Part shown: piece after piece, positions 1-64,000 of the stretch
Layout of the letters: each line of letters starts with the position of its first letter
How positions within the stretch are numbered: position 1 is the first letter of the stretch
Source: a virus
Strand: one strand, 5' to 3'
Virus record (IMG/VR): IMGVR_UViG_3300032294_002877
Span: 1 to 64,000 of that record
Length of the DNA: 64,000 nt
Made by a program: the position numbers and the translations under genes
The notes under the pieces: model-generated
The model's input: the letters and a program-made list of their open reading frames with translations, nothing else
Databases searched by the model: none
Told to the model about the DNA's origin: nothing

Positions 1-365
1 GGAGTACTTGTTGGTTCCGGAGTACTTGTATGCGTCGGGACCGGAGTACTTGTTGGTTCCGGAGTACTTGTATGCGTCGGGACCGGAGTACTTGTTGGTT
101 CCGGAGTACTTGTATGCGTAGGAGCGGGAGTGCTTGTGTAAGTAGGTTGTGGGGTGCTAGTATACGTAGGTTCTGGAGTACTTGTTGCTGTTGGTTCTGG
201 CGTTGGATACGGAGTACTACTAGGTTCAGGAGTTGGCGTTGAAGTAGGATACGGAGTAGTACTCGGTTCGGGTGTTGGCGTTGAAGTAGGATACGGAGTA
301 GTACTCGGTTCGGGTGTTGGCGTTGAAGTAGGATACGGAGTAGTACTCGGTTCGGGTGTTGGTGT
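1..365. repeat. Coding tandem repeats: 42-bp unit (about 1-120) and 36-bp unit (about 205-365)
   Basis: ggagtacttgttggttccggagtacttgtatgcgtcgggacc occurs about 3 times. ggatacggagtagtactcggttcgggtgttggcgttgaagta-type units occur about 4 times. Both encode PT-rich peptides on the minus strand. Confidence 0.9.
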
Positions 366-710
366 AGATGTTGCATACGGAGTACTGCTTGGTTGTGGCG
401 TTTCTGTAGGCGCAGGAGTGCTCGTTGGGCCGGGTGTGCTTGTTAGAGTTGGTGTTGGTGCTGGTGTGCTTGTTGGAGCCGGAGTGGGGGTTGGAGTTTC
501 GCATCCTCCTAAGCATGGTGCTGGTGGAGGACATATCGGTGCGGAACTAGATGAAAAAGCATCAACAGTATATATTCCATTACCGTATATGTATTGATTA
601 GGAGGTTCTCTTCTTGATGATGGAATTTCAAATAGGCCCGATACGCTATCAAAAAATGCTTTAACATTTTTATAAGAATTTAAGGGACCTTTGAATATTC
701 TACGACTCAT
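1..710 (-). CDS. Pro/Thr/Ser-repeat protein, 3'-truncated at window edge (likely virion or surface protein)
   Basis: ATG at 710 (minus) reads MSRRIFKGPLNSYKNVKAFFDSVSGLFEIPSS...CETPTPTPAPTSTPAPT... with no stop seen before the window edge. It is absent from the ORF track because it has no stop in the window. Confidence 0.8.
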   Translation of the reverse strand, partial: MSRRIFKGPLNSYKNVKAFFDSVSGLFEIPSSRREPPNQYIYGNGIYTVDAFSSSSAPICPPPAPCLGGCETPTPTPAPTSTPAPTPTLTSTPGPTSTPAPTETPQPSSTPYATSTPTPEPSTTPYPTSTPTPEPSTTPYPTSTPTPEPSTTPYPTSTPTPEPSSTPYPTPEPTATSTPEPTYTSTPQPTYTSTPAPTHTSTPEPTSTPVPTHTSTPEPTSTPVPTHTSTPEPTST

Positions 711-726
711 TTAGGATTCTCCGTTG

Positions 727-2043
727 TTATTTTTTATTAGGATCACCTAGGCATCCAGTAAGAGTAATATTGCTTTGAGTATTGGTTATAGTTGCTGGTG
801 GATTGCCCGGTAAAGTATTTGGAAGAGTGGTCGAGACTCCTCCGGTACTAAGACCTCCACTAGCGGATGAGTAAATGCATTTAGTAATATCTTGTATATT
901 AGAAATTGTTATATTAGCTGAGATATTCACGGGATACAACCAGTATGCATCAGGATCTTTGCAGTCTCCTCCGTTAGCACCCAAAGCTGCTGATATATCA
1001 GCCGGTGTTGGCTCAAGACTGAATTGACCATTATTAAATTTTATCATACTACTATTAGTAATAGGAGTTTTATTACTTACTCCCCCTCCTCCGCTACCAA
1101 AAGCTCCTGGTCCTGCTTCTGCTGTGATATTTATTGAGTATGTATACTTAGCGTTAGCAACACAAGCATTTTTAACTTTTTCTAATAGCAGAACAAGTTC
1201 GCCTTGAATCTTTTTATTTTTAGCACTATTAGGATCTTCATAAATAGCTATATCGTCAATTAATTTTTGAATTTCAGCCTCTAAAACTGCTATTCTATCA
1301 TTTATTTCTCTAATTCTCTTTTCTTTTGCCCGTCTTATAGTTCCGATAATAGCATTATAGTCTCTGACAACATTAGGGCCTGTCTTTTTTAATGTTCTTC
1401 TAAAACCACCTCCGGTTAACGCTCTTGAACCCCAATTTTTAGTAGTCTCTAATATGGTTTTCATTTCCTGCTTAGCAGCATCAGGAACACAAGGATCGTT
1501 AGATACACCGGCTGAGAGTCCTTCTTGATAACTAGCAAATGTAGGATATTGTTGAGAAGGTGGTCCCCATGCAAAATCTGCTGAATCTGTTGATATAACA
1601 GTATCTTTAGCATCTAAGCAAGCTTGCTCTTTCTCTTTTTCGGTTGTTAGTTTTGTTTTTTCTGCTATTTTTGCGTCTTTTTCTGCTTTTAGTTTTGAAG
1701 CGTCTGATACTTGAGGAGGAACCTCTATTTGTAACATATCTTTTACAGAGTTAGCTCCTGTACATCCTTGTGGTTTTCCGCAGAGATTAAAATTAGCATT
1801 AAATTTTTGTTCTGCTGCGAGTCTTGCTTTTCCGGCAGCTTCTAATTGAGCTAGTAGTGTTGCTAATTGTGCGCGTAATGCTTCTAGTGCTGCTAGTTCT
1901 GCGGCTGATGGATTATTTATAGGATTGTAATCATCTGTTCTTTTTTTTAAAGCGGCTGCTAAATCATCAACTTCGGCTTTTTTTGCGTTGTAAGCTGCTT
2001 CAGCATTTTTAACATCTTGATCTAGTTCTGCGCATGTGGCCAT
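727..2043 (-). CDS. Hypothetical protein with N-terminal coiled coil, 438 aa
   Basis: Long ORF with Ala/Lys/Glu heptad-rich N-terminus; overlaps the upstream gene at 2043. Confidence 0.75.
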   Translation of the reverse strand: MATCAELDQDVKNAEAAYNAKKAEVDDLAAALKKRTDDYNPINNPSAAELAALEALRAQLATLLAQLEAAGKARLAAEQKFNANFNLCGKPQGCTGANSVKDMLQIEVPPQVSDASKLKAEKDAKIAEKTKLTTEKEKEQACLDAKDTVISTDSADFAWGPPSQQYPTFASYQEGLSAGVSNDPCVPDAAKQEMKTILETTKNWGSRALTGGGFRRTLKKTGPNVVRDYNAIIGTIRRAKEKRIREINDRIAVLEAEIQKLIDDIAIYEDPNSAKNKKIQGELVLLLEKVKNACVANAKYTYSINITAEAGPGAFGSGGGGVSNKTPITNSSMIKFNNGQFSLEPTPADISAALGANGGDCKDPDAYWLYPVNISANITISNIQDITKCIYSSASGGLSTGGVSTTLPNTLPGNPPATITNTQSNITLTGCLGDPNKK

Positions 2044-2411
2044 CAGAATACTCCTATTCTGTCTTTGCGGGGGTTAGCCGAATAAATGTATTGGTATGTT
2101 TGTTCTTTACCAAATTCATCTTGTCCGGGATATCCGCTAGGACTTAGTGTGGTATTATCCATATTAAATAAAGCATTATTATTCGTATTGGATAGTTCTG
2201 TTGAATATCTTCCTGCTACTGGTTTATCGTTGTTATATGCGAAAGTTCCACTGGGAAGAGCTTTATCGGTATCGTCTCCGTCAACTATTACCCACGGATC
2301 AAAAGGAAGTGTTCCTAGCGGTAAAGAATTACCGTTTCCATAAAAACCATAGTAACTGTTATTATTTACTATCCCGGTTGGATTAATTGCAAAAGTAGAC
2401 ATAAATAGCAC
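2043..2411 (-). CDS. Hypothetical protein, 122 aa
   Basis: ORF coupled to the downstream minus-strand gene. Confidence 0.65.
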   Translation of the reverse strand: MLFMSTFAINPTGIVNNNSYYGFYGNGNSLPLGTLPFDPWVIVDGDDTDKALPSGTFAYNNDKPVAGRYSTELSNTNNNALFNMDNTTLSPSGYPGQDEFGKEQTYQYIYSANPRKDRIGVF

Positions 2412-2529
2412 CCCTAATATATAGTATCTCGTTATAAAAAATACACCATATCTCTATTTGAATATTGACAATAATTTTCTAAAAATTACTATATAAGGTA
2501 TGGATACAAAAATCATCAAAGGAGACTTT

Positions 2530-2832
2530 ATGTATAAAACGTTTTTTGGTTTAGCATTAATTTTAATGTGTTGCTGTAGTGCTGCCGCTCAGGATCTTGT
2601 TCCAGTATACACTCAATATCCTGTTGTTTATCAGCAGTATGTTAATGTGGTTTCTTATGAGACCCATGTTGTTCCACGAGTAACAGCTGTTCCGGTATAT
2701 CCTGTTATATCGCCAGTATATGTATCTCCTGCTGTTCCGATATATGCTCCGATGGAATATAGAAGATACTGGTGGGGTTGGCCGAATTGTTTTGTTCCAA
2801 ATTATGCTAGGCCAACTTATATAAGATACTAA
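2530..2832 (+). CDS. Secreted Tyr/Pro/Val-rich small protein
   Basis: GGAG RBS before ATG 2530; signal-peptide-like MYKTFFGLALILMCCCSAAAQD. Confidence 0.7.
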   Translation: MYKTFFGLALILMCCCSAAAQDLVPVYTQYPVVYQQYVNVVSYETHVVPRVTAVPVYPVISPVYVSPAVPIYAPMEYRRYWWGWPNCFVPNYARPTYIRY

Positions 2833-2862
2833 ATTAGCTATAAAATAATAGTCCATATAAAG

Positions 2863-2891
2863 AAGACAGGCAGAAATGCTTGTCTTTTTTT
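2863..2891 (+). terminator. Rho-independent terminator
   Basis: AAGACAGGCA-GAAA-TGCTTGTCTT followed by a T run. Confidence 0.7.
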
Positions 2892-2932
2892 GTAGATATA
2901 GTATGATAGTATACGATACTAGAGGAGATACT

Positions 2933-4759
2933 ATGTGCGGAATTATAGGATACAAAGGTAGTAAAAAATGTTTATCTATCATATTGGACGGACTAAAAAG
3001 ATTAGAGTATCGAGGATACGATAGCGCCGGAGTAGCATGTATCATTCCTCCTAAGCTCATAACTTATAAGAGCGCGGGCTGTGTTAACGAACTAATCTAT
3101 AACTGGATAGATTTTGATTTACCGTCATATATTGGTATTGGTCATACTCGATGGGCTACTCATGGTCAGCCTTCTCAAAGAAATGCTCATCCTCATACTA
3201 CCATAGATGAGAGGGTTAGTATAGTACACAATGGCATTGTGGAAAATTATGCAGCGTTGCAGAAGGAGCTTGTGGATAAGGGATACCTATTCATATCAGA
3301 AACCGATACGGAGGTGTTGCTATATTTAATATACGACTATTTAATTAATAGCGATATTAGTTTATTCGAGGCGGTTAAGCTAGCGCTAGAAAGAGTTGTG
3401 GGCGCTTATGCTATAGCAGTATTGGATAGAAAAAGTCCGGAAACTATGGTTGTGGCCAGAAGAGGTAGTCCTTTGGTTATAGGAGTGGGTGATCCTGGAG
3501 AATATTATGTTTCTAGCGATCCTTTGGGAATAATAAATTATACTAATGATATAGTTTTTGTAGAAGATAATAGTGTTATAGAAATCGCTAATGAGTTAGT
3601 ATGTTATAATACGAGAGATAAAAACGTATCAGAGTGTAATGTATCTAAATTATATAACCAGATATATAATATTGAAAAGGGCGATTATGATCACTTTATG
3701 CTGAAAGAGATATATGAACAGCCTAAGGTTGTGGCTGACTGTTTGAGCGGACGATTGGACGGATATAGAATTAAACTAGGGGGCCTTATAGGTTATGAGA
3801 ACATTTTAAGTAATGCTGATCATATTACCATACTATCTTGCGGATCGTCTTGGCATGCTGCTCTTGTGGCTAAATATTATTTTGAGGAATTCTGTAATAT
3901 AAAAACTTCTGTAGAGTATGCTAGTGAATTTAGATATCGGAAACCTGTTATTAAAGAAGATGATATTATCATAGCCATATCTCAATCGGGCGAAACTGCT
4001 GATACTATAAGCGCTGTGGAATTAGCAAAATCTAAAGCAGCTACTGTTATAGGAGTATGCAATGTTGCTGATTCTTCTTTGGCAAGATTAACAGAGTGTG
4101 GTGTCTATTGTAGAGCCGGAACAGAGATAGGAGTAGCTAGCACCAAAGGTTTCGTGTCTCAGGTTGTGGTGCTGTTATTGATAGCATTATGGATAGAACA
4201 AAACGAAAGCTCTCATATGATAAGCGAATATCGAAAAGCTATTATAGACGATCTGAGAAGTCTTCCCGTAATTTTAGAACAAACGCTAAAACTAAATAAA
4301 AGTATTCGCTCCTTGGCCTCTAAGTTTTATAGGTCTAAGAATTGTCTTTATTTGGGCAGAGAATACAACTTTCCAATAGCTCTAGAGGGGGCTTTGAAAC
4401 TAAAAGAAATTAGCTATATTCATGCTGAAGGATATCCGGCGGCAGAGATGAAACACGGGCCTATTGCTTTGATAGATAAGAATATGCCGGTGGTGGTAAT
4501 ATCAAATAATAAAAAGCAATATGAAAAAATTGTAAATAATATTAAAGAGATACAGGCGAGACAAGGAAAAGTTATAGAGATTTATAGCGAGGATAGATTT
4601 TCGGGGGATTATGGATTACAAGTTCCAATGGTTGTGGATCCCCTAAGCCCAGTAGTGTCAAGTGTGGTATTACAGTTGTTCTCTTATTATTGCGCGGTTC
4701 TTGGCGGACACAATGTGGATAAGCCTAGAAATTTGGCAAAAAGTGTGACCGTGGAGTAG
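2933..4759 (+). CDS. glmS: Glutamine--fructose-6-phosphate aminotransferase
   Basis: N-terminal MCGIIG (catalytic Cys), GHTRWATHG, SQSGETADT and C-terminal NVDKPRNLAKSVTVE; GAGGAG RBS. Confidence 0.97.
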   Translation: MCGIIGYKGSKKCLSIILDGLKRLEYRGYDSAGVACIIPPKLITYKSAGCVNELIYNWIDFDLPSYIGIGHTRWATHGQPSQRNAHPHTTIDERVSIVHNGIVENYAALQKELVDKGYLFISETDTEVLLYLIYDYLINSDISLFEAVKLALERVVGAYAIAVLDRKSPETMVVARRGSPLVIGVGDPGEYYVSSDPLGIINYTNDIVFVEDNSVIEIANELVCYNTRDKNVSECNVSKLYNQIYNIEKGDYDHFMLKEIYEQPKVVADCLSGRLDGYRIKLGGLIGYENILSNADHITILSCGSSWHAALVAKYYFEEFCNIKTSVEYASEFRYRKPVIKEDDIIIAISQSGETADTISAVELAKSKAATVIGVCNVADSSLARLTECGVYCRAGTEIGVASTKGFVSQVVVLLLIALWIEQNESSHMISEYRKAIIDDLRSLPVILEQTLKLNKSIRSLASKFYRSKNCLYLGREYNFPIALEGALKLKEISYIHAEGYPAAEMKHGPIALIDKNMPVVVISNNKKQYEKIVNNIKEIQARQGKVIEIYSEDRFSGDYGLQVPMVVDPLSPVVSSVVLQLFSYYCAVLGGHNVDKPRNLAKSVTVE

Positions 4760-4828
4760 TCTTGATTTTTTTCCGACATGTTGTAGTATGAGCGAGCGTC
4801 ACCTGTCCGACCTGAATGGAATCAAAAA

Positions 4829-6394
4829 ATGCAAAAGTATGGATCGCTTAGTGTTGAAGGTTTAGAGTCTAAACGTTTATTATCAATAGCTCCTAATGAT
4901 TCTCAACTAAATAATCAGTGGGGATTAAATAGTATCTCGGCATATCAAGCATGGGATAGTTCGTCGGGATCTAAGAATGTGGTGGTGGCTATTATAGATT
5001 CTGGGGTGGATCTGGGCCATCCGGATTTAAAAGATAACCTGTGGACGAATCCTGGCGAGATTGCTAACGACGGTATCGATAACGATAACAACGGATACGT
5101 TGACGATATATACGGATGGGATTTTGCATATAACGATAACAATGTTCAAGACGGATACGGCCACGGAACTCATGTGGCTGGTATTATAGGGGCGGTTGGA
5201 AACAACTCTTTGGGTATGTCGGGGGTTAACTGGAACGTGAGTATGATGGTATTAAAGTTTATGGATGATAGTGGTGTGGGATATGGCGATTCTGTTATTA
5301 AAGCTATTGATTATATTTTAATGATGAAAAATACATATGGAATTAATATTGTGGCAGTAAATAATAGTTATGGGGGAACACCAGGATACTCGTCATTGAT
5401 GGATAATAGAATTCAATTACTCAATAATAGTAATGTAATGTTTGTGGCCGCTGCTGGTAATAGTGGGGCGGATAATGATTTGGTGCCAAGGTATCCGTCA
5501 AGTTACTCTGAAAATAATATTATTAGTGTGGGAGCACTAACTAGTACCGACTCTCTGGCAGGATTCTCTAATTATGGAATTACTAGTGTGGATCTGGCTG
5601 CTCCGGGAACTAGTATCTTATCAACATATAAGGGCGGAACTTATACTTATATGAGCGGTACTAGTATGGCCGCTCCTTTTGTAACAGGATCTGTGGCTTT
5701 ATTAAATTCTGCTAAGCCAAATACATCTATGAATGTTATTAAAGATATAATCTTGAGTACCGCTGATAAGATTGATAGTTTAGCAGGAAAGGTTCTGTGT
5801 GGCGGTAAATTGAATTTGGGGGCGGCGATGGCCAAATTAATGGGGGTGTCTTATATCGCTAATAGTATTCCTAATGGATATGTTAGTAATATTACGTTAA
5901 GAAATGTTTATGGATATGCTAGTGATCCTGATGGGGGCGGATCGGTTAGTGTGAAGTTAACTGTGGATGGAAATGATTACTGGTATAGTAACACGGATGC
6001 TAACGGAAACTTTGTTTTTAATATTGAGACCATAGGTTATGGATATCATTCTTTAAAAGTGTGGGCAAAAGATAATCAAAGCGGACAGTGGAGCGTAGTA
6101 GGAGAAGGAGCTGTGAATGTTCCGTATCCCGAAATGAGTGTGAATCGATTGAATATTAGAGGAACATCAGGACGAGCATATAGCGCGGTATGTGGTGACT
6201 CTCCGGTAATTGTTAGAGTGCTGGTCAATGGGCGTTTGGTAGCGAATAGATGGGCGAATATTAGAAACCATGAATTCAATATAGGATTCAGTAGAAGCTG
6301 GTTTCGACGAGGAACAAATGATGTAAGGTTAGAAATCTATGATCCGATTGCGAAACAGATTACCTTGATGCGAGTGACAAGACTAAGGAAATAG
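4829..6394 (+). CDS. S8 subtilisin-like serine protease with planctomycete-type N-terminal motif
   Basis: Catalytic triad motifs IIDSG, HGTHVAG and GTSMAAP; oxyanion AAAGN; N-terminus SLSVEGLESKRLLS. Confidence 0.93.
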   Translation: MQKYGSLSVEGLESKRLLSIAPNDSQLNNQWGLNSISAYQAWDSSSGSKNVVVAIIDSGVDLGHPDLKDNLWTNPGEIANDGIDNDNNGYVDDIYGWDFAYNDNNVQDGYGHGTHVAGIIGAVGNNSLGMSGVNWNVSMMVLKFMDDSGVGYGDSVIKAIDYILMMKNTYGINIVAVNNSYGGTPGYSSLMDNRIQLLNNSNVMFVAAAGNSGADNDLVPRYPSSYSENNIISVGALTSTDSLAGFSNYGITSVDLAAPGTSILSTYKGGTYTYMSGTSMAAPFVTGSVALLNSAKPNTSMNVIKDIILSTADKIDSLAGKVLCGGKLNLGAAMAKLMGVSYIANSIPNGYVSNITLRNVYGYASDPDGGGSVSVKLTVDGNDYWYSNTDANGNFVFNIETIGYGYHSLKVWAKDNQSGQWSVVGEGAVNVPYPEMSVNRLNIRGTSGRAYSAVCGDSPVIVRVLVNGRLVANRWANIRNHEFNIGFSRSWFRRGTNDVRLEIYDPIAKQITLMRVTRLRK

Positions 6395-6498
6395 GCTAAT
6401 AAACTGGCCAATTCTATATGGGTGTGCTTATTTTTTATGGACCACCCGGCGATTTTCAGAAAAATTGCTCATATCATAAGTGAAACAAAAAAACCCCC

Positions 6499-6575
6499 TA
6501 ACTCATTACGGGGCAATAACTTATGGCATGTATCTGGCAAAAATTTGTCGTAAGTACTTGGTGCGTAAAGACTTA
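6499..6575. repeat. Paired 25-bp IHF-like palindrome element, copy 1 (52-bp period)
   Basis: TAACTCATTACGGGGCAATAACTTA (6499-6523) and TAAGTACTTGGTGCGTAAAGACTTA (6551-6575). Confidence 0.75.
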
Positions 6576-6614
6576 CGGCGAGTTTTTTGCGGTGTTGCAA
6601 AATGCAATGCAAAA

Positions 6615-6741
6615 TGCTACACATTGTAGGAAAACGATACAGCCAATATGGCAGTGCCGATATGACAGAATATCGTAACTCTAATCGTGACAATGACTTA
6701 CAACAATTCGAGAAATTTTTTTTCTTTGGCACGACGTGTGC
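6615..6741 (+). promoter_or_regulatory. sigma54-type promoter module 1 (palindromic UAS, IHF-like site, -24/-12 box)
   Basis: TGCTACA-CAT-TGTAGGA at 6615-6631; 25-bp IHF-like site at 6676-6700; TGGCACGACGTGTGC at 6727-6741. Confidence 0.7.
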
Positions 6742-6775
6742 ATTATATAGAAACATAAGAAAGAGAGAGACGAAA

Positions 6776-7006
6776 ATGAGAAACCTGATTGTTCTGAATA
6801 CTAAGGCTGAGTTGATTGCGTTCCTGAATAAGACTTCGATGCATACGCTGGTGAATAGCGTAGCGTTTGCTAGTGATTTGTTGGAAATGGTTCGTGAGAA
6901 CGATAATATTGTGGAAATAAACGAAGATTTGGGATTCGTTGATGATGGTGGATGGATTGAGATTGACGAAATGGGTTATGTTGTGAAGGATTTCGCAATC
7001 TGCTGA
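6776..7006 (+). CDS. Hypothetical protein downstream of sigma54-type promoter
   Basis: ATG after purine-rich leader AAGAAAGAGAGAGACGAAAATG. Confidence 0.65.
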   Translation: MRNLIVLNTKAELIAFLNKTSMHTLVNSVAFASDLLEMVRENDNIVEINEDLGFVDDGGWIEIDEMGYVVKDFAIC

Positions 7007-7341
7007 AAAACATTTGTTCAGTGTTGACAAGCAAAAAACCGATAAGTATACTAGGGAAAAGGAAAACAAATGATAACTCAGGAAATGCGTGATTTGGCGA
7101 ACAATCTAGGGCTCATCGTTTCGAGCGTTTGGGATGGACTTTCCCGCAAATGGATTGTTCATGAGCGAAACGGAGCGTATCATCCTGTTTTCACCACGAA
7201 CGAATATGATAGACTTATGGATGGCTTGCGAAATGGCGGAAAGTTTCGATCCCTCTAAGGTAGGGTGAATATATGTTCAGTGTATTTTTGTTCATTGTGG
7301 CAATAATTCTTATTGGAATCGCGTATCAATAAGATTTGACG

Positions 7342-7419
7342 TAAACCCTTGCGGCATAAACACTTACGACGATTTCGCGGCCAAAAATTTGACGTAACTG
7401 CTTATGCAGCAACGACTTA
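7342..7419. repeat. Paired 25-bp IHF-like palindrome element, copy 2
   Basis: Halves at 7342-7366 and 7395-7419; 53-bp period. Confidence 0.85.
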
Positions 7420-7433
7420 CGCCAAGTTTTGAC

Positions 7434-7448
7434 GCAAACGGTGTGCCA
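7434..7448 (-). promoter_or_regulatory. Minus-strand sigma54 -24/-12 box
   Basis: Reverse complement TGGCACACCGTTTGC matches TGGCAC-N5-TTGC. Confidence 0.65.
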
Positions 7449-7497
7449 AACGTGGTAACCCCCATACTGAGGGGCTGTTGCAAAATGCCGAGCAAAA

Positions 7498-7623
7498 TGC
7501 TACACATTGTAGCAAAACGCTACAGCCAATATGGCGGTGCCAAACTGACAGAATGACGCAACTCTAATAGCGATAACAACTTACAACAATTCGCAAAATT
7601 TTTTTCTTTGGCACGGTATCTGC
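7498..7623 (+). promoter_or_regulatory. sigma54-type promoter module 2
   Basis: Perfect palindrome TGCTACA-CAT-TGTAGCA at 7498-7514; IHF-like site at 7559-7583; TGGCACGGTATCTGC at 7609-7623. Forms a direct repeat of module 1. Confidence 0.72.
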
Positions 7624-7656
7624 ATTATATAGAAGCATAAGAAAGAGAGAAAGAAA

Positions 7657-7800
7657 ATGAGTAAGACGATTAGCAATGCGATGAAAAGAATTCACCAAGA
7701 GGCTAGGATTGCCAAGGCATACGATATGCCGATTATGAATAAGGATATGAAAAAGAATGATGAGGGTGTGAAAAAGTTTTTTGAGAGTCTCAAGAAATAG
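7657..7800 (+). CDS. Small basic hypothetical protein, 47 aa
   Basis: MSKTISNAMKRIHQEARIAKAYDMPIMNKDMKKNDEGVKKFFESLKK after the same purine-rich leader as 6776. Confidence 0.55.
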   Translation: MSKTISNAMKRIHQEARIAKAYDMPIMNKDMKKNDEGVKKFFESLKK

Positions 7801-7803
7801 CCC

Positions 7804-7832
7804 TTGACAAGCCGAATAAACCTATATAGAAT
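7804..7832 (+). promoter_or_regulatory. sigma70-type promoter
   Basis: TTGACA-17-TAGAAT. Confidence 0.75.
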
Positions 7833-7856
7833 ATCACCAACACAAAGGAAAAGAAA

Positions 7857-8099
7857 ATGATTTTCGAAACGATTGACGAACTGAACGAGTATCTGGCAAA
7901 CGGTGGGGATGGTGTTTCGGTTATCGGATGCACGGTGGCTGGGGAGTTGCTGGAGAGCATGAAGAACGAAGCGGTTTTTGCTCGCAAGTGGGGATGGAAA
8001 GGGTTTGCTGTGTTGACGGAATTCTACATGGGTGAGGGTGAGGAAATCTCTTGCAATGAGGATGGCGTGATCGATTATGAGCATCTCTACTTGGGATGA
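7857..8099 (+). CDS. Small acidic hypothetical protein
   Basis: ORF with RBS downstream of the promoter; Asp/Glu-rich. Confidence 0.65.
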   Translation: MIFETIDELNEYLANGGDGVSVIGCTVAGELLESMKNEAVFARKWGWKGFAVLTEFYMGEGEEISCNEDGVIDYEHLYLG

Positions 8100-8487
8100 A
8101 CGATTGTATAGTATTGACGCTCCAGAAATTTCTGCTAGAATAGAATCATAAGAAAGAGAGAAAGAAAAATGAAGACTTGGACACGAGACAATCGCCCGTT
8201 GGTTTGGACGGTGAACGAGAACAACCATGAGACGTACGATCTGTATGTACATGGTGTGTGCGTTGGTGAGGGTATGGATTTCGATACATTCTATGCCATG
8301 TATAAGCAGTACAGAAAGGTTTGAAGATACCACCCAAAAGGGGGATATACATATGTTCTATTGCTTCTGCTGGATTTTCTGCAAAATCGACAATTATTTC
8401 CAGGATAGGTACTGGAAGAAACTTGGGTATTCTAGGTATACTGGGCAGGATGGAAAAGAGTGGTATGTAAGCGATCTAAACTGATCG

Positions 8488-8565
8488 TAAACCCTTGCTA
8501 CCAAACGACTTAGGGTGAATCGGCGGCGCCCAATTTGACGTAACTCCTTGTGCGGTAACGACTTA
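8488..8565. repeat. Paired 25-bp IHF-like palindrome element, copy 3
   Basis: Halves at 8488-8512 and 8541-8565; 53-bp period. Confidence 0.85.
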
Positions 8566-8579
8566 CATGAAATGTTATC

Positions 8580-8594
8580 GCAACTGGTATGCCA
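8580..8594 (-). promoter_or_regulatory. Minus-strand sigma54 -24/-12 box
   Basis: Reverse complement TGGCATACCAGTTGC. Confidence 0.6.
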
Positions 8595-8707
8595 CAAATA
8601 TTTCTCCGTTTGGCATGAAATTATATTTGCTTTTTTGGAAAGATTTCTCTTGCAATGGCCGATAATATCTGTAGAATCAAAGCATCACAAGGAACGAAAG
8701 GGAAACC

Positions 8708-8878
8708 ATGAACGAATTCGAACGAATCATTGGGGATAGCATGATCGACGAGAACGGCAAGGAATGGATCGTGGACGATGCTACGGGTTGGGATCCGATC
8801 ATGGGAGACGACGAAGATTGGATCGACACGGATGATGAGTGGCTCGATGATTTCCAGGGTGAGGAGGAGTTTGCATGA
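8708..8878 (+). CDS. Highly acidic 56-aa protein
   Basis: MNEFERIIGDSMIDENGKEWIVDDATGWDPIMGDDEDWIDTDDEWLDDFQGEEEFA; translated by hand. Confidence 0.65.
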   Translation: MNEFERIIGDSMIDENGKEWIVDDATGWDPIMGDDEDWIDTDDEWLDDFQGEEEFA

Positions 8879-9055
8879 AAACGTACTATATTTACAATGC
8901 GGAAAATGATTTCTACTTGGGCATGGTACTTGCAAAGGATTGGGTGGACGCACGTTCAGTGTACGCCCAGCAGCATGGCGTATCATTCGGTTCAGTGTAC
9001 GCTTGTGCATCACCACTATAGGGGTAATCCCCATTGTGATGGAGATCGGTTGACG

Positions 9056-9133
9056 TAAACCCTTGCGGCGTAAGCACTTAGAGCAAATCGGCGGCGCAAA
9101 ATTTGACGTAAACCCTTACGCCACAATAACTTA
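9056..9133. repeat. Paired 25-bp IHF-like palindrome element, copy 4
   Basis: Halves at 9056-9080 and 9109-9133; 53-bp period. Confidence 0.85.
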
Positions 9134-9148
9134 CGACGAGTTTTCTTA

Positions 9149-9163
9149 GCAAATACTGTGCCA
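9149..9163 (-). promoter_or_regulatory. Minus-strand sigma54 -24/-12 box
   Basis: Reverse complement TGGCACAGTATTTGC. Confidence 0.65.
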
Positions 9164-9206
9164 AAAAATTGTGCTCAAATTGTGGGCATACCCTACTGTA
9201 TCAAAA

Positions 9207-9362
9207 TGCTACACATCTAGGTTATAGGCCGAAATACGCGACGCAAAATGCTACAACACTGTAGCGAAATGCTACGCTCAAAAGTTGGGCACAAAAAATA
9301 GCATAGCGTTTTCCCCGTGAAAATCGAGGAAAAATATTTTTCGGCTTTGGCACGGAAGATGC
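9207..9362 (+). promoter_or_regulatory. sigma54-type promoter module 3
   Basis: TGCTACA half-sites at 9207 and TGCTACA-ACAC-TGTAGCG at 9249-9266; TGGCACGGAAGATGC at 9348-9362. Confidence 0.65.
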
Positions 9363-9396
9363 ATTTATATATGGCATAAGAAAGTGAGAGTGAGAG

Positions 9397-9558
9397 ATGA
9401 TGAATGAGAAAGTGTTCTACGTTTCCGATTGCTGCTATGTTGAGAGTAACCCGGATTATGGGGTTTGCTCCTGCTGTGGTGAGCATTGCGAGATTATCAC
9501 CGATGATAGTTTGGTTTCCGACTACATTCCGGGTTATGATGATGGTGAGGCTTGCTAG
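9397..9558 (+). CDS. Small Cys/Asp-rich protein, 53 aa
   Basis: MMNEKVFYVSDCCYVESNPDYGVCSCCGEHCEIITDD...; follows module 3 leader. Confidence 0.55.
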   Translation: MMNEKVFYVSDCCYVESNPDYGVCSCCGEHCEIITDDSLVSDYIPGYDDGEAC

Positions 9559-9860
9559 TCTCCCTCAGTGTGGGGGTTGTGGATAAGAAAAAGTTTGGTA
9601 TAATACTGGAAAGAGAAAGAGAGAAAGAAAATGACGTATAAAGAAAAACTGATCCGCGAAGTTCACGAAGCCTCTAAGAAAATTACCGATCTTCGTGATA
9701 TGCTGGAGGATGGCGTTCCTGCCAGTAAGCATAAGGCTATCATCAAGCATATTGACGATCTTTCAACATTTATTTTCTATACCCAAGAGACTATCAGCGA
9801 TATGGCTTGACACCGTATCCCTAGTCTGCTAGAATCCGTCATCCTTTGGAGAAAAAGAAA

Positions 9861-10190
9861 ATGAGCAAGTTCCCGATTGTTGAGAAGGCCAAGCGTCAAG
9901 CCCGTATGATTTTTGTTGGTATGGCTATTCCATGCCAGAAGAGTCTAGCGTCCGGTGAGTATGGCCCGATTCGTTGCGAAAAGGTTCTCAAGTTCAATCG
10001 TACCGCTCTGCGGAATATCGGTAAGCGTAAGATTGAAAAGGCCGATCCCCGCCTCGTGGGGGGTGAGGATACCATGATCGTGAAGGTAGGAACACCGGGT
10101 AGTCCGGAGCGTAAAGCGGCTCTTGCCGAACAGTATGCTGCTATTCTGGCATGCGGTGAGGAAATCAGCCCGTTTGCTTGGAAGGAATAG
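9861..10190 (+). CDS. Hypothetical protein
   Basis: GGAG RBS and upstream promoter; basic protein. Confidence 0.65.
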   Translation: MSKFPIVEKAKRQARMIFVGMAIPCQKSLASGEYGPIRCEKVLKFNRTALRNIGKRKIEKADPRLVGGEDTMIVKVGTPGSPERKAALAEQYAAILACGEEISPFAWKE

Positions 10191-10330
10191 TATGAACACC
10201 CGTACACTTCAGGATATTTTGCGAGCCGAACAGGTTCGGCTACCATCCATCACTAACCCTCTCATGCGACGGATAGTGAAAAAGCGTATACAGGTGCTCG
10301 CCCGTACACTACTGTACAGGTATCGAGCTA

Positions 10331-10375
10331 GTCTCACCTAATCCTGCGGATTTGGGATAAGGTGGTATAGTCAGC
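10331..10375 (+). promoter_or_regulatory. Tripartite motif GTCYCA-N10-CGGRTTTG-N12/13-TAGTCAGC, copy 1
   Basis: Recurs 8 times, at 10331, 15559, 22655, 22830, 24235, 24366, 26163 and 26327. Confidence 0.6.
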
Positions 10376-10376
10376 G

Positions 10377-10454
10377 TAAGTCTTTAGCCAGTAAGGACTT
10401 AGAACGAATCGGCGGCGCCCAGTTTGTCGTAACTCCTTATGCAGTAAGGGTTTA
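10377..10454. repeat. Paired 25-bp IHF-like palindrome element, copy 5
   Basis: Halves at 10377-10401 and 10430-10454. Confidence 0.85.
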
Positions 10455-10697
10455 TGATCAAATTATTTTTCTAAAGGTTGGGGCAAAATTGGTCGATAAT
10501 TTATATATAAGGAGAAAAAACCATGTTGACTCTAATTCTTTGGGCTGGTATGCTGGGTTATGGTGTGGGTTATGAGGGATATTCTGATGGGAAACTGTAC
10601 GTTGGTACATATACTCCTAAGGTGGAATATGGGTGGGTTGTGACGGATAGGGGGATTTATTTGGATACGATTCTGGAAAAAAACTGAAATTTTTTGC

Positions 10698-10726
10698 TTG
10701 ACAGGCCGATAAGTATATTGTAGGAT
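10698..10726 (+). promoter_or_regulatory. sigma70-type promoter with GCCGATA spacer box
   Basis: TTGACA-GGCCGATAAGTATATTG-TAGGAT. Confidence 0.75.
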
Positions 10727-10748
10727 TGTGGTATAAGGAGAAAAGAAT

Positions 10749-11057
10749 ATGATTCACGCCGAAGCGGTTAAGATGGTTCGGGGCAAGCGTAATGCTGATC
10801 GTCGCAAGATCGGTAACAATACCTATGCGGAAATCCTATACGATAATACCGTAGCAATTAAGTTGCATAATACCTACGTTGTGAAGATTAACCCAAACGG
10901 TACATATACGTTAAATAGTGGCGGATGGCAGACCGTTACCACTAAGGATAGAATTAACCAGTACAGCCCTGTTAGGGTTTACCAGCGGGATTTTACTTGG
11001 TATGTTAAGATTAACGGCAAGGAATATCCTTTTATGGATGGGATGGTGGTGTCGTAA
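10749..11057 (+). CDS. Hypothetical phage protein
   Basis: AAGGAG RBS; 102-aa ORF. Confidence 0.7.
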   Translation: MIHAEAVKMVRGKRNADRRKIGNNTYAEILYDNTVAIKLHNTYVVKINPNGTYTLNSGGWQTVTTKDRINQYSPVRVYQRDFTWYVKINGKEYPFMDGMVVS

Positions 11058-11344
11058 TGAGTTTTTTCGGATTGTTGATATTGACAATCATTGTGGGGAT
11101 TGGTACAATTATCGTAGGGGCTGTTTTAGCCGAAACCTTTTTATCTATTCTTGACGATTAACATAAAGGAATCCACGGATGGATCTGATAGAACCTATTA
11201 GTTTCGTTTTCGGCGTAATTAGTGGAATTACCGCGTGTTATGCGGTTAGTGATCTGGTGTTCAGCAAGGAGACTAGCAATGAACGCGACGAAATCTGAAA
11301 AACTGTTTCTTATTGGTTCGTTTTTTGCTGGGTGTGTTTTATCG

Positions 11345-11422
11345 TATCTCCTTTGCCTGTAAGAACTTAGGGCAAAAGGGCGGCGCCCGGCTCGCCGTAA
11401 CTCCTTACGCACCAACGACTTA
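11345..11422. repeat. Paired 25-bp IHF-like palindrome element, copy 6
   Basis: Halves at 11345-11369 and 11398-11422. Confidence 0.85.
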
Positions 11423-11701
11423 GAGCGAAAAAAATTTTTCTAAAGATTTTGCTTGACTCTTGCCGATCTATACTGTAGAATCGAATGCAGAAGAAAGAAA
11501 GGTGAGATATGAAAACGAAGAAGCAAAACGCGTACCAAAAAGCGGTTGCTCGCATGGAAAAGGAAACAAGCCGTGCGGTTGCTCATGTGGAATTGCTCCA
11601 GAAGCTATACGCTGAAATGGTCAAAAAAAATGCTAAAGTTTCCTCTTGACAAGTGCCGATTATTCTGGTAGACTGAACCCATCACAACGGAGAAGATTAT
11701 C

Positions 11702-11854
11702 ATGTTCAATTTTGACGAAGTGAACGCGATTCTGGCCGAGATGCGAGATGGTGGTATGGTCGAGCCGATTGACGATCCGACTATCAACGTGGATTTTTGG
11801 GACTGGGCCGATGTGATCGGTGTGGTCGAAGATTTTGAGCCTTTGGAATTTTGA
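11702..11854 (+). CDS. Small acidic protein, 50 aa
   Basis: MFNFDEVNAILAEMRDGGMVEPIDDPTINVDFWDWADVIGVVEDFEPLEF; GGAG RBS and promoter at 11646-11674. Confidence 0.6.
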   Translation: MFNFDEVNAILAEMRDGGMVEPIDDPTINVDFWDWADVIGVVEDFEPLEF

Positions 11855-11864
11855 AGAGGAAGCC

Positions 11865-12122
11865 ATGAGTCACCCTGACCCCTTGTTCGATCCCGATAAC
11901 GTTTTGGAGGATGATATGAACTACGCTGATGATGTTGACGCGTCGAACTACGACGATTATGATGATTTTTACGGCGAGATTGATGCTGATGAATTGGAGA
12001 ACAGTTGGGATGATTCGTATGATGATAGTATGGATGGTGATTCTGAGTCTGCGTTCGGTTCATGCGGATGGGGTTTGGACGAATATTACAACCCCGATAC
12101 CGATCACGGAGATGATTGGTGA
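11865..12122 (+). CDS. Extremely Asp-rich protein
   Basis: GAGG RBS; MSHPDPLFDPDNVLEDDMNYADDVDASNYDDYDDF... Confidence 0.7.
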   Translation: MSHPDPLFDPDNVLEDDMNYADDVDASNYDDYDDFYGEIDADELENSWDDSYDDSMDGDSESAFGSCGWGLDEYYNPDTDHGDDW

Positions 12123-12189
12123 CTTGACTTTTGACAATTGTGTGGTAAACTAGTTTTAGGTTTTAGGGTTTTCTAACTGAAAGGTTTTT

Positions 12190-12600
12190 ATGAACGATTG
12201 GATGATTCTTGCTGGTGTTTTTGGTATTGTTCTTGCTGGTATGGTTACGTTTGCTCTGTATCATATCTATAGTGGTGTTCACTCTACTTTGGCTAATGCC
12301 CAAGTTGGTGAGGTTTACAATTTCGAGTATCTTCAGCCGCATCATGGCGATCCGGTTAGGGTTCTCGCAAGAGTAATTGAGCCTGCGTGTACGCTGAGTG
12401 ATGAGAGTATCCGTAGGCTGAATGCGACTAGTAACTATCGTGTTCACGATCCGGAATTCAAGCGTACTCGTCACCTTGTAACGTGTGAGACTCCGAATGG
12501 TGAGGTTCGACAGTTCTATGCTGAACGTGCAAAGAACGTGCGTCGTCCTCTTCTCGCGGGACTGCTTTTCCGTACAGGTACTGCACACCTGTTCGCGTGA
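12190..12600 (+). CDS. Hypothetical protein with N-terminal TM segment
   Basis: AAAGG RBS; hydrophobic N-terminus. Confidence 0.7.
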   Translation: MNDWMILAGVFGIVLAGMVTFALYHIYSGVHSTLANAQVGEVYNFEYLQPHHGDPVRVLARVIEPACTLSDESIRRLNATSNYRVHDPEFKRTRHLVTCETPNGEVRQFYAERAKNVRRPLLAGLLFRTGTAHLFA

Positions 12601-12630
12601 ACGATTGTTCAGTTCGGTTAACCCTGGCCC

Positions 12631-12708
12631 TAAGTTGTTGCCACGCAATGACTTAGGGTTCGGGGGCGCCACCCGATTTGACGTAACTCCTTATCCTCCA
12701 ACACTTTA
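12631..12708. repeat. Paired 25-bp IHF-like palindrome element, copy 7
   Basis: Halves at 12631-12655 and 12684-12708. Confidence 0.85.
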
Positions 12709-12951
12709 CGTCTCAATAATTTTTTCTATATTTTTCTCTTGACACTTGCCGATTATACTGTAGAATAATCGCATGAACACTAATAACTGCTATGCCGGAT
12801 TTTCGTGGCGTGTTTTCAAAAATAATCGGTTCGCCGGTTATGTTGTGGCTCTGAGCCAGACGGATGCTATACGCAAAGCCGTCGAGAAGTATGGTCGATA
12901 TGTGTGGGTTGAACGGATTACCTATAGTCGGGTCTAGTCAAGGGAATAAAT

Positions 12952-13413
12952 ATGTTCACGGTCAATCATATGAATCGGGTTTTGTGCGAAATCAAGGGAT
13001 TGGGTAGCAAGAGTGTGTTTTCTATTCGTAAGAGTCGCCTGACTTATAGACTTTCTTGCATGAATAGCCAACACCGTGGTGCGATTATTGAGAAGATGAT
13101 TCGGGATAGGTTCATTATGCAGGGTAAGCGGGTTAGGTATATCGGGGGAAGTAATTCGTTCGATATGCTGGTTGATGGTGAGCGTGTGGAAATCAAGTCC
13201 TCTCTGCCTATGGTGATTCCTACCAAGAAGGGTCATACTCTTTTCTATAGGTTTCAGAATATCAAAACTAAGTATTTTGATAAGATTGTACTGGTTTATG
13301 TTAGTCCGAATGGTTTGAGGGTAAAAACTTTCACTAAAAAGACTATGATGAAGATGCTGCGGAAGAGCAAGTATTATGCCAACGGCAAAATGTATGCGTG
13401 TGCGGCAAAATAA
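12952..13413 (+). CDS. Putative PD-(D/E)XK nuclease-fold protein
   Basis: E...FDMLVDGERVEIKSS, resembling the D-x(n)-E-x-K active-site motif. Confidence 0.55.
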   Translation: MFTVNHMNRVLCEIKGLGSKSVFSIRKSRLTYRLSCMNSQHRGAIIEKMIRDRFIMQGKRVRYIGGSNSFDMLVDGERVEIKSSLPMVIPTKKGHTLFYRFQNIKTKYFDKIVLVYVSPNGLRVKTFTKKTMMKMLRKSKYYANGKMYACAAK

Positions 13414-13477
13414 TTCATGGTTGTGTGGTTGACAGCCGATACCGTATAGTATAGAATCTAGACAAAGGGAGAGAAAA

Positions 13478-13984
13478 ATGCCTAACTGGTGCCTGAATAG
13501 ATTGGTTGTTTCTCATAGTGATTCTAGTATGCTTGACCGTTTTATAAAAGCATATAATAGGGGTACTGTTTGTAATGAGTTTCTGCCAGAGCCAAAAGAC
13601 CTTGACCAAGATGACGATATGGGGCCTAATGGTTGGTGGACTTGGAGAATTGAAAACTGGGGAACCAAATGGGACATTGGTGCTGATGAGGGGACTGATA
13701 GGGAAGAATGGCATGGTCGGAAGGCTCAAATTGTAAATAATGAAGTTGTTTGTTCGTTTGACTCTGCTTGGGCTCCTCCTATTGGTTTGTATAAGGAGTT
13801 GGTTCTGCAAGGGTTTAGGGTTGCTGCATCATACTTTGAGCCGGGTATGAGTTTCTGTGGCGAATGGATCGACGGCACTGATAACTATATCGAATACGGT
13901 AATAACAAGAATCTAATTACTAAACAGATTTGGGGGGACTACAATCTCACAGAGTTTTTTGCTGACGATGAAGTAGAAGCCTAA
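13478..13984 (+). CDS. DUF1281/YubB-like ferredoxin-fold protein
   Basis: MPNWCxN start, WRIENWGTKWD and FDSAWAPP motifs. Confidence 0.7.
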   Translation: MPNWCLNRLVVSHSDSSMLDRFIKAYNRGTVCNEFLPEPKDLDQDDDMGPNGWWTWRIENWGTKWDIGADEGTDREEWHGRKAQIVNNEVVCSFDSAWAPPIGLYKELVLQGFRVAASYFEPGMSFCGEWIDGTDNYIEYGNNKNLITKQIWGDYNLTEFFADDEVEA

Positions 13985-13995
13985 TAGGTTCGCTC

Positions 13996-14073
13996 TAAGT
14001 TCTTGATACCAAAGGACTTAGGGCAAACCCGCGCCGCCCGGCTCGACGTAAGTGCTTGGTAGCAAAAGAGTTG
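13996..14073. repeat. Paired 25-bp IHF-like palindrome element, copy 8
   Basis: Halves at 13996-14020 and 14049-14073. The left half contains TATCAAGAACTTA on the minus strand, an exact WATCAANNNNTTR match. Confidence 0.85.
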
Positions 14074-14138
14074 CATCAAAAAAATATTTTTTCAAGAAAC
14101 CCTATTGACAAGCCGATAATAGAGTGTAGAATGATGGA

Positions 14139-14455
14139 GTAAGACAAAACAATATGCGTGGGTCCAAGCGCACGGACTAGATTGGGATAACCTGTACGAT
14201 AAACCCTTACCAGCGATTGCTGTTTGGGTTGCCTAACGGGGTTATACGTTGGGATAGTATACCAGTCTATGGGGGATCGCGTCCTCACCACGCTCCATAC
14301 AACCAGTAACCGTCACCAAGAGCCAGACTAACCGGAACATGATGCTAGCAGTTCATCCGGTTACAGGGAGGTTTCCGTGGGCGGTTTCCATCCGATCCTG
14401 ACAAGGGACAATCGTATGGTCTATAGGAATCGGGGCGTAAAAGATTCCGCTGGTT
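14139..14455 (+). ncRNA. Candidate structured ncRNA, about 310 nt
   Basis: Own promoter (TTGACA 14105 / TAGAAT 14127), no plus-strand ORF, several helices including TAGATTGG/CCAGTCTA, CCTAACG/CGTTGGG, TAACCGGA/TCCGGTTA and GGAATC/GATTCC. Confidence 0.5.
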
Positions 14456-14509
14456 TTTCTTATTGACTTGCCGATAAAGAATGGTATAATAGTGGAATAG
14501 GAGAGAAAA

Positions 14510-14740
14510 ATGACCGTTAACGAACTTATTGAGCAGTTGAAGAATTATCCGTCTGATATGCGTGTGCTTGCTCTTGGTTATGAGGGTGGGTTTGACGATA
14601 TCAATCTGAAAACGGATGATATTGTATTCAATGTGAATAATAAAGATACCTGGTATATGGGTTCTCATGAGACTGTTGATATGTGTGGAGAGTATGGTAA
14701 TAGTGGTGAGAAGTGTTTGATTGTTATAAGGGCTAAATAA
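14510..14740 (+). CDS. Hypothetical phage protein
   Basis: AGGAG RBS; promoter at 14463-14490; MTVNELIEQLKNYP start. Confidence 0.7.
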   Translation: MTVNELIEQLKNYPSDMRVLALGYEGGFDDINLKTDDIVFNVNNKDTWYMGSHETVDMCGEYGNSGEKCLIVIRAK

Positions 14741-14997
14741 TGGAATGGCTTAGTTTTTTTGGTTATCGTCGCCCTATCAACGGTCAGAAAGTTTATTACT
14801 TTGGGCCATATATTGGTGTGTGGCAGGGGAGGTATGAGATTCATAGGGATGATCCTGTGAGTGAACATATTCTTATTTGTGAGGAAACTCCGGGGGTTGT
14901 AGATCGTATGGATGCTCCGTGGTGGATGCCATATGAGGGACAACCAAAGCCACAACGACCAGAAACTGACTATCCAAAGGATTACCCACATGGCTAA
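14740..14997 (+). CDS. Hypothetical protein
   Basis: Overlaps the upstream stop (TAATG). Confidence 0.6.
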   Translation: MEWLSFFGYRRPINGQKVYYFGPYIGVWQGRYEIHRDDPVSEHILICEETPGVVDRMDAPWWMPYEGQPKPQRPETDYPKDYPHG

Positions 14998-15330
14998 AAA
15001 CTTCAAAGACTTGCATACCGTTGATGCAAAAGACATGACCCGTGATCAGGCTATGATCTATGTTATTAACTTTTTTAACTCTCGTATGGCAACAATGAGT
15101 AACTCTCACAGAAATAAGGTTAAAGAGGTTATTGGATTGCATGAGATTGGTACTAGCGAACTCGTTAATAAATATCTGGAGTTGGTCCTTGAAAATTCTT
15201 GATACTAGTTGCAAGTGTGGACGCTGTGATGGGTCTATCTTTCGTGTGGACAAGTATGGTATTCCATGGTACTGGTGTTCTAATTGCGAATGGTGGTACC
15301 TAAAAGACTGGGAAGATGTTTGAATCGTCG

Positions 15331-15408
15331 TAAGTGATTGGGATATAAAGACTTACGACAAAGCGGCGCCACCCGATTCGCCCTAACTCTTTATGCTGCA
15401 ACAACTTA
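15331..15408. repeat. Paired 25-bp IHF-like palindrome element, copy 9
   Basis: Halves at 15331-15355 and 15384-15408. Confidence 0.85.
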
Positions 15409-15470
15409 CGACTAAAATTATTTTTCTAAAGAATCCTCTTGACTATCCCGATAATAGATGTATACTTAGG

Positions 15471-15564
15471 GAGCAAGTAGATTAGGGCCGTTGGCAGAAT
15501 GATATCAAAGAAGCCGCGGTTAAATGCAAGGCCGAGTATGGCATAACCCAATCTATTTGTTTTT
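15471..15564 (+). ncRNA. Candidate small RNA, about 90 nt, with paired 5'/3' ends
   Basis: Starts just after TTGACT-16-TATACT (15439-15466). CAAGTAGATTAGGG pairs with CCCAATCTATTTG (one bulge). Ends in a T run. Confidence 0.5.
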
Positions 15565-15622
15565 CCTAATCCTTCGGATTTGGCTGGAGTGGCTGTAGTC
15601 AGCGAGAATAAAGGAACACTTT

Positions 15623-16018
15623 ATGCAGTGTAGGTCCATTGCTGTTGGTATGATTGAGGAAACTTATGATACATACAAGCGTGTGTGGTCTATCGATGGT
15701 AGTTTGTTTAGCGAATTAAATAAATTCGATATTCCTGTATGGAATAATATGAATAGCGACACAAAACGTGCTGCTATCGAATATGTTTATCAAAATCGCA
15801 ATACTATCGAACTACACTCTGGAGAAGTTGAGTCTTGGGTACAGGCTACGGCATATTTCATGATTATGAATTTTGCTTCTATTTTGAGCCCTGATGTTGA
15901 GCCTGAGATTGAGGTCTTTTTTGACGATATGGATTTTATGATAGACGAAGATGTTTTGACTGATAGTGATGTTCAAGAGCAGATGGGTATTGGAAAAAAT
16001 TTCACTGATAAGTTTTAA
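15623..16018 (+). CDS. Hypothetical protein
   Basis: AAGGA RBS; acidic C-terminus. Confidence 0.65.
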   Translation: MQCRSIAVGMIEETYDTYKRVWSIDGSLFSELNKFDIPVWNNMNSDTKRAAIEYVYQNRNTIELHSGEVESWVQATAYFMIMNFASILSPDVEPEIEVFFDDMDFMIDEDVLTDSDVQEQMGIGKNFTDKF

Positions 16019-16058
16019 AGGTCTTGACAAGAGTTAGCCGATAATGTATACTAGAACC

Positions 16059-16484
16059 ATGAAAGCAAAACAACTACATGGCGAGGTACGATTTCATTTG
16101 AGCAGTGGCGAGCATTATATGCACTGGCAAGTGAAGGTGAAGAAGGGTGGTAAGACTGTGGATGTCTACTATTATGATCCATCTGAATACCAGTTAGAGA
16201 TGAGAGGCTGTAAACTGTGGAATAGGCCGAATAAGGCTAAACAGGTGTTTGAGGCCGGTGTGCATGATGTGAGCGGATGGGTAAGGTGCGAAGAGGTTAT
16301 GCTTCGTAAGGATTTTCATCCTACTCTGCCTATTGACAATCTTGAGAAGTTATTTTATAATCCACTTCGTGATCCTCACTGGCGACGAGAAAGCGACAGC
16401 AACGAATTCATTTGGGATGGTAGCGAGTATGCTACGCTATTAACTAACGGCAAACAAGTTTACATTTTGGAAGAAAGGGTTTAA
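16059..16484 (+). CDS. Hypothetical protein
   Basis: Follows promoter 16024-16052. Confidence 0.65.
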   Translation: MKAKQLHGEVRFHLSSGEHYMHWQVKVKKGGKTVDVYYYDPSEYQLEMRGCKLWNRPNKAKQVFEAGVHDVSGWVRCEEVMLRKDFHPTLPIDNLEKLFYNPLRDPHWRRESDSNEFIWDGSEYATLLTNGKQVYILEERV

Positions 16485-16485
16485 T

Positions 16486-16857
16486 ATGATCAAGTTGGAA
16501 CTGAGTGTTCGTGAGGCTATGAATCTGGCGACGAACTGCCACCTCGATATCTATGAGCGGATCGTAAACGCTTTCGAGGTTGCGTTGGGTGTTAACCAGA
16601 ATAAGATGGTGACGATCACCAGAGGTATGACTCTCGACAATCGTATTGGTTGCATCAAGGCCATTCGACTCCATACTGGTTGGGGATTGAAGGAGGCAAA
16701 GGAGTGGACGGATTTTCTGGTGGGTGGCTGGAAGTACGACAAGTGGAATCCTGCTCCTACTGGTAGGACGCAGAGTATCACTCTCAAGACTCCCGAAGCG
16801 GCTGAAAATCTCCTCCGCGATCTTGTTGGTTTGGGTTGCGAAGGCTATCTTTCGTAA
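16486..16857 (+). CDS. Protein with ribosomal bL12 (L7/L12) C-terminal-domain-like motif
   Basis: RIGCIKAIRLHTGWGLKEAKEWTD resembles the bL12 CTD motif KIxVIKxVRxxTGLGLKEAKxLVE. Confidence 0.7.
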   Translation: MIKLELSVREAMNLATNCHLDIYERIVNAFEVALGVNQNKMVTITRGMTLDNRIGCIKAIRLHTGWGLKEAKEWTDFLVGGWKYDKWNPAPTGRTQSITLKTPEAAENLLRDLVGLGCEGYLS

Positions 16858-16859
16858 CC

Positions 16860-16937
16860 TAAAGCCTTGCAACTAAAGAACTTAGAGCGAGGCAGCGGGG
16901 CCGTGTTTGCCATAAGTCCTTATGTCACAACAACTTA
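16860..16937. repeat. Paired 25-bp IHF-like palindrome element, copy 10
   Basis: Halves at 16860-16884 and 16913-16937. Confidence 0.85.
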
Positions 16938-17131
16938 CAGCCAATCAAAAAAATATTCATGTATCGACCTTGACTTGCCGATACTATATGGTAGAATGAT
17001 AGCATCACACGACAAGACGCTAACTGACCACAACACAAAAAAGTTCAGCCTAGCACTTGACAAGTGATGTTGTCTGATGTATGATTACTTTACTTGGTTC
17101 GATTACACTTTTGGAAAGGTTAGGTTTGACT

Positions 17132-17389
17132 ATGCGTACTTATGATTTTGCGGTTGCTGTTGCTTCTGATTCGCTGGATACCGAGGTGGTTGAGGATACG
17201 ATCAAGCAGGCTCTTGCTGACGGTCTGCCCGATGGTACGCTTGTGGTCGTGAAGGCCCAGGGTATCAAGGACTATTCCGAGCAGGGTTGGAAGGTTGCTC
17301 GTAACCGTAAGTTTGGCGTGAGTGCCAAGGAAGCGGGCGATGCCCACAAGGCGAAGTTGACGCGAATTGACGAGGCGACACCCGCCTGA
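17132..17389 (+). CDS. Hypothetical protein
   Basis: AGGT RBS; upstream TTGACA promoter. Confidence 0.65.
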   Translation: MRTYDFAVAVASDSLDTEVVEDTIKQALADGLPDGTLVVVKAQGIKDYSEQGWKVARNRKFGVSAKEAGDAHKAKLTRIDEATPA

Positions 17390-17399
17390 CAATTCAAAC

Positions 17400-17644
17400 T
17401 GGACTATGCCAGTATAAAGAGATTTTAGGCATAGTGCGGCGGGATTCGTCCCGCGTAATGAGAGTTCGTTGCAGACCTAGGTGCAGCCTAGAGAGGGATT
17501 TAACCAATCCTATAAGACGGGTGGTTCCGTCGAAAGTTGTTGCTCTCTAGAGTTTTATTACTAATATAGATGGTACAACAACGCCAGCAAACCGATAGAC
17601 GCTGACGAGCCCCGGCGGTAGCACCGTCCGGGCTATCGGTCTAT
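17400..17644 (+). ncRNA. Candidate multi-hairpin structured RNA directly upstream of the tRNA cluster
   Basis: Helices ACTATGCC/GGCATAGT, GCGGGA/TCCCGC, CTAGAGAG/CTCTCTAG enclosing two hairpins, ACCGATAG/CTATCGGT, and GTTGTTG/CAACAAC (possible pseudoknot). Confidence 0.55.
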
Positions 17645-17716
17645 GGGGCCATAGTTAAATGGATATAACACGGGATTTCTAATCCTGTATTGTAGGTTCG
17701 ATTCCTACTGGCCCTA
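17645..17716 (+). tRNA. tRNA-Arg(TCT)
   Basis: Acceptor GGGGCCA/TGGCCCT; anticodon loop TT-TCT-AA; GGTTCGATTCC T arm. Confidence 0.9.
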
Positions 17717-17723
17717 CTTTTTT

Positions 17724-17797
17724 GGGGGTGTAGATCAATTGGTTAGATCGTTAGCCTGTCACGCTAAAGGTTGCGGGTTCAAGTCCCGTCACCCTCG
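17724..17797 (+). tRNA. tRNA-Asp(GTC)
   Basis: GGGGGTG/CACCCTC; TTAGC-CTGTCAC-GCTAA. Confidence 0.92.
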
Positions 17798-17800
17798 CTA

Positions 17801-17883
17801 GGTGGATTACTCAAGTGGTCAACGAGGGCAGACTGTAAATCTGCTGGCTTTTGCCTTCGGGAGTTCGAATCTCTCATCCACCA
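17801..17883 (+). tRNA. tRNA-Tyr(GTA)
   Basis: GGTGGAT/ATCCACC; GCAGA-CTGTAAA-TCTGC; long variable arm. Confidence 0.92.
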
Positions 17884-17961
17884 TAAATCCTTACGTGATA
17901 AGCACTTAGGGTAAGGACGCGGGACCGCGTTTGTCGCAAGTCGTTACTGCACAAGCACTTG
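17884..17961. repeat. Paired 25-bp IHF-like palindrome element, copy 11
   Basis: Halves at 17884-17908 and 17937-17961; abuts the tRNA-Tyr 3' end. Confidence 0.8.
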
Positions 17962-18043
17962 CATCAAAAATATTTTTTCTACAGTTTTTCTCTTGACCAT
18001 ACCGATACCATAAGGTAGAATCGGTAGACACACGGAGAAAGAT

Positions 18044-18748
18044 ATGAAAACTGCTGATGGTAACGATAAGTTGGGTAAGGGTTGCATTGTGGTTTCGCGT
18101 CCGGTTGGCGACACTTGCCCACCCGATTGTGATTATCTTGGTAATGGCTGCTATGCCGAGGCTACCGAGAATCAGTACAAAAATGCCCGTACTGCCGGGT
18201 TTGCTAATGTTGTTACAGAAAAGCATAAGATTCGCTCTATGATTCTTGACGCTAAAAAGCGTGAGAAAAGTATCCGTTGGCATGAGCGTGGCGATTGGTT
18301 TCTCAATGGCGAACTTGACCTAGACTATCTTGCTAATGTAACGTGGGCTTGTGAAAGTATACTTGCCGATGGCGATACTCTACCCGATATGTGGTTTTAT
18401 ACTCATATCTACGATAATCGTCTGGTAAGTCTTAGTAAGTATATGGCAGTATATGCCAGTGTCCATGACGATAAGGATATGGGCGAGGCTATGGCACAAG
18501 GTTTCAAACTGTTCGCGTGGTGCGACAGCGATATGAAGATTGCCCCAAAGCGTCCCAAGCACAAGCCGAAAGCCGAGGCTTGGCGTAAGGCGTTGCCAAA
18601 ACTTGTTGTGTTGAACGGCGAGAAGTTTGTAACGTGTCCAGAGATTCGTCGTGGTCGTGCGGTTATTACTTGTACGGGCACGAAGGATAGTATCGAGTGT
18701 AATATGTGCGTCAAGGGTTTGGCTAACGTGTTATTTCCTGCTCACTAG
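18044..18748 (+). CDS. Gp88-like Cys-rich protein (possible Fe-S/radical-SAM-like)
   Basis: TCPPDCDYLGNGCYA, IRWHERGDW and C-terminal TCPE...C...CNMC motifs. Confidence 0.55.
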   Translation: MKTADGNDKLGKGCIVVSRPVGDTCPPDCDYLGNGCYAEATENQYKNARTAGFANVVTEKHKIRSMILDAKKREKSIRWHERGDWFLNGELDLDYLANVTWACESILADGDTLPDMWFYTHIYDNRLVSLSKYMAVYASVHDDKDMGEAMAQGFKLFAWCDSDMKIAPKRPKHKPKAEAWRKALPKLVVLNGEKFVTCPEIRRGRAVITCTGTKDSIECNMCVKGLANVLFPAH

Positions 18749-18922
18749 GATTTGCTATGAAATATTGGGAAAAAATTGAAGACGATAAAGTTAGAAGTGT
18801 TTGGCGTTGCCCATTATGTACTGATGAAGTAAACATTGAACCTTCTTGGTATCAGTATAATGGTACTCCAATGTGTGTCGATTGTGACGAAGATATGTAC
18901 TATCTAAAAACGGAGACTAATC

Positions 18923-19183
18923 GTGGCTAAGTATTATATCAAATGCGGATCTTTAGAACTAATCTACAGCACAAGCGAAACTCCGTTTGAGGCGGCGTGT
19001 GCTACGCTATGGGAGTGTAACGATTTTGATATTCTGGACGAAAACTTTTATATTGACGAACGAGGATTCCGAGACTACGCATCTGCACAACCAGATACGG
19101 TGGTTATCCCCCTAAATGAAGTAGCAGACCATGAGGGATGGAGTCTTAGTAGCGATAGCGATGAAGACTGTGAAGGTAAGTAG
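18923..19183 (+). CDS. Hypothetical protein
   Basis: GGAG RBS with GTG start; the stop lies inside repeat copy 12. Confidence 0.65.
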   Translation: MAKYYIKCGSLELIYSTSETPFEAACATLWECNDFDILDENFYIDERGFRDYASAQPDTVVIPLNEVADHEGWSLSSDSDEDCEGK

Positions 19184-19254
19184 TTACGGCGTAAGGACTT
19201 AGGGCAAGGGGGCGCGGCCCGGCTCGATGTAAGTCGTTACGCAGTAAGGATTTA
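19177..19254. repeat. Paired 25-bp IHF-like palindrome element, copy 12
   Basis: TAAGTAGTTACGGCGTAAGGACTTA, 28-bp spacer, TAAGTCGTTACGCAGTAAGGATTTA. Confidence 0.9.
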
Positions 19255-19314
19255 GGATTTTTTAAAGTTTGGTTTGGCGAATAGCCGATAAATGGTGTAG
19301 AAAGGGATTGACAG

Positions 19315-19662
19315 ATGAAACAAAATGTGGTACAACTACTTGTAGGATTGCTTGGGTTATTCGTTCTAGTGTGGGGCGAAGTCAAGCACTACAGTGAATC
19401 TCATCCAGAGATTCTCTCCAACCTACAAATAGAAGCAAGAAGGGCAGAACCTCTAGAGTATTACAACTATCAGGTCGCATATGATCCTAATAGTGGTAAA
19501 ACTTGGTATTATTACGGGGATGGATATTGGTATGACAAGCCGCCGCAAATACGAAAACGTCAAAATCAAGGTCAAGAAAAGGTGGGAACTGTCCACTGGG
19601 CATCGGGAACACCGCAACACGGTAATGGACAACCGAATCAAGCGACAGCGTACCCGAAATGA
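19315..19662 (+). CDS. Hypothetical membrane-anchored protein
   Basis: N-terminal hydrophobic segment. Confidence 0.6.
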   Translation: MKQNVVQLLVGLLGLFVLVWGEVKHYSESHPEILSNLQIEARRAEPLEYYNYQVAYDPNSGKTWYYYGDGYWYDKPPQIRKRQNQGQEKVGTVHWASGTPQHGNGQPNQATAYPK

Positions 19663-19703
19663 TATTGACAGGACTTGGCGTAACGACTATGATATGTAGT
19701 CTT

Positions 19704-19776
19704 GCCGATGTAACTCAGTTGGTAGAGTAACGGTTTTGTAAACCGTCTGTCGCCGGATCGTTCCCGGCCATCGGCT
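19704..19776 (+). tRNA. tRNA-Thr(TGT), non-canonical T loop
   Basis: GCCGATG/CATCGGC; ACGGT-TTTGTAA-ACCGT; T loop ATCGTTC. Confidence 0.85.
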
Positions 19777-19777
19777 C

Positions 19778-19848
19778 TCCGGGATGGTGAAACGGTATCA
19801 CAGAGGACTTTGGATCCTTTATTCTACGTTCGAATCGTAGTCCCGGAA
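19778..19848 (+). tRNA. tRNA-Gln(TTG)
   Basis: TCCGGGA/TCCCGGA; GAGGA-CTTTGGA-TCCTT. Confidence 0.88.
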
Positions 19849-19876
19849 TCGGAGGCTGACGTTAGAGTTACGGAGT

Positions 19877-19948
19877 TGGCGAGTAGCACAACGGTAGTGC
19901 AAGCGGCTGTTAACCGCTAGGTTACAGGTTCGAATCCTGTCTCGCCAG
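19877..19948 (+). tRNA. tRNA-Asn(GTT)
   Basis: TGGCGAG/CTCGCCA; GCGG-CTGTTAA-CCGC. Confidence 0.92.
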
Positions 19949-19951
19949 TTT

Positions 19952-20036
19952 GGAATCTTGGCAGAGTGGTCTAATGCAGCGGTTTACTAAACCGCCGAAG
20001 AGAAATCTTCCGGGGGTTCGAATCCCTCAGATTCCG
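19952..20036 (+). tRNA. tRNA-Ser(ACT), unusual A34 anticodon
   Basis: GGAATCT/AGATTCC, G discriminator, long variable arm; GCGGT-TTACTAA-ACCGC. Confidence 0.85.
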
Positions 20037-20040
20037 AATT

Positions 20041-20112
20041 GGCCCCATAGTATAATGGCTAGTATACCGGGCTTTCATCCCGGAGATCGGAGTTCGATCC
20101 TCCGTGGGGCTA
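20041..20112 (+). tRNA. tRNA-Glu(TTC)
   Basis: GGCCCCA/TGGGGCT; CCGGG-CTTTCAT-CCCGG. Confidence 0.9.
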
Positions 20113-20353
20113 CTAAAGTTTTGGGTCTTGACAGGACGATAAGAGTATGGTATGATCGAAGCAACCTCAGAGGGAAACATGAAGAAGATCAAGGTTTACA
20201 ATATCGTATTGGAAAATGGTACACAGCATTTTGGGGATATTATTCTTGAGATGGGTATGGATTTTACTTGGACTGACGTGTTCGATGAGATGGAAAAGAT
20301 TTTAGCCGAAAATGTCGATAGTTATAGTTATGAAGAAATAACTTGACACTGTT

Positions 20354-20426
20354 GGGTTTCTAACTCAATTGGTAGAGTAGCGGCCTTTTAAGCCGTAGGT
20401 TCTGGGTTCGAGTCCCAGGGAACCCA
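20354..20426 (+). tRNA. tRNA-Lys(TTT)
   Basis: GGGTTTC/GGAACCC; GCGGC-CTTTTAA-GCCGT. Confidence 0.92.
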
Positions 20427-20477
20427 CTTGACAGTTTAGCCAGTTTGGTGTATGATTGGGGAAAAGGAGAAAGTATT

Positions 20478-20639
20478 ATGGGTGAATACGAATACGATTA
20501 TGATCGTTTGGTTGATGACGCTGATGATCTGATGGAAGATGAGGATTACGGCGATGAGTCGTATGATTGCGACTATGTAAATGAACGCGAGTTTGATTGC
20601 TATTATCATACATTGACAGACGAATTGGCTGACGAATAA
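20478..20639 (+). CDS. Extremely acidic 53-aa protein
   Basis: AAGGAG RBS; MGEYEYDYDRLVDDADDLMEDEDYGDESYDCDY... Confidence 0.65.
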   Translation: MGEYEYDYDRLVDDADDLMEDEDYGDESYDCDYVNEREFDCYYHTLTDELADE

Positions 20640-20737
20640 ACTTTCTCCTCAACGGATGCAACTTGGTGGGACAAGTATTCTATAATAAGGATTATCCTTT
20701 CTCTCTCTTCTAGTACGTTCGAATCGTACCATCCGTT

Positions 20738-21247
20738 ATGAGCAATATTCTGAATCAAAATGTTGAAGATGTTCGGCATACTGCTGATGGCAAATTTATC
20801 CAAGGTGCCAGCCACACTTGTCGAGTGATTAATCACAAATCACGCAATAAGATTATCATCAAGGCTATCTGCGATCTGCGTAAGATTAAAGATAGTTTCG
20901 ACACAATCTCCTGTTGCGGGGTGAGTGGTTTAATGGTGGTTCCACAAATTGCCGAGATTCTAGAAAAGAATATTCTGGTAGTTCGTAAGGATGAACGACG
21001 CTATAGTGAATTCCTAATGGAAGGGGCTGCTCCTTACCGGTATATTATAGTAGATGATCTGGTGTGTTCAGGACGAACGGTACGCTATATCAAGAATACG
21101 ATCTATGAGGATAATCCACGGGCTAAGTGTGTTGGCGTGTATTGCTATATCCCAGATGAGTGTGCGTATGTCGGGGATGAAGGGATTAAACTGTTTCATA
21201 GAGATTTTGGTACTACGCTTCTAAACCCTTACCACAAAACAACTTAG
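20738..21247 (+). CDS. Type I phosphoribosyltransferase-family protein
   Basis: PRPP-binding motif YIIVDDLVCSGRTV. Confidence 0.8.
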   Translation: MSNILNQNVEDVRHTADGKFIQGASHTCRVINHKSRNKIIIKAICDLRKIKDSFDTISCCGVSGLMVVPQIAEILEKNILVVRKDERRYSEFLMEGAAPYRYIIVDDLVCSGRTVRYIKNTIYEDNPRAKCVGVYCYIPDECAYVGDEGIKLFHRDFGTTLLNPYHKTT

Positions 21248-21299
21248 GACAAATCGGGGCGGCCCGGCCAGCCCTAAGTCCTTACGCCACAAACACTTA
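21222..21299. repeat. Paired 25-bp IHF-like palindrome element, copy 13
   Basis: Halves at 21222-21246 and 21275-21299; overlaps the end of the PRTase gene. Confidence 0.88.
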
Positions 21300-21330
21300 C
21301 GTCACGAAAATTTTTCCACAAGTTTTCCGC

Positions 21331-21358
21331 TTGACACGCCGATAAGATATGGTAGAAT
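21331..21358 (+). promoter_or_regulatory. sigma70-type promoter with GCCGATA spacer box
   Basis: TTGACA-CGCCGATAAGATATGG-TAGAAT. Confidence 0.75.
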
Positions 21359-21394
21359 CAGTGAAGTAGAACGAAGTACGATAACACGAAGGAG

Positions 21395-22348
21395 ATGATG
21401 ATGCCTGCTGCTGTTGAAAAGATGATGTTTGTTGGTGCTACCCCGTGGCACGGTGAGGGTACGCAACTCGACGAGAATCCGTCGATCAGCGAAGCGATTA
21501 CCGCTGCTGGTCTGGATTGGGAAGTCGGGACAAAGCCGCTGTTTACGGCGGAGGGTACGGAAGTCAATGCGAAGGCCACCTATCGCAAGAGCGATAATCG
21601 GGTGCTGGGCGTTGTGGGTCCGCGTTACACTCCGTTGCAGAATCAGGATGCTTTCGATTGGTTCCAGCCGTTTCTCGACGCTGGCGAGTGCCAACTCCAT
21701 ACGGCTGGCTCGCTCTGCGAAGGTGAGAAGGTTTGGGTTCTCGCTCAACTCAATCGTGAGAACAGCGAGATTGTTCCCGGTGACGAGGTGAGCAAGTTTA
21801 TCCTGCTGTCTAACAGCCACGACGGTTCAACGTCGATCCGCGTCGGATACACTCCGATTCGCGTGGTCTGCGTCAACACGCTCGCGGCTGCTCATCGCAG
21901 CAACGATAGCCAGTTGATTCGGATTCGTCACACACGCTCCAGCAAGGTCAATCTGGAGAACGTGCGAGATATCATGGATAATATCAACGTGCAGTTTGAG
22001 GCTACTGCGGAACAGTATCGGTTCCTCGCTAGCAAGAATTTCAACCAGAACGATATCAAGCGTTATGTCAAGGTGATGCTCGGTATCGATAAGACTCCGG
22101 ACGAGGATATCAAGACTCGCACGAAGAATATCATGGACGAGATTCTCGCCCTTGTGGAAGGTCCGAAGCAAGCCGCAACCAATGTTCGCGGAACTTGGTG
22201 GGCTGCTTACAACGGGTACAACGAGTACCTCAACTACAACAAGGGTCGTAACGTGAGCAATCGACTCGATTCGCTCTGGTTCGGCCAGAATGGGGTTGAC
22301 AACCTCAAGGCACTCAACACTGCTGTGGAGTTTGCGAACGCCGTCTGA
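21395..22348 (+). CDS. DUF932 (TIGR03299-like) phage/plasmid protein
   Basis: TPWHGEG, AGLDWEV, VLGVVGxRYTPLQN, LLSNSHDGS, PIRVVCVNTL and RIRHT motifs. Confidence 0.9.
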   Translation: MMMPAAVEKMMFVGATPWHGEGTQLDENPSISEAITAAGLDWEVGTKPLFTAEGTEVNAKATYRKSDNRVLGVVGPRYTPLQNQDAFDWFQPFLDAGECQLHTAGSLCEGEKVWVLAQLNRENSEIVPGDEVSKFILLSNSHDGSTSIRVGYTPIRVVCVNTLAAAHRSNDSQLIRIRHTRSSKVNLENVRDIMDNINVQFEATAEQYRFLASKNFNQNDIKRYVKVMLGIDKTPDEDIKTRTKNIMDEILALVEGPKQAATNVRGTWWAAYNGYNEYLNYNKGRNVSNRLDSLWFGQNGVDNLKALNTAVEFANAV

Positions 22349-22372
22349 TCTTCAGTCACGATGAAGAGTGAA

Positions 22373-22416
22373 GCCGCCGTAGGGGTTGCCCAAGACCTCT
22401 GCGGCGGTTTCTTTTT
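22373..22416 (+). terminator. Rho-independent terminator
   Basis: GCCGCCGTAGGGGT / ACCTCTGCGGCGGT hairpin followed by TTCTTTTT. Confidence 0.75.
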
Positions 22417-22435
22417 AATCCGACGACATTTGACG

Positions 22436-22513
22436 TAAACCATTGGTATTAAAAGACTTAGGGCTCGCGGGGGCCGCAAATTTCGTCCTAAATTCAATAC
22501 TGGTAAGGACTTA
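22436..22513. repeat. Paired 25-bp IHF-like palindrome element, copy 14
   Basis: Halves at 22436-22460 and 22489-22513. Confidence 0.85.
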
Positions 22514-23079
22514 CGGAAAATTTTTATAGACAAGCGGCCAGAGTGCCGATATAATGGAAGGGAACGGGCGTAAGGTGTTTGGTGGTAATGGGTTAGGAAG
22601 AAATAGTAAAAGAATAAAATGAAAGATATCGAAAGAATATCACTAGACTAAAATGTATCACCTAATCTGGCCGGTTTGCGGTCTTGGCGATAGTCAGCGA
22701 GAATTATAACATCTATAGTCTACCTAACTCTATGATTCTCAACACCTTGCGTCGAGTGTTACTATATGGTATACTGGAGGATGTGAGAGAAGAGTATAAT
22801 CTCTTGAGATTTAGTCTCAGTATTTTACTGTCCCACCTAAATCATCAGGTTTGCGGTCTTGGCGATAGTCAGCCAAAAAATAGGGGTCTTTTTAAATTTG
22901 TGCAGGAAAGAATGAGGATTATTATATGAATGATATTGAAGCATTTTTCTATTCTTTGCATAGGGCAAAAATTCAGGGTGACTACTATATGGATACTAAT
23001 GATAGTAAGTATCTTGATGCTGCTGGTGATTATTTAAAGGCTGCTAGTATTTTTATTAACAATTTGAAGGGAGATAATT

Positions 23080-23397
23080 GTGAGAATAAATTCACTAGGG
23101 TATAGTCTGTTGATTCTTGCGGCCCTTTGCGGGTGCAAAAATAACAGAGAAATTTCGATCACCTTGCCAGAGGTTGAGGATATTAGTTCTTATGAGTATG
23201 ATTACTATAGCGGACAAAATGCTGCTGTATCTCAGTTTGGTGGGGATAATGATAATGATTTAATTGTCAATCTCCAGAATAAAAGAGTAATATCTTATGC
23301 GTCAGATAATAATCATCAGGGTTATGCTGACGGGTATCATAAGACTCTGGATATTCTTGATGCTCGAAACAATCCGAAATGTCCCGATCTTCATTAG
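23080..23397 (+). CDS. Putative lipoprotein
   Basis: Lipobox-like LAALCGC after a hydrophobic signal. Confidence 0.6.
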   Translation: MRINSLGYSLLILAALCGCKNNREISITLPEVEDISSYEYDYYSGQNAAVSQFGGDNDNDLIVNLQNKRVISYASDNNHQGYADGYHKTLDILDARNNPKCPDLH

Positions 23398-24154
23398 GAG
23401 ATTTTTATGTTGTCCCCAATTAAAGCTATTATAATTTCATCTGCTCTAATTAATCCTATTGATACATCCAAGCCCATTGTTTTATCGGGCGATTATACTA
23501 TTGAGGCTAATGAGTACCTGAGAAAAGTTAGGGTGCCTAGTACTCAAAAAGAAATTATCATTGATATTATGTATCAAGAGATTCTTCAGGAACTCAGAGA
23601 AGAGTCTAAGGTTAAGTATTGGATGCCATAGTCGACACTTGATGTAACCCTTGTATAGTCAAGGGGTTGCGTCAACCGATACCTATGGTATACTGATACT
23701 GACGAGTGCGGGACGCCTGGTTTTAATATTTACACAATACTCCAGTAGAATTTATCTATTGGTTTCCTTTCCAAAAGGGTTTTTAATGTTTGGCACTTTC
23801 CTGACGGTTAGTTTGGTTTTCGGAATCTACAGCGGTCTTTCATGCTGTGGGAGGTGATTCTTAAAATCTAACTACACGCTATTATAGGTCACCAATCAAG
23901 AAAAGCAAGTGTTATGATTAAATTCATTCACCTTTTATCAAGTTAGAGATTTCTAACGAAAGACCTAGAATAGTGGTTAGAAGTATAATAGATATTGTTA
24001 GTATATAGTATATTAACCCCGGACCTGCTAAATATATAATACAATTTCATGGTAGCGTCAAGAAAAGATTTTTTTATACGATACGATAGTAGTATCTTCT
24101 AGAAGCATAATAGTCTGGACACTATCCGGAACTCTTGTTACTATAATCTTATTC

Positions 24155-24227
24155 GCAAGAGTAACTCAATTGGCAGAGTGTCAGGTTTCCAACCTGAATG
24201 TTGAGGGTTCGATTCCCTTCTCTTGCT
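24155..24227 (+). tRNA. tRNA-Gly(TCC)
   Basis: GCAAGAG/CTCTTGC; TCAGG-TTTCCAA-CCTGA. Confidence 0.92.
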
Positions 24228-24431
24228 TTTAATTGTCGCACCTTAAGCATCGGATTTGATGTCTTGATGATAGTCAGCGAGAATGTGAGGTCCAAATGAT
24301 AGAGTGTTAAAAAAAGATTCTGCACTCGTTCGTTCATTTGGTTACTATACCATTAGCATACCACTGTCTCAGGTAATGCTTCGGGTTTGGTTTTTTTGGT
24401 TGTAGTCAGCCAAGTTTAGGGAAATAATAAA

Positions 24432-24839
24432 ATGAAAGTAGAACACTCAGAATTCCAAACAGTAAATGATACTACTTCTAATAAGTATTATACTAAGTTA
24501 GGTTCTCAGGATTTTATGGATGATGAGAGTAATCCTCGTCTTAACACTGAGAGTTCACTAACGTGCGCCAAGAGTGTTAAATCACCATTTTCCAAAACGT
24601 TTACATATGGTGAAACCCCCACATACAAATACTTTATTAAAACCGATCCCAATCACAACCTGTTTAATCCTGTCACTAACTTTTCTGGTATCGCTGCCCG
24701 CCCGAATTTTATCAACAAAATTTGCAAGAGCGAACAGGTTTATACTGAAGTTAATAAGTCTGTTTTTGATAAGTATGTTAGTTTTCTTCGCACTCTTAAT
24801 GTTCAATGGTTGACTAGTGCTCAACGAGAAATGAGATGA
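24432..24839 (+). CDS. Hypothetical protein
   Basis: 135-aa ORF following a tripartite motif. Confidence 0.65.
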   Translation: MKVEHSEFQTVNDTTSNKYYTKLGSQDFMDDESNPRLNTESSLTCAKSVKSPFSKTFTYGETPTYKYFIKTDPNHNLFNPVTNFSGIAARPNFINKICKSEQVYTEVNKSVFDKYVSFLRTLNVQWLTSAQREMR

Positions 24840-25013
24840 GAATATCTTTTTCTCTAAGAGAAAATATAGAGTGTGAGAAAATATGCCAGGGTATACAAAT
24901 GCTAATTCAAAAGAGCATGAATAGTCTGGACCCTAGCAAGACCCTTTTAGTTATTGATTTGATTCAAATAAACCAAGAAACTAATGATCTTATGCAACGA
25001 ATAGAATACAAAC

Positions 25014-25478
25014 ATGACTAATAAAATAGTAACAAACGAGAAACTATTCTACTCATGGAACGACTTTGAGACTGATTGTTACTCATTAGAAAAACAAATT
25101 GACAATAGCAGATGGATTCCTGACTATATTGTAGGGATCAAGCGGGGAGGCTTGATACCAGCAGTAAAGCTTAGTCATCTTTTTGGTAAACCTTTAATCT
25201 TGGTATCGTGTCAAACACGAGACGGAAATTCTTTTGTAGATTTGTTAGAGGCAGAACGAATTCCTAAACAGAAGAATATTTTGATAGTTGATGATATTTG
25301 TGATAGTGGACTAACATTCGAAAAGATTGTTGACACTTTCATAGAAAATAACTTTCTAAGTATACGGTGCTGTGCTCTGTATTACAATACTAGTCAGCCG
25401 TTTACTATTGATTACAACGCGAGAGAGATTGATAGGTTAACGGATAGTAAATGGATAGTGTTTCCTTGGGAGATTTAA
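25014..25478 (+). CDS. Purine (xanthine/hypoxanthine-guanine) phosphoribosyltransferase-like protein
   Basis: IVGIKRGGLIPA and ILIVDDICDSGLT motifs; C-terminal WIVFPWE. Confidence 0.88.
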   Translation: MTNKIVTNEKLFYSWNDFETDCYSLEKQIDNSRWIPDYIVGIKRGGLIPAVKLSHLFGKPLILVSCQTRDGNSFVDLLEAERIPKQKNILIVDDICDSGLTFEKIVDTFIENNFLSIRCCALYYNTSQPFTIDYNAREIDRLTDSKWIVFPWEI

Positions 25479-26124
25479 AATAAGATTTTGAGTTTGACCA
25501 TTCATTCACCCATGGTAAAATATAAGCCAGTGATGGAGCCGGTAACTAACTGAATCGGAGATTCGGGGAGTTGTTGGAATCATAAGCAAATTGTTTTATA
25601 CTTTTTTGTTTATGAGGTGACTTATGAAGACTTGGGTTATTAATAGTGTTAATCGTGAGGACATTCAAAGACGTTATATTGATAGGATACTGGGCGAATT
25701 AGACTTTATGCAGATTAAAGATAGGTTAAGGGACTATCTTAGTCTAGAAAAAGATAAATCGTCTAATAAAGCACTAGAGGCTGAGATACGCCACGAAGCG
25801 CCAGATATATTGGTTGATAATTGGGAGGACTTTGATGAGCCCGCCACCTTAATTAAGGAGGAACCTCATCATGCCTAGATTATTTACAAGAGTAATAACT
25901 TTTAAGATTGAGGGTGAAATTTATGACTCATCCACAACTCCTGAGAGTATTATAAGGAATTATACATTCGCGTTTAAAGATTACGGTGATGGAAAGGATC
26001 ACTGTTTCTTGGAAATGACGCATCATGATACTAGAGGTCGAATTACTAAAATATCAAGATTACCAAATATCAAAAAGTGGAAAAAACCTGACACAGAGTT
26101 CTTCCTAAAGTTGTGATATTGGTT

Positions 26125-26162
26125 AAGATAGCCCCCGACATAAACGTTGGGGGTTTATCTTT
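26125..26162 (+). terminator. Rho-independent terminator
   Basis: AAGATAGCCCCCGAC / GTTGGGGGTTTATCTT hairpin. Confidence 0.6.
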
Positions 26163-37913: not shown

Positions 37914-38531
37914 ATGCTCAGGATTAAAAATCAGCCTCATAATAGCGTATGGGTTTGGGCGGATTCTCAGGAAGAACTTGGACTGACGTTTATGCGTTTC
38001 CAAGAACACTATGAGAGTCCTAATCCATTATTTAGAAACAACATATTCACGGTTGGTCAATTAAGACAGTGGTACTCTATTCAGTACGGAGGAAATACAT
38101 ATCACCATGATTGGCAAGGATTTAACTTTCCTAGTAAAGTGCTAACTCCTTTCAAGGAAGGACTATTTGATCCGTTAACTAGCGAAGAACATAATTTACT
38201 CAGTCTTTTCAGATACCGTAATGATAATTTCTATATTATCGGGGCTCAAAATAGATCGGTATTGCGACACGAATTAGCACATGCACTATATTCTCATAAT
38301 AGTACATATCAACATTGTGTAGATAAACTTTGTTTAAAATACAGAAAAGAACTCAATAAAACACGACAATATATCTTAAAAAAGGGATATGATCAATCTG
38401 TGCTTAATGATGAAATGCAGGCATATATTACAGATAATGATGACGAGTACATTATCAAACATACTCCATCGAATGTAATACAACAGTTCAATCTGCTCTA
38501 TAATAAATATAAGGAAAATACTGATGAATGA
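37914..38531 (+). CDS. Hypothetical protein with HExxH motif
   Basis: RHELAHALY, a possible zincin site. Confidence 0.6.
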   Translation: MLRIKNQPHNSVWVWADSQEELGLTFMRFQEHYESPNPLFRNNIFTVGQLRQWYSIQYGGNTYHHDWQGFNFPSKVLTPFKEGLFDPLTSEEHNLLSLFRYRNDNFYIIGAQNRSVLRHELAHALYSHNSTYQHCVDKLCLKYRKELNKTRQYILKKGYDQSVLNDEMQAYITDNDDEYIIKHTPSNVIQQFNLLYNKYKENTDE

Positions 38532-39092
38532 AGAATTATCAGATGAAGAAAAGAGTTTTCACGAATGGCTTGCTGAAAATACACAGTATGTGTCTCAAAA
38601 TAAATACTCTATTAATGTAATGAAGAGATTATATTTAGCTGGTTTTTCTGCCGGGTATATGTATAAGAAAAAACACGACGCTATGGAACAATTACAAAAA
38701 TAATGACCAATAATCAATTAGATGTTCTGATAAATATATGTAATTTAGCACTAAGTCGCTCTTATGGTTTAACTAAGAGTCAAATTCAAGACATTGACAA
38801 TGCAAGGAAAGCGTTGTATAATGAAAGATATTCTTTGGGAGATAAAAAATGCTCTGGTCTGAAGTTAAAAAGTGGGCTAAAGAAAACGGCTACGAAGTTG
38901 TCAAAGAAAAAGATGACTCTGTAAACGGTGCTTCTTATTATTGGGCCAATATGACAAATACTTCGCTTAGTGGGGTTTCTCTTAGCGTAAGTAAACTTGC
39001 TAGAGATATTTATAATTCTATAACTAGCAATGAATGGGTGGAGCATCAAACACAATTTCAGATAAAACTATCAGAAGAAGAAAATATTAATT

Positions 39093-39737
39093 ATGAAAGT
39101 TAGCGTTGTTAGCGTTACTCCAGATGCAGAAAAAACTATGGCCTATTGTGCCAGAGTTAGTAACCCGTCTAATCAAGATAATGAAAACTATGCTAAACTC
39201 TTAAAATATTGTATAGACCACCAGCACTGGAGTATTTTTGAGATGGCTTTTATGACTCTGCAAGTCGATACAACAAGAGGCATCGCTGCCCAAATACTAA
39301 GACATAGAAGTTTTACCTTTCAAGAATTTAGTCAAAGATATGCAGATACTACTTTACTTAGCGAAGAAATTCCACTCTTTGAATTAAGAAGACAAGATAC
39401 AAAAAATAGACAAAACAGCATTAATAATATAGATGCAGAGATTAAGAGTAAATGGAATAGTCAAATACGGCAGCATTTTTCTAAAGCAAAAGCAATTTAT
39501 GATGGCATGATCGCAGATGGCATTGCTAAAGAATGTGCGAGATTTGTTTTACCATTAGCAACTCCAACACGCATTTATATGAGTGGTAGTGTACGATCAT
39601 GGATTCATTATATTAATTTACGTTCAGCAAATGGTACGCAAAAAGAGCATATGGAAATCGCTAATTATTGTAAACAAATTTTTATTGAACAATTTCCAAC
39701 TATAAGCGAGGCTTTGTTATGGAATCATCAGTCTTAG
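39093..39737 (+). CDS. thyX: Flavin-dependent thymidylate synthase
   Basis: QHWSIFE, QILRHRSFTFQEFSQRY and ECARFVLP motifs. Confidence 0.96.
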   Translation: MKVSVVSVTPDAEKTMAYCARVSNPSNQDNENYAKLLKYCIDHQHWSIFEMAFMTLQVDTTRGIAAQILRHRSFTFQEFSQRYADTTLLSEEIPLFELRRQDTKNRQNSINNIDAEIKSKWNSQIRQHFSKAKAIYDGMIADGIAKECARFVLPLATPTRIYMSGSVRSWIHYINLRSANGTQKEHMEIANYCKQIFIEQFPTISEALLWNHQS

Positions 39738-40040
39738 TACAAATTATACTGTGGATGATAGCGATTTATCTCGCTTTTGGTTTGTCTTTTCTTGGTGTTG
39801 GTCTTTGTTTCTTTTTCGTATCTTTTGTTAAGACATTTTGGAGAAAATAATGAAAGAATTTGGCATATCCGCACAAGTATTTAAAAATAATGATCTTTCT
39901 AAACAAAATTTACTGATTATTGAAGTGCATACTGGATTTTCGTCAGAAGAAGCATTGTCTAGTTTTAAACTACATTTTCCCTCTATAGAATATTCTCTAG
40001 TAAAAGTCTTATCTATAGAAGAAATACCTCAAGTCGCATC

Positions 40041-40068
40041 TTGACTTTAACCGATACTGTGGTATAAT
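40041..40068 (+). promoter_or_regulatory. sigma70-type promoter with CCGATA spacer box
   Basis: TTGACT-TTAACCGATACTGTGG-TATAAT. Confidence 0.75.
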
Positions 40069-40086
40069 ACCGCACAAGGAGTTTTT

Positions 40087-41004
40087 ATGACTAATCGGTT
40101 GGGTCTTTGTTGCATTTCTCTCAAACTTAAAGAGCAGGGTTTTGGTCATCAAACAATGACCTATAAGAGATTTAATTCGTTGCCAAGAGAAGAAGCACTA
40201 GAAATTCTTGGTAGCAGAATTCAAAACAATCTTATGGTAACAGATAAGACTATTGAATTTTGTGCAGAAAAGAACTATGTTTATCGTGTGAGTAGCGATA
40301 TTTTCCCGCTAATTACATTCGATGAGGCTAATGTCAGTCTTGAAGATTTGCCCAACCATGACGCTATTCAAGACGAGTTCGATAATATCAGCAACACCAT
40401 AAAGCGAACAGGAGTTCGCGTATCTTGTCATCCTAGCGAATTTAATAGTTTATCTAGTTTGACTCCTAAAGTAGTCGATAAAACAATTGTAGAACTAAAC
40501 TTTTATAGTAGTTTTTTTGATAGAATTGGTTTGCCAGCCGATACAAATGCTCCCATGAATCTTCATGTCCATAACAATAATGGAACACGCGAAGAAATTA
40601 GTCATAGATTTTATGAAAACTTCAAGCGTTTAGACGAAAATTGTCAGAAACGTATGACAATCGAAAACGACGACAAACTTAATTGCTGGAGTGTGAGAGA
40701 ATTGGTAGATATTTTCCATCCTATTACCAGCATACCGATTTGCTTCGACTATTTGCATCATAAGTGCCATCCTAATAATCTTACTGAATGTGAGGCTATT
40801 AATATGTGCTATGATACATGGCAAACTCGTCCTCTTTTCCATTATAGCGAAAGCAGGCCCGGAAATAATCCAAGGGCTCATGCTGATTATGCAGAAAATA
40901 AATTCGACCATTATGGTTTAGAATTTGATGTTGATATGGAACTCAAAGGTAAAGACAATGCTCTTGAAATGTACGAAGAAATTGTTAAAGGAGTAACAAT
41001 ATGA
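40087..41004 (+). CDS. uvsE: UV DNA damage endonuclease (UvdE/UvsE family)
   Basis: LGLCC, YRVSSDIFP, RVSCHP, TIENDD, FDYLHH, FHYSE and HADY motifs. Confidence 0.92.
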   Translation: MTNRLGLCCISLKLKEQGFGHQTMTYKRFNSLPREEALEILGSRIQNNLMVTDKTIEFCAEKNYVYRVSSDIFPLITFDEANVSLEDLPNHDAIQDEFDNISNTIKRTGVRVSCHPSEFNSLSSLTPKVVDKTIVELNFYSSFFDRIGLPADTNAPMNLHVHNNNGTREEISHRFYENFKRLDENCQKRMTIENDDKLNCWSVRELVDIFHPITSIPICFDYLHHKCHPNNLTECEAINMCYDTWQTRPLFHYSESRPGNNPRAHADYAENKFDHYGLEFDVDMELKGKDNALEMYEEIVKGVTI

Positions 41005-41328
41005 GCGGATGGCTTATAGCATTTACAGGATGTGTGTATTTATATGTTGCACTAGAGCAATATGTCGTTCATAAAAATATTGGTATGTTTATTACTTATG
41101 TTGGTTATGCTTTTGCAAACGTCGGATTGTATATGCTGGCATCTAAATAAAGGAATAGTTTTATGACAAAAGAACCAAACAAAATTAAAATGAATGATAC
41201 TCCATCACCATCTAAACCTATAAAAAAAATACCGCTACCACCAATAAATCCAAATAAATATGACATTGATATGAGTGACGATACTTATATCAGACCGGAT
41301 AATGATTCTGTTTACAAGCCTATTGAAA

Positions 41329-41793
41329 ATGAAAATAATTCAGAAAACAATTCGTAAAGCGTATTCTTATTGGAATCCTTGTTGTTTAATCAGATGCTAC
41401 CACTATGCTGCCGCATTTGATGGTAACAAGATGATTTGTTTCACCAAAAACAACCCGATTAAAACCCATACTGGGGCTTATAGAATAGGCGAAGACTTTA
41501 ATTTACCTAAATATAAAGAATTTCCATTCTATCATAGCGAAAGTCGCTTGATTGATAAATTATTGAATAAATACAATTCTATTAATCCTTCTTGGAAGAT
41601 TGTGGTTATGAGAATTAATAGGTGCGGTAAAATTCTTGGAAGCAAACCCTGCATTAACTGTCATAAACTCCTTAATGCTGTAGGATTAAATCAAATATAT
41701 TACAGTACAGATAGTGGATCGTTTGTCAGTCCAAATGCTGATATAATTTATCTTAAACCTTTCAACCAGTTATCTTTTACTAATAATGCTTGA
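41329..41793 (+). CDS. Cytidine/dCMP deaminase-like Zn protein
   Basis: HSE...SKPCINC zinc-binding motif. Confidence 0.7.
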   Translation: MKIIQKTIRKAYSYWNPCCLIRCYHYAAAFDGNKMICFTKNNPIKTHTGAYRIGEDFNLPKYKEFPFYHSESRLIDKLLNKYNSINPSWKIVVMRINRCGKILGSKPCINCHKLLNAVGLNQIYYSTDSGSFVSPNADIIYLKPFNQLSFTNNA

Positions 41794-41825
41794 ATATTAG
41801 AATAAAAAATATTTAGGATTCCGGT

Positions 41826-42383
41826 ATGAAACCTTCCGAACGAATTTATTTGAAATATGATGAGTTAAATTCTATAGAAAAAGATATTCTTGTGAGAAGG
41901 CATATCGAGAGATATTCTATAATAAGACAATGGTGTAAGGGAGTGGTTCTTGATTTTGCTTGCGGTTGTGGCTATGGTTCCTATGTGATTTCTAAAAATC
42001 CAGATGTTTCTTTTGTTTTTGGTTTAGATATAGATAAAGACAGTATTTCTTGGGCGAATGAAAACTACAAAACAGAAAAGATTATTTTTTTTCAACAAAC
42101 ATTAGAAGATTTTAATGAAAAAGTTGATTTACTTGTTTGTTTAGAAACTATCGAACACATTAAAGATAAAAATTTCTTACCTAAACAAGTGAATAGATTA
42201 GGTATCAATAAGATACTTCTGTCTTTTCCTTCAAAAAAAACAACTCACTATAATCCTTATCATTTTCATGATTATAAAACACAAGATGTGTTGGATTTAT
42301 TTTCTGATTTTGAATTGATTGATGAAATTGATCTCAATAGAGAAGTTAAAATTTTAAATTTGCTTCGCAAATTATCTCAATGA
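41826..42383 (+). CDS. Class I SAM-dependent methyltransferase
   Basis: HIERY, VLDFACGCGYG, GLDID and CLETIEH motifs. Confidence 0.88.
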   Translation: MKPSERIYLKYDELNSIEKDILVRRHIERYSIIRQWCKGVVLDFACGCGYGSYVISKNPDVSFVFGLDIDKDSISWANENYKTEKIIFFQQTLEDFNEKVDLLVCLETIEHIKDKNFLPKQVNRLGINKILLSFPSKKTTHYNPYHFHDYKTQDVLDLFSDFELIDEIDLNREVKILNLLRKLSQ

Positions 42384-42908
42384 GTTGTATATAGATAGAA
42401 CTTTATCTATGTGTAATGGGTTTTTTGCTATTTTATAGCAATCTTTAACAAACACTCCATCACATATAAGTGAATTTTCCCACACAATACCCTTGCGTAG
42501 TTCCGATGATACAATAAAATTATGAGTGTCTATTGCATAGGGTGTCGGGTATCCTCTGCTTCTAATAGTATTATTTTTTAATGCTTGTAGAAAAGAGATG
42601 AAGTCATGATCGGTTTTATCATGTATATTTTCCCATAGTTCTTTATGTATTGTTGTGTCATCATCATTAAAATAGATATGTCCATTTTCAACTAAACCTA
42701 GGCCAAAATTTCTTTGCTGACTACCGGCCACGCTTCCACTGACTTTATGAGCATATACTTCGGCTATATTTGGAATTGGCACATCTGGTATCTCATTCTT
42801 ATCAAAAACTATTATCCATCTAAAATTTTCTCTTGGTATATTGATTGACTCTTCAATTTTATTTAAATTTTCTGGTCTAGTGCAAGGTGTGATTATGTTT
42901 AAAAACAT
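42372..42908 (-). CDS. GT-A (GT2-like) glycosyltransferase
   Basis: NIITPCTRPENL start, QQRNFGL and YFNDDD (DxD) motifs. Confidence 0.8.
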   Translation of the reverse strand: MFLNIITPCTRPENLNKIEESINIPRENFRWIIVFDKNEIPDVPIPNIAEVYAHKVSGSVAGSQQRNFGLGLVENGHIYFNDDDTTIHKELWENIHDKTDHDFISFLQALKNNTIRSRGYPTPYAIDTHNFIVSSELRKGIVWENSLICDGVFVKDCYKIAKNPLHIDKVLSIYNSLR

Positions 42909-43040
42909 ATATTAAGTACCTAAAATAATTTTTTCAAAGTAAAATACACCAAATAACAGCATTAACAAAGAAGAATTTTTCAAGGATTCGGGTTGACAGT
43001 GCCGATAACTATGGTATAATCCGCTCAACGGAGGATACCA

Positions 43041-43259
43041 ATGAACTGCATTTACTGCAAGAATAGTGTTGGCATTGATCGTTATGAGTTTCTTGTTGAA
43101 ACTGGTCGTAAAATTATCTGTAAGGAATGTAGTGTTGAGGATCGTGCCGTAGGATTTATGGACTGGGGACATAAAACTGCTCCTAGTCTTGTTATGGTTC
43201 CGGCTAATGCTACCGAAACTATTCGTAAACTGGATCGTGCAAATAGGAGAGCCAGATGA
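43041..43259 (+). CDS. DksA/TraR-like C4 zinc-finger protein
   Basis: CIYC-x6-RY...ICKEC pattern; own promoter at 42993-43020. Confidence 0.55.
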   Translation: MNCIYCKNSVGIDRYEFLVETGRKIICKECSVEDRAVGFMDWGHKTAPSLVMVPANATETIRKLDRANRRAR

Positions 43260-43950
43260 AATATCAAACAAAACTTTTTGAACTTAAAACCAAAAATGGT
43301 TCTAATGAAATTAACGAATGGTTAATGAATAATCCAGATATTACTATTATTTCGGCAGGAACTTTTGCTAACAATACTGGATGGGGATATATTATTCTTT
43401 ATACCAGTGATAAATCTCGCTCTGGTTTTTTTAACAGGAGAACATGATGACTTGGCTTGATCTTTATAGTTATCTTAATGAACGAGCGAATGATATTAAG
43501 AATCCCGGCAGTTTCCCTTGGCAAGAAACTGTAGAAGTATGGGATTGGGAAACATTAGATTATTATCCCACAGATTTTATTCAGATGCCATCGGATGAGA
43601 AGATTTCTCTCTCAGTAGATACTTACCAACCACCGGAGATTACACAATAATGGACTTGGAAATTGAAAGTTTGCTTTTTAAGCAAGTAGAGAAGCCTAAA
43701 AATCATCTGATGACACGCATCATTAATGTGTTTGAGAATAGGTATCGTATCAATGTGTATATTGAAATTGAAGAAGATGGTTTGACCAAGAAAAGGATTC
43801 ATAGTAGTTATTTTGCACACTATAAGCCCGGTGAACTTAAAATTATTCCAGACTGCGATAAAGATTCTGGAGAATCGCTAAAGAAACGCTATTGACAAAA
43901 CCGATTAGAGTGGTATACTTGAGTCATATCACCAACCAAGGAGAATAACG

Positions 43951-44367
43951 ATGGCTAAAGGCAAGAAAACTTGTGAGAAGTGTGGAACGCAAACCGGCCC
44001 CCGTGCCTATATGTGCAAGAAGTGTAATACTCCTTTTATCTTCAAGGCCAAAAGTAAAGAACACAAGAACACAAAGATTATTAGAGATTTTAATTGGCGT
44101 GAACTAGTCAAGGGTGATCGCATCAGAGTTGCTGGTGGCCCGTATTATGTCAGTAAGGGGGAATTTATCCCTATGGGTTATCGCGGACGATTTGTTGTAG
44201 AAAAGATTGATGAGTTTGGTATTCATGCTTGGGGTCAAGATAAGCATACTGGTTTTGCTCATATTTGGATGGCAGGAGATATGCAAAATAAAGAGACTGG
44301 AGTATGGAAGACTAAGCACAAGATTATGAAACTCAAACCTAAAGAAGTTGTCCATGAGTCTAACTGA
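43951..44367 (+). CDS. Hypothetical protein with N-terminal Zn ribbon
   Basis: CEKC...CKKC; AAGGAG RBS. Confidence 0.65.
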   Translation: MAKGKKTCEKCGTQTGPRAYMCKKCNTPFIFKAKSKEHKNTKIIRDFNWRELVKGDRIRVAGGPYYVSKGEFIPMGYRGRFVVEKIDEFGIHAWGQDKHTGFAHIWMAGDMQNKETGVWKTKHKIMKLKPKEVVHESN

Positions 44368-45134
44368 AGAACAGAAGAAACAAATAGATAAACTTATTGA
44401 GCACAGGGATGCCATTGTCGATAGTCTGGCAAATATACAGCATATTCTTAAACAATATTTTCCAGAAGAATTTGATTTAGCCTATCAGCACTATATCCCA
44501 CAAATTACCACCGCTTTATACGAAGATAAAAAGTGGCTATCTAGAGGCGGATATAGTATGCAGGACACTATAAATCATTTGACAGATAAATCCAACAACA
44601 ATAAATTTTCAGGTGTAAGTAAATATATCTGATTGGTGAAATTATGAATGATAAATATGCTATTATGGATTTGGACGGTTATGTTATGGAGATGAGAAGT
44701 GCGGCGGCACTATCTATTGCTCCAGACAATACAGACAATCTAGATGACTATATCACAATATCTCAAATGAAATATTTGGTTAATTCTTGGTGCATTGGAT
44801 ACGATAATCAACAAAGACCCATTTTAGATGAAGAATCTAACCAAAACATTTTTGAAGATGCTAGAATTTGGATCAGTAATGTTGGTTTGGCTAAATTAGC
44901 AGCAGAAGGATGCCTTGAATGTGCATGGGATTCTGATGCTAATGATATGATTTTTTGGCCCCGCAATCAAACGGAGAATCATAATGACAAACCAAAACCT
45001 AAACGAAAAAATAAGAGACCTAAAAGAAAAGATACATGAGTGCAAAGACTACATATCGTCAGATTTTTGTAGAAACTGTGTTGATATGTACAAAAAAATT
45101 GAGCAATATGAACAAGAAATAAAAGATTTGGAAA

Positions 45135-45680
45135 ATGAATGTACTTGATAGTCTGAAAAATTATAGTATTCCAGATATTACGAAATATTGCTATAGCAAT
45201 AGTATACCAGCAAGTGTTGGAATGGTTAATATTGGTGGAGATTTTAATCTTAGTACGATGGTTCGTAATGCGAACTTTTTTGGATTCAGAAGTGTGCATT
45301 ATGTAGGAAAAAAGAAATGGGATAAAAGAGGTAGTGTTGGAACACATCACTATACTCCTGTTTATCATCATAAAGATGAAGAGTCTTTTATTTTACAATG
45401 CTCTGGTAGGAGTATTATTGCTATTGAGAATAATATTCCAGAGTATGCAAATAAGACTGTTGATCTTTTTGATTACAGGTTTGATAGTAGAGTAGGTCTA
45501 ACTCAACCCATATTCCTTTTCGGAGAAGAAAATAAAGGACTATCAAATTTCATTTTGGATCGGTCTGATGTTATCCTCACTATCCCTAATTATGGCAGTG
45601 TTCGTTCTCTCAATGTTGGAACAACTAGTGGGATCGTTATGAGTATTTTTAGAAATTTTATTGAGCAAAACAAATGCTAG
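45135..45680 (+). CDS. SpoU/TrmH-family RNA 2'-O-methyltransferase
   Basis: NLSTMVRNA, FLFGEENKGL and IPNYGSVRSLNVGTT motifs. Confidence 0.9.
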   Translation: MNVLDSLKNYSIPDITKYCYSNSIPASVGMVNIGGDFNLSTMVRNANFFGFRSVHYVGKKKWDKRGSVGTHHYTPVYHHKDEESFILQCSGRSIIAIENNIPEYANKTVDLFDYRFDSRVGLTQPIFLFGEENKGLSNFILDRSDVILTIPNYGSVRSLNVGTTSGIVMSIFRNFIEQNKC

Positions 45681-46606
45681 AAAATGCAAAAAGCAAATAT
45701 TGCATCATCTCTGGTCTTGCTGGATTCAATGATTTTTTGAGCACTCTTTTAAGAGGTTGTCAACTAGTAGAATACGGAAGATCAAAAAACATAGATATTA
45801 AACTCATAACTACTTGGATGGGATTTGGAAATATATTTTGGAGTTTTTTTGATTTCACGAACATTATTGATGCGGAATTGAATAATTCGCAATATGTACT
45901 GCAAAATCTTACTTCGTATAAGCCTCATCCACAAAAATATACTTTTAAAGATACTCATATCGAAGTAAACAAAACAAATAATCCTCTTGATATACGATGG
46001 GATCATCTAAATGATTGGGATTATATCGTAGAGTTCTTTAGTGGTCAATGGGATTATCATAGTCTTTTTTTTAAATATCTGAGATTAAACAATGAGTTCA
46101 AAAAAGAACTCAAACATATTCTAGATTTTTTAGACGAATCTAACTATGTATGTGTTAATTTTAGGATGCAAGAAATGATAAAAGTTATCTATGGTAAAGA
46201 AGCAGAGACTCAGTATAGTCTCAAACTTGAAGAATATTCAAATCAAATTATACAACTAGCAGATAAACACAATACCAAAAAAATAGTAATATGTACGGAT
46301 TCAATTGATCTTGTTAACAGATTTAAAGACCATGAGAATATCTTTAGTTTCGGGTATGCAAAAAAACTAATAGATTCAGGTATTGATACTAAATCCATAG
46401 ACAGATTTAGAGGTATACATATGGACTACTATAAAAAAATAAATCTTACCTCCTATGATATTTGTAAGCATACTTTTATAGACTATTTTTTAATGATTAT
46501 GTCAGAAACTTTATATCCCGCCGAGTTTGGTCATTTTGGAAAATCAGCACTAAAATTTCAAAACCACATAAAATCAAACAAAAATATAAAATCTCTTATA
46601 TACTAA
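45674..46606 (+). CDS. Putative GT-B fucosyltransferase-like glycosyltransferase
   Basis: GLAGFND N-terminal loop, VCVNFR, VICTDS, IDYFLM and EFG motifs reminiscent of NodZ/O-FucT. Confidence 0.5.
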   Translation: MLENAKSKYCIISGLAGFNDFLSTLLRGCQLVEYGRSKNIDIKLITTWMGFGNIFWSFFDFTNIIDAELNNSQYVLQNLTSYKPHPQKYTFKDTHIEVNKTNNPLDIRWDHLNDWDYIVEFFSGQWDYHSLFFKYLRLNNEFKKELKHILDFLDESNYVCVNFRMQEMIKVIYGKEAETQYSLKLEEYSNQIIQLADKHNTKKIVICTDSIDLVNRFKDHENIFSFGYAKKLIDSGIDTKSIDRFRGIHMDYYKKINLTSYDICKHTFIDYFLMIMSETLYPAEFGHFGKSALKFQNHIKSNKNIKSLIY

Positions 46607-46691
46607 AATAAATACAATTTAATCATTCAAATCCTCTCTCAAGTCTTGACAGCGACAGGTCGATATAGTAGAATAGAGAAACGAACAATAC

Positions 46692-46765
46692 GGGGCGTTG
46701 CAGCCGGTAGTTGCACATACTCTTATAAGGTATTCAAAAGGTAGGTTCGACTCCTACACGCCCTA
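46692..46765 (+). tRNA. tRNA-Ile(TAT)
   Basis: GGGGCGT/ACGCCCT; ATACT-CTTATAA-GGTAT; GGTTCGACTCC. Confidence 0.85.
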
Positions 46766-46785
46766 TTTTCGGTGTAATTAATTTC

Positions 46786-47139
46786 GGGGGTATAATAGAT
46801 TCGACTACATAATGGAGATTATATTAGCAAGTAGTGGTTGATCGACAGGCCACTATAAAAGTCGATTAAACGCTTTAACTGGCGAAACTCAGTTAGCCCT
46901 TGCTGCTTAATTAAATAACAGCAACAATCTTAGGAAGCGATGAAGGTAGCGTCCAAAAGATTGTCGTAAAATCCTTCGGCTCCTGTTAGTGGTGACGGTT
47001 AACAGGCTAAGATGTGTCACTAGGATTGATGACTGTTGTTCATTCTTTAATCAAATCCGAATGTTTATGAATGAACTAAACTTGTAGAAGATATTTTCAA
47101 ATTTATGCTAGGACACGGGTGCAAATCCCGTTACCTCCA
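46786..47139 (+). ncRNA. ssrA: tmRNA, tag peptide (A)GETQLALAA
   Basis: 5' GGGGGTA...GATTCGAC; tag ORF ggc gaa act cag tta gcc ctt gct gct taa (46881-46910); 3' T arm and TACCTCC-A. Confidence 0.93.
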
Positions 47140-47279
47140 CTTATGAGTTTCTGGAAAAAGGTATTCAAGAAGTATAAGAAAGAAAAGAAACAAGATTTAG
47201 AAAGTCTTGTAGAGGATAAGTATTTTCAAAAATTACAAAAGAAACTGAGCAAACATAACACTAAACATAAAAAGAAAAA

Positions 47280-49163
47280 ATGATAGATAAAATTAAGGCG
47301 ATATTATCTTCACAAGAGTGTGAGTATTTTAGTATTGCTTTTCTTTATCATTGTATAGTTATAGGTTTGTTAGCCTTTTGTTTTGTTGCTATTGATAGGC
47401 CAGAAAAAGTATTTAGTATTATCATTCAGAATGATGATGTTGTAATTGATACTGAGACTTTTACAGAACCGGAGATCACCAACTTCGATCCTACACAAAC
47501 ATCTTTTGAAGATTCTCCAATCGTTCCGTCTAATGAATCTTCACTATCTGTAGACAATAAAATTGACGTTCCTTCTACTGTGGAATTATCCAATTTGGAA
47601 ATTAGCGAGCCGGATTTTATAGGATCAAACTCTGGAGATATTTTAGCGGGTGTTGGGAAGTTGATCGGCAAAGGAATATCGGCAGAACAAAATACTGGTG
47701 GTGCGTTAGATAGATTAACGGCAGAAATTGTTAGCAATGCGTCCGATAAAAATTTGAATGTGTTATGGCTATTAGACGCCTCAATTAGTTTATCTCATCA
47801 ACGACAAGATATTAGAGAAAGATTCGACAAGATTCTATCCGAGATTAGTTTTAGCCAAAATACAAGTCATACCATTAACCATGGTATTTTTAGTTTTGGT
47901 CTTTCTCATAATAAGTTGTGTGATTTTACTAGCGATGCTAATGTTCTCAAGGACAGTTTTGCATCCATAGTTTTAGATACTTCTGGCACAGAGAATATCT
48001 TTCAAACTATTCTTGAATTATCTAATACTTATGGCAAAAAAGATCCACGATTGATGATCGTGGTTTTCACTGATGAAATAGGTGATGATGTAGATTATCT
48101 AGACAGAGCGGCAGTATCATCCCGTAAAAAAGGAACTATGGTTTATGTTGTAGGAAGCCCAGCACCTTTTGGCAAAAGCAAAACACAATTCAAGTACGTC
48201 GATCCCGATCCTAATTATGATCAAAGCGAAAAGTGGGTAGAGATTCAGCAGGGGCCGGAAACCTTATACCCAATGATTCTAGACATTCATGCCTTACCAA
48301 TTGACGAACAAACACTAGACAGCGGGTATGGGCCGTTTGCTTTGTGTTCATTGTGTTCAGAAACCGGAGGAATATTTTTCAGCGTTCATCCTAACAGATC
48401 GTCATCGGTTCTATCTAAGAAAGATATTAGTCCACTAGCCTCTAACATCTCTAAGTTTTTTGATACTGATGTAATGAGAAGTTACAGCCCAGATTATAGA
48501 TCATTTGCATTACAGGCCAAGGAAAATCAAACCCACAGAATAAAGAACGCTTTAGTACAAGCAGCATCTACGAAACTAGATATTCGTGGAGAACAAACGC
48601 TAAAGTTTAATGCTTTTACAGAAGGGGATTTTGTAAACGAATTAGGCAAAGCACAAAGATTCTCTGCTAAAATAGAACCTAAAATTAATCAGATACTAAC
48701 CACGCTACAGAATACAGAGAAAGAATTTGATACTCTAAAGGACAAAAGATGGAAAGCGTCATATGCTTTGGCTATGGGAAGGATATTAGCCACAAAAACA
48801 AGAATTGAATTTTATAACCAAGTATTAGCAGAAGCAAAAACTGGTCTAAAAAAGAAAGACCAAAAGAGTAATGTTTGGGTATTAAATCATACGGATAAGT
48901 TTGCTACTACTAATAGTCAACTTAATAAAAACTACAAACAAGCACGGTATTATCTAAATTATGTAATTGATACATATCCAGATACTCCTTGGGCCTATAT
49001 TGCTAACGAGGAAATAAAAACTCCTTTTGGATACGAATGGACTGAGAGTTATATTGAGCCACCAAAAATGGGTGGCGGAGGTAATAACAATCCTAATCCT
49101 CCAAAGGATGATACAATCAAAAAATTACAACCTAAACCACAAAGAAAGATAGAAAAAATATGA
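47280..49163 (+). CDS. Membrane-anchored von Willebrand factor A domain protein (planctomycete type)
   Basis: N-terminal TM; MIDAS DASIS, SGTE and VVFTDE motifs. Confidence 0.8.
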   Translation: MIDKIKAILSSQECEYFSIAFLYHCIVIGLLAFCFVAIDRPEKVFSIIIQNDDVVIDTETFTEPEITNFDPTQTSFEDSPIVPSNESSLSVDNKIDVPSTVELSNLEISEPDFIGSNSGDILAGVGKLIGKGISAEQNTGGALDRLTAEIVSNASDKNLNVLWLLDASISLSHQRQDIRERFDKILSEISFSQNTSHTINHGIFSFGLSHNKLCDFTSDANVLKDSFASIVLDTSGTENIFQTILELSNTYGKKDPRLMIVVFTDEIGDDVDYLDRAAVSSRKKGTMVYVVGSPAPFGKSKTQFKYVDPDPNYDQSEKWVEIQQGPETLYPMILDIHALPIDEQTLDSGYGPFALCSLCSETGGIFFSVHPNRSSSVLSKKDISPLASNISKFFDTDVMRSYSPDYRSFALQAKENQTHRIKNALVQAASTKLDIRGEQTLKFNAFTEGDFVNELGKAQRFSAKIEPKINQILTTLQNTEKEFDTLKDKRWKASYALAMGRILATKTRIEFYNQVLAEAKTGLKKKDQKSNVWVLNHTDKFATTNSQLNKNYKQARYYLNYVIDTYPDTPWAYIANEEIKTPFGYEWTESYIEPPKMGGGGNNNPNPPKDDTIKKLQPKPQRKIEKI

Positions 49164-50404
49164 ATCGCAGACATTTCCTTAGCCATCTCGCTGGTGCTGC
49201 CGCATTATCATCTCCAGCAATCGACTTTACTAATACTATTCTAGCAAATGCTAACGATCTTAAAAAGGAACATAAGAGTGCTATTCTTTTGTGGATGGGT
49301 GGTGGCCCAAGCACAATGGATATATGGGATTTAAAGCCCGGTACTCCTACTGGTGGCCCTTTTAAACCTATTAGCACAAGTGCTGACGGTATTCAAATCT
49401 GCGAACATATGCCACTCATGGCAAAACAAATGCATCATATGAATATTGTGCGTAGTATGAGTACCAGAGAAGCAGATCATATGAGAGGTCGCTATTATAT
49501 GCACACAGGATATGTTCCAACACCAACAATTGAACATCCTAGTTATGGTGCTGTCGTTGCTCATGAATTAATTAGCGATGTTCCACAACTAGAAATTCCA
49601 CCATTTATTAGTGTTGGTGGAGGTAGTGTTGGGCCAGGATTTTTAGGTATGACTTATGCTCCTTTCGTTGTTAATTCAAATGGAAATGTTCGTGATTTAA
49701 GTATGGGTGTAGACGATGCTATTCTAAATCAAAGACTACAAATGCTTAGAACAATTGAGGATAGATTCATATCTGAAAAACGAGGATCAACATCAATAGA
49801 CCATGATAAAGTCTTAAACAAGACACTAAAACTTATGACCAGCAAACAAATGGACGCTTTAAAGGTAGCCAAAGAACCAGAAGAAGTTCGTGAGCGTTAT
49901 GGTAATACTGGTTTTGGGCGAGGTTGTCTAATGGCCCGCAGATTAGTAGAGACAGGTGTTCCATTTATCGAGGTTGATTTAGGTGGCTGGGATAATCATG
50001 CTAATATTTTTCCAACATTACAGGACACTAAACTTCCAGAATTAGACAAGGCTATGAGTGCTTTGATTAGTGATCTACATGATCGTGGATTGCTAGAAAC
50101 TACTGCTATTATATGGATGGGTGAATTTAGTCGCACACCAAATATTAATGGCAATACTGGTCGTGATCATTGGGCTAGAAGTTGGAGTGTAGTCGTTGGT
50201 GGTGCTGGTTTTAATAAGGGTATTGTTGTTGGCGAAACAAGCAGCGACGGTAAAGAAGTAATCACCGAACCATATAGTTCACAAGACTTAATGGCTAGTG
50301 TTTTAAAATCCTTAGATATTTCACTGGAAACAACATTTACCTCAAAAAATGGTCGTCCAATGAAGATAGCAAATTCCGGCAAAGTTATCAAAGAATTATT
50401 CTGA
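49160..50404 (+). CDS. DUF1501 family protein with Tat signal
   Basis: MNRRHFL; LWMGGGPSTMDIWDLKP, GCLMARRLVETGVPF, GGWDNH, GEFSRTP and GRDHW motifs. Confidence 0.92.
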   Translation: MNRRHFLSHLAGAAALSSPAIDFTNTILANANDLKKEHKSAILLWMGGGPSTMDIWDLKPGTPTGGPFKPISTSADGIQICEHMPLMAKQMHHMNIVRSMSTREADHMRGRYYMHTGYVPTPTIEHPSYGAVVAHELISDVPQLEIPPFISVGGGSVGPGFLGMTYAPFVVNSNGNVRDLSMGVDDAILNQRLQMLRTIEDRFISEKRGSTSIDHDKVLNKTLKLMTSKQMDALKVAKEPEEVRERYGNTGFGRGCLMARRLVETGVPFIEVDLGGWDNHANIFPTLQDTKLPELDKAMSALISDLHDRGLLETTAIIWMGEFSRTPNINGNTGRDHWARSWSVVVGGAGFNKGIVVGETSSDGKEVITEPYSSQDLMASVLKSLDISLETTFTSKNGRPMKIANSGKVIKELF

Positions 50405-50748
50405 TGAGAAAAATTTGTTCGTACTGTGGTAAAAGAAAGAATAACAAGTCTTTCCCTAAACATAGTATGTATAAAGATAATCTTGATAGCAGATGTAGGG
50501 ATTGTGTTAGACAACAATCAAGAGTAAGATTCTCTTTACATAAAAAAGCACCAGATAAACCAGAATTATGTGAATGTTGTAAAAAGAAACCATTAAAATG
50601 GTGTCTTGATCATGATCATTCTAATAATAGTTTTAGAGGATGGATTTGTGAAAGATGTAATACTGGATTAGGTAAACTGGGAGATAATTTAGAAGGTATA
50701 GTTAATGCTATGAACTACTTATTATCGAGAAAAAATGATCCTAATTAA
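50404..50748 (+). CDS. Endonuclease VII-like His-Me nuclease
   Basis: CECC...LDHDH...RGWICERCNTGLGKLGD. Confidence 0.85.
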   Translation: MRKICSYCGKRKNNKSFPKHSMYKDNLDSRCRDCVRQQSRVRFSLHKKAPDKPELCECCKKKPLKWCLDHDHSNNSFRGWICERCNTGLGKLGDNLEGIVNAMNYLLSRKNDPN

Positions 50749-50941
50749 AAAATGGTATAAACATTTAAAAGATAATAATATGACGTATTTAGAGCATATG
50801 GTTTTTGCCCTGTCTCATGGTTTATTGTGTCTACTTGGTGGTTTCTATCTTATAGTACATGGAATTTTACCTTGTTTTTTCCAATCTGCTGGCAGCGATC
50901 TGGTTAATAGACTGAGCGAAAAATTCAAGAACCGTCAGTAG
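50735..50941 (+). CDS. Small hypothetical protein (TYLEH motif)
   Basis: HLKDNNMTYLEHMVFAL...VHGILP motif. Confidence 0.6.
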   Translation: MILIKKWYKHLKDNNMTYLEHMVFALSHGLLCLLGGFYLIVHGILPCFFQSAGSDLVNRLSEKFKNRQ

Positions 50942-51007
50942 AATTACCGATACTTGACAAGGACACTGGCGTATGATAGAATACGCTAAACACAGGAGAC
51001 TATTTGG

Positions 51008-52321
51008 ATGACTCACGATTTTGATTATGTTGAGGGCATGGTTCGTGATCTTCGTGCTACCAGTAGCACTAAAGATAAAGAAGGAATTATTCTAGACTAT
51101 TGTGGACACAACAGTCCCGCAGCATCTTTTACTAAGAAAGTTCTTCTCTATACTTATCATCCGTTGTGGCAATATAATGTCACCAGCGACAATCTCAAGA
51201 AGAAGAATCATCTTGTAGCAAGAAAGAACGAGTACAAGAATTTCTTTGATTTACTTGATGCTCTAAAGAGTCGTAAAATTACGGGGCACGACGCTATTGC
51301 TGCTGTGAATAGTTTTATTGAACATTATTCTATTTACGAAGAACTCATTCATTGTATTATTGACAAGGATTTGAAAACCCGTGCTGGTGATAAAATCATT
51401 AATAAGGCTATTCCAGATCATATTCCAGAGTTTAGTGTTGCACTTGCGGATAAGTATGAGCCTAAACTCGTAGATTGGAAGGATGGGTGGTATGTTAGTA
51501 GAAAAATTGACGGGGCAAGATGTATTGCAGTGGTTGATAACTCAGGAGATGCAACTTTCTTTTCTAGGACTGGCAAAATGTTTGATACTCTTGGTGTTGT
51601 GGCTGGCGGCATCAAGTCTCTTGGAATATCTAATGTCGTGCTTGATGGAGAGTTGTGTTTGGTTGACGAAGATGGTAATGAAGATTTTCAGGGGATTATG
51701 AAACAATTGAAAAAGAAGGATCATACAATTCCTAATCCTTCATTTAAGATTTTTGATATGATTAGTCATGATGAGTTTTATAGCAAGAAAGGAGAGCATA
51801 ATCGACCATATTCTATTAGACTTGCAAATCTTAAAGAGTCTATGAAAAATAATGAATGTCCTTGTCTTACTGTGTTAGAGCAAGATAAGATTAGAGATGA
51901 CAATCATTTTGCCGAATGGACTAAACGAGGTAATGATTATGGTTGGGAGGGTGTTATGCTAAGAGCAGACGAACCGTATAAAGGCAAGCGTAGTAAAGAC
52001 CTACTCAAAGTTAAAAAGTTTTTTGACGATGAATATGAGGTTATTGATACCGAAATGGGGCCGTTTCGATATGTTAAGAATGGTGCTGAATCTGAGGAAA
52101 CAATGCTTAGTTGTGTAACCATCAAGCATAAAAACCATCTTGTGCGAGTCGGTAGCGGTTTCACTATTGAACAACGTCAAGAGTTTTATCAAAACCCCAA
52201 AAAGATTCTTGGTAAAGTAATTTTAGTGCAGTATTTTGAGGAAACTAAGAACCAAGACGGAGGTATCTCTTTAAGATTTCCTACATTTAAATATCTTTAT
52301 GGAGAACATAGGGATACTTAA
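51008..52321 (+). CDS. ATP-dependent DNA ligase
   Basis: KIDGAR (motif I), LDGEL, EGVMLR, LLKVK, VGSGF and LRFP. Confidence 0.95.
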   Translation: MTHDFDYVEGMVRDLRATSSTKDKEGIILDYCGHNSPAASFTKKVLLYTYHPLWQYNVTSDNLKKKNHLVARKNEYKNFFDLLDALKSRKITGHDAIAAVNSFIEHYSIYEELIHCIIDKDLKTRAGDKIINKAIPDHIPEFSVALADKYEPKLVDWKDGWYVSRKIDGARCIAVVDNSGDATFFSRTGKMFDTLGVVAGGIKSLGISNVVLDGELCLVDEDGNEDFQGIMKQLKKKDHTIPNPSFKIFDMISHDEFYSKKGEHNRPYSIRLANLKESMKNNECPCLTVLEQDKIRDDNHFAEWTKRGNDYGWEGVMLRADEPYKGKRSKDLLKVKKFFDDEYEVIDTEMGPFRYVKNGAESEETMLSCVTIKHKNHLVRVGSGFTIEQRQEFYQNPKKILGKVILVQYFEETKNQDGGISLRFPTFKYLYGEHRDT

Positions 52322-52374
52322 TTCTTCAAAGTATTGGTTACATTTGGTGTATCTTTAATATAAGGAGATACCGA

Positions 52375-52980
52375 ATGAAACAATATAAAATATGCGGAAA
52401 ATGCAATAAAAAACATAAAGAATGGACAAAAGGAACTCAATGTAATAATTGTAGATCCTTAATGAAACAAAAGTCTTATCAAAATAATAAACAAAAATAT
52501 CTAGACAGAGTTAAAAATTATTATCAAGAAAACAAAAAAGAAAAATTAAAATACGCTAAACAATATAGAATCAAAAATAAAGATAAATATAACGAATATT
52601 TTTCTATTAATGCTGAAAAAATCTATAAGCAAAGAGCAAAAAGAGAAAAACAAAAAAGAAATACAGATATAGGTTTTAGAATAGAGTCAAATCTACGCAA
52701 AAGATTATATAGAGCAATAACTACAAATAAAAAATATCAATCAACATTAGAATACTTGGGTTGTTCGATAGAAGAATTAAAAATACACTTAGAAAAACAA
52801 TTTAAAAAAGGAATGACTTGGAATAACTATGGAAAATGGCATATAGATCACATTAAACCTTGTGCTAGTTTTGATCTAAGTTTAGAAACTGAACAAAAAA
52901 TATGTTTTCATTATAGCAATCTACAACCTTTATGGGCTATAGAGAATATTAAAAAAAGTAATAAGATCCCTAATTTGTAA
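52375..52980 (+). CDS. Free-standing HNH homing endonuclease-like protein
   Basis: WHIDHIKPC...FHYSNLQPLWAIENIKK; AT-rich insertion after the ligase. Confidence 0.85.
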   Translation: MKQYKICGKCNKKHKEWTKGTQCNNCRSLMKQKSYQNNKQKYLDRVKNYYQENKKEKLKYAKQYRIKNKDKYNEYFSINAEKIYKQRAKREKQKRNTDIGFRIESNLRKRLYRAITTNKKYQSTLEYLGCSIEELKIHLEKQFKKGMTWNNYGKWHIDHIKPCASFDLSLETEQKICFHYSNLQPLWAIENIKKSNKIPNL

Positions 52981-53376
52981 AGTCTTATATGTGCAGATAA
53001 GGAGAATATTATAATGATAAGAAAAGGAAAAGGAAAGAAAACCTTTAATAGAGAAAAAAGACTATTCTCAAATACTAAAAAGGGCAGAACTCCAACAGAG
53101 ACTCTGCACTTTAAGGTTATTAGTATGCGTACCAGAGATTTAAAAAACATAGTTCAAAATCCAGATACGACGGATTTACTCACCTTATCTTTTGCTAAAG
53201 AAGAATTAGATAGACGTAATTTTAATCAAAAAAATAAGATTGACACACAATCTAAAAGACACAAACTGAACAAAAAATTTCCAGAACATAAACATTTATT
53301 GCGTCGATCCGGCAAACGATGATTCAAGAAACAGGTCTTGACAAGCCGATACCAGTAGTGTAGAATTGTAGCACAC

Positions 53377-54096
53377 TTGGAGGAAAAAATGATTATTGAG
53401 AATACCGTGTCTGTTGAGCCTAAGAATACCACAATGAATAAGAGTAAGGCGGATCAGTTTTTTGAAACCTTTCCGCGTGATAAAGTTATTACATATAAGG
53501 AGTATTGGGAAAGTGTACGACCACAGAATACCGACGATATTTTCAGGCGTTATTTGTTTGCTTACTGCTCTGTACACACTACTTTTCAAGGTAATGTTAA
53601 GGGTTATCAAGCAATCAAGGATTTTAGTCAGTGGATTGATAACAAAGAAACCCTGAGAGAAAAACTACATAAGAGCGGCGTTGGCTTGCATAATAATCGC
53701 ACAAATTATATTTGGGATTTCAAGGATAAGTTTTGGGCTAATCCTAAAGATTTTTATCTTACCACCAAAAAGTATCATATCAAGAAACGTGATTCTATTG
53801 TAAATAAAATTAGCGGTATTGGTTTAGCAAAAGTTAGTTTCGCACTTGAGATGATTCATCCTAATGAGGCACGGGTATTGTGTGGTGATGTTCATCAACT
53901 TCGACTTTACGATATGGAACATCTGAAGTATAATAAATCACGCTCTGGTACAGATACTTATAAAAAGATGGAGCGTCATTGGGTGGTCAATTGTGCTAAA
54001 AATGGAGTACCATGTTATATTGCACGATGTATTTACTGGGACGCTTTGCAAGAAAAAGAAGATAGCCGATATTGGAGTTTTGTTCTAGAGAATTGA
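53377..54096 (+). CDS. HhH-family DNA glycosylase-like protein (OGG-like)
   Basis: ISGIGLAKVSFAL helix-hairpin-helix followed by DVHQLR. Confidence 0.6.
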   Translation: MEEKMIIENTVSVEPKNTTMNKSKADQFFETFPRDKVITYKEYWESVRPQNTDDIFRRYLFAYCSVHTTFQGNVKGYQAIKDFSQWIDNKETLREKLHKSGVGLHNNRTNYIWDFKDKFWANPKDFYLTTKKYHIKKRDSIVNKISGIGLAKVSFALEMIHPNEARVLCGDVHQLRLYDMEHLKYNKSRSGTDTYKKMERHWVVNCAKNGVPCYIARCIYWDALQEKEDSRYWSFVLEN

Positions 54097-54145
54097 CCAT
54101 ATTCGGTGTATATTAATTGGTTACAATAAAATAAAGGAAGTAATC

Positions 54146-55387
54146 ATGAAACATTCACGCCGAAAATTTACTCTAGGACTAACATCATTAGGTCTTACCG
54201 CTTTTTCTTCTAATATTGCTTTTAGTGTTGAAGAAAATATTCCCAAATGCGATCACAATAACAATAGCGTTATTTACTTGTTTTTAAGTGGTGGCCCAAC
54301 ACATATAGAAACTTTTAATCCAATCCCAAACGCTACATCAGATAGAAAATCTGTTATTGGCGACAGAGCAACAAAAACTCCGGGGTTTGGTATAGGTGGA
54401 TTATGGGAAAAAATATCAACAGTTTCGGATAAATTTTGTGTTGTGAATAGTTTTCATCATAGTGATCCTAACCATGAGAGTGCTGTTCATTGGATGATGA
54501 CCGGAGAAAGAAACGTACCAAATGCTGCACAGAAGTGGCCCAGTTTTGGTAGTGTAGTAGTTGGGCAGTATGGTACGAATATTGATTCTGGTTTGCCGAC
54601 ATACGTTAAACTAAATCCAATACAGCATGACGGTGCATCATGGATGGGTAGTAAATACATGGGTTATGGTGCTTCTGGAGAAGGCGTCAAAGATTTGATG
54701 CTGAAACAAAAAGATCGTTTTGAAAACAGAGCAAATATTCTAAAAACTCTGGATCATTCTCCGGTATTTAAAAGCAACGACACTGCTAGTAAAAACTGGA
54801 TAGAATTACGAAATCAAGCCATTAATGTTCTCTTGGGAACCGCCAACGAGGCTTTTCTAGTAGACAAAGATCCAGAATACGATACTTATAAAAAGGATCA
54901 ATTAGGTAAAGACTTACTAACAGCAATACGATTAGTCGAGCGTGGAGTAAAGTTTGTTACCATAAATTATGGTGGTTGGGATATGCATCAAAATATTAAT
55001 CAGGGCTTGAACAAACTAATTCCTCCATTAGATAATTATCTATATCATTATTTTAATTCAGCACAAAGAAGGGAGATAAATAAGAGGAATATGCTAGTGA
55101 TGACCGGGGATTTTGGACGAACCCCAAAGGTTAATAAAGATGCTGGCAGGGATCATTGGCCTCATCTGGTTCCCTTATTCATCGCCAGCGACAGTTATGA
55201 AATGGGAAGGGTGATCGGTAAGTCTGATTTAAACGCGGAGCGTCCAGACGTTGATCCATATGAACCAGAAGATTTAAAGTGGACTATCTTGAATCATATG
55301 GGAGTCAATAAAAACGCTAACTGGACTAGTATTGAGCAAAGACCTATGATATTTGTGAAAGACACTGCAAAAAATATCCTAGTCTAA
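54146..55387 (+). CDS. DUF1501 family protein with Tat signal (second copy)
   Basis: SRRKF; LFLSGGPTHIETF, AIRLVERGVKFV, GGWDMH, GDFGRTPKVN and GRDHWP motifs. Confidence 0.92.
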   Translation: MKHSRRKFTLGLTSLGLTAFSSNIAFSVEENIPKCDHNNNSVIYLFLSGGPTHIETFNPIPNATSDRKSVIGDRATKTPGFGIGGLWEKISTVSDKFCVVNSFHHSDPNHESAVHWMMTGERNVPNAAQKWPSFGSVVVGQYGTNIDSGLPTYVKLNPIQHDGASWMGSKYMGYGASGEGVKDLMLKQKDRFENRANILKTLDHSPVFKSNDTASKNWIELRNQAINVLLGTANEAFLVDKDPEYDTYKKDQLGKDLLTAIRLVERGVKFVTINYGGWDMHQNINQGLNKLIPPLDNYLYHYFNSAQRREINKRNMLVMTGDFGRTPKVNKDAGRDHWPHLVPLFIASDSYEMGRVIGKSDLNAERPDVDPYEPEDLKWTILNHMGVNKNANWTSIEQRPMIFVKDTAKNILV

Positions 55388-56020
55388 AAAATAATATGAG
55401 TCAAAACGGAAAAGGTAGTAGACCAAGACCCAAAAGTGTTAGTGAAAAAACTTGGTCTAAAAATTGGGGAAAAATTTTTGGCAAAAAATTAAGTAAGTCA
55501 AACAAACATTAGTGTATAATTAACTGTCAAATTTTGTCCTTTTAGAAAAGGATACACAATGAAAAAATCGCTAAATAGTTATGTTGGTGATGAGTTAGCA
55601 AATAAAGTAAAGGTTTTGAGTAAAGCCTTAAATCAAGCAGAACTTATCATACTCAAACTAGAGGAACAAAATAAATTCCTCACAGATACTCTTAATAGTC
55701 TAGTATCTCACGAAAATCAAGACTGTGACCACAAAGCAGAAAGAATTTGTGCCTAGTCAAGATTCTAAAAAGTCCAATAAAATAACTATAACTCAGATTA
55801 AAGACAATCAATTTTTAATTGAGGGTTATTGCAATAAGATAAAAATATGTGGAGAAAATGAGTATTCTGTTTCCTCTATAGAATACGAATACGGCCCTCA
55901 TATACATATTGGTCATGATTTTATGGGTAGAGGTACAGTCACAGGAATACATATAATCGAAACCGATACTCCTGAATATATAATGGTTAAAATAATTGTA
56001 TCCTTAGATAAGGAATAAAG

Positions 56021-56212
56021 ATGAGTAAAAAACTAACAAAATCTGACAATAAAATTTTATTCGGTGTTTGCGGAGGTTTGTCAGAATATCTTGATATTGA
56101 CGTATCCCTAATAAGAATCTTATTTGCTTTAGGAGTTATCTTTTCTGGAAGTATTTTATTCTGGATATATTTAGTTCTTGCTATTATTTTACCAAAAAAT
56201 ATTGACCAATAA
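56021..56212 (+). CDS. PspC domain protein
   Basis: KLTKS..KILFGVCGGLSEYLDIDVSLIRILF...YLVLAIILP. Confidence 0.88.
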   Translation: MSKKLTKSDNKILFGVCGGLSEYLDIDVSLIRILFALGVIFSGSILFWIYLVLAIILPKNIDQ

Positions 56213-56339
56213 GAAAAAAAATTCAAGCGTCACCCATTGACAGGACGATACTAGGTTGTAGAATAGGAGAGTCTGACAGGAAATCGGTCATGTGACCGAC
56301 TTGTGAGACAAAAACTTGGTAAAGATTTGGAGGTCGATT

Positions 56340-56621
56340 ATGGCAGAGGTTAACACGGTTGAGAAGCAGACTCGCGTTCGTTGCAGTGACGAGCAGTTCC
56401 TTGAGGCGGTTTTTTCCAGCAAGACTTATGCTGAAATTGCCAGCAAGACTGGTCAGAAGGTTGCTAGTACGATGGCTCGTTATGCTCGTACAAAGGCCGC
56501 TCTGGCTAAGAAGGGCATTGAACTGCCTGCGATGGAACGTGCGAAGCCAACTAAGACGGTTGATAACGTCGAGGCTATGGCAGAGGTTGTTCGTCGCATC
56601 AAGGCCCATACGAATGGTTGA
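56340..56621 (+). CDS. Hypothetical protein (possible HTH)
   Basis: GGAGG RBS; promoter at 56238. Confidence 0.65.
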   Translation: MAEVNTVEKQTRVRCSDEQFLEAVFSSKTYAEIASKTGQKVASTMARYARTKAALAKKGIELPAMERAKPTKTVDNVEAMAEVVRRIKAHTNG

Positions 56622-56708
56622 TGTTTCATAATGGTCGCTGACTATTATAATGGAAAAGAGACAGCATTAATGATAAAATCTTATCCTAATAGTAGTCAGC
56701 GACTTTAT

Positions 56709-57000
56709 GGTCTTTTGGCGGAATAGGCAGACGCAACGGACTTTAGTTAATAAAATTGGAGTGCTTAAAGGGAAACTTTTAAAGTAGAACCTGTCAAAGT
56801 CGGTGAAACCTGTAAAATGGCAATACCGAACCAAACCTAATTATTAGGAAGGCGTAGAGACTTGACGGCAGGAGCCTGTGATATAAAATATTATGGCTAA
56901 GGTAAAGTCCAGACCACAAACCGAAAGGGTAACGAAAGTTATAGTGGTAAGAAAATCCGTTGGGAGTAATCCCGTGTGGGTTCAAGTCCCACAAAGACCA
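56709..57000 (+). tRNA. tRNA-Leu(TAA) interrupted by a group I intron
   Basis: GGTCTTT/AAAGACC-A. The spliced anticodon arm is ACGGA-CTT|AAAA-TCCGT, followed by a long variable arm and GGTTCAAGTCC. Confidence 0.92.
56744..56951 (+). mobile_element. Group I self-splicing intron (about 208 nt, no internal ORF)
   Basis: Inserted after U34 of the anticodon and ends in G. Conserved-core-like segments include GTAGAGACTTGACGG and TAAAGTCCAGACC. Confidence 0.85.
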
Positions 57001-57073
57001 CTGTAGTTAAATAAGTAGAGAAATAAATTCTTATGGTGTATTCTAATTAGACTACATCATAGGAATTTAAATC

Positions 57074-57538
57074 ATGAAAAAATGTCGTAAATGTCAAAAA
57101 GAATTTCCAAATAGAGTTAAAATTAACGGGGCAATTAAGGTTATCAATAGGAGAAAATATTGTTTAGAATGTTCTCCTTTTGGAGAAAGGAATACCAGAA
57201 AACTTCACTTGCCTCAGAGAGATAAAAATACTACCAAAAATTGTCCTCAATGCGGTAAAGATTTTAAGTGGAATAAGAACAATATTTGTTGGACTTGCAG
57301 ATCATTTAATAGAAGACAACTAAATAGAGGAAAAGGTATCAAATATCTAGGATCAAAATGTAAGAAATGCAAAACTAAGGATACTGAGGTTTTAACATTT
57401 CATCATTTAGATAGAAATAATAAATACGATAATCTATCCAGCCTTTGGCATCGTGAGTGGGATATAATTAAATCAGAATTAGATAAGTGCGAATTGCTTT
57501 GTGCTAATTGTCATATGAAACTTCATAAAAGGAAATAA
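57074..57538 (+). CDS. Free-standing HNH endonuclease
   Basis: CxxC clusters; LTFHHLD...ELDKCELLCANCH. Confidence 0.85.
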   Translation: MKKCRKCQKEFPNRVKINGAIKVINRRKYCLECSPFGERNTRKLHLPQRDKNTTKNCPQCGKDFKWNKNNICWTCRSFNRRQLNRGKGIKYLGSKCKKCKTKDTEVLTFHHLDRNNKYDNLSSLWHREWDIIKSELDKCELLCANCHMKLHKRK

Positions 57539-58131
57539 AATGAGCAAAAATTCTCTTGAACTTTATAAGATCGGCAGTAAGGTTAAACTCACGGATGATC
57601 TGTATGGTAATATCAGTGCAATTTGTTTGAGGGGTAATAACTATGTGACCTATGAATGTTCTTGGTGGAACGGTTCTTCTCATGATTCTAAATGGTTTTA
57701 TGAATCAGAAATAGAGGTTAGTTCTGATGCCGAGAAACATCGTATAGGATTTGCTTGATAATGAGAGCGATGTTAAAAATTGGTCCGGTGAAACAAAATG
57801 ATGTTTATGTTCCACAAAGAGGCGAAGTGGTTCAATACGATAGACTTGGAGATGGGTCTTGGTTAACACTTCATGTTGGAGATGGTAAAAATACAGTACC
57901 AAATTTACCCACAGTAGTTGACTATGATCTACATGACAGAGTTCTAAAACTAGAAACAGAAATAGCAAAACTTAAACAGATTAAAAATGAGTTGTAAAAA
58001 TCAGTGCGTTAAATATAAAGTTGTGGCTTGGGCCAGAATAAATGACAAAGGGGATTTATATGATCTTCGCACCCAACTCAATCCTTATGTTGATCCTAAG
58101 ACAGTAGTTCCTTTGTACAGAATAATTAAGG

Positions 58132-58470
58132 ATGAATCTGATGGCGTCAACACCAAATAGATTTTATAGAGGATGGTGTTCTAATGAAGGCAATTCACGT
58201 TCTAACATTCTTCATTATCACATATGCACTATTAGGGACTTACCTGACTATGAAGGGTCTATTATACCAGAAGAAGTGAAATCTATTGAAGAGTATTTTA
58301 ATCTGGATGAACAAAGTCTAGGGGAACCTTATTATGCTGTTTATGCTACATTTAAGTTTGATTTTCCTAGAGGTCCGATAAAAATATTTACAACAGAAGA
58401 ACTGCGGGAAGCAATATTTCTTGTGGAAAGTTTAACAGGGAATAAGGTCGTAGAAAAAGATGATCTATAA
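58132..58470 (+). CDS. Hypothetical protein
   Basis: 112-aa ORF overlapping the next gene. Confidence 0.6.
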   Translation: MNLMASTPNRFYRGWCSNEGNSRSNILHYHICTIRDLPDYEGSIIPEEVKSIEEYFNLDEQSLGEPYYAVYATFKFDFPRGPIKIFTTEELREAIFLVESLTGNKVVEKDDL

Positions 58471-58975
58471 AATAGACTATAGCGACTGGTTTGATGAGGG
58501 TGGATATTGTCAATTCTATCCCATAAAAGATCACCCCTCTTTGGGATTCAAGGAATTCTACTCTAAGAAAAAAGCACTCAAGGCATATTCTGCACAAAAG
58601 AAACTGAGCAAATTTGATCTTGCCCCTAAAGTTTTCACAGACGTTTGTAAATTAGAGATGATAGACGATCAAGACAGAGATTTTACTACTATTAGTGATT
58701 GGGGATATGTAACAGAACTCGCCAAAACTCAAAATAAGTTTGCATTAAAAGATATTCAGAAATTAGTTGGGCAAATTTATGAAAAAACTAAGTTGAAATT
58801 TTGGGATTGTCATTATCATAATATGGGATGGATCAGACGCGGGAAAAATAAAAAACTTGTCTGTATTGATACTGGACTAGAGAGTTTTGATGGTCTAGCA
58901 AATGCTTGGGGTAATGCTGATCCTGGCCCGAAATGCGGCTACTGTAAAAAATATAACTGTAAATGTGAGGAATAA
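58460..58975 (+). CDS. Minimal protein-kinase-like fold protein
   Basis: Gly-rich EGGYC, GFKEF, catalytic DCHYHNMG and CIDTG motifs. Confidence 0.6.
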   Translation: MIYKIDYSDWFDEGGYCQFYPIKDHPSLGFKEFYSKKKALKAYSAQKKLSKFDLAPKVFTDVCKLEMIDDQDRDFTTISDWGYVTELAKTQNKFALKDIQKLVGQIYEKTKLKFWDCHYHNMGWIRRGKNKKLVCIDTGLESFDGLANAWGNADPGPKCGYCKKYNCKCEE

Positions 58976-58979
58976 AATC

Positions 58980-59312
58980 ATGCCTTATGTGGATGAAAAA
59001 TCAAGAAAACAATTAGACCAAAATATCTCGTCAATGGTAGTTGCTCTAAAAACCACTGTTATAGATACTGAAAATCTTTCCGAAGTTGACCAGTTATCAA
59101 ATGAACAACTATTAGCAATTGCTGGCAACATTAATTATGTAGTAAGCAGAATGTGTGGATCGCTGATGGGGAAAATAACATATCCCAAAATAGCCATTAT
59201 AACTGGTGTATTAGAAAATATCAAGCAAGAATTTTATAGAAGGGCTGCTGCTCCTTACGAAGATAAAAAAATAATTCAAAATGGAGATATTAAAGAATAT
59301 AAAGGAATGTGA
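58980..59312 (+). CDS. Hypothetical phage protein
   Basis: MPYV..., GNINYVVS and EFYRRAAAPYEDKKIIQNGDI motifs. Confidence 0.7.
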   Translation: MPYVDEKSRKQLDQNISSMVVALKTTVIDTENLSEVDQLSNEQLLAIAGNINYVVSRMCGSLMGKITYPKIAIITGVLENIKQEFYRRAAAPYEDKKIIQNGDIKEYKGM

Positions 59313-59315
59313 TAT

Positions 59316-59651
59316 ATGTCAAGAGAAATAGAGAATATTTTAAAGCAAATAGAGAAAACCAATAAAGAACTCCATAGTGTAGATACGCACTTTAAAAAAG
59401 ATATTAGTTCCTTAGAAAAAGATATTGCGAATATGCGCAAAGAAATATCTTTCATTAAAAATCAGACAGAACAAATATCCATCAAAATAGATATGATCCT
59501 AGACATATTGCAAAATTTAAGCGTTATGTCATTAGATGATCTTGAAGAGGGGGATTATGACTCCTATGATTCTGACCAGACATGGGTTCCAGAAGAAGAA
59601 GAAGATGAAGACGAAGATGATGATTGGTCAAATCATGAGGATGAAAGTTGA
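59316..59651 (+). CDS. Coiled-coil protein with acidic tail
   Basis: Heptad-rich N-terminus; C-terminal EEEEDEDEDDD. Confidence 0.65.
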   Translation: MSREIENILKQIEKTNKELHSVDTHFKKDISSLEKDIANMRKEISFIKNQTEQISIKIDMILDILQNLSVMSLDDLEEGDYDSYDSDQTWVPEEEEDEDEDDDWSNHEDES

Positions 59652-59971
59652 TGGCAAGTTTAGCACTAATGGTATCACTGATACTTTTTTGTGTTATATT
59701 TTCCGGCCCAATTGTTTTATTGTTAAGTAAATGTAGTTTTATTCCGAATTATATCGTTTATGTACTATCAATTATTACTATATTTTTTGGTGTTTGGTTT
59801 TTTCTTTTACCTATCGCGGGAATAAGATATTTTGGGGTAATATCTTCTTTGTTAGCATGGTTTGCTATTCAGAATAGGAGATCGGAAACCATTAAAGGTT
59901 GACAAGATGGTTTGCCGATGGTATACTTTGGAGATCACAGGAACGATTCACAGACTTTTTGGAGAAAAACG

Positions 59972-62662
59972 ATGAAGTTGGCAGACAGGACAATTGAGAC
60001 TCACAGTGCTGGTGTTGCTAGTACGAACCAGTTTAGCATTGCTCAAACCAGCAAAATGTTTAAGATTTTGTCGGATTCTTTGTATTCCGATAAGGTTATG
60101 GCGGTCATTCGTGAACTGTCTACTAATGCTTATGACAGTCACGTTAGTGCTGGCAATAAGAATCCTTTTAAGGTAACTCTGCCCACAACGGGCAATCCAA
60201 ATTTCTGCGTAAGAGATTACGGTACTGGTCTTAGTCAGGCAGATATGGAGGAACTGTATACAACATACGGTGCAAGCAATAAGAATGATAGCAATGATTT
60301 TGTAGGTTGCTTGGGTCTTGGCAGCAAGAGTCCGTTTGCCTATACCAAGAGTTTTACTACTGCATCTTATTTTAACGGCAAAAAGTATACCTACATTGCC
60401 GCTATTGATGATAACGGTGTTCCCACTCTGAACCTGTTTAGCACAACAGATACAAATGAGCCTAATGGTCTTGAGATTAGTTTTGCTGTTAAGCAACACG
60501 ATTTTCATGAGTTTAGCAACAAGGCTATGCGTATCTTCCACTATTTTAGAATGAAGCCGATTCTCGAAGGAGGAATCCACAACCACCTGCAAGACCATAA
60601 GTATAGCAATAGCAATATTGTTATTAGTGGAGACGGTTGGAGAGTTTGCAGACTGAATAATGGATATGAATTGTTTCCGAATCATAGTCACAAGATTGAG
60701 AGTGGTATTGTGGCTATCATGGGCAATATCGCTTATCCTGTTCAGTCTAACCAACTTGTTGGTGAAGAGAAACAGGAGCAAACAAACGATGCTATTCAAC
60801 GATGGAATCGTGCTTTCCAAAAAGCCGATATTGATTCGTGGAAAACTTTCGTTAGCGAAATTCTTAATCAAGGCTTGTATCTTGAACTTGAATTTGGCAT
60901 CGGTGAATTGGAGATGGATGTTAGCCGCGAAGGTTTGCAGTATACCAAACAGGTCAAGAGAACTCTGCGTGAAAAGACTCAGGAAATTTTCTTGGAGTTG
61001 AAGAGTACATTTAGTGAGAAAATTGCTGCTGCTAAAACCAAGGTAGAGGCTATCACAACATATTATACTCTTAATGATCTTGCTGGAGGTTGGGGCGTTG
61101 GTGCTTCATGGACAGATTCTAATGGTAAGAGTCATCCTATTAATTCTGGCGAGGACTTGGATTATAAGATTCCTGCCGGTAAGAGTCTGTATGTTTTTAA
61201 TTATAAGAGTGCCGGATACCGATCAAGGCGACTTGTTGCGTTGACCGATAAGATTCATCACGAAACTCTTACGGGTAAGGGTACATACTACTGGAATAAT
61301 ACCAAGAAGTCTGGCGGTATAAAATTCTTCCTGTGCGATGTTAAGGGCGAAGAAAGTGCCAAGAAGATCGTAACACGATTCTGTAATCAGAATGATTGTT
61401 TTGCTTATCTTTTGATGGATACTAAGGATCACACAAAGTGCGACGAGGGTTTTGATAAACTGATTGAGGATGTTGGACAGTCAAATCTACTCAAGGTTTC
61501 AGACTACAAGCATCTTACACAGAGTACCGGACCTCGTAAAACGTACACTCGTAATGCCAAAGGCAGCGTTAGCGACCAAGATGTATTCTATATCTATGGC
61601 GCATCTAAAGATGCCAAGGCAATCAGTAACCAATATAATGATGCTGAGTATCTTAGTATGCTGTCTGAAGATGAACTAGAAGATTTTTTGGAGCAGGATG
61701 AGATAGTGTATGTTCCAATGCTGCGATATGCTAGTGCATCTCTTGAGTACCCGAGCATTAATAGTATTGCTGGTGTGATCAAACAAGAAGCATACAAGGG
61801 ATTAGTCAAGCAACTTTTCGGGTCCAATAAGATTTATGCTATCAAAACTGCGTTCGCTGACAAGTTGAAGAAGGATGGATATAATCTTGTTGATTTTAAT
61901 ACTTTCTTGAAGAATCAACTCAAGAAGATTAATAGTAAAAAGTTTGAGCCTATGGAAACATTTAATTCCGTAGTCAAATACTGCAAGTCTGAATGGGAGA
62001 AGGAAGAAAACCGTAAGAACGGCAGCAATTATTACTATAACAGACTCCCGTCAACAGATAAACAGTTTTTGTTTCACGCTTTAAACCTGTTTGGACTCAA
62101 GTATGCCGATTACATTAAAAACGATAAGTTGGTCAAGGCTCTTGACGATACTATGCTGATTGAGTTCTTTGCCGAGACTGTTCATTGTTCAGTGTTTAAT
62201 ATTCGCAAGTTCTCAGAGTCAGACTACTTTGATCACATGAATAAGATATTCCAGGCTAACGGTATGTCTAGTATTAATAGCAAAGATATTAGAGACACTA
62301 CCGTGGCGTATGGACATCTGATTGGTATCTGTAATAACTTGTATAAAACATCCGATACCGATAATGCTAAGGAGTATATCTCTCTTATCAAGCCATCAAT
62401 TGATACGAAGTATACTCTGCCTAAGATCAGTGAGATTCGTGATAGTATTCGCAATGAACTAGATAAGAATCCTATGCTGAAGTTTATCATATCCACAAAT
62501 CTTAGAGCATCAAGTATTAGGGATCTTGTTGTATCCAATCCTATTAGCCAACTTCATAGTGATGGATATTGGGGGAATAGATCGGAGGATAAATGGTATA
62601 CTGCTATGGATAACAATATGGTCGATTTGTTCAGGGTTCAATTGAGTAGTTTGATCAAGTGA
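59972..62662 (+). CDS. rIIA: rIIA-like protein (N-terminal GHKL/Hsp90-like ATPase)
   Basis: KILSDSLYSDKVMAVIRELSTNAYDSH, VRDYGTGLS and GLGSKSPFAY motifs; immediately followed by an rIIB-like gene. Confidence 0.85.
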   Translation: MKLADRTIETHSAGVASTNQFSIAQTSKMFKILSDSLYSDKVMAVIRELSTNAYDSHVSAGNKNPFKVTLPTTGNPNFCVRDYGTGLSQADMEELYTTYGASNKNDSNDFVGCLGLGSKSPFAYTKSFTTASYFNGKKYTYIAAIDDNGVPTLNLFSTTDTNEPNGLEISFAVKQHDFHEFSNKAMRIFHYFRMKPILEGGIHNHLQDHKYSNSNIVISGDGWRVCRLNNGYELFPNHSHKIESGIVAIMGNIAYPVQSNQLVGEEKQEQTNDAIQRWNRAFQKADIDSWKTFVSEILNQGLYLELEFGIGELEMDVSREGLQYTKQVKRTLREKTQEIFLELKSTFSEKIAAAKTKVEAITTYYTLNDLAGGWGVGASWTDSNGKSHPINSGEDLDYKIPAGKSLYVFNYKSAGYRSRRLVALTDKIHHETLTGKGTYYWNNTKKSGGIKFFLCDVKGEESAKKIVTRFCNQNDCFAYLLMDTKDHTKCDEGFDKLIEDVGQSNLLKVSDYKHLTQSTGPRKTYTRNAKGSVSDQDVFYIYGASKDAKAISNQYNDAEYLSMLSEDELEDFLEQDEIVYVPMLRYASASLEYPSINSIAGVIKQEAYKGLVKQLFGSNKIYAIKTAFADKLKKDGYNLVDFNTFLKNQLKKINSKKFEPMETFNSVVKYCKSEWEKEENRKNGSNYYYNRLPSTDKQFLFHALNLFGLKYADYIKNDKLVKALDDTMLIEFFAETVHCSVFNIRKFSESDYFDHMNKIFQANGMSSINSKDIRDTTVAYGHLIGICNNLYKTSDTDNAKEYISLIKPSIDTKYTLPKISEIRDSIRNELDKNPMLKFIISTNLRASSIRDLVVSNPISQLHSDGYWGNRSEDKWYTAMDNNMVDLFRVQLSSLIK

Positions 62663-62736
62663 GAACTTGACAAGTCTGCTGGTTGTTGTAGAATATGCTA
62701 ATCACAGGTATCGAAATCACACTAAGGAGATGAAAA

Positions 62737-63621
62737 ATGGCCGTTCCGTTTATGTTTGTTGATGGTAATTTGACTCTGGTTCTTAATAATAGAACCTATC
62801 AGGTTTTGCCGGATCATATTAATTATAAGATGATTCTGCAAGTGCTTCCGACTGCAACTTCAGAAGAGTTGCTGGAAATTGTGGATATTGAAAAGGCTGT
62901 TTCGGTTTATTCCGATGGTCAGGTAGAAATTAAGAATGGTCAGGTTATGTATGCTGGCGAAGTTGTTCATGGCAGCATCAGCAAGCGTATTCTGGAGTTT
63001 ATGAGTAAGGGTCTGCCTTTCCAGCCCCTCGTTAACTTCCTCAATAATCTGATGGAGAATCCTAGTATGCAAAGCCAGAAGGAACTATATGATTTCCTTG
63101 AGCATGAGAATCTGCCTATTACTGAGGATGGACATTTCTTGGCATACAAGGCTGTTCGCGGTGACTATAAAGACAAGTATCGCGGAGTATTTGATAATAG
63201 GGTTGGTCAAGTTGTTACCATGCAACGTGCAAAGGTTGATGATAATCGTAGCGTAGGATGTTCTCAGGGTCTTCATGCTGGGGCATTAAACTATGTTGCT
63301 GGTTACGGTAGCGTTGAGCATGGTGATCGTATTGTGATCGTCAAGATTAATCCGCGTGATGTTGTGAGTGTTCCTAGCGATTGTAATTGCGAGAAACTTC
63401 GCACCTGTCGTTATGAAGTTGTTGGCGAGTACCAAGGTGAACTAAAAAAGCCATTGTACTCGTCTAACTTTAATGAGGACTCGTATGAGGACGATGAGGA
63501 CGATTATGATCGTGAATACGATTGGGGATGGAATGAAGATGAGGATGAAGAAGATGAGAATTTTGATGCGTATGCCGATGAAGATGAAGACGATTATGAC
63601 CCAGATGGATTTTACAACTAA
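62737..63621 (+). CDS. rIIB: rIIB-like protein with acidic tail
   Basis: ELYDFLEH..LPITEDGHFLAYKAV, CSQGLHAG and VKINPRDVVSVPSD...KLRTCRYEVV motifs. Confidence 0.88.
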   Translation: MAVPFMFVDGNLTLVLNNRTYQVLPDHINYKMILQVLPTATSEELLEIVDIEKAVSVYSDGQVEIKNGQVMYAGEVVHGSISKRILEFMSKGLPFQPLVNFLNNLMENPSMQSQKELYDFLEHENLPITEDGHFLAYKAVRGDYKDKYRGVFDNRVGQVVTMQRAKVDDNRSVGCSQGLHAGALNYVAGYGSVEHGDRIVIVKINPRDVVSVPSDCNCEKLRTCRYEVVGEYQGELKKPLYSSNFNEDSYEDDEDDYDREYDWGWNEDEDEEDENFDAYADEDEDDYDPDGFYN

Positions 63622-63630
63622 ATAAACTTT

Positions 63631-63680
63631 GGGGTAGTCTGGTGACTGGAGCGATCCGGTGGTTCGATTCCGCCGCCTCT
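63631..63680 (+). ncRNA. Miniature tRNA-like element lacking an anticodon arm
   Basis: GGGGT/GCCTC acceptor-like stem; AGTC-TGGT-GACT; GGA-GCGA-TCC; GGTGG-TTCGATT-CCGCC T arm. Confidence 0.5.
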
Positions 63681-63750
63681 TTTTGATGCCGATTATGATG
63701 ATAATGTTTATTGTCCCGGTATCTTCATAGGAAAGATGAAGGAAGTAGTT

Positions 63751-64000
63751 ATGTTTAATGATGTTTTGGACTTTAATCCCTTCGATAAGAATAACGATGT
63801 CTATAATAGAAGATATGCTAATAGAAGATGTGATTTTCTAAACGCTTTCAAACAAAGCCATATTTATTGCTATAATGGTAATCCTCGCAAGAAGATCAGC
63901 AGTATGAATCATACTAATGATGCTAATGAGGCTATTGATGCGAATAGAGATAAGGGTGCTGACGTTTATTTTTATGTAAATGGTGGTCGCAAACTGTACG
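63751..64000 (+). CDS. Partial ORF truncated at window end (possibly primase-like)
   Basis: Open to the edge; ...DVYFYVNGGRK. Function uncertain. Confidence 0.45.
   Translation, partial: MFNDVLDFNPFDKNNDVYNRRYANRRCDFLNAFKQSHIYCYNGNPRKKISSMNHTNDANEAIDANRDKGADVYFYVNGGRKLY

What the first reader, a model, noticed from the sequence alone, without database searches (positions are those of the whole stretch)
6499..22513. Fourteen copies of a strictly phased double palindrome (2 x 25 bp, 53-bp period) between early gene modules, resembling paired symmetric IHF sites
Seen: copies start at 6499, 7342, 8488, 9056, 10377, 11345, 12631, 13996, 15331, 16860, 17884, 19177, 21222 and 22436. Each is TAA-N4-TT(G/A)-N5-(C/T)AA-N4-TTA, then a mostly GC-rich 28-bp spacer, then a second such palindrome. 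Thirteen have an exact 53-bp period and one has 52, although the sequences have diverged. They typically overlap or abut the stop codon of the upstream gene, and most are followed by an A/T tract and a TTGACA promoter. Paired copies were not seen beyond 22.5 kb. Established: the IHF consensus is WATCAANNNNTTR, and lambda H' has the same AAA-N4-TTG-N5-CAA-N4-TTG geometry. Copy 8 contains an exact consensus match. A 53-bp period is about 5 helical turns, so two sharp bends would be in phase. Inference: this may be an architectural array in which host IHF/HU or a phage protein folds the early region. Possible roles are promoter insulation, help with genome entry or condensation, or recombination anchors for shuffling promoter-gene cassettes, analogous to T4-type PeSL cassettes.
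Basis: partly seen in the sequence, partly recalled or inferred. Interest (0 to 1): 0.88.

Follow-up and report, generated by a model that had tools for sequence, protein, structure and literature searches.

The report
Phased double-palindrome sites before phage promoters
An uncultured 180-kb freshwater phage and many of its relatives place a rigid 78-bp pair of symmetric DNA sites between a gene end and the next early promoter; the evidence points to a docking site for a DNA-bending protein rather than an RNA hairpin, but the protein is unknown.

Summary
All 14 double palindromes are at the stated coordinates: 13 with a 53-bp period and one with 52. There are 25 exact half-sites against 0.5 expected by chance, and none elsewhere in the 180-kb genome.

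The same element, with the same 53-bp period, occurs in more than 100 related viral contigs. In each of five complete relatives it is confined to one ~15-kb region.

Three pairing schemes show no covariation, RNA folds differ between copies, and there is no terminator signature. It is therefore not a PeSL-type stem-loop.

It does behave as a face-of-helix DNA site:
- Its distance to the downstream -35 box falls into classes of 20, 30-31, 41-42 and 52-53 nt.
- A single copy sits at about -65, the classical IHF position, in 8 of 17 sigma54-type promoter modules.

The kink geometry matches IHF/HU-family sites. The full IHF consensus does not (1 of 28 half-sites here), and the phages encode no HU/IHF homologue.

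Synteny breaks are no more frequent at elements than at control points, so the recombination-anchor idea gains no specific support.

Best reading (about 0.5): paired sites for a bending protein that form the upstream module of early promoter cassettes. Other readers of this scan had already noted the sigma54 boxes on this window.

The parts
6499..6575 (+). double palindrome 1 (52-bp period); followed by a sigma54-type module
7342..7419 (+). double palindrome 2; reverse sigma54 box 15 nt downstream
8488..8565 (+). double palindrome 3; reverse sigma54 box, then the TTGCAA promoter at 8650
9056..9133 (+). double palindrome 4; its first TAA is the stop codon of ORF 8897-9058
10377..10454 (+). double palindrome 5; A/T tract and weak -35 (TTGGGG) downstream
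11345..11422 (+). double palindrome 6 (first half degenerate: TAT for TAA); -35 box 30 nt downstream
12631..12708 (+). double palindrome 7; -35 box 30 nt downstream
13996..14073 (+). double palindrome 8; holds the only exact IHF consensus (minus strand, 13996-14008); -35 box 31 nt downstream
15331..15408 (+). double palindrome 9; -35 box 30 nt downstream
16860..16937 (+). double palindrome 10; starts 3 nt after the stop of ORF 16486-16857; -35 box 32 nt downstream
17884..17961 (+). double palindrome 11; starts directly after tRNA-Tyr (ends 17883); -35 box 31 nt downstream
19177..19254 (+). double palindrome 12; overlaps the stop of ORF 18923-19183
21222..21299 (+). double palindrome 13; overlaps the end of ORF 20738-21247; -35 box 31 nt downstream
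22436..22513 (+). double palindrome 14 (second half degenerate); preceded by the region's only clear intrinsic terminator (22370-22411)
6676..6700 (+). single half-degenerate palindrome ending 26 nt before the forward sigma54 box at 6727 (centre about -65)
7558..7582 (+). single half-degenerate palindrome ending 26 nt before the forward sigma54 box at 7609
22571..22595 (+). single palindrome downstream of the promoter at 22527; role unknown
11423..11481 (+). example of the downstream part of the cassette: A/T tract with a TTTTCTAAAG-like motif, -35 TTGACT, a conserved CCGATA block in the spacer, and -10 TAGAAT. Similar promoters start at 12739, 14105, 15439, 16970, 17993, 21331 and 22527
7434..7448 (-). 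reverse sigma54-type box TGGCAC-N5-TTGC next to element 2; similar boxes at 8580 and 9149
6727..6742 (+). forward sigma54-type box TGGCACG-N4-GTGCA with GCAAAATGC repeats upstream; similar boxes at 7609 and 9348

Best explanation
Each 25-bp palindrome is a two-fold symmetric double-stranded DNA site for a dimeric DNA-bending protein. Its core is TAA-N4-TT-N7-AA-N4-TTA, and its arms resemble TAAGTCCTT.

Two such sites are held exactly 53 bp (five helical turns) apart by a G+C-rich spacer of variable sequence but invariant length, so two sharp bends would lie in phase. The pair has a fixed polarity. It forms the upstream module of a composite cassette: gene end, double site, A/T-rich UP-like tract, strong sigma70 early promoter (or a sigma54-type module), ribosome-binding site, small early genes.

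The bound protein would wrap the upstream DNA on a defined face of the helix relative to RNA polymerase. That could stimulate the promoter, or insulate it from its tandem neighbours.

Shown: the existence of the element, its conservation, its strict spacing, the absence of pairing selection, helical phasing to the promoter, and single copies at about -65 in sigma54 modules.

Inferred: that a protein binds, that it bends DNA, and which protein it is. A host IHF/HU-family protein is the leading candidate, because early promoters must fire before phage proteins exist and the phages encode no such protein. A virion-delivered or early phage protein remains possible.
For: 1. DNA palindromy without pairing selection. 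In 173 unique oriented copies, the variable positions of the arms pair no more often than shuffled columns. This holds for the local hairpins, the inner global pairing and the outer global pairing (z between -5 and +2). MFE folds differ between copies, and several have z near 0.

2. Strict spacing. Without forcing the spacing, 375 adjacent half-site pairs in relatives are 53 bp apart, 13 are 52, and at most 3 fall at any other value from 50 to 55. The spacer sequence itself varies.

3. Helical phasing. The distance from the end of the second palindrome to the -35 box clusters at 20, 30-31, 41-42 and 52-53 nt. Rayleigh R is 0.70-0.72 at a period of about 10.7 (p<1e-4), both for 108 copies and for 49 de-replicated ones. 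Half-turn classes are nearly empty.

4. Single copies at sigma54 modules. In 8 of 17 unique forward sigma54 modules, a single palindrome ends 25-26 nt before TGGCA. It lies between the GCAAAATGC repeats and the core promoter.

5. Geometry. The TT and AA steps are 9 bp apart, and the middle T of TTA lies 6 bp beyond. PMC5829579 gives the same values for IHF-H' and HU complexes.

6. Fixed polarity. A weight matrix orients 95% of copies relative to the promoter.

7. Confinement. The arrays occupy one early, promoter-dense region in six genomes.
Against: - The full IHF consensus is rare in the sites. Position 16 is C in only 14% (first palindrome) and 55% (second palindrome) of copies.
- ACTTA, which falls inside IHF's unspecified N4, is 90-95% conserved. 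This argues for a more specific reader than E. coli IHF.
- No 42- or 63-bp variants of the spacing exist. That fits a single complex spanning both sites, or descent as a unit, better than two independent benders.
- About 20 strong sigma70 promoters in the same region lack the element, so it is not needed for promoter activity as such.
- No binding data exist, and the host is unknown. MAG bins holding such contigs span many phyla.
- The copies are related by descent, so the phasing statistics overstate independence.
Confidence: 0.5

Rival explanations
1. The sites are operators for a phage-encoded regulator. A tetramer, or two cooperating dimers, would span both palindromes and shut off or insulate early promoters at the early-to-middle switch. 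Bending need not be the main effect.
For: - The sites carry high information and conserve specific bases outside the IHF consensus (ACTTA, G-N-C-G flanks).
- The invariant 53-bp spacing, with a G+C-rich core that is weakly dyad-symmetric about the element's centre, fits one symmetric complex.
- The motif is confined to this phage clade and is absent from real bacterial chromosomes.
Against: - The sites lie 20-53 nt upstream of the -35 box and do not overlap the core promoter.
- Half-site centres 16 bp apart fall on opposite faces of the helix, which is unusual for helix-turn-helix dimers.
- No DNA-binding domain was found in the 20 early-region ORFs scanned, and the atlas gave no lead.
- Single copies sit where a bending protein is expected in sigma54 modules.
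Confidence: 0.22
2. The element is an RNA-level or hairpin element. It would be a PeSL-type terminator, or a REP/BIME-like 3' stem-loop that ends or stabilises the upstream transcript.
For: - Position: directly after gene ends (110 of 165 within -15 to +27 nt of a stop) and before an A/T tract plus promoter. This is where T4-type PeSLs carry their stem-loop (PMC4122927).
- REP dimers also sit next to ORF 3' ends in inverted pairs with spacers of conserved length (PMC3733652).
- Some copies fold well (z -3.5 to -5.3).
Against: - No covariation in any pairing scheme; complementarity at or below chance.
- Folds are inconsistent between copies.
- There is no T run after a G+C stem, and terminator-like sites are not enriched (14 against 12.3 expected).
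- The only symmetry in the G+C core leaves a loop of 2 nt, which cannot form in RNA.
- Helical phasing to the promoter has no RNA explanation.
Confidence: 0.08
3. The elements are chiefly recombination anchors, or mobile cassette ends, that shuffle promoter-gene cassettes. This would be PeSL-like homologous exchange or minicircle formation, or a site-specific system.
For: - The region is mosaic. 23 of 83 elements in relatives join cassettes that are not neighbours in the window, and 13 lie where the window has no element.
- Several nucleotide-level junctions project onto element edges.
Against: - Against matched control points inside the arrays, breaks are not enriched (26/83 against 61/219, p=0.57).
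- The apparently clean swaps rest on paralogous promoter sequence.
- No tyrosine recombinase or Y1 transposase is present in five genomes.
- Recombination alone does not explain the invariant anchors, the 53-bp spacing or the promoter phasing.
Confidence: 0.1
4. The elements are signals for genome entry, condensation or packaging, acting on the first-injected end.
For: The elements cluster in one ~15-kb region of each genome.
Against: - Coordinates in the relatives are arbitrary: three of the five complete records were assembled with terminal overlaps.
- The elements are tied individually to promoters at helical-turn distances, which such a role does not require.
Confidence: 0.03

Closest known systems
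PeSL cassettes (promoter-early stem-loops) of T4-type phages (Arbiol et al. 2010, PMC2839356; Comeau et al. 2014, PMC4122927)
   Same: - A repeated composite lies between small early genes in a hyperplastic region.
- The order of parts is the same: element, A/T-rich tract, near-consensus sigma70 promoter, Shine-Dalgarno sequence, start codon.
- The surrounding region is mosaic between relatives.
   Different: - PeSLs carry a simple G/C stem-loop that acts as a terminator. Here there is a 78-bp double palindrome with no pairing selection and no terminator signature.
- Here the internal spacing is strict and the distance to the promoter is helically phased.
- Breakpoints are not enriched at the elements.
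- The phage has a DnaE-type polymerase, and no T4-type capsid match was found (that search is not informative, because no control rang).
IHF sites between enhancer and core at sigma54 promoters, and upstream IHF sites of sigma70 promoters such as lambda pL (the lambda pL case is from my own knowledge)
   Same: - TT-N7-AA kink geometry with TTA 6 bp beyond.
- A single copy centred near -65 between the upstream repeats and the -24/-12 box.
- Helical-face dependence upstream of sigma70 promoters.
   Different: - The sites are two-fold symmetric and always paired at 53 bp.
- The WATC part of the consensus is not conserved, while ACTTA is.
- Information content is much higher than in typical IHF sites.
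- The binder is untested.
REP dimers and BIMEs of bacteria, especially CGTC-tagged head-to-head dimers (Di Nocera et al. 2013, PMC3733652)
   Same: - Palindromic units of 25-37 bp with 9-bp arms that begin with A/T.
- CG(T/A)C next to the arms.
- Inverted pairs with a spacer of conserved length.
- Position next to ORF 3' ends.
- BIMEs are known docking sites for IHF and gyrase (the docking point is from my own knowledge).
   Different: - The stems are not maintained by complementarity.
- The G-N-C-G / C-G-N-C flanks occur on both sides, so they extend the palindrome rather than forming an unpaired head.
- The copies are confined to one 16-kb region instead of being dispersed.
- The arms are A/T-rich.
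- The setting is a phage, and no RAYT transposase is present.
Phage nucleoprotein switches: phi29 p4/p6 complexes at the early promoters, and SPO1 TF1 (an HU-family homodimer) sites at early promoters
   Same: Symmetric sites for bending proteins are arranged at helical-turn spacings around phage early promoters and fold the promoter region.
   Different: - Those proteins are phage-encoded and known. Here no candidate gene was found.
- Here the site is a dispersed 14-copy cassette module rather than one control region.

Membership tests
IHF binding site (E. coli type) | Consensus WATCAANNNNTTR | tested here: not met
   Matched by 1 of the window's 28 half-sites and by 7-10 of 173 copies of each palindrome. 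Window-wide there are 10 matches against 7.9 expected.
IHF binding site (E. coli type) | Two kinkable steps 9 bp apart, with the TTR element 6 bp beyond the nearer kink | tested here: met
   TT at positions 8-9 and AA at 17-18 are near-invariant in the window's own half-sites (the relatives' copies were selected on these positions). TTA at 23-25 puts its middle T 6 bp past the AA step. Reference values are from PMC5829579. This is a match of geometry only.
IHF binding site (E. coli type) | Placement between the activator sites and the -24/-12 box of sigma54 promoters | tested here: met
   In 8 of 17 forward sigma54 modules a single palindrome ends 25-26 nt before TGGCA. The other 9 carry a different sequence at that place.
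IHF binding site (E. coli type) | Binding and bending by IHF | not testable with these tools
   The host is unknown. No HU/IHF gene is present in six phage genomes.
PeSL (T4-type promoter-early stem-loop) | Stem-loop acting as a transcription terminator just upstream of the promoter | tested here: not met
   No covariation, inconsistent folds, and no enrichment of terminator-like sites.
PeSL (T4-type promoter-early stem-loop) | A/T-rich tract, sigma70 early promoter, SD and start codon downstream, in a hyperplastic region of small ORFs | tested here: met
   121 of 165 copies have a sigma70-like promoter within 100 nt.
PeSL (T4-type promoter-early stem-loop) | Indel and exchange breakpoints at the elements | tested here: inconclusive
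   The region is mosaic, but breaks are not enriched over control points.
REP/BIME (CGTC-type dimer) | Palindromic unit that forms a stem-loop maintained by complementary changes | tested here: not met
REP/BIME (CGTC-type dimer) | Unpaired GTAG or CGTC head at one end | tested here: inconclusive
   GACG precedes the second palindrome in 46% of copies and CGAC/CGTC follows it in 30%. These flanks occur on both sides, so they extend the palindrome.
REP/BIME (CGTC-type dimer) | Extragenic, next to ORF 3' ends, in inverted pairs with a spacer of conserved length | tested here: met
REP/BIME (CGTC-type dimer) | High copy number, dispersed over the genome | tested here: not met
   14 copies within 16 kb of 180 kb. 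Relatives have 4-11 exact-pattern copies within about 15 kb.
Integron attC cassette array | IntI-type tyrosine recombinase, and a folded attC hairpin kept by complementarity | tested here: not met
   No PF00589 match in five genomes. No covariation in the global pairing.

The most novel reading that the evidence does not exclude
The element is a previously undescribed viral cis-regulatory scaffold. It would be a rigid, two-fold symmetric site with four arms that, once bound, wraps about one superhelical turn of DNA just upstream of each early promoter module. This would both present the UP-like tract to RNA polymerase and act as a topological and transcriptional boundary between tandem strong promoters. 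The binder would be a host nucleoid protein with a palindromic preference, or an unrecognised virion-delivered phage protein. The same site would be re-used singly as the bending element of phage sigma54 promoters.
Probability: 0.2. Interest if true: 0.8.

Novelty: new variant of a known kind. Interest (0 to 1): 0.62.

Why it matters
Little is known about how large uncultured phages organise early transcription. This element is clade-wide, highly constrained and easy to synthesise. It ties DNA architecture to promoter position with single-helical-turn precision.

If a bending protein binds it, there would be a portable, phase-dependent promoter module. It would also be a natural example of paired in-phase bends, and it could serve as a handle for identifying the host factor, and so perhaps the host, of a widespread group of freshwater phages.

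It also corrects the easy assumption that palindromes between phage early genes are terminators of the PeSL kind.

Tried and rejected
- **RNA hairpin or terminator.** Rejected on covariation, folds and the terminator scan.
- **Exact IHF consensus.** Rejected.
- **Phage-encoded HU/IHF.** None found in six genomes.
- **Phage-encoded sigma54 activator.** The only weak PF00158 match is a RuvB homologue.
- **REP mobilisation by a Y1 transposase, or an integron-like recombinase.** Neither is present.
- **Breakpoint enrichment.** A first nucleotide-level test suggested enrichment (46 of 72 junctions broken at elements against 50 of 108 at control points). It was confounded by paralogous promoter sequence. 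A protein-level test with matched controls showed none.
- **Host inference.** True copies in the genome collection occur only on short phage-like contigs binned into MAGs of many phyla. Single hits in large bacterial chromosomes are chance matches or tandem repeats.
- **Candidate binder among early ORFs.** Pfam found nothing relevant for 20 ORFs, and the atlas search of the most widespread 114-aa ORF gave no lead.
- **Near relatives among cultured phages.** None found.
- **T4 capsid family search.** Found nothing, but no control rang either, so it is uninformative.

Full report
**Setting**

The window is the first 64 kb of a 180,460-bp viral contig with 35% G+C, rated complete by CheckV. The phage has:
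- a split DnaE-type polymerase;
- rIIA, ligase, GlmS and RuvB homologues;
- 11 tRNA genes in the window;
- a block of giant minus-strand ORFs.

No cultured phage is close to it.

Between 6.5 and 23 kb the coding strand is plus throughout. Where ORFs on the two strands overlap, the plus-strand ORF is always the better conserved one in relatives. The region is packed with small ORFs and about 30 strong sigma70-type promoters, against an expectation far lower.

All 14 units are at the stated coordinates, 13 with a 53-bp period and one with 52. The anchor pattern TAA-N4-TT-N7-AA-N4-TTA occurs 25 times in the window against 0.53 expected, always between 6.5 and 22.6 kb. A weight-matrix scan of the whole genome finds no other pair.

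Each arm resembles TAAGTCCTT, and the palindrome extends into G-N-C-G / C-G-N-C flanks. The 28-bp spacer varies in sequence but is 72% G+C, and 89% G+C in its central 12 bp.

**The element is clade-wide**

In five complete relatives of 200-238 kb, the 4-11 exact-pattern copies lie within one ~15-kb region each. The reversed control pattern gave zero matches.

When the spacing is not forced, 375 adjacent half-site pairs in relatives are 53 bp apart, 13 are 52, and almost none take other values.

True copies in the bacterial genome collection occur only on short phage-like contigs binned into freshwater MAGs of many phyla. The host stays unknown.

**Not an RNA or hairpin element**

I tested 173 unique oriented copies under three pairing schemes: each palindrome on itself, the inner global pairing, and the outer global pairing. 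In all three, the variable positions pair no more often than shuffled columns, and often less.

Predicted RNA folds differ in topology from copy to copy, and several are no better than shuffles. Terminator-like sites are not enriched; the only clear one lies before element 14, not in it.

The slight dyad symmetry at the spacer centre would leave a 2-nt loop. It is therefore a property of duplex DNA, not of RNA.

**A DNA site read on one face of the helix**

The element has a fixed polarity relative to transcription. It sits between a gene end and a promoter: 110 of 165 copies have an open frame ending within -15 to +27 nt, and 121 of 165 have a sigma70-like promoter within 100 nt.

Promoters that follow an element have an A/T tract with a TTTTCTAAAG-like motif. 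About 20 other strong promoters in the region have neither the tract nor the element.

The distance from the end of the second palindrome to the -35 box is quantised at 20, 30-31, 41-42 and 52-53 nt. Rayleigh R is 0.70 at a period near 10.7 for 108 copies and 0.72 for 49 de-replicated ones, with p<1e-4. Together with the 53-bp internal period, this puts both palindromes and the promoter on a common helical face. That has a natural explanation only for a protein-DNA architecture.

**Link to sigma54 modules**

Copies 1-4 are followed by sigma54-type sequences instead of a sigma70 promoter.
- Forward boxes at 6727, 7609 and 9348 have GCAAAATGC repeats upstream and a ribosome-binding site downstream.
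- Reverse boxes at 7434, 8580 and 9149 lie 15-16 nt from elements 2-4.

Other first-stage notes on this window had listed both kinds of box, and I confirmed them independently.

Among 17 unique forward modules in the window and its relatives, 8 carry a single palindrome ending 25-26 nt before TGGCA. Its centre is then at about -65, between the upstream repeats and the core promoter. This is where sigma54 promoters classically carry an IHF site. It is the best contextual evidence that the palindrome is a bending site.

The phages encode no sigma54 activator that I could find.

**Is it IHF?**

The geometry fits. The near-invariant TT and AA steps are 9 bp apart, and the TTA lies 6 bp beyond. These match the kink spacing and the TTR position described for IHF-H' and for HU (PMC5829579).

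The sequence does not fit. The full consensus occurs in 1 of the window's 28 half-sites and in 7-10 of 173 copies of each palindrome in the wider set. It is not enriched in the window. The key C is often A or T, whereas ACTTA, inside IHF's unspecified N4, is 90-95% conserved.

No HU/IHF gene is present in six genomes.

So the element works like a symmetrised IHF-family site, but it cannot be filed as an IHF site. A host protein is favoured for sites that serve early promoters. The high specificity and the rigid 53-bp spacing keep a phage-encoded or virion-borne binder in play.

**Recombination anchors**

The array region is mosaic. Of 83 elements in relatives whose two flanks map to the window at the protein level:
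- 47 join the same neighbours as in the window;
- 13 lie where the window has no element;
- 23 join non-neighbouring cassettes.

A first nucleotide-level test suggested clean swaps at element edges, but it relied on paralogous promoter sequence. With matched control points inside the arrays, breaks are equally common: 26/83 against 61/219, p=0.57.

No tyrosine recombinase or Y1 transposase is present. A PeSL-like role in shuffling is therefore possible but gains no specific support.

**Comparison with known systems**

- **T4-type PeSLs** share the layout and the genomic setting, but carry a true terminator stem-loop (PMC4122927).
- **CGTC-type REP dimers** share 9-bp arms that start with A/T, CG(T/A)C flanks, inverted pairing with a spacer of conserved length, and placement next to ORF 3' ends (PMC3733652). 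They are dispersed stem-loops, which these elements are not.
- **IHF sites** at sigma54 and some sigma70 promoters share geometry and placement.

The element is best described as a new variant: a paired, phased, symmetric bending-type site built into phage early promoter cassettes.

**Verdict**

- Observation: confirmed.
- Best explanation: confidence about 0.5.
- Interest: 0.62.

Noticed in passing
window 6594-9400: Three forward sigma54-type promoter modules: TGGCACG-N4-NTGCA followed by TTATATAG or TTTATATA, with GCAAAATGC / TGTAGC palindromic repeats upstream. There are 17 unique such modules across the window and its relatives. No sigma54 activator or sigma54 gene was found in the phage.
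   Followed up: partly
window 7434-7448, 8580-8594, 9149-9163, 13367 (minus strand): Near-consensus reverse sigma54 boxes (TGGCAC-N5-TTGC) point into the double palindromes. Of the 152 sigma54-type boxes found in the window and relatives, many are of this reverse kind. They often form an inverted pair with a downstream TGGCATGAAATTATAT-like box. It is unclear whether they are promoters or protein sites.
   Followed up: partly
genome 138646-179345 (L004-L006), minus strand: Nine consecutive very large ORFs (432 to 2318 aa) fill about 40 kb. One has weak matches to virion structural families.
   Followed up: no
window 14105-14455: A strong promoter is followed by about 320 nt with no conserved plus-strand ORF. 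The stretch is conserved in several relatives and is placed after different elements in different genomes.
   Followed up: no
window 22571-22595: A single palindrome of the same family lies about 15 nt downstream of the -10 box of the promoter at 22527, inside the transcribed leader.
   Followed up: no
window 10749-11057: A 102-aa ORF, 93% identical in relatives, matches the Kyanoviridae Gp96 family. This is a link to T4-like cyanophages, although the phage has a DnaE-type polymerase.
   Followed up: no
L126:1378-2304 (genome 66049-66975): A full-length RuvB homologue (RuvB_N, lid and C-terminal winged helix) is encoded by the phage.
   Followed up: no
L132, L139, L143, L152 (MAG-binned contigs): A subclade with about 45% G+C has spacers of 86-96% G+C and an almost invariant second palindrome (TAAGTCCTTTGATACCAAC...). 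Its TATCAA is one base out of register with the IHF consensus.
   Followed up: partly

Follow-up and report, generated by a model that had tools for sequence, protein, structure and literature searches.

Putative sigma54-type promoters with upstream activator-site arrays in the early region of a large phage of a likely planctomycete host

The early small-gene region of this phage contains three modules that are probably genuine sigma54 (RpoN)-dependent, enhancer-activated promoters run by the phage on host factors. Phage early transcription usually relies on host sigma70 and then on phage-made factors, and sigma54 stays inactive until triggered by a signal-activated ATPase. The complete cis-architecture of the modules can be read in the DNA, is conserved across dozens of uncultured phages, and matches a motif of the probable host family. 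It therefore provides a concrete, testable case for a virus tying part of its early programme to a specific host signalling pathway.

Boxes, arrays, and associated genes

Sigma54 promoters require RpoN and start transcription about 11–13 nt 3' of the GC doublet; their consensus is said to have been given by Barrios and co-workers in 1999 as mrNrYTGGCACG-N4-TTGCW. Three plus-strand (class A) boxes were examined: TGGCACGACGTGTGCA at 6727–6742 (module 1), TGGCACGGTATCTGCA at 7609–7624 (module 2), and TGGCACGGAAGATGCA at 9348–9363 (module 3), with predicted starts at approximately 6753–6755, 7635–7637, and 9374–9376, respectively. All three read TGGCACG-N4-NTGCA, and the spacing between their GG and GC doublets is exactly 10 bp, as an earlier note on this DNA had claimed, and every sequence quoted in that note was found where it had been placed. 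The boxes agree with this consensus at all conserved positions except −14. TGGCAC-N6-TGC occurs six times on the two strands of the window (the entire 64,000-nt stretch analyzed) compared to 0.16 expected, and none of 100 shuffles reached six. Plus-strand boxes are restricted to 6727, 7609, and 9348 in the whole 180,460-bp phage genome. A leader, ATAAGAAAG(A/T)GAGA, is common to the three modules (6755, 7637, and 9376), which confirms the shared leader that had been noticed before the small ORFs; in module 1 the predicted start falls at CATAAGAAAGAGAGA. One leader (ATAAGAAAGAGAG) is preceded by either a box or TTGACA-N17-TAGAAT, and the predicted +1 positions agree within about 2 nt. The sequence data as a whole support boxes that behave as sigma54 −24/−12 promoters under selection. 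The modules also have a conserved (A/C)TTTATATA in the interval from −12 to +1, which does not belong to the sigma54 promoter pattern and hints at an extra requirement.

Each box is preceded by an array of activator-type sites. The array unit, missed in the earlier note, is a 15-bp dyad, GTWGCAAAATGCWAC, with the repeated core GCAAAATGC, present in 2–4 copies per module. The module 1 array (6594–6640, plus strand) has three units (6594–6608, 6606–6620, and 6626–6640); the first two have their cores at 6597 and 6609, and the third, GTAGGAAAACGATAC, is degenerate. The module 2 array (7477–7523, plus strand) has cores at 7480, 7492, and 7512, its outer sites are 32 bp apart center to center, and it contains a perfect 17-bp palindrome at 7498–7514. 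The module 3 array (9198–9275, plus strand) consists of units at 9198–9212 (GTATCAAAATGCTAC), 9240–9254, and 9261–9275, with cores at 9243 and 9264. The TGCTACA-N3/4-TGTAG palindromes proposed previously as the upstream activating sequence (UAS) are present at 6615, 7498, and 9249 (zero expected), with start-to-start distances to the box of about 112, 111, and 99 bp. However, the palindrome is not the unit: the 17-bp TGCTACA-N3-TGTAGCA is the junction between two neighboring 15-bp GTWGCAAAATGCWAC dyads spaced 20–21 bp apart. At least two dyad-symmetric sites lie upstream of the box, as expected for an enhancer of a bacterial enhancer-binding protein (bEBP), where such sites are placed about 70–200 bp upstream, and the last core is 74–118 nt from the box. 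Coupling of the boxes to an upstream activator-site array at approximately −75 to −150 is supported by this arrangement.

In this promoter class, an IHF site or bend between the UAS and the promoter is frequent and not obligatory. The 25-bp elements described as IHF-like in the earlier note are present at 6676–6700 and 7559–7583 (plus strand), where they separate the array from the box of modules 1 and 2, but their assignment to IHF is not supported. Each is a single copy of the phage's own TAAGTCCTTA-N5-TAAGGACTTA palindrome family (D6; TAAnTCnTTA-N5-TAAnGACTTA), and the best match to the IHF consensus WATCAANNNNTTR had two mismatches, which is background density. Module 3 and about half of the related modules lack the palindrome copy, and a search of the phage found no HU/IHF gene. 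A conserved AAAAATATTTTT tract precedes the module 3 box. This tract and the palindrome copy are candidate substitutes for an IHF bend, and the copy at 6676–6700 is possibly a bend or protein site.

Three additional sigma54-like boxes, overlooked in the earlier note, are located on the minus strand (class B). Box TGGCACACCGTTTGC (7434–7448) is divergent from module 2, lies 32 bp from its array, and points into a double palindrome at 7342–7419. Box TGGCACAGTATTTGC (9149–9163) is divergent from module 3 and lies 35 bp from the first array unit. To the right of box TGGCATACCAGTTGC (8580–8594) there is an apparent decayed class A box, TTTGGCATGAAATTATAT (8609–8626), which has no array and is followed by a sigma70-type promoter.

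The first genes of the modules, all on the plus strand, encode small proteins. Module 1 begins with a 76-amino-acid protein of no family (6776–7006), homologues of which follow a class A box in four related contigs (L001, L039, L044, and L046). The first protein of module 2 (7657–7800) has 47 amino acids and also belongs to no family; its homologue in contig L023 begins about 40 nt past a class A box at 8520–8534. Module 3 begins with a Cys-rich 53-amino-acid protein (CC..CSCC..HC; 9397–9558), and its linkage to a class A box is kept in six contigs (L008, L020, L043, L004, L039, and L033). No Pfam or PHROG family was found for any of the small early proteins, and no Rfam family was found in the region 6300–10000.

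Conservation in related phages

The boxes are kept across related viral contigs, which make up a widespread family. To avoid circularity, 27 non-redundant modules were picked by the presence of at least two upstream cores alone, without use of the box. TGGCAC-N5-NNGC was found 74–118 nt downstream in 25 of these modules; TGGCAC is invariant in the 25, TGC is present in 24, and the spacer positions are nearly information-free. The GG/GC spacing, whose loss in related phages would have refuted the reading according to the earlier note, is kept in 25 of 27 modules. When loci were ascertained by the palindrome, the box was present in 13 of 13 family members compared to none of 12 chance hits. Array-to-box distances (116, 115, and 103 in the window) fall into discrete classes of 93–95, 102–104, and 114–116 nt, about one helical turn apart, and this phasing rests on few independent events because the classes represent only three or four module lineages. 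A search of a cultured-phage collection found no similar DNA, and an rIIA search returned distant relatives only.

Host factors and matching sites in the probable host family

A small-genome planctomycete of the Pirellulales is the likely host. The DUF1501 protein encoded by the phage shares 79–81% identity with a chromosomal orthologue adjoining rpoA/rplQ in Pirellulales MAGs, in agreement with the planctomycete host guessed in the earlier note; the assignment is based on this gene, a single recent acquisition, and on a subtilase with 50% identity. The closest host-family genomes have about 61% G+C compared to 33–46% for the phage, with one phage-family member at 46%. The four genomes nearest the phage DUF1501 gene, standing in for the inferred host, carry one rpoN each (4/4) and 9–13 bEBPs. 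L095 was considered as a phage contig within a host MAG and set aside; it has no similarity to the phage family.

Profile searches of the phage genome with PF00158, PF04552, PF04963, PF02954, and PF04542 found no sigma54, bEBP, or sigma70-family gene. The only weak AAA+ match, to PF00158 at 66.2 kb, was rejected as a bEBP and corresponds to RuvB. No sigma54 or bEBP gene was found in 12 related contigs (two complete genomes among them), where only RuvB-sized matches were obtained. The earlier note allowed for either a phage-encoded or a host bEBP. The activator is most likely a host bEBP, because no phage of the family encodes one and the same core occurs at sigma54 promoters of the host family.

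The pattern GCRAAAYGC-N{72,101}-TGGCAC-N6-TGC matched in 14 of 101 host-family genomes, compared to 1 of 101 for a composition-matched swapped core and 2 of 101 Verrucomicrobiota genomes for the real core. Most host matches have a second core 13–32 bp away and boxes of the form TGGCACG-N4-[GCA]TGCA, as in the phage. Flanking positions outside the search pattern are also shared by the host sites and those of the phage, with G-T-W to the left and C at +3. The 12-mer alone gave 18 matches in 15 host-family genomes compared to one for the control; four of about 13 independent loci have a box 75–125 nt downstream, and some loci (L148 and L150-type) have sites without a canonical box. The earlier note had proposed a host motif scan as a route to the regulon and its bEBP. 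Such a scan shows enrichment of the core, but it tied no bEBP to the site: no site cluster adjoined a bEBP gene in 20 neighborhoods of host-family genomes G877 and G842. The putative host regulon would drive ECF sigma factor, secreted subtilase, and other exported-protein genes, and it may be a stress or envelope response. The finding defines an uncharacterized planctomycete sigma54 regulon, and the architecture is a sequence-based handle linking these phages to Pirellulales hosts.

Wider scans were less specific. A global species-genome scan with the 12-mer plus box gave 11 matches, and it did not define the host because this is approximately chance level and the five real-looking sigma54 promoters among the matches come from five different phyla, with unrelated downstream genes. 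When 401 Planctomycetota and 401 Verrucomicrobiota genomes were scanned for tandem cores, the matches were simple repeats of the AAATGC type with no box. GCAAAATGCTACAaaaaTGTAG is present at one Opitutales amtB promoter, but the site is unique in that genome, and amtB loci with a sigma54 box in eight host-family genomes have no such core. The NtrC nitrogen regulon was dropped as a candidate on these grounds; the sigma54 promoters of host-family amtB lack the phage-type site, and therefore the regulator is probably not NtrC.

Proposed mechanism, alternatives, and known systems

We propose that host RNA polymerase with sigma54 would sit on TGGCACG-N4-NTGCA as a closed complex, and that a host bEBP would occupy the 2–4 GTWGCAAAATGCWAC dyads centered about 75–150 bp upstream. 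The bEBP would contact the polymerase via DNA looping, with help from the A/T tract and also, for modules 1 and 2, from the palindrome in between. Promoter opening by the bEBP would lead to transcription from the CATAAGAAAGAGAGA leader of the small early genes. Binding, looping, activation, and timing, as well as the identity of the bEBP and its signal, are what we infer from the DNA. The phage appears to have a constitutive early set and a set conditional on one host regulator, because neighboring genes have ordinary TTGACA-N17-TAGAAT promoters. The activator sites are shared with host-family sigma54 promoters, and therefore expression of the conditional genes probably requires that a particular host regulator be active. 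A broader version of this reading is speculative, and we hold it with low confidence: the enhancer and promoter of a single host sigma54 regulon may have been copied by a whole family of large planctomycete phages, for which the host regulator may act as a sensor. A dedicated early block would then fire only while the host response is active, and infection itself is a possible trigger of that response. In that version the divergent class B boxes next to the arrays would produce RNAs, antisense or small, that run across the sigma70-driven module before them, amounting to a sigma70-to-sigma54 switch.

Other readings of the modules were considered. The promoters could be sigma54 promoters whose array is bound by a phage protein of no known family (a new activator or a bEBP-recruiting adaptor). 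The modules would then form a class, delayed-early or middle, whose timing is set by the phage and not by host physiology. Such a protein would suit the confinement of the arrays to three places in the phage genome and their conservation across the phage family, the abundance of small early proteins without a family, the linkage of the conserved Cys-rich 53-amino-acid protein to a module, and the failure to tie a host bEBP to the site. Nevertheless, we regard it as unlikely. Only AAA+ bEBPs are known to activate sigma54 (we know of no activator outside that family), none was found in 13 phage records, and the core is enriched at chromosomal sigma54 promoters of the probable host family, where there is no phage protein.

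In another reading, sigma54 is not involved. TGGCAC/TGC and the conserved TATATA, which is placed where a −10 element would yield the same start site, would be recognized by sigma70 polymerase aided by an upstream activator, or else by a polymerase that the phage has modified, and the palindromes would serve as operators or as terminators on the minus strand; a terminator scan does mark 7514–7498 and 9265–9250 (minus strand) as weak hairpin-plus-T sites. This is very unlikely given that there is no −35 element, that the invariant TGGCAC would fall in the sigma70 spacer, and that TATATA lacks the key final T and is lost in L045 although the box is retained. Most array units are direct GCAAAATGC repeats and not hairpins, the phage has no sigma70-family gene, and bona fide −24/−12 boxes are found at host chromosomal promoters with the same core. 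Least probable in our judgment is unproductive binding of sigma54 holoenzyme, with the boxes serving for parking or titration: they would separate the early modules as roadblocks or insulators, or act as a sink silencing host sigma54 regulons. Sigma54 holoenzyme does form stable closed complexes, and many non-promoter sites are described for Escherichia coli (PMC4591121). The class B boxes are also closer to consensus and are directed away from genes; some of them are paired face to face or lack an array. However, a decoy would need none of the class A features, namely the constant placement of the box with respect to a translated leader that sigma70 promoters also use, the conserved upstream array at phased distances, and the conserved downstream genes. 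Each genome has only three to six sites.

Enhancer-activated sigma54 promoters run on host factors, the reading we favor, have a phage precedent. [quoted passage not shown] The YuA record (NC_010116) annotates three −24/−12 promoters, fragments of which were active in a promoter trap, and no sigma54 gene. YuA is thus similar as a virulent phage without an annotated sigma54 gene that relies on host sigma54 and has three −24/−12 promoter fragments. Its promoters, however, are in the structural (late) region at 38.4, 40.9, and 47.2 kb and not in an early small-gene region, and its boxes are weak consensus matches (e.g., AGGCACAACACTGGC), whereas those described here are near-perfect. No upstream array is annotated or evident in YuA, in contrast to the conserved multi-site enhancers matching a host-family motif, and the phage described here belongs to a large uncultured family in which the architecture recurs. 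To our knowledge, YuA is the one studied precedent for sigma54 use by a phage, and we know of no enhancer or signal there.

Among bacterial promoters, glnAp2-NtrC, pspA-PspF, and nifH-NifA also combine a TGGCAC-N5-TTGC box with at least two dyads about 80–150 bp upstream. The two NtrC sites of glnAp2 are 32 bp apart, like the outer sites of module 2, and the NtrC dyad GCACC-AAAAT-GGTGC shares a 5-5-5 layout with an A/T center with GTAGC-AAAAT-GCTAC of the phage. The phage modules differ in site sequence (we know of no UAS with this one), in having no IHF consensus, and in being carried by a virus. Each module would offer a compact, orthogonal, signal-gated promoter cassette.

Sites for host regulators are carried by other phages as well. 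Some promoters of T4-like cyanophages carry sites for NtcA, a CRP-family activator of sigma70-type promoters (GTA-N8-TAC), and cyanobacteria are not known to have sigma54. Sites for a host global regulator in phage genes tie part of the programme to the host's physiological state, as proposed here, but on sigma70-type promoters with no enhancer or looping. In T4-type phages, promoter-early stem-loop (PeSL) cassettes are repeated promoter cassettes that flank small, fast-evolving early genes and are known to contain sigma70 early promoters only, whereas the modules described here have sigma54-type boxes. Exchange of modules by recombination seems to be a shared feature: modules 1 and 2 are 85% identical across 130 nt, and the same gene follows a class A box in only some of the relatives.

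Sigma54-type promoters in the early region

The 180,460-bp IMG/VR virus record whose first 64 kb form the window is rated complete by CheckV. The window encodes rIIA, an ATP-dependent DNA ligase, a GlmS-like amidotransferase, a subtilase, two DUF1501 proteins, and eleven tRNAs. Small ORFs without known family extend across 6.4-23 kb, and near-consensus TTGACA-N17-TAGAAT promoters precede them, which fits an early region of host-takeover type. G+C is 41-47% in this small-gene region (6000-23000) compared to 31-38% in window 24000-64000.

Three modules in the early region consist of an upstream array and a plus-strand box of the form TGGCACG-N4-NTGCA (class A; 6727, 7609, and 9348 for modules 1, 2, and 3). 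The earlier note had read them as enhancer-dependent sigma54 promoters, and every sequence that it quoted was found in place. TGGCAC-N6-TGC has six copies in the window (0.16 expected), and the only three plus-strand copies in the whole genome are those of modules 1-3. The TGCTACA-N3/4-TGTAG palindromes upstream are also unique (0 expected). Modules 1 and 2 share 85% identity across ~130 nt, and module 3 has only the functional pieces in common with them.

Two IMG/VR pattern scans (box plus TATATA, and palindrome) picked up ~30 contigs from a related phage family, and some are 100-220 kb long. Conservation was then re-asked without circularity using three anchors: the leader, the palindrome, and at least two upstream cores. 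Upstream of each ATAAGAAAGAGAG leader in these phages is either a canonical sigma70 promoter or TGGCAC-N5-NTGC-ATTTATATA, and the starts predicted from the two types agree within ~2 nt. From the palindrome, a box lies 93-116 nt downstream in 13 of 13 non-redundant family loci compared to 0 of 12 chance matches. Anchoring on the cores placed a box in 25 of 27 non-redundant modules; among these 25, TGGCAC never varies, 24 have TGC (the other has CGC), and the four or five spacer positions are almost uninformative. Invariant contact bases with a free spacer are the pattern that would be expected under selection on the sigma54 contact bases. The GG/GC spacing, on which the earlier note had staked its reading, is thus kept in related phages. 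Palindrome-to-box distances cluster at 93-95, 102-104, and 114-116 nt, in steps of about one helical turn. This is suggestive, with three or four module lineages behind it. A conserved (A/C)TTTATATA (TATATA) sits between -12 and +1 of the modules and has no explanation in sigma54; the most divergent relative (L045) has lost this element and retains the box.

Alignment of all modules shows that the repeated upstream unit is a core, GCAAAATGC, which with its flanks forms a 15-bp dyad, GTWGCAAAATGCWAC. Each module has two to four of these units; module 2 has its cores at 7480, 7492, and 7512, with the outer pair 32 bp apart. Across the 180-kb genome, GCAAAATGC cores occur only in the three modules. 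The TGCTACA-N3-TGTAGCA palindrome, previously taken as the upstream activator site itself, is the junction of two dyad units 20-21 bp apart. An IHF-like site had also been proposed for the 25-bp element of modules 1 and 2, but the IHF consensus is no better than background there, and no HU/IHF gene was found in the phage. Module 3 and about half of the related modules lack this element, which is a member of a phage palindrome family, TAAGTCCTTA-N5-TAAGGACTTA, with fourteen phased doublets (53-bp period, GC-rich spacer) at window 6499-22513. The doublets separate early gene modules, are usually followed by a AAAAATATTTTT tract and then a TTGACA-N17-TAGAAT promoter, and are also present in related phages; possible roles are module boundary, terminator, or recombination cassette. 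The AAAAATATTTTT tract is conserved immediately upstream of nearly all boxes.

Probable host and its sigma54 promoters

Domain searches of the phage genome found no Sigma54 domains, Sigma54_activat, HTH_8, or sigma70 region 2, and the single weak AAA+ match is RuvB. Twelve related contigs, two of them complete (223 and 153 kb), gave only RuvB-sized matches. The search for phage rpoN or bEBP genes that the earlier note had suggested therefore returned none, and the factors most likely come from the host.

The DUF1501 protein of the phage shares 79-82% identity with proteins assigned by name to Planctomycetota and Pirellulales MAGs. The orthologue of one MAG sits behind a PSCyt2/PSD1 gene and beside rpoA and rplQ, a chromosomal context. 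The closest of 121 Pirellulales genomes are four small ones, G877, G842, G891, and G819 (3-4 Mb each), each of which has one rpoN and 9-13 bEBPs. The phage subtilase (4829-6394) shares 50% identity over 334 aa with a subtilase (L098) from the family of G877, the probable host family, and both have the planctomycete-type N-terminal motif L-E-x-(K/D)-R; the host gene has an upstream sigma54 promoter bearing the same core as the phage. A gene pair at 47280-50404 encodes a 627-aa protein and then the DUF1501 protein, for which identity to the chromosomal Pirellulales orthologue is 79-81%; a second DUF1501 gene lies further on (54146-55387). The pair is best read as copied from a planctomycete host, and the copies have drifted to phage G+C (~38% compared to ~61%). 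One 15,640-bp contig of the phage family (NZWA01000009.1, listed as both L057 and L033) has been placed in a marine 'Flavobacteriales' MAG, probably as a binning artefact, because the phage promoters are of the TTGACA/TAGAAT type, which is not known as the Bacteroidota promoter type.

A search of 101 genomes of the G877 family for the phage core, spaced from a box as in the phage (GCRAAAYGC-N{72,101}-TGGCAC-N6-TGC), matched 14 compared to one for the reversed control. When the core was swapped for a composition-matched one (GCYAAARGC) and the box kept, 1 of 101 matched; the true pattern matched 2 of 101 Verrucomicrobiota genomes. Most host matches are accompanied by another core at 13-32 bp, in either orientation, and GCAAAATGCAAC-N8-GTTGCATTTTGC is kept between orthologous host promoters despite diverged flanks. 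Host boxes are phage-like, TGGCACG-N4-[G/C/A]TGCA (TGGCACGACATGTGCA at host locus L096, TGGCACGACGTGTGCA at window 6727), and host and phage sites agree at flanking positions outside the search pattern. The 12-mer GTWGCAAAATGC alone gave 18 matches in 15 host-family genomes compared to one for the control, with a box 75-125 nt downstream in four of ~13 independent loci. In three genomes these host promoters precede genes for ECF sigma factors; the other products are a subtilase, a secreted protein, and a TPR protein that carries an RNA polymerase alpha C-terminal domain. Judged by these matches, the host family uses the phage's enhancer core. As for its activator, no site cluster lies beside any bEBP gene in two host-family genomes.

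NtrC was considered as the regulator from an Opitutales amtB promoter with GCAAAATGCTACA-N4-TGTAG; this lead is not general, because host-family amtB promoters have sigma54 boxes and no such site. Tandem perfect sites, GTAGCAAAATGCAAC and GTTGCAAAATGCAAC, occur 18 bp apart in G891 (contig 25, 25323-25355; L084/L148) with no sigma54 box within 230 nt, and a conserved three-site array at three other loci (L150, L152, L160) is also without a canonical box.

Comparison with phage YuA

Sigma54 use by a phage, which the earlier note took to be undescribed, is rare but has been described. A passage in one paper states that development of Pseudomonas phage YuA depends strictly on host sigma54 (PMC5053324), and another gives a mapped start site for a sigma54-like YuA promoter (PMC10914365). 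In the GenBank record of YuA, three fragments from the region of the structural genes are annotated as active and as having a '-24/-12 consensus'. On sequence grounds, the present phage differs from this known use in box quality (near-perfect, whereas YuA boxes are weak), early location, complete and conserved enhancer arrays that match the host-family motif (in YuA an enhancer is not evident), and spread of the architecture over a large uncultured phage family. Overall, the observation itself is confirmed, and the core of its interpretation as sigma54 enhancer promoters is supported, with corrections to the activator-site unit, IHF, and novelty.

Minus-strand boxes and possible cassette exchange

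Pattern matching also identified three minus-strand boxes, TGGCAY-N5-TTGCT (class B; 7434-7448, 8580-8594, and 9149-9163), which are closer to the sigma54 consensus than class A. For two of the three, an array is 32-40 bp away and the class A box is divergent, and all three are aimed into palindrome doublets, away from genes. Relatives have such boxes in both orientations at a variable 10-45 nt from the palindrome, sometimes as face-to-face pairs (for example, 12796/12831 in related contig L013). Class B boxes may serve as divergent promoters of antisense or small RNAs, or as sites of parked polymerase.

To the right of 8594, window 8595-8680 contains TTTGGCATGAAATTATAT, which looks like an internally deleted class A box; it has no array, and the downstream genes are now behind a sigma70-type promoter (TTGCAA-N16-TAGAAT). 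This is an apparent decayed module. Homologues of the module 1 gene have a class A box upstream in some relatives and lack it in others, so promoter cassettes look exchangeable. The gene at window 9397-9558 encodes a conserved Cys-rich 53-aa protein (FYVSDCC...CSCCGEHC) that matches no family and probably binds zinc. In at least six related phages, this gene comes first after module-3-type promoters.

What the first reader, a model, noticed from the sequence alone, without database searches (positions are those of the whole stretch)
7342..9163. Minus-strand sigma54 boxes positioned so transcription would start exactly at the edge of the double-palindrome repeat
Seen: near-consensus boxes occur on the minus strand at 7434-7448 (TGGCACACCGTTTGC), 8580-8594 (TGGCATACCAGTTGC) and 9149-9163 (TGGCACAGTATTTGC). 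Each -12 GC sits 15-16 bp from the right end of repeat copies 2, 3 and 4. The predicted +1 (about 7422, 8568, 9137) falls 3-4 nt outside the repeat each time. In two cases the box is divergent from a plus-strand sigma54 promoter and shares the central palindromic UAS. No minus-strand gene follows. Inference: the repeat may be transcribed as an antisense small RNA with two hairpins, the boxes may produce antisense RNA against upstream early genes, or RpoN holoenzyme may be parked there as a roadblock or decoy.
Basis: partly seen in the sequence, partly recalled or inferred. Interest (0 to 1): 0.8.

Follow-up and report, generated by a model that had tools for sequence, protein, structure and literature searches.

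The report
Backward-facing sigma-54 sites in phage
A large uncultured freshwater phage, and dozens of its relatives, carry near-perfect docking sites for the host's sigma-54 RNA polymerase that point backwards, against the early genes and straight into a protein-binding double palindrome, at a fixed distance; this layout is conserved across the family but its function is untested.

Summary
Observation confirmed and extended. The three minus-strand boxes (7434-7448, 8580-8594, 9149-9163) match TGGCAY-N5-TTGC exactly. With a fourth at 13367-13381 they are the only exact matches in the 180-kb genome (0.09 expected per window). Each starts 12-13 nt after copies 2-4 of the 14-copy double palindrome.

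In 63 non-redundant relatives such boxes are about 190-fold enriched. They favour the minus strand (152 against 83), and the 12-13-nt offset is the main mode (33 cases, with a second mode at 8-9). A sub-branch has an unrelated double palindrome (TGCCA-N3-TGGCA, twice) and again has minus boxes 2-7 nt from it. The boxes are also spaced in steps from the next rightward sigma-70 promoter and are confined to the head of the early region.

The palindrome looks like a DNA protein site (IHF-like), not a covarying RNA stem, so the two-hairpin small-RNA reading is weak. Host sigma-54 polymerase most likely docks there. Whether it fires leftward antisense RNA or only sits poised cannot be decided from sequence.

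The probable hosts are freshwater Planctomycetota, which carry rpoN. The scan had already noted this repeat and sigma-54 boxes in related phages on other DNA (e1-5381015).

The parts
7434..7448 (-). Sigma-54 -24/-12 box TGGCACACCGTTTGC. It lies 12 nt after repeat copy 2, with predicted +1 near 7422.
   Evidence: Exact pattern match; offset.
8580..8594 (-). Sigma-54 box TGGCATACCAGTTGC. It lies 12 nt after repeat copy 3, with predicted +1 near 8568. It is part of a composite that is conserved in at least 13 junctions of relatives.
9149..9163 (-). Sigma-54 box TGGCACAGTATTTGC. It lies 13 nt after repeat copy 4, with predicted +1 near 9137. The identical box occurs in relatives G004/G005. Ortholog L232 keeps it, with changes only in the N5 spacer.
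13367..13381 (-). Fourth exact minus-strand box, TGGCATAATACTTGC. It lies at the 3' end of a plus-strand ORF, 47 nt before a sigma-70 promoter. No good repeat copy is beside it.
7340..7421 (.). Double-palindrome repeat copy 2: two 29-nt halves 53 nt apart with a GC-rich centre. It is an IHF-like DNA site.
8486..8567 (.). Double-palindrome repeat copy 3.
9054..9135 (.). Double-palindrome repeat copy 4.
7498..7514 (.). UAS palindrome TGCTACACATTGTAGCA, between the minus box of copy 2 and the plus promoter at 7609.
9249..9266 (.). UAS palindrome TGCTACAACACTGTAGCG, about 96 nt from the minus box GG and about 92 nt from the plus promoter GG.
7609..7623 (+). Enhancer-type sigma-54 promoter TGGCACGGTATCTGC, followed by a conserved AT-rich TATATA stretch. 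It drives the next early gene.
9348..9362 (+). Enhancer-type sigma-54 promoter TGGCACGGAAGATGC.
8610..8630 (+). Conserved partner element TTGGCATGAAATTATATTTGC, 15 nt to the right of the copy-3 minus box (16 nt to its TGGCA). It has a -24-like TGGCA but no -12 GC at the sigma-54 spacing.
8650..8677 (+). Sigma-70 early promoter (TTGCAA, 16 nt, TAGAAT). Its -35 element starts 55 nt after the copy-3 minus box.

Best explanation
The boxes are real docking sites for the host's sigma-54 RNA polymerase. They are a fixed part of a conserved cassette-boundary control module, which reads from left to right: a protein-bound double palindrome, then a sigma-54 box facing it, then an A/T tract, then a rightward early promoter.

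I think the most likely working is this. The holoenzyme sits there as the stable closed complex typical of sigma-54, aimed leftward. When a host enhancer-binding activator is active it fires a non-coding leftward transcript. That transcript starts at the edge of the palindrome and runs against the end of the preceding early cassette. It would act in cis, by collision or antisense pairing, on transcription arriving from the left. The protein on the palindrome would gate it like an operator.

Shown: the boxes exist, they are non-random, and the rigid GG-N10-GC geometry, orientation bias and spacing are conserved. Inferred: holoenzyme binding, firing, and any effect on the neighbouring genes.

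The confidence of 0.4 is for this firing mechanism. That the boxes are selected sigma-54 holoenzyme sites at all I put at about 0.85.
For: - The window has exact consensus boxes: 4 in the genome, all on the minus strand, against 0.09 expected.
- Family counts are 152 minus and 83 plus strict boxes in 678 kb, against about 1 in shuffles. TGGCA-N(k)-TTGC peaks only at k=6, with 242 cases against 2-9 for other k. That is the sigma-54 geometry.
- Transcription runs rightward (576 sigma-70-type promoters on plus, 38 on minus). The boxes nevertheless favour minus (per-locus sign test 37 against 14, p=0.002).
- The offset to the palindrome is fixed: 12 nt in 20 cases, 13 nt in 13 and 8-9 nt in 12. 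All spacers are unique and only 50-60% alike.
- A sub-branch with an unrelated palindrome shows the same logic. 41 minus boxes have TGCCA-N3-TGGCA 2-7 nt downstream; none of the 83 plus boxes does.
- Ortholog L232 keeps the copy-4 box, with changes only in the N5 spacer.
- Boxes of both orientations are confined to the same roughly 5 kb as the UAS sites, whereas repeats and sigma-70 promoters continue beyond it. That fits dependence on an enhancer.
- The layout 'minus box, UAS, plus promoter' recurs in L062, L074, L095, L110 and L121.
- The likely host lineage (freshwater Pirellulales/Planctomycetaceae, from an acquired DUF1501 gene 78-83% identical) carries rpoN in 5 of 5 genomes checked.
- There are published precedents: divergent sigma-54 promoters zraP/zraSR (PMC4987338), and a conserved antisense promoter in the early region of phiKMV-like phages, proposed to stop transcription into the early genes (PMC10914365).
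Against: - No transcript, start site or binding data exist.
- Most minus boxes have no UAS nearby, and the phage encodes no activator or sigma-54.
- The 14 nt after the -12 GC are 45% GC with no consensus. The UAS-linked plus promoters have 23% GC and a conserved TATATA there, so the minus boxes do not look tuned for melting.
- 13 face-to-face pairs only 4-6 nt apart, and tandem boxes at 26-27-nt periods, cannot all be occupied or fired at once.
- The predicted start abuts or lies inside a probable protein site.
- No terminator for a leftward RNA was found.
- The distance from UAS to minus box shows no clean helical phasing (59.5, 96, 107, 115.5).
- The shared offset is partly inherited, because the spacers are related.
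Confidence: 0.4

Rival explanations
1. Architectural docking only. Sigma-54 holoenzyme binds as an inactive closed complex and never needs to fire. Its role is structural. Together with the palindrome-binding protein it would build a boundary complex just upstream of the next early promoter. That complex would either tune the sigma-70 promoter from its back or shield it from incoming transcription.
For: - The box is locked on both sides. It lies 12-13 nt (or 8-9 nt) from the palindrome, and its distance to the next -35 element falls in steps of 31-33, 41-45 and 52-56 nt.
- The region after the -12 GC is GC-rich and unconserved, unlike that of the true plus promoters.
- Face-to-face and tightly tandem boxes make sense as binding sites but not as independent promoters.
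- Most minus boxes have no UAS nearby.
- In E. coli most sigma-54 sites are bound but transcriptionally silent, and sigma-54 can repress an overlapping promoter (PMC4591121).
Against: - The same E. coli study found no roadblock effect of bound sigma-54 on overlapping genes.
- The boxes do not overlap the core sigma-70 promoter.
- Confinement to the UAS-bearing zone is not explained.
- No protein-protein contact of this kind is known.
Confidence: 0.3
2. A discrete sigma-54-dependent small RNA. The repeat itself would be the gene, transcribed leftward into a roughly 90-nt structured RNA. The reader pictured two hairpins; here it folds as one long hairpin.
For: - Minus-strand RNA of copies 2 and 4 folds into one long hairpin from nucleotide 1 (-36.9 and -31.3 kcal/mol, z -5.9 and -2.7). 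This is much better than the plus strand.
- Sigma-54-dependent small RNAs exist in bacteria, for example GlmY/GlmZ (reference list of PMC4987338). Qrr and CrcZ are further examples from my own knowledge.
Against: - Copy 3 folds no better than shuffles (z 0.2).
- Across 232 elements the inner stem positions pair in only 30-56% of cases, with invariant rather than covarying bases.
- Elements with a minus box are no more foldable on the minus strand than those without (p about 0.3).
- 167 of 232 repeat copies have no strict box within 70 nt after them.
- In the sub-branch the predicted start falls inside the first palindrome arm.
- There is no terminator and no Rfam match.
Confidence: 0.08
3. Decoy or sponge. 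The sites exist to soak up scarce host sigma-54 holoenzyme as the phage DNA multiplies. That would blunt host sigma-54-dependent stress responses, or time the shut-off of the phage's own sigma-54 promoters.
For: - A 12-kb early region carries as many perfect boxes (up to 12) as a whole 3-5-Mb genome of the likely host lineage (1-12 each).
- There is no activator gene in the phage.
- Many boxes lack a UAS.
Against: A sponge needs neither an orientation bias, nor a fixed offset to a palindrome, nor stepped spacing to the next promoter, nor confinement to one zone.
Confidence: 0.1
4. The boxes are not sigma-54 sites at all. They would be operators of another (phage or host) protein, or inherited parts of a longer repeat with no function of their own.
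For: - Boxes often occur as inverted pairs (TGGCA...TGCCA), as sites for a dimer would.
- The sub-branch palindrome itself contains TGGCA.
- The spacers are related by descent.
Against: - Single boxes are not palindromic.
- Both half-elements and the exact one-turn spacing of sigma-54 promoters are kept (242 cases against about 5 for other spacings).
- The flanks follow the sigma-54 consensus (TTGGCAY...TTGCT).
- The same genomes use the same motif in textbook enhancer-type promoters with a UAS and an IHF-like site.
Confidence: 0.07

Closest known systems
Bacterial enhancer-dependent sigma-54 (RpoN) promoters, including divergent pairs that share one enhancer, such as zraP/zraSR (PMC4987338)
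   Same: - The same TGGCAY-N5-TTGC motif with rigid spacing.
- At copies 2 and 4 a palindromic UAS lies between two outward-facing boxes.
- An IHF-like site sits between the UAS and the plus promoter.
   Different: - No gene follows the minus box.
- Most family boxes have no UAS nearby.
- The palindrome lies at or just after the predicted start instead of upstream.
- The boxes occur face-to-face and in tight tandems.
Widespread silent, intragenic and antisense sigma-54 binding sites of E. coli and Salmonella (Bonocora et al. 2015, PMC4591121; Samuels et al. 2013, PMC3844500)
   Same: Good sigma-54 sites that head no gene, many of them antisense. They are bound as inactive closed complexes, and their function is debated (antisense RNA, interference, roadblock).
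   Different: - Here the sites are intergenic.
- They are about 190-fold enriched.
- They are locked in position to a palindrome and to the next promoter.
- They are biased against the direction of transcription, whereas the E. coli intragenic sites favour the sense orientation.
PeSL (promoter-early stem-loop) cassettes of T4-type phages (PMC2839356, PMC4122927)
   Same: A short repeated composite of a palindrome plus an early promoter sits at the boundaries of small early or accessory gene cassettes, and the cassettes are shuffled between relatives.
   Different: - PeSLs are a terminator stem-loop plus a sigma-70 promoter.
- Here the palindrome is a phased double protein-type site.
- Some modules carry a backward-facing sigma-54 box, which has no counterpart in PeSLs.
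The conserved antisense promoter in the early region of phiKMV-like phages (LUZ19 P001), and the sigma-54 use of Pseudomonas phage YuA (PMC10914365)
   Same: - A conserved promoter facing against the phage genes near the early region, proposed to stop transcription into the early genes.
- YuA shows that a phage can use host sigma-54.
   Different: - LUZ19 P001 is read by the phage's own RNA polymerase and is a single site.
- The YuA sigma-54 promoter, as reported, is an ordinary promoter, not part of a backward-facing set beside palindromes.
- Here there are many sites per genome and they are for host sigma-54.

Membership tests
Sigma-54 (RpoN) -24/-12 promoter element | GG and GC doublets exactly one helical turn apart, within TGGCAC-N5-TTGCW | tested here: met
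   Three exact matches at the stated places plus a fourth. In the family only the k=6 spacing is enriched, with 242 cases against 2-9 for other spacings. The extended consensus is tTTGGCAy..taTTTGCt.
Sigma-54 (RpoN) -24/-12 promoter element | The host possesses sigma-54 | tested here: met
   5 of 5 genomes of the likely host lineage (freshwater Planctomycetota) have a Sigma54_DBD gene with E about 1e-60. The host assignment itself rests on one acquired gene.
Sigma-54 (RpoN) -24/-12 promoter element | An enhancer (UAS) bound by an AAA+ activator within looping reach | tested here: inconclusive
   A UAS palindrome lies 59.5 and 96 nt (centre to the box GG) from the boxes of copies 2 and 4. None lies near copy 3 or near the fourth box at 13367. 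The phage has no activator gene. The UAS was not found in 5 candidate host genomes.
Sigma-54 (RpoN) -24/-12 promoter element | Holoenzyme binding and activator-dependent initiation about 12 nt after the GC | not testable with these tools
   This needs footprinting, ChIP or start-site mapping.
Sigma-54-dependent small RNA gene (GlmY/GlmZ, Qrr type) | A conserved RNA structure, supported by covariation, followed by a terminator | tested here: not met
   Inner stem positions pair in 30-56% of elements and there is no covariation. There is no strand preference linked to the box, no terminator and no Rfam match.
IHF-type DNA-bending site (the double palindrome next to the boxes) | Core CAA-N4-TTR, and a position between UAS and the -24 element in sigma-54 promoters | tested here: inconclusive
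   Each arm has an invariant AA-N4-TTA, preceded by C or T. A single half-unit sits 41-42 nt after the UAS and 22-24 nt before the plus promoter in the window and several relatives. The WAT part of the E. coli consensus is not conserved. The phage has no HU/IHF gene. Binding is untested.
PeSL-type mobile regulatory cassette | A repeated palindrome-plus-early-promoter unit at the boundaries of shuffled small-gene cassettes | tested here: met
   There are 14 copies at intervals of 0.5-2.0 kb, and 10 are followed by a sigma-70 promoter at 28-30 nt. Cassette order differs between relatives. This is a likeness in layout, not common descent.

The most novel reading that the evidence does not exclude
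A whole family of large freshwater phages uses host sigma-54 polymerase as a built-in, switchable boundary device. A holoenzyme is poised backwards against a protein-bound double palindrome at the end of each immediate-early cassette. On a host signal it either fires antisense transcription to shut those cassettes off, or it acts as part of an insulating complex. This would be a use of the sigma-54 closed complex that has not been described for any virus or bacterium.
Probability: 0.3. Interest if true: 0.8.

Novelty: new variant of a known kind. Interest (0 to 1): 0.62.

Why it matters
Sigma-54 is the one bacterial sigma factor that parks polymerase on DNA until an ATP-driven activator releases it, and its use by phages is almost unstudied.

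This family supplies about 150 natural examples of such sites in one orientation. They are locked to a neighbouring protein site and to the next promoter, in phages of a poorly known host phylum.

That makes a long-debated question directly testable: what do sigma-54 sites that head no gene actually do (antisense control, interference, or architecture)? The module is short and repeated, and its natural variants already differ in offset, in pairing and in the type of palindrome.

It also bears on how large lytic phages time and insulate dozens of tiny early cassettes without obvious terminators.

Tried and rejected
- A nucleotide search of the phage collection with 6400-10400 found nothing. Relatives sought through the neighbouring subtilase gene also gave nothing. 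Relatives were reached instead through the UAS pattern and a conserved 109-aa early protein.
- My first comparison, with only five relatives, suggested that the offset was not conserved (27-38 nt). The 63-genome survey overturned that.
- Rfam shows no known RNA family at the repeats or boxes.
- I tested whether repeats next to a minus box fold better on the minus strand, or carry the AAACC variant more often. They do neither (p 0.29-0.35).
- Helical phasing between the UAS and the minus box is not clean.
- No terminator for a leftward RNA was found.
- The ten early proteins around the boxes have no Pfam or PHROG match that would name a palindrome-binding protein.
- No phage-encoded sigma-54, activator or HU/IHF was found. 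One weak AAA+ hit at 66172-66291 covers only the Walker region.
- The UAS palindrome has no exact match in 5 candidate host genomes.
- The metagenome scan gave only two closer relatives. One of them (L232) covers copy 4.
- Geometry argues against the idea that a parked holoenzyme stalls incoming polymerase so that a repeat hairpin terminates it. The stalled active site would lie inside the B half, not 7-9 nt past a hairpin. This is my own inference.
Full report
**What the window is.** The window is the first 64 kb of a 180,460-bp virus record with 35% GC. From about 6.4 to 22.6 kb lies an early region of very small plus-strand genes. Each cassette has its own promoter and a purine-rich ribosome-binding site. 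The cassettes are separated by 14 copies of an 82-nt element made of two 29-nt palindromic halves exactly 53 nt apart (52 in copy 1) with a GC-rich centre. Ten copies are followed after 28-30 nt by a sigma-70 promoter of the form TTGAC-N4-GCCGATA...TAGAAT. Copies 1, 2 and 4 are followed instead by a palindromic UAS (AAAATGCTACA-N3/4-TGTAGC), an extra single half-unit, and a plus-strand sigma-54-type promoter (TTTGGCACG-N4-nTGCAT-TATATA).

**The observation.**
- The three minus-strand boxes are at the stated coordinates. With a fourth at 13367-13381 they are the only exact TGGCAY-N5-TTGC matches in the window (0.09 expected) and in the whole genome.
- They start 12, 12 and 13 nt after the B half of repeat copies 2, 3 and 4.
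- The predicted starts (7422, 8568, 9137) fall just outside the repeat.
- Copies 2 and 4 are divergent from plus promoters, with a UAS between them. Copy 3 is not.
- No credible minus-strand gene follows any of them.

**Relatives.** The phage collection gave nothing. The UAS pattern and then a conserved 109-aa early protein (alignment A1) gave 78 viral contigs, of which 63 are non-redundant, from phages of 150-230 kb.
- In these 678 kb there are 83 plus-strand and 152 minus-strand strict boxes, against about one in shuffles.
- TGGCA-N(k)-TTGC is enriched only at k=6: 242 cases against 2-9 at every other spacing. This is the rigid one-turn geometry that defines sigma-54 promoters, so I take the boxes to be sigma-54 sites and not some other operator.
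- Transcription in these regions runs rightward (576 sigma-70-type promoters against 38). The boxes nevertheless favour the opposite strand (binomial p 8e-6; per-locus sign test 37 against 14, p 0.002).

**Is the offset conserved?** A first look at five relatives suggested not (27-38 nt). The full survey shows that it is.
- Among minus boxes that follow a repeat, the gap is 12 nt in 20 cases, 13 nt in 13, 8-9 nt in 12, and scattered in the rest. Plus boxes show no such mode.
- All spacers are unique and only 50-60% identical to one another. The shared length is therefore partly inheritance and partly constraint.
- A closer relative from a metagenome (L232, about 86% identical) has the orthologous copy-4 junction. 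Its box differs only at two N5 positions, its spacer is 12 nt instead of 13, and half of its UAS is deleted.
- Where the gap is longer, a plus-strand box has usually been placed between the repeat and the minus box, giving a face-to-face pair 4-6 nt apart (13 cases). Back-to-back pairs (10) and tandem minus boxes (20) also occur.

**A second, independent version of the same layout.** Fourteen relatives lack this repeat. They carry a different double palindrome, TGCCA-N3-TGGCA, paired at a strict 29-bp spacing (73 cases). There, 41 minus boxes have such a palindrome 2-7 nt downstream (mode 6), and none of the 83 plus boxes does. Two unrelated palindromes with the same arrangement argue that what is selected is a sigma-54 box aimed into a double palindrome at short range.

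**The other side of the box.** The distance from the minus box to the next rightward -35 element clusters at 31-33 nt (25 cases), 41-45 (8) and 52-56 (20). The distal boxes of tandem pairs fall at 68-71 (11). Copy 3 of the window belongs to a composite found in at least 13 junctions of relatives. From left to right it reads:
- repeat;
- 12 nt (consensus acgAGTTTTGAC);
- the minus box;
- 16 nt;
- TTGGCAyGAAATTATATTTG;
- the sigma-70 promoter.

Boxes of both orientations and the UAS sites are confined to about 5 kb at the head of the early region. The repeats and sigma-70 promoters continue for many more kilobases.

**What the repeat is.** In 232 distinct elements only TAA, TT, AA and (C)TTA are invariant (TAA-N4-TT-N7-AA-N4-TTA in each half). 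The positions between them would pair in only 30-56% of elements, and there is no covariation. This is the signature of a symmetric protein site on DNA, not of an RNA stem. Each arm contains AA-N4-TTA, which resembles the IHF core CAA-N4-TTR. A single half-unit also sits where IHF sites sit in sigma-54 promoters: 41-42 nt after the UAS and 22-24 nt before the plus promoter. The phage has no HU/IHF gene. I call the repeat IHF-like, with binding untested. As a repeated palindrome-plus-promoter unit at the boundaries of shuffled cassettes, it resembles the PeSL cassettes of T4-type phages (PMC2839356, PMC4122927).

**RNA readings.** In the window, minus-strand RNA from copies 2 and 4 would fold into one long hairpin starting at nucleotide 1 (z -5.9 and -2.7). 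Copy 3 would not (z 0.2). Across the family, elements with a minus box fold no better on the minus strand than the others. No terminator or Rfam family was found. A discrete structured small RNA is therefore unlikely. A plain leftward transcript remains possible.

**Firing or parked?**

In favour of firing:
- The boxes match the promoter consensus exactly.
- They keep to the UAS-bearing zone.
- The layout 'minus box, UAS, plus promoter' recurs in the window and five relatives.
- Bacterial divergent sigma-54 pairs exist (zraP/zraSR, PMC4987338).
- PhiKMV-like phages have a conserved antisense promoter in their early region, proposed to stop transcription into the early genes (PMC10914365).

In favour of docking only:
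- Most minus boxes have no UAS nearby.
- Face-to-face and tight tandem boxes cannot all work as promoters.
- In E. coli most sigma-54 sites are bound but silent (PMC4591121).

The same paper found no roadblock effect of bound sigma-54 on overlapping genes, which weakens the simple roadblock idea. A pure sponge explains neither the orientation nor the spacing, although box density is striking. One early region holds as many perfect boxes as a whole 3-5-Mb genome of the likely host lineage.

**Host.** A DUF1501 gene of the phage is 78-83% identical to genes of freshwater Pirellulales/Planctomycetaceae genomes assembled from metagenomes. Five of five such genomes encode sigma-54. The phage encodes neither sigma-54 nor an activator. 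The UAS palindrome was not found in those five genomes.

**Verdict.** My best reading (about 0.4) is a poised, conditionally fired leftward sigma-54 promoter. It would be gated by the palindrome-bound protein and would act in cis on the preceding cassette. A purely architectural docking site is nearly as likely (0.3). The small-RNA, sponge and non-sigma-54 readings trail behind.

**Earlier notes of this scan.** The scan had already described the double palindrome and loose sigma-54 boxes in related freshwater phages on other DNA (e1-5381015, e1-5785049), and sigma-54 site arrays in other phages (e1-5751807, e1-5406878). New here are the orientation bias, the fixed coupling of box to palindrome in two palindrome types, the stepped spacing to the next promoter, and the contrast with the true plus promoters.

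Noticed in passing
window 17398-17460 (+): Rfam match to the Pistol self-cleaving ribozyme (52.5 bits against a gathering score of 34.5, E 3e-07). It lies just upstream of a phage tRNA cluster (17645-17883).
   Followed up: no
window 2876-4759 (+), 49160-50404 (+) and 54146-55387 (+): The phage carries a full-length GlmS-like gene (GATase plus two SIS domains). It also carries two DUF1501 genes, and the one searched (49160-50404) is 78-83% identical to genes of freshwater Planctomycetota. These look like recent host-derived metabolic genes and give the host assignment. In enterobacteria glmS is controlled by sigma-54-dependent small RNAs; this is probably a coincidence here.
   Followed up: partly
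window 8610-8630 (+), and 13 or more junctions in L061, L069, L073, L075, L090, L100: There is a conserved element TTGGCAyGAAATTATATTTG, 16 nt to the right of the minus box. It has a -24-like TGGCA, but TTAT where sigma-54 promoters have TTGC. It could be a crippled box, an upstream element of the sigma-70 promoter, or a site for something else.
   Followed up: partly
L049 (G001) 11695-11780 and 12738-12830; L050 (G003) 14049-14140: In some relatives a plus-strand sigma-54 box is followed at its predicted start by a small hairpin CCTTACGAyATTGTAAGG plus a T-run, and then by a sigma-70 promoter. Its arms (CTTACG/GTAAG) resemble the arms of the big repeat in everted order.
   Followed up: no
L123, L106, L077, L111, L094, L099 (for example L123 3100-3180): In the sub-branch a conserved stretch of about 25 nt (CTCGCTGGCTRACTGYCATWATKT on the minus strand) follows the TGCCA-N3-TGGCA pair at several cassettes, so the repeated unit there is longer than the palindromes.
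   Followed up: no
window 6776-7003 compared with L052 3910-4127: The same early gene is driven by a UAS plus sigma-54 promoter in the window. In a relative it is driven by tandem sigma-70 promoters behind a face-to-face box pair. Promoter type is therefore swapped between relatives while the gene is kept.
   Followed up: partly
window 6524-6538 (+): Copy 1 of the repeat has, in place of the GC-rich centre, a plus-strand near-box TGGCATGTATCTGGC (GG and GC at the right spacing), and it lacks a minus box.
   Followed up: no
window 1-500: The record starts with a long array of 18/24/42-nt tandem repeats (GGAGTACTTGT...), probably coding for a repetitive protein on one strand.
   Followed up: no

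What the first reader, a model, noticed from the sequence alone, without database searches (positions are those of the whole stretch)
14105..14455. Promoter-driven, ORF-free structured RNA candidate of about 310 nt
Seen: a good TTGACA-16-TAGAAT promoter is followed by about 320 nt with no plus-strand ORF before the next promoter (14463), which is unusual in this gene-dense genome. The stretch has many helices. TAGATTGG/CCAGTCTA encloses AACCC..CAGC-GATT-GCTG..GGGTT and CCTAACG/CGTTGGG. Others are TAACCGGA/TCCGGTTA and GGAATC/GATTCC. It lacks RNase P, tmRNA, SRP and tRNA hallmarks. Inference: an unannotated phage ncRNA. Large phages are known to carry uncharacterised structured RNAs.
Basis: partly seen in the sequence, partly recalled or inferred. 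Interest (0 to 1): 0.72.

Follow-up and report, generated by a model that had tools for sequence, protein, structure and literature searches.

The report
Two tRNA-shaped phage RNA genes
This gene-free 350-base stretch of an uncultured 180-kb lake phage encodes two separately folding small RNAs behind one promoter, each with a tRNA-like four-armed core; they belong to uncatalogued RNA families shared by many related phages, and their job is unknown.

Summary

It is not one 310-nt RNA but two modules. Module A (14156-14297) is a four-way junction. Its long arm carries a bulge-to-loop pseudoknot. On 71 distinct homologues, 94.7% of cells pair and 31 of 44 pairs show compensatory changes, against 0 of 500 shuffles. 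Module B (14301-14455) is a second four-way junction with almost invariant closing helices and an invariant 11-nt loop (66 distinct homologues).

The two keep the order promoter, A, B in related lake-phage contigs. Other cassettes or tandem copies are sometimes inserted between them.

Neither module matches any Rfam 15 family, any cultured-phage record, or 185,579 prokaryote species genomes; the three MAG contigs that carry module A look like mis-binned phage DNA.

In both modules the closing helix plus the adjacent hairpin add up to 12-13 bp, as acceptor plus T arm do in a tRNA. I read them as processed, stable, tRNA-scaffolded RNAs, the same kind as T4 RNAC/RNAD and the T5 stable RNAs, but not homologous to them. 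Their function is unknown.

This scan has already reported the same families in other lake-phage genomes. The case is real and new to the databases searched, but it is not a first sighting.

The parts
14105..14132 (+). Sigma-70-type promoter (-35 at 14105-14110, -10 at 14127-14132); inferred transcription start near 14139-14141
   Evidence: Scores 11 of 12 consensus matches. A promoter-like motif lies within 400 nt upstream of 68 of 71 distinct module A copies, and 9-25 nt upstream in about 25 of them.
14140..14155 (+). Short leader with a degenerate copy of the CAAUACAAMC linker that precedes modules in related phages
   Evidence: Alignment A1. The base just before P1 is U in 65 of 69 homologues.
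14156..14297 (+). Module A, a four-way-junction RNA. P1 14156-61/14288-93. P2 hairpin 14162-77. P3 14178-85/14262-69 continuing as 14193-96/14258-61. Variable hairpin 14202-30. Hairpin P3b 14232-53. P4 hairpin 14270-87. Then U plus CCA at 14294-97.
   Evidence: Model R1 scores 149.9 bits on the window, with a single copy in the 180-kb genome. On 71 distinct sequences 94.7% of cells pair and 31 of 44 pairs show compensatory change, with 0 of 500 shuffles as high.
14187..14245 (+). Pseudoknot: the bulge at 14187-92 pairs with the P3b loop at 14240-45
   Evidence: 100% of cells pair. The central pair switches G-C (35 sequences) to C-G (29). An unguided mutual-information scan also recovered it.
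14295..14304 (+). Linker between the modules (CAAUACAAMC type)
   Evidence: Conserved at module borders in alignments A1 and A2. It is duplicated on both sides of inserted cassettes.
14301..14455 (+). Module B, a second four-way junction. P1 14301-07/14449-55. P2 14308-14/14380-86 enclosing hairpin 14329-36/14356-63. Variable P3 14388-14419. P4 14426-31/14443-48 with an invariant 11-nt loop at 14432-42.
   Evidence: Model R2 scores 145.3 bits, single copy in the genome. On 66 distinct sequences 99.3% of core cells pair. P1 and P2 are nearly invariant; four of five P4 pairs show compensatory change. The inner hairpins covary by eye between cassette types.
14463..14490 (+). Next promoter, serving the 76-aa gene at 14510-14740; not part of the RNA
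   Evidence: No terminator-like site is called between module B and this promoter.

Best explanation
The stretch is a small non-coding RNA operon. A strong sigma-70-type promoter transcribes two separately folding RNAs, A and B. Shown: both are conserved plus-strand RNA structures. A is a perfect four-way junction. Its long arm ends in a three-way junction that is locked by a six-base-pair pseudoknot between a bulge and a hairpin loop. B is a four-way junction with a sequence-invariant core and swappable outer hairpins. Inferred: in each module the terminal helix stacks on the neighbouring hairpin to imitate the acceptor/T-arm half of a tRNA. The host tRNA-maturation machinery would then cut the modules out of the precursor, with RNase P acting at the 5' side and 3' trimming in the conserved linker, and leave them as stable small RNAs. 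In this reading the tRNA-like frame is a processing and stability scaffold. The working parts are the pseudoknotted arm of A and the invariant core and loop of B, which would bind a protein or RNA partner still unknown.
For: Conservation: the region is 70-92% identical in about 45 related contigs, always on the plus strand.

Covariation in A: including the pseudoknot and a helix that a blind mutual-information scan found.

Covariation in B: its P4 helix.

Strand: abundant G-U pairs mark the plus strand as the RNA. Examples are 44 G-U at one P4 pair of A and 62 of 64 U-G at the inner end of B's P1.

Not coding.

Independent modules: other phages separate A and B by 70-374 nt of other cassettes, duplicate A in tandem (L089, L115), or carry a second short B (L119, L180).

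tRNA-like geometry, read directly from the sequence: P1 plus P4 is 6 + 6-7 bp in A and 7 + 5-6 bp in B. U precedes P1 in 65 of 69 copies of A. The window copy of A ends in U-CCA.

Model behaviour: in the T4 and T5 tRNA regions the best R1 hits are true tRNAs. The one alignment inspected (T5 tRNA-Pro) is aligned through acceptor stem and T arm, but only at 12-14 bits.

Context: related strings contain real and aberrant tRNA genes.
Against: There are no expression or processing data. Rfam tRNA and tmRNA models do not match even at E up to 10, and ARAGORN finds nothing here. In most copies of A the P4 loop has 5 nt and is not a T-loop. The junction has almost no linker bases, unlike a tRNA, so which helices stack is unknown. 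An in-register CCA occurs in only 5 of 68 copies. R1 does not hit the phage's own tRNAs. No terminator follows B, so the RNAs could stay part of a longer transcript. No partner has been identified, and the genome has no Ro60, CCA-adding enzyme or RtcB gene.
Confidence: 0.6

Rival explanations
1. The region is a cis-acting leader, either a riboswitch or a protein-binding operator, that controls the small genes downstream at 14510-14997.
For: Synteny: a homologue of the 85-aa protein lies within 1.7 kb downstream of B in 58 of 73 unbiased loci, and the 76-aa protein in 31 of 50. In some phages B runs directly into a ribosome-binding-site-like sequence with no promoter in between. The conserved unpaired junction bases of A look like a binding pocket.
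Against: In the window a full promoter (14463-14490) separates B from the gene. The distance to the genes ranges from 2 to about 1700 nt. Modules are duplicated, separated and mixed with tRNA genes. No alternative terminator or sequestering helix is visible. The synteny may only reflect the general collinearity of these genomes.
Confidence: 0.1
2. One or both modules are unrecognised self-cleaving ribozymes that cut the RNA string at the conserved linker.
For: The core of B is conserved in sequence rather than only in pairing, as catalytic cores are. A conserved linker flanks each module. A Pistol ribozyme heads a similar RNA string at 17398-17460, right after a linker-like motif.
Against: No ribozyme family matches, even at permissive thresholds. 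No candidate cleavage-site geometry could be derived. The linker is equally well explained as a nuclease site or as a recombination joint.
Confidence: 0.1
3. It is a DNA-level element such as an origin, an attachment site carrying a tRNA fragment, or a recombination hotspot. Alternatively it encodes small proteins.
For: A 71-aa minus-strand ORF spans 14076-14291. The modular shuffling implies frequent recombination at the linkers.
Against: The pairing depends on many G-U pairs, which would be C-A mismatches on the other strand. The minus-strand fold is no better than shuffled sequence. No frame is conserved and there is no codon periodicity.
Confidence: 0.02

Closest known systems
Phage T4 small stable RNAs RNAC and RNAD (species 1 and 2 RNAs; AF158101 70908-71171)
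   Same: Phage-encoded non-coding RNAs of about 120-140 nt that lie head to tail in one string with tRNA genes. RNAC ends in a T-arm-like hairpin next to a terminal helix. Their roles are still unknown (PMC3014915, PMC9697503). The phage here carries an rIIA-like gene, as many large lytic phages including T4 do.
   Different: There is no sequence or model similarity: R1 and R2 give only noise on RNAC and RNAD. The T4 RNAs follow the tRNA cluster and are classed as late RNAs. Here the pair has its own early-type promoter 3 kb upstream of the tRNA cluster. No pseudoknot has been described for the T4 RNAs.
Phage T5 stable RNAs (RNA1 and RNA2, annotated as tRNA-like; also RNAI, RNAIII, RNAIV, RNA2H; AY543070 30284-33083)
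   Same: Strings of adjacent stable RNAs of 100-170 nt with unknown function, some annotated as tRNA-like, interleaved with tRNA genes and promoters.
   Different: R1 and R2 do not match any of them. The only weak R1 hits in that region are genuine tRNA-Pro and tRNA-Ser genes.
tmRNA (tRNA-like domain plus long helix plus pseudoknot PK1)
   Same: The 5' and 3' ends pair, a hairpin sits next to the 3' strand, and a long helix replaces the anticodon arm and leads into a pseudoknot.
   Different: There is no tag reading frame. The third pair of P1 is G-C in 61 sequences and G-U in only 6. Module A has a closed D-like hairpin. No tmRNA model matches. The phage has a standard tmRNA elsewhere, at 46786-47142.
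tRNA-scaffolded or tRNA-punctuated RNAs (engineered tRNA scaffolds for RNA expression; gammaherpesvirus 68 tRNA-miRNA units; mitochondrial t-elements). Cited from general knowledge.
   Same: A tRNA-like frame recruits tRNA-processing enzymes to release and stabilise an attached functional RNA.
   Different: Those frames are recognisable tRNAs. Here the similarity is in geometry only, and processing is untested.

Membership tests
tRNA (Rfam RF00005) | Cloverleaf with a 7-nt anticodon loop, a T-loop and a D-loop, recognised by the covariance model or by ARAGORN | tested here: not met
   No RF00005 hit in 13950-14560 even at E up to 10. ARAGORN finds none there. The anticodon arm is replaced by a 12-bp arm with a pseudoknot.
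tRNA-like top half (geometry only) | Terminal helix plus adjacent hairpin stem spanning about 12 bp | tested here: met
   A has 6 + 6-7 bp and B has 7 + 5-6 bp, from the counted structures. R1 aligns T5 tRNA-Pro through exactly these two helices, but at only 13.8 bits.
tmRNA (RF00023 and permuted forms) | Covariance-model match, a tag reading frame after PK1, and a G3-U70 alanine identity pair | tested here: not met
   No hit. No tag reading frame was seen in either module. Pair 3 of P1 is G-C in 61 of 67 sequences.
RNase P RNA | P4 formed between the strand after P3 and the strand before the 3' half of P1, plus the conserved CR-I to CR-V blocks | tested here: not met
   No Rfam hit. The pseudoknot of A is nested inside P3, which is a different topology. 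A and B are separable units.
T4 RNAC/RNAD and the T5 stable RNAs, tested as homologues | Detectable sequence or structure similarity | tested here: not met
   R1 and R2, run without filters on both regions, give no match to these RNAs.
Y RNA / YrlA | A Ro60-binding terminal helix, and a Ro60 (TROVE) gene in the genome or neighbourhood | tested here: not met
   No Rfam hit. No TROVE domain in the 180-kb genome. Host genes were not testable.
Riboswitch or cis-regulatory leader | Sits in the 5' UTR of the regulated gene with an expression platform | tested here: inconclusive
   A separate promoter lies between B and the next gene in the window, but some relatives lack one. No expression platform was seen.
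Known self-cleaving ribozymes (Pistol, twister, hatchet, hammerhead, HDV-like and others) | Covariance-model match to the catalytic core | tested here: not met
   None matches in the region. The Pistol match at 17398-17460 shows that the search itself works.

The most novel reading that the evidence does not exclude
These would be natural tRNA-scaffolded effector RNAs. The phage borrows the upper half of a tRNA so that host enzymes excise and stabilise the RNA. It displays a pseudoknotted or otherwise variable 'head' in place of the anticodon. That head would capture a specific host factor early in infection, for example a tRNA-directed defence nuclease, a translation factor or an RNA-surveillance protein. 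The tandem paralogues and swapped outer hairpins seen in related phages would then be specificity variants produced by an arms race.
Probability: 0.2. Interest if true: 0.8.

Novelty: new variant of a known kind. Interest (0 to 1): 0.55.

Why it matters
Phage-encoded stable RNAs beside tRNA genes have been known since the 1970s in T4 and T5, and none has a function yet. Here the same kind of gene appears as two well-defined, strongly covarying families, each with more than 60 distinct natural sequences, a fixed order and a modular design. That gives a solid structural model and a natural set of variants for experiments. If the tRNA-like frame really is a processing scaffold for a binding domain, it would be a new way for phages to deploy small RNAs against their hosts. 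It would also be a natural counterpart of the engineered tRNA scaffolds used to express RNAs. The limits are that no function is shown, the hosts are uncultured, thousands of candidate phage RNA motifs have already been listed in bulk (PMC10690425), and this scan has met the family several times before.

Tried and rejected
- **Rfam 15.** Searched at gathering and at permissive thresholds. Nothing matched in the region. The three matches with E of 4-7 are to fungal, archaeal and human RNAs and are noise.
- **Cultured phages.** blastn against 50,697 phage records found no match for the window copy, for a high-scoring relative, or for the phage tmRNA.
- **Two-part patterns in prokaryote genomes.** B occurs in none of the 185,579 species genomes. 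A occurs in three MAG contigs that look like mis-binned phage DNA.
- **Single-sequence folding energy.** Not significant.
- **Coding readings.** Rejected.
- **RNase P RNA.** I considered it because two motifs resemble the P4 strands, and rejected it on topology.
- **Two-piece tmRNA and alanine identity.** Rejected.
- **Contact between a junction of A and the invariant loop of B (4 bp).** Both sides are invariant, and the one variant sequence does not compensate, so it is unsupported.
- **Mutual-information scan of B.** It showed only correlations between cassette types and no tertiary pair.
- **Partner genes in the phage genome.** No TROVE, CCA-adding enzyme or RtcB.
- **Flanking small proteins.** They have no Pfam family and only PHROGs of unknown function.
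- **Published catalogue.** The supplement of the 10,006-motif catalogue (PMC10690425) is not held, so I could not check whether these motifs are listed there.

Full report
**What is there.**
The window is the first 64 kb of a 180,460-bp IMG/VR virus record rated complete. It encodes an rIIA-like protein, eleven tRNAs, a tmRNA and a Pistol ribozyme.

At 14105-14132 there is a promoter with 11 of 12 consensus matches. The next one is at 14463-14490, in front of a 76-aa gene. Between them the plus strand has no ORF longer than 35 aa.

**Is it more than chance?**
The folding energy of the single sequence is unremarkable (z = -1.36). Comparison with relatives is decisive.

- I fetched relatives through the flanking proteins. 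About 45 related lake-phage contigs carry the stretch at 70-92% nucleotide identity, always on the plus strand.
- The similarity falls into two blocks. Some phages separate the blocks, duplicate them, or interleave them with other cassettes.
- I therefore treated them as module A (14156-14297) and module B (14301-14455).

**Module A.**
I aligned 33 sequences, built covariance model R1 and collected 94 matches, 71 of them distinct, from pattern-derived and protein-derived loci.

- A first model with a pseudoknot paired 94.1% of cells.
- A blind mutual-information scan recovered the pseudoknot. It also revealed two features I had missed: a 4-bp continuation of the long arm (14193-96 with 14258-61) and a closing pair of the last hairpin.
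- The refined model has 44 pairs. Of these, 94.7% of cells pair and 31 pairs show compensatory change. None of 500 shuffles reaches this, and slid controls pair only 35-42%.

The fold is a four-way junction with almost no unpaired linker:

- P1 (6 bp).
- A short hairpin, P2.
- A long arm, P3: 8 bp, then a 7-nt bulge, then 4 bp. It opens into a three-way junction holding a variable hairpin and a 7-bp hairpin.
- A hairpin, P4, next to the 3' strand of P1.

Six bases of the bulge pair with the loop of the 7-bp hairpin. All cells pair there, and the central pair switches between G-C (35 sequences) and C-G (29).

**Module B.**
Alignment A2 and model R2 gave 86 matches, 66 of them distinct.

- The core is P1 (7 bp), P2 (7 bp) and P4 (5-6 bp, with an invariant 11-nt loop). 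It pairs in 99.3% of cells.
- P1 and P2 hardly vary. Four of five P4 pairs show compensatory change.
- Different phages replace the hairpins inside P2 and at P3 with unrelated sequences, or lack them altogether.

B is therefore a conserved core with exchangeable outer arms.

**RNA rather than DNA or protein.**
Many positions are G-U pairs, which would be mismatches on the other strand. The minus strand folds no better than shuffled sequence. Only 13 of 61 homologues keep any frame open through A, and variation shows no three-base periodicity.

**Organisation.**
- A promoter-like motif lies within 400 nt upstream of 68 of 71 distinct A copies.
- B follows A with a 9-nt gap in 30 of 60 cases. 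In the rest it follows after 70-374 nt of other cassettes.
- Those cassettes include another recurrent roughly 95-nt module, real and aberrant tRNA genes, and tandem paralogues of A or B.
- A linker of the CAAUACAAMC type sits at the module borders.
- The window holds the minimal version: promoter, A, B. Each module occurs once in the genome.

**Comparison with known families.**
- Nothing in Rfam 15 matches.
- No cultured phage has similar DNA.
- B is absent from 185,579 prokaryote species genomes, and A occurs only on three MAG contigs that look like binned phage DNA.
- The closest known kind is the set of phage stable RNAs of unknown function next to tRNA genes: T4 RNAC and RNAD (PMC3014915, PMC9697503) and the T5 stable RNAs. 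R1 and R2 do not match them, so the resemblance is in kind, not in descent.
- The best R1 hits in those regions are genuine tRNAs. The one alignment I inspected, T5 tRNA-Pro, runs through acceptor stem and T arm. This gives weak, independent support to the tRNA-like geometry, in which P1 plus P4 spans 12-13 bp in both modules.
- Formal membership in tRNA, tmRNA, RNase P RNA or Y RNA fails (see the membership table).

**Mechanism.**
The transcription unit, the two folds and their conservation are shown. Excision by tRNA-processing enzymes and action in trans through the pseudoknotted arm and the invariant core are inferred.

- For this reading: U precedes P1 in 65 of 69 copies. The window copy ends in U-CCA. 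tRNA genes occur inside related strings.
- Against it: there are no expression data, most P4 loops are not T-loops, and no terminator follows B.
- Alternatives are a leader for the syntenic 76-aa and 85-aa genes or an unrecognised ribozyme. I rate each at about 0.1.

**Earlier findings of this scan.**
Earlier reports on other lake-phage genomes describe the same promoter-driven strings, the same linker and a tRNA-shaped RNA with a knotted arm. My analysis was done independently on this window and agrees with them. It adds the refined bulge-to-loop pseudoknot, the constant A-then-B order, and the direct tests against the T4 and T5 RNAs.

Noticed in passing
window 17390-17644: A Pistol ribozyme (Rfam, 52.5 bits) lies at 17398-17460. 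It comes right after a linker-like motif (CAAUUCAAAC at 17390) and is followed by about 180 nt of helix-rich sequence that runs into the tRNA-Arg/Asp/Tyr cluster. This looks like a second RNA string, headed by a ribozyme. Pistol also precedes the tRNA cluster in four related loci (L109, L089, L094, L083).
   Followed up: partly
window 46786-47142: Rfam calls a full-length tmRNA (101.5 bits), next to tRNA-Ile at 46692-46765. ARAGORN does not report it in the window, although it calls the homologue in L127 (tag GTNQLALAA).
   Followed up: no
window 13985-14104: The spacer between the upstream gene and the promoter holds one copy of the dispersed double-palindrome repeat that another first-stage note listed (14 copies between early gene modules). 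It lies outside the RNA.
   Followed up: no
L156:5950-6065, L152, L107:2395-2495 and about 20 other loci: A third recurrent module of about 95 nt (a hairpin plus a three-way junction) sits between the promoter and module A in many relatives. The window lacks it.
   Followed up: partly
L089:2846-2920; L111 and L112:2469-2546; L122:2150-2255; L086:2600-2730: Aberrant tRNA-like genes lie inside the related RNA strings. ARAGORN reports anticodons of four or two bases for some. Two RNAs have tRNA acceptor, D and T arms but a greatly enlarged anticodon region.
   Followed up: no
L119:2722-2812 (same contig as L180): A second, shorter copy of module B stands in tandem with the full one. It has different inner arms and no P3 hairpin. 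Module A is likewise duplicated in tandem in L089 and L115.
   Followed up: partly
L305, L306, L307: Three contigs filed under bacterial MAGs carry module A, and L305 also carries module B. The MAGs are an unclassified bacterium, a Cyclobacteriaceae bin and a Methylococcaceae bin. The contigs are probably phage DNA binned with bacterial genomes, so they are weak host evidence.
   Followed up: no
window 2876-6394, 16486-16857, 49160-55387, 59912-62662: Notable phage cargo: a GlmS-like amidotransferase/SIS protein, a subtilase, two DUF1501 proteins, a DNA ligase and an rIIA-like protein. There is also a 123-aa protein with a weak, sub-threshold match to the bL12 C-terminal domain (E = 1.2e-4).
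   Followed up: partly

What the first reader, a model, noticed from the sequence alone, without database searches (positions are those of the whole stretch)
17400..17644. Dense multi-helix RNA with possible pseudoknot fused to the 5' end of a tRNA cluster
Seen: about 245 nt between a CDS stop and tRNA-Arg are almost entirely paired. Helices are ACTATGCC/GGCATAGT and GCGGGA-TTCG-TCCCGC, then a three-way junction closed by CTAGAGAG/CTCTCTAG that holds GGATT/AATCC and GACGG/CCGTC. The junction strand GTTGTTG is complementary to downstream CAACAAC. A final ACCGATAG/CTATCGGT stem encloses CCCGG/CCGGG and ends at the tRNA 5' end. Established: several phage ncRNAs (GOLLD, theta ribozymes) are tRNA-associated. 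Inference: a new tRNA-linked structured RNA, possibly a ribozyme or processing element.
Basis: partly seen in the sequence, partly recalled or inferred. Interest (0 to 1): 0.72.

Follow-up and report, generated by a model that had tools for sequence, protein, structure and literature searches.

The report
Pistol ribozyme plus orphan leader RNA
The 255 bases in front of this phage's tRNA genes hold a known self-cutting RNA (a pistol ribozyme), then an undescribed, tightly knotted RNA fold of about 135 bases that related uncultured phages conserve, then an ordinary leader hairpin. The ribozyme probably cuts the tRNA transcript free from the preceding gene; the job of the new fold is unknown.

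Summary
They belong to three separate modules, not one RNA.

1. 17398-17460 is a full-length pistol self-cleaving ribozyme (Rfam RF02679, 52.5 bits against a cut-off of 34.5). The predicted cut is G17455/U17456.

2. 17456-17594 ("X") matches no Rfam family. Across 57 distinct homologues 91.7% of pairs hold, against 21-49% in slid controls, and 20 of 32 pairs show compensatory changes. X was found only in one clade of uncultured freshwater phages, always between a pistol and tRNA-Arg(UCU).

3. 17591-17640 is a variant of a leader hairpin that pistol-less relatives also carry before tRNA-Arg.

Most likely the pistol detaches the small-ORF mRNA from the tRNA precursor. RNase P would then release X plus the hairpin as a 189-nt RNA of unknown function.

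This scan has noted pistols at the head of phage tRNA operons before, on other DNA. X itself has not been seen before.

The parts
17057..17085 (+). Promoter-like site TTGACA-17-TATGAT. A second, TTGACT-16-TAGAAT, lies at 16970-16997. These are the only promoter-like sites upstream of the unit.
   Evidence: 11/12 and 10/12 matches. No promoter-like or terminator-like site lies between the ORF and the tRNAs.
17132..17389 (+). Small ORF of 85 aa starting MRTYDF. The longest frame starts at 17081. It has no Pfam family and its stop is TGA at 17387-89.
   Evidence: Most homologues align only from residue 13-18 of the long frame, and GGAAAGG precedes ATG 17132.
17398..17460 (+). Pistol self-cleaving ribozyme. 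P1 is 17398-401/17410-13. The pseudoknot is 17403-08 x 17430-35. The linker AUAAAGA is 17414-20. P2 is 17422-24/17457-59. G17429-C17437 closes the pseudoknot strand. P3 is 17439-44/17449-54 with a UUCG loop. The predicted scissile bond is G17455/U17456.
   Evidence: Rfam RF02679, 52.5 bits (cut-off 34.5), model positions 1-68 of 68. Relatives score 53.7-57.6 bits. Compensated changes occur in the pseudoknot (ACUAUGC/GCAUAGU to ACUGUGC/GCACAGU) and in P2 (AUU/AAU to CAU/AUG).
17464..17487 (+). X, 5' domain. Hairpin H1 is 17468-73/17482-87. Its loop (17474-77) can pair with the 5' segment 17464-67 to give H-type pseudoknot PK1. In the window PK1 is weak: 3 of 4 pairs.
   Evidence: H1 has 4 of 6 pairs with compensatory change. 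PK1 variants GGUU/GACC, GGCC/GGCC, AGUC/GACU and UGGCU/GGCCA occur in relatives. Short-H1 relatives have a plain hairpin here.
17488..17550 (+). X, three-way junction. Closing stem S1 is 17488-95/17543-50. H2 is 17496-99/17507-10. The J2/3 strand UAUAA is 17511-15. H3 is 17516-20/17527-31. The loop-loop kiss is L2 17502-06 (AACCA) x L3 17522-26 (UGGUU). A conserved GAA lies at 17532-34.
   Evidence: S1 is 99% paired with 5 of 7 pairs compensatory. H3 is 96% paired with 5 of 5 compensatory. The kiss is 98% paired with two different pairs compensated (AGCCA/UGGCU, AAUCA/UGAUU). H3 is also recovered by RNAalifold on an unfitted alignment.
17536..17588 (+). X, pseudoknot PK2 and hairpin H4. The junction strand 17536-42 (GUUGUUG) pairs with the H4 loop 17576-82 (CAACAAC). 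H4 is 17569-74/17583-88, with an A-G mismatch at 17570/17587 in the window. An AU-rich variable linker lies at 17551-68 and a conserved tail CAAACCG at 17588-94.
   Evidence: PK2 has 25 distinct strand combinations in 57 sequences, all giving 5-8 bp. Cognate duplexes average -8.1 kcal/mol against -3.1 for non-cognate, and 0 of 2000 permutations do as well. H4 is 98% paired and is recovered by RNAalifold.
17591..17640 (+). Leader hairpin Y1. The lower stem ACCGAUAG/CUAUCGGU encloses a small branched top that includes CCCGG/CCGGG. It is followed by CUAU and then the tRNA. No U run follows it here.
   Evidence: Pistol-less relatives carry the same lower stem CCGATAG/CTATCGG followed by T4-5 before tRNA-Arg (L001, L006, L008, L010, L087, L088). 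Only L048 shares the window's top. No terminator-like site is called in the window.
17645..17883 (+). tRNA-Arg(UCU) 17645-17717, tRNA-Asp(GUC) 17724-17798 and tRNA-Tyr(GUA) 17801-17883.
   Evidence: ARAGORN. Rfam tRNA scores of 68.8, 70.2 and 54.1 bits.

Best explanation
The stretch is a modular leader made of three independent parts.

1. A pistol ribozyme (17398-17460) folds on transcripts that start at the promoters upstream of the small ORF. It cuts itself between G17455 and U17456. The ORF mRNA is left with a structured end carrying a 2',3'-cyclic phosphate, and everything downstream starts with a 5'-OH. In this phage there is no promoter between the ORF and the tRNAs, so this cut is what separates message from tRNA precursor.

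2. The new 5' end leads straight into X (17456-17594). X is a compact RNA built from a hairpin/pseudoknot, a three-way junction whose two arms kiss through 5 Watson-Crick pairs, and a second hairpin whose loop pairs back to the junction.

3. The leader hairpin Y1 follows X. RNase P cleavage at the tRNA-Arg 5' end would then release X plus Y1 as a discrete RNA of 189 nt (17456-17644).

What is shown: pistol membership by sequence and structure, the fold of X by covariation, the modularity, and the fixed pistol-X-hairpin-tRNA-Arg order.

What is inferred: that cleavage happens, that the RNA is released and stable, and what X does. My best guess is that X is a stand-alone structured non-coding RNA that binds a protein or another partner. 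The pistol would act as an insulator that gives X a clean 5' end whatever is transcribed upstream.
For: Pistol:
- It matches the full Rfam model at 52.5 bits with every conserved core position.
- Relatives score 53.7-57.6 bits.
- Compensated changes occur in the pseudoknot and in P2.

X is a real RNA structure:
- 91.7% of 1774 cells are paired, against 21-49% when partners are slid.
- 20 of 32 pairs have double changes, and 0 of 500 shuffles reach the observed score (29-sequence version).
- PK2 has 25 complementary variants.
- G-U pairs occur on the + strand only.
- There is no ORF.

Modularity:
- Of 64 distinct tRNA-Arg upstream regions, 46 have no pistol or X, 17 have both and 1 has the pistol alone.
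- In L043/L239 the pistol abuts tRNA-Arg with a 6-nt product leader.
- In L262 a pistol precedes an ORF.

Fixed context of X:
- All 40 complete metagenome hits have a pistol upstream and a tRNA 39-64 nt downstream, which ARAGORN calls Arg(UCU) in 39.
- There is one copy per genome.

The window has no promoter or terminator between the ORF and the tRNAs.

Many relatives have a TGnTATAAT-like box between the hairpin and tRNA-Arg. There X is not needed to express the tRNA, which favours an RNA with its own function.

The literature already proposes ribozyme processing of polycistronic transcripts (PMC6765202).
Against: - No RNA data could be obtained. Cleavage, RNA ends and stability are therefore all untested.
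- P2 of this pistol is only 3 A-U pairs plus a G-G mismatch.
- X is known only from one clade and one locus, so its 57 sequences are related. The shuffle control overstates significance for related sequences, although the slid controls and the many independent PK2 variants do not share that weakness.
- RNAalifold on the unfitted MAFFT alignment recovers only H3 and H4. Single-sequence MFE finds S1, H3 and H4 in about 60% of sequences and almost never H2.
- Nothing points to a specific partner or function for X.
- In the window PK1 and H4 each carry a mismatch.
Confidence: 0.6

Rival explanations
1. X is a cis-acting regulatory leader, either a riboswitch-like sensor or a put/EAR-like RNA that modifies RNA polymerase. 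It would control read-through of the following hairpin into the tRNA genes.
For: X always lies between a transcription start or cleavage site and a hairpin that carries a U run in pistol-less relatives. Its conserved tail CAAACCG runs into the 5' strand of that hairpin. It has conserved unpaired junction bases (AUAA, GAA), as ligand pockets do.
Against: In the window, and in most X-bearing relatives, the hairpin has no U run, so there is no terminator to regulate. Many relatives carry an extra TGnTATAAT-like box right before tRNA-Arg, which would bypass any such control. I found no conserved alternative pairing between X and the hairpin.
Confidence: 0.15
2. X is only a protective or insulating fold. 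It would give the 5'-OH end made by the pistol a compact cap that blocks 5'-end-dependent RNases, or keep the ribozyme and tRNA from misfolding with each other. It would have no function of its own.
For: A hairpin or H-type pseudoknot starts 5-12 nt after the cut in every homologue. The synthetic RiboJ insulator uses the same logic of a ribozyme followed by a hairpin (own knowledge).
Against: A plain hairpin would be enough for this. The most conserved part of X is the distal junction, kiss and PK2, not the 5' end, which is the most variable part. L043 works with the pistol directly on the tRNA. tRNA leaders are removed by RNase P anyway.
Confidence: 0.15
3. X is a second catalytic or allosteric RNA. 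It would be either a new self-cleaving class, as other ribozymes often sit near known ones, or a sensor domain that tunes the weak P2 of the pistol.
For: Twister-sister, hatchet and pistol were themselves found as conserved structures near known ribozymes (PMC6765202). X has multiple pseudoknots and invariant junction bases. PK1 starts directly after the 3' strand of P2, and P2 is only 3 bp.
Against: No match to any ribozyme family at E<=10 in three variants. The hammerhead-like CUGACGAG box at 17602-09 lacks the required GAAA and third stem. Most structured RNAs found next to ribozymes did not cleave when tested (PMC6765202). The pistol occurs and is conserved without X (L043, and the first copy in L262).
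Confidence: 0.08
4. The pairing is chance or a DNA-level feature, such as a protein-binding site or recombination remnant, and not an RNA.
For: The cassette is bounded by double-palindrome elements at 16860 and 17884 that other notes of this scan link to cassette swapping. Presence of the pistol-X module is patchy among close relatives.
Against: Compensatory changes that keep the pairing appear in 20 of 32 pairs, and there are 25 PK2 variants. G-U pairs are tolerated on this strand only. The Rfam pistol match is strand-specific.
Confidence: 0.02

Closest known systems
Pistol self-cleaving ribozyme (Rfam RF02679; Weinberg 2015, Harris 2015; structures 5K7C and 5KTJ as reviewed in PMC6154101)
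   Same: 17398-17460 has P1, the 6-bp pseudoknot between the P1 loop and the P2/P3 junction, P2, P3, the conserved AUAAA linker, the G-C pair and GCG core, and a G-U step between P3 and P2.
   Different: The host group is uncultured freshwater phages rather than Firmicutes and their phages. It sits at an mRNA/tRNA boundary. P2 is very short. Some relatives carry a 26-45 nt insertion after the linker.
Orphan structured RNAs found next to bacterial self-cleaving ribozymes (Weinberg 2015 and 2017, as summarised in PMC6765202)
   Same: X is a conserved, covarying RNA structure next to a ribozyme, with no known function.
   Different: X matches none of the Rfam families that hold those motifs. It is physically fused to the ribozyme's 3' product.
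Theta (minimal HDV-like) ribozymes next to phage tRNAs (PMC10879173)
   Same: A small self-cleaving ribozyme placed against phage tRNA genes and proposed to help process them.
   Different: Theta ribozymes lie 3' of the tRNA and cut at their own 5' end, so they process the trailer. Here a pistol lies 5' of the tRNA and cuts near its own 3' end. The fold is different and there is no HDV-like match.
Phage T4 stable RNAs rnaC and rnaD (species 1 and 2), encoded beside tRNA-Arg in the tRNA cluster
   Same: Small stable RNAs of unknown function, co-transcribed with phage tRNAs and lying directly beside tRNA-Arg.
   Different: In T4 they lie 3' of tRNA-Arg, and rnaC folds with a tRNA-like T arm. Model R1 of X gives no match to either (best 5.4 bits). 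This is an analogy of context only.
Three-way-junction RNAs with kissing arms, such as the purine riboswitch aptamer, and two-domain pseudoknotted aptamers such as ZTP (own knowledge)
   Same: Two arms of a three-way junction are held side by side by loop-loop pairs. A second sub-domain is tied on by a pseudoknot across a variable linker.
   Different: No sequence or model match. The kiss is a 5-bp Watson-Crick helix. The junction strand lengths and conserved bases differ. No expression platform could be identified.

Membership tests
Pistol ribozyme (RF02679) | Hairpin P1 whose loop forms a 6-bp pseudoknot with the strand joining P2 and P3 | tested here: met
   P1 is 17398-401/17410-13. Loop 17403-08 pairs with 17430-35. 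The pairing is compensated in relatives: ACUGUGC/GCACAGU.
Pistol ribozyme (RF02679) | Stems P2 and P3 in the consensus order | tested here: met
   P3 has 6 bp with a UUCG loop. P2 has only 3 A-U pairs plus a G-G mismatch. P2 covaries in relatives: CAU/AUG in L098.
Pistol ribozyme (RF02679) | Conserved core bases: the AUAAA linker, purine-32, the G33-C41 pair, G40 and G42 (PMC6154101) | tested here: met
   All are aligned to consensus positions at posterior probability '*'. They correspond to G17428, G17429-C17437, G17436 and G17438. The score is 52.5 bits against a cut-off of 34.5.
Pistol ribozyme (RF02679) | G-U scissile step in the two-base junction between P3 and P2 | tested here: met
   G17455-U17456 aligns to the model's GU.
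Pistol ribozyme (RF02679) | Mg2+-dependent self-cleavage giving a 2',3'-cyclic phosphate and a 5'-OH | not testable with these tools
Any Rfam 15 family, for X (17461-17594) | Covariance-model match, even a weak one (E<=10) | tested here: not met
   Nothing on the + strand for the window, L069 or L037 variants. The few matches overlapping X or the hairpin are weak minus-strand ones at E 2.7-7.1.
Hammerhead ribozyme, considered for 17591-17644 because of CUGACGAG and GUC | CUGANGA, stem II, GAAA, stem III, UH, in that order around three stems | tested here: not met
   No GAAA and no third stem follow the CCCGG/CCGGG hairpin. No Rfam hammerhead match.
tRNA or tRNA-like gene, for X | Cloverleaf detectable by ARAGORN or the Rfam tRNA model | tested here: not met
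   No call between 17390 and 17644.
HDV-like / theta ribozyme | Nested double pseudoknot cutting at its own 5' end, placed 3' of a tRNA | tested here: not met
   No Rfam match. The order of paired strands in X differs, and X lies 5' of the tRNA.
Intrinsic terminator, for hairpin Y1 | G+C-rich hairpin followed directly by a U run | tested here: not met
   The window has CUAU after the stem and no site is called. Relatives without the pistol have T4-5 there, but L001 is not called either.
T4 rnaC / rnaD stable RNAs | Sequence or structure similarity to the T4 RNAs | tested here: not met
   R1 scores 5.4 bits or less over the T4 region with filters off.

The most novel reading that the evidence does not exclude
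X is the founding member of a new functional RNA class that works together with the pistol. It could be a ligand- or protein-sensing domain that gates ribozyme cleavage or tRNA-operon output (a natural allosteric pistol). It could also be a new small ribozyme. Either way it is excised at both ends purely by RNA catalysts: the pistol at the 5' end and RNase P at the 3' end.
Probability: 0.12. Interest if true: 0.85.

Novelty: new variant of a known kind. Interest (0 to 1): 0.55.

Why it matters
The natural role of pistol ribozymes is still open (PMC6765202). This locus gives an unusually readable case. The ribozyme sits exactly at the boundary between a message and a tRNA precursor, and related phages show the same boundary with the ribozyme, without it, or with it pressed directly against the tRNA. 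That makes "ribozyme as transcript separator or insulator" directly testable.

The locus also yields a new RNA fold of about 135 nt with three long-range pairings and strong covariation. RNAs this intricate usually bind something or catalyse something, so X is a reasonable candidate for structural and biochemical study. Its narrow distribution limits the reach of the finding: one clade of uncultured phages and one locus.

Tried and rejected
- One single new RNA: rejected. The three parts occur independently in relatives.
- Hammerhead in the last stem (CUGACGAG, GUC): rejected. There is no GAAA and no stem III.
- tRNA-like fold, or homology to T4 rnaC/rnaD: rejected.
- Known Rfam family for X: none in three variants.
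- Cultured-phage relatives: blastn against 50,697 phage records matches only the tRNAs. The downstream protein finds only Thermus phage phiFa at 26% identity.
- X in prokaryote genomes: a strict pattern gave 16 hits in 185,579 species genomes, and none scored with the model.
- A second X copy in the window: 60706-60830 scores 18.7 bits, E = 0.16, which I take as chance.
- RNAalifold on the raw MAFFT alignment recovered only H3 and H4, because the other helices are misaligned there.
- A small peptide in X: the AUG in H4 opens frames of 4 to over 20 codons that are not conserved (read).
- A conserved switch between X and the hairpin: none found by eye.
- Literature: three searches found no paper describing a pistol at a tRNA 5' leader or a motif like X.

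Full report
**What is there**

The window comes from a 180,460-bp IMG/VR virus record that CheckV rates complete. A small ORF ends at 17389 and tRNA-Arg(UCU) starts at 17645. Between them lie 255 nt with no ORF of 40 aa or more on either strand. The stretch folds far better than dinucleotide shuffles: z = -4.2, with 0 of 200 shuffles as good.

**Module 1: a pistol ribozyme**

Rfam at gathering thresholds calls 17398-17460 a pistol ribozyme (RF02679) at 52.5 bits against a cut-off of 34.5. The match covers model positions 1-68. In the alignment:
- P1 is 17398-401/17410-13.
- The P1 loop 17403-08 pairs with 17430-35.
- The conserved AUAAA linker follows P1.
- G17429-C17437 and the GCG core occupy the positions that reviews give as G33-C41, G40 and G42 (PMC6154101).
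- GCGGGA-UUCG-UCCCGC is P3.
- G17455-U17456 is the G-U scissile step.
- P2 is only A22-U59, U23-A58 and U24-A57, plus a G-G mismatch.

Relatives score 53.7-57.6 bits. They show compensated changes in the pseudoknot (ACUGUGC/GCACAGU) and in P2 (CAU/AUG).

**Relatives show the stretch is modular**

The two flanking proteins retrieved 121 loci from IMG/VR, from contigs of up to 238 kb. Cultured phages share only the tRNAs. Among 64 distinct regions upstream of tRNA-Arg(UCU):
- 46 have no pistol,
- 17 have the pistol plus the middle module X,
- one (L043/L239) has the pistol pressed directly against the tRNA, leaving a 6-nt leader after the cut.

Pistol-less relatives have a promoter-like site whose -35 box overlaps the ORF stop codon (TTGCCT-17-TATAAT in L001). 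After it comes a hairpin and then the tRNA. One hairpin type, CCGATAG...CTATCGG followed by T4-5, has the same lower stem as the window's last helix, ACCGATAG/CTATCGGT. The window and L048 share a variant top and lack the U run. In L262 one pistol precedes a 45-codon ORF and a second precedes X. The pistol therefore acts as a portable cutting module.

**Module 2: X, an undescribed structured RNA**

X runs from 17456 to about 17594.

*How the homologues were collected.* I built covariance model R1 from 18 homologues. I then collected more with an exact pistol pattern in IMG/VR (36 stretches) and a strict X pattern in metagenomes (75 stretches, 41 real). That gave 57 distinct sequences aligned to the model.

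*Pair counts.* On this alignment 91.7% of 1774 cells are standard pairs, against 21-49% when the 3' partners are slid by 1-3 columns. Twenty of 32 pairs show changes on both sides, and 0 of 500 shuffles reach the observed covariation (for the 29-sequence set).

*Elements, in window coordinates.*
- H1: 17468-73/17482-87.
- Closing stem S1: 17488-95/17543-50 (99% paired).
- H2: 17496-99/17507-10.
- H3: 17516-20/17527-31 (all five pairs compensated).
- H4: 17569-74/17583-88.

*Long-range pairings.*
- The H2 loop AACCA (17502-06) pairs with the H3 loop UGGUU (17522-26). Two different pairs of this kiss are compensated in relatives: AGCCA/UGGCU and AAUCA/UGAUU.
The 57 sequences hold 25 distinct strand combinations, all giving 5-8 bp. 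Cognate duplexes average -8.1 kcal/mol and non-cognate ones -3.1. None of 2000 partner permutations does as well.
- In variants with a long H1, the segment just after the pistol pairs with the H1 loop to form an H-type pseudoknot: GGUU/GACC, GGCC/GGCC, AGUC/GACU. The window's version has a mismatch.

*Conserved unpaired bases.* These are AUAA between H2 and H3, GAA after H3, and a CAAACCG tail.

*Caveats.*
- The alignment was fitted to my structure.
- RNAalifold on the unfitted MAFFT alignment recovers only H3 and H4.
- Single-sequence MFE recovers S1, H3 and H4 in about 60% of sequences and H2 almost never.
- All sequences come from one clade.

The slid controls, the per-sequence pseudoknot test and the G-U pairs on this strand only still leave little room for doubt that X is an RNA structure.

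**X matches nothing known and has one context**

Permissive Rfam searches (E<=10) of three variants give no + strand family for X. It is not a tRNA. It is not a hammerhead, because the CUGACGAG box in the last hairpin has no GAAA or third stem. It is not related to the T4 stable RNAs beside tRNA-Arg.

All 40 complete metagenome hits have a pistol directly upstream and a tRNA 39-64 nt downstream; ARAGORN calls it Arg(UCU) in 39 and Lys(UUU) in one. The genome has one pistol and one X. A pattern scan of 185,579 prokaryote genomes found no X. These searches used patterns taken from this clade, so distant relatives could have been missed.

**How it most likely works**

In the window the only promoter-like sites lie upstream of the small ORF, at 16970-97 and 17057-85. 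The next one is at 17993, and no terminator-like site lies between them. tRNA-Arg, tRNA-Asp and tRNA-Tyr must therefore be co-transcribed with the ORF.

The pistol would cut at 17455/17456. That frees the message and leaves X at the 5'-OH end of the tRNA precursor. RNase P would then release X plus Y1 as a 189-nt RNA.

Many X-bearing relatives have a TGnTATAAT-like box between the hairpin and the tRNA. There the tRNA does not depend on X, which argues that X has a function of its own rather than regulating the tRNA.

My estimates are:
- a stand-alone structured RNA with the pistol as its insulator: about 0.6;
- a cis-regulatory leader: about 0.15;
- a purely protective or insulating fold: about 0.15;
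- a second ribozyme or an allosteric partner of the pistol: about 0.08.

**A detail in relatives**

A perfect TTGACA lies 16-17 nt upstream of the pistol linker TATAAA in 24 of 53 distinct pistol loci, and a 5/6 or better match in 36. If this is a promoter, P1 lies in its spacer and the linker is its -10 box. Transcripts from it would then start inside the ribozyme and lack P1. Only read-through transcripts would self-cleave.

The consensus scan does not call this site, because the -10 box lacks the final T. The window has lost the -35 box (2/6 match). From my own knowledge, TATAAATA is also the T4 late-promoter consensus. This remains a lead and not a finding.

**Comparison and novelty**

The pistol is a new member of a known class, in a setting no paper I could find describes. 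Theta ribozymes process tRNA trailers, not leaders (PMC10879173). Earlier notes of this scan record pistols at the head of phage tRNA operons, and pairs of pistols bracketing mini-genes, in other genomes. I treat those notes as unverified leads. None shares sequence with X.

X is an orphan structured RNA of the kind known to accompany bacterial ribozymes (PMC6765202), but it belongs to no described family. Overall this is a new variant of a known kind. It is of moderate interest: a clean natural test case for pistol function, plus a well-supported new fold of unknown role and narrow distribution.

Noticed in passing
relatives, e.g. L038:2470-2520, L249, L251, L264 (window 17386-17418 for comparison): A perfect TTGACA lies 16-17 nt upstream of the pistol linker TATAAA in 24 of 53 distinct pistol loci, and a 5/6 or better match in 36. 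If this is a promoter, P1 lies in its spacer and transcripts from it would lack P1. The window has lost the -35 box. The consensus scan does not call the site because the -10 box lacks the final T.
   Followed up: partly
L262 (minus strand), about 2560-3040: Two pistol ribozymes 219 nt apart bracket a 45-codon ORF that has its own ribosome-binding site. The second pistol is followed by X. The excised piece would carry a 5'-OH and a 2',3'-cyclic phosphate.
   Followed up: partly
L043:2616-2680 (same contig as L239): A pistol with no X and no hairpin ends 1 nt before tRNA-Arg. The cut would leave a 6-nt leader (UAAUGA) on the tRNA.
   Followed up: partly
L014:2397-2481, L026:2381-2480, L053:2414-2498: Pistols with an extra 26-45 nt after the AUAAA linker. 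The insert forms one or two small hairpins, GGGC-UAAC-GCCC and CACC...GGUG. I did not test whether these pistols still score with Rfam or still fold.
   Followed up: no
L293:4353-4497: The H1 loop of this X carries a 23-nt insertion. It forms a hairpin (CCCGC...GCGGG) that resembles the 3' end of the pistol P3.
   Followed up: no
window 46786-47142 (+): A full-length tmRNA (Rfam RF00023, 101.5 bits) lies 20 nt after tRNA-Ile(UAU) at 46692-46765 in this phage genome. ARAGORN did not report it.
   Followed up: no
window 17081-17389: The small ORF probably starts at ATG 17132 (MRTYDF...), which is preceded by GGAAAGG, and not at the first ATG at 17081. The -10 box of the promoter-like site at 17057-85 overlaps 17081.
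   Followed up: partly
window 16486-16854 (+): A 123-aa protein gives a weak match, below the cut-off, to the ribosomal L7/L12 C-terminal domain (E = 1.2e-4, 22.7 bits against 25.9).
   Followed up: no
window 60706-60830 (+): A weak match to the X model (18.7 bits, E = 0.16). It is probably chance and I did not examine it.
   Followed up: no
relatives, e.g. L011, L003, L007 (the 50 nt before tRNA-Arg): A second hairpin type (Y2) replaces Y1 in most X-bearing loci. It is a 15-16 bp irregular hairpin, GCCNCCACGG-GACG-CCGUGGGGGC, extended by CUGCGA/UUGCGG. It has no U run, and its length suggests an RNase III-type site rather than a terminator.
   Followed up: no
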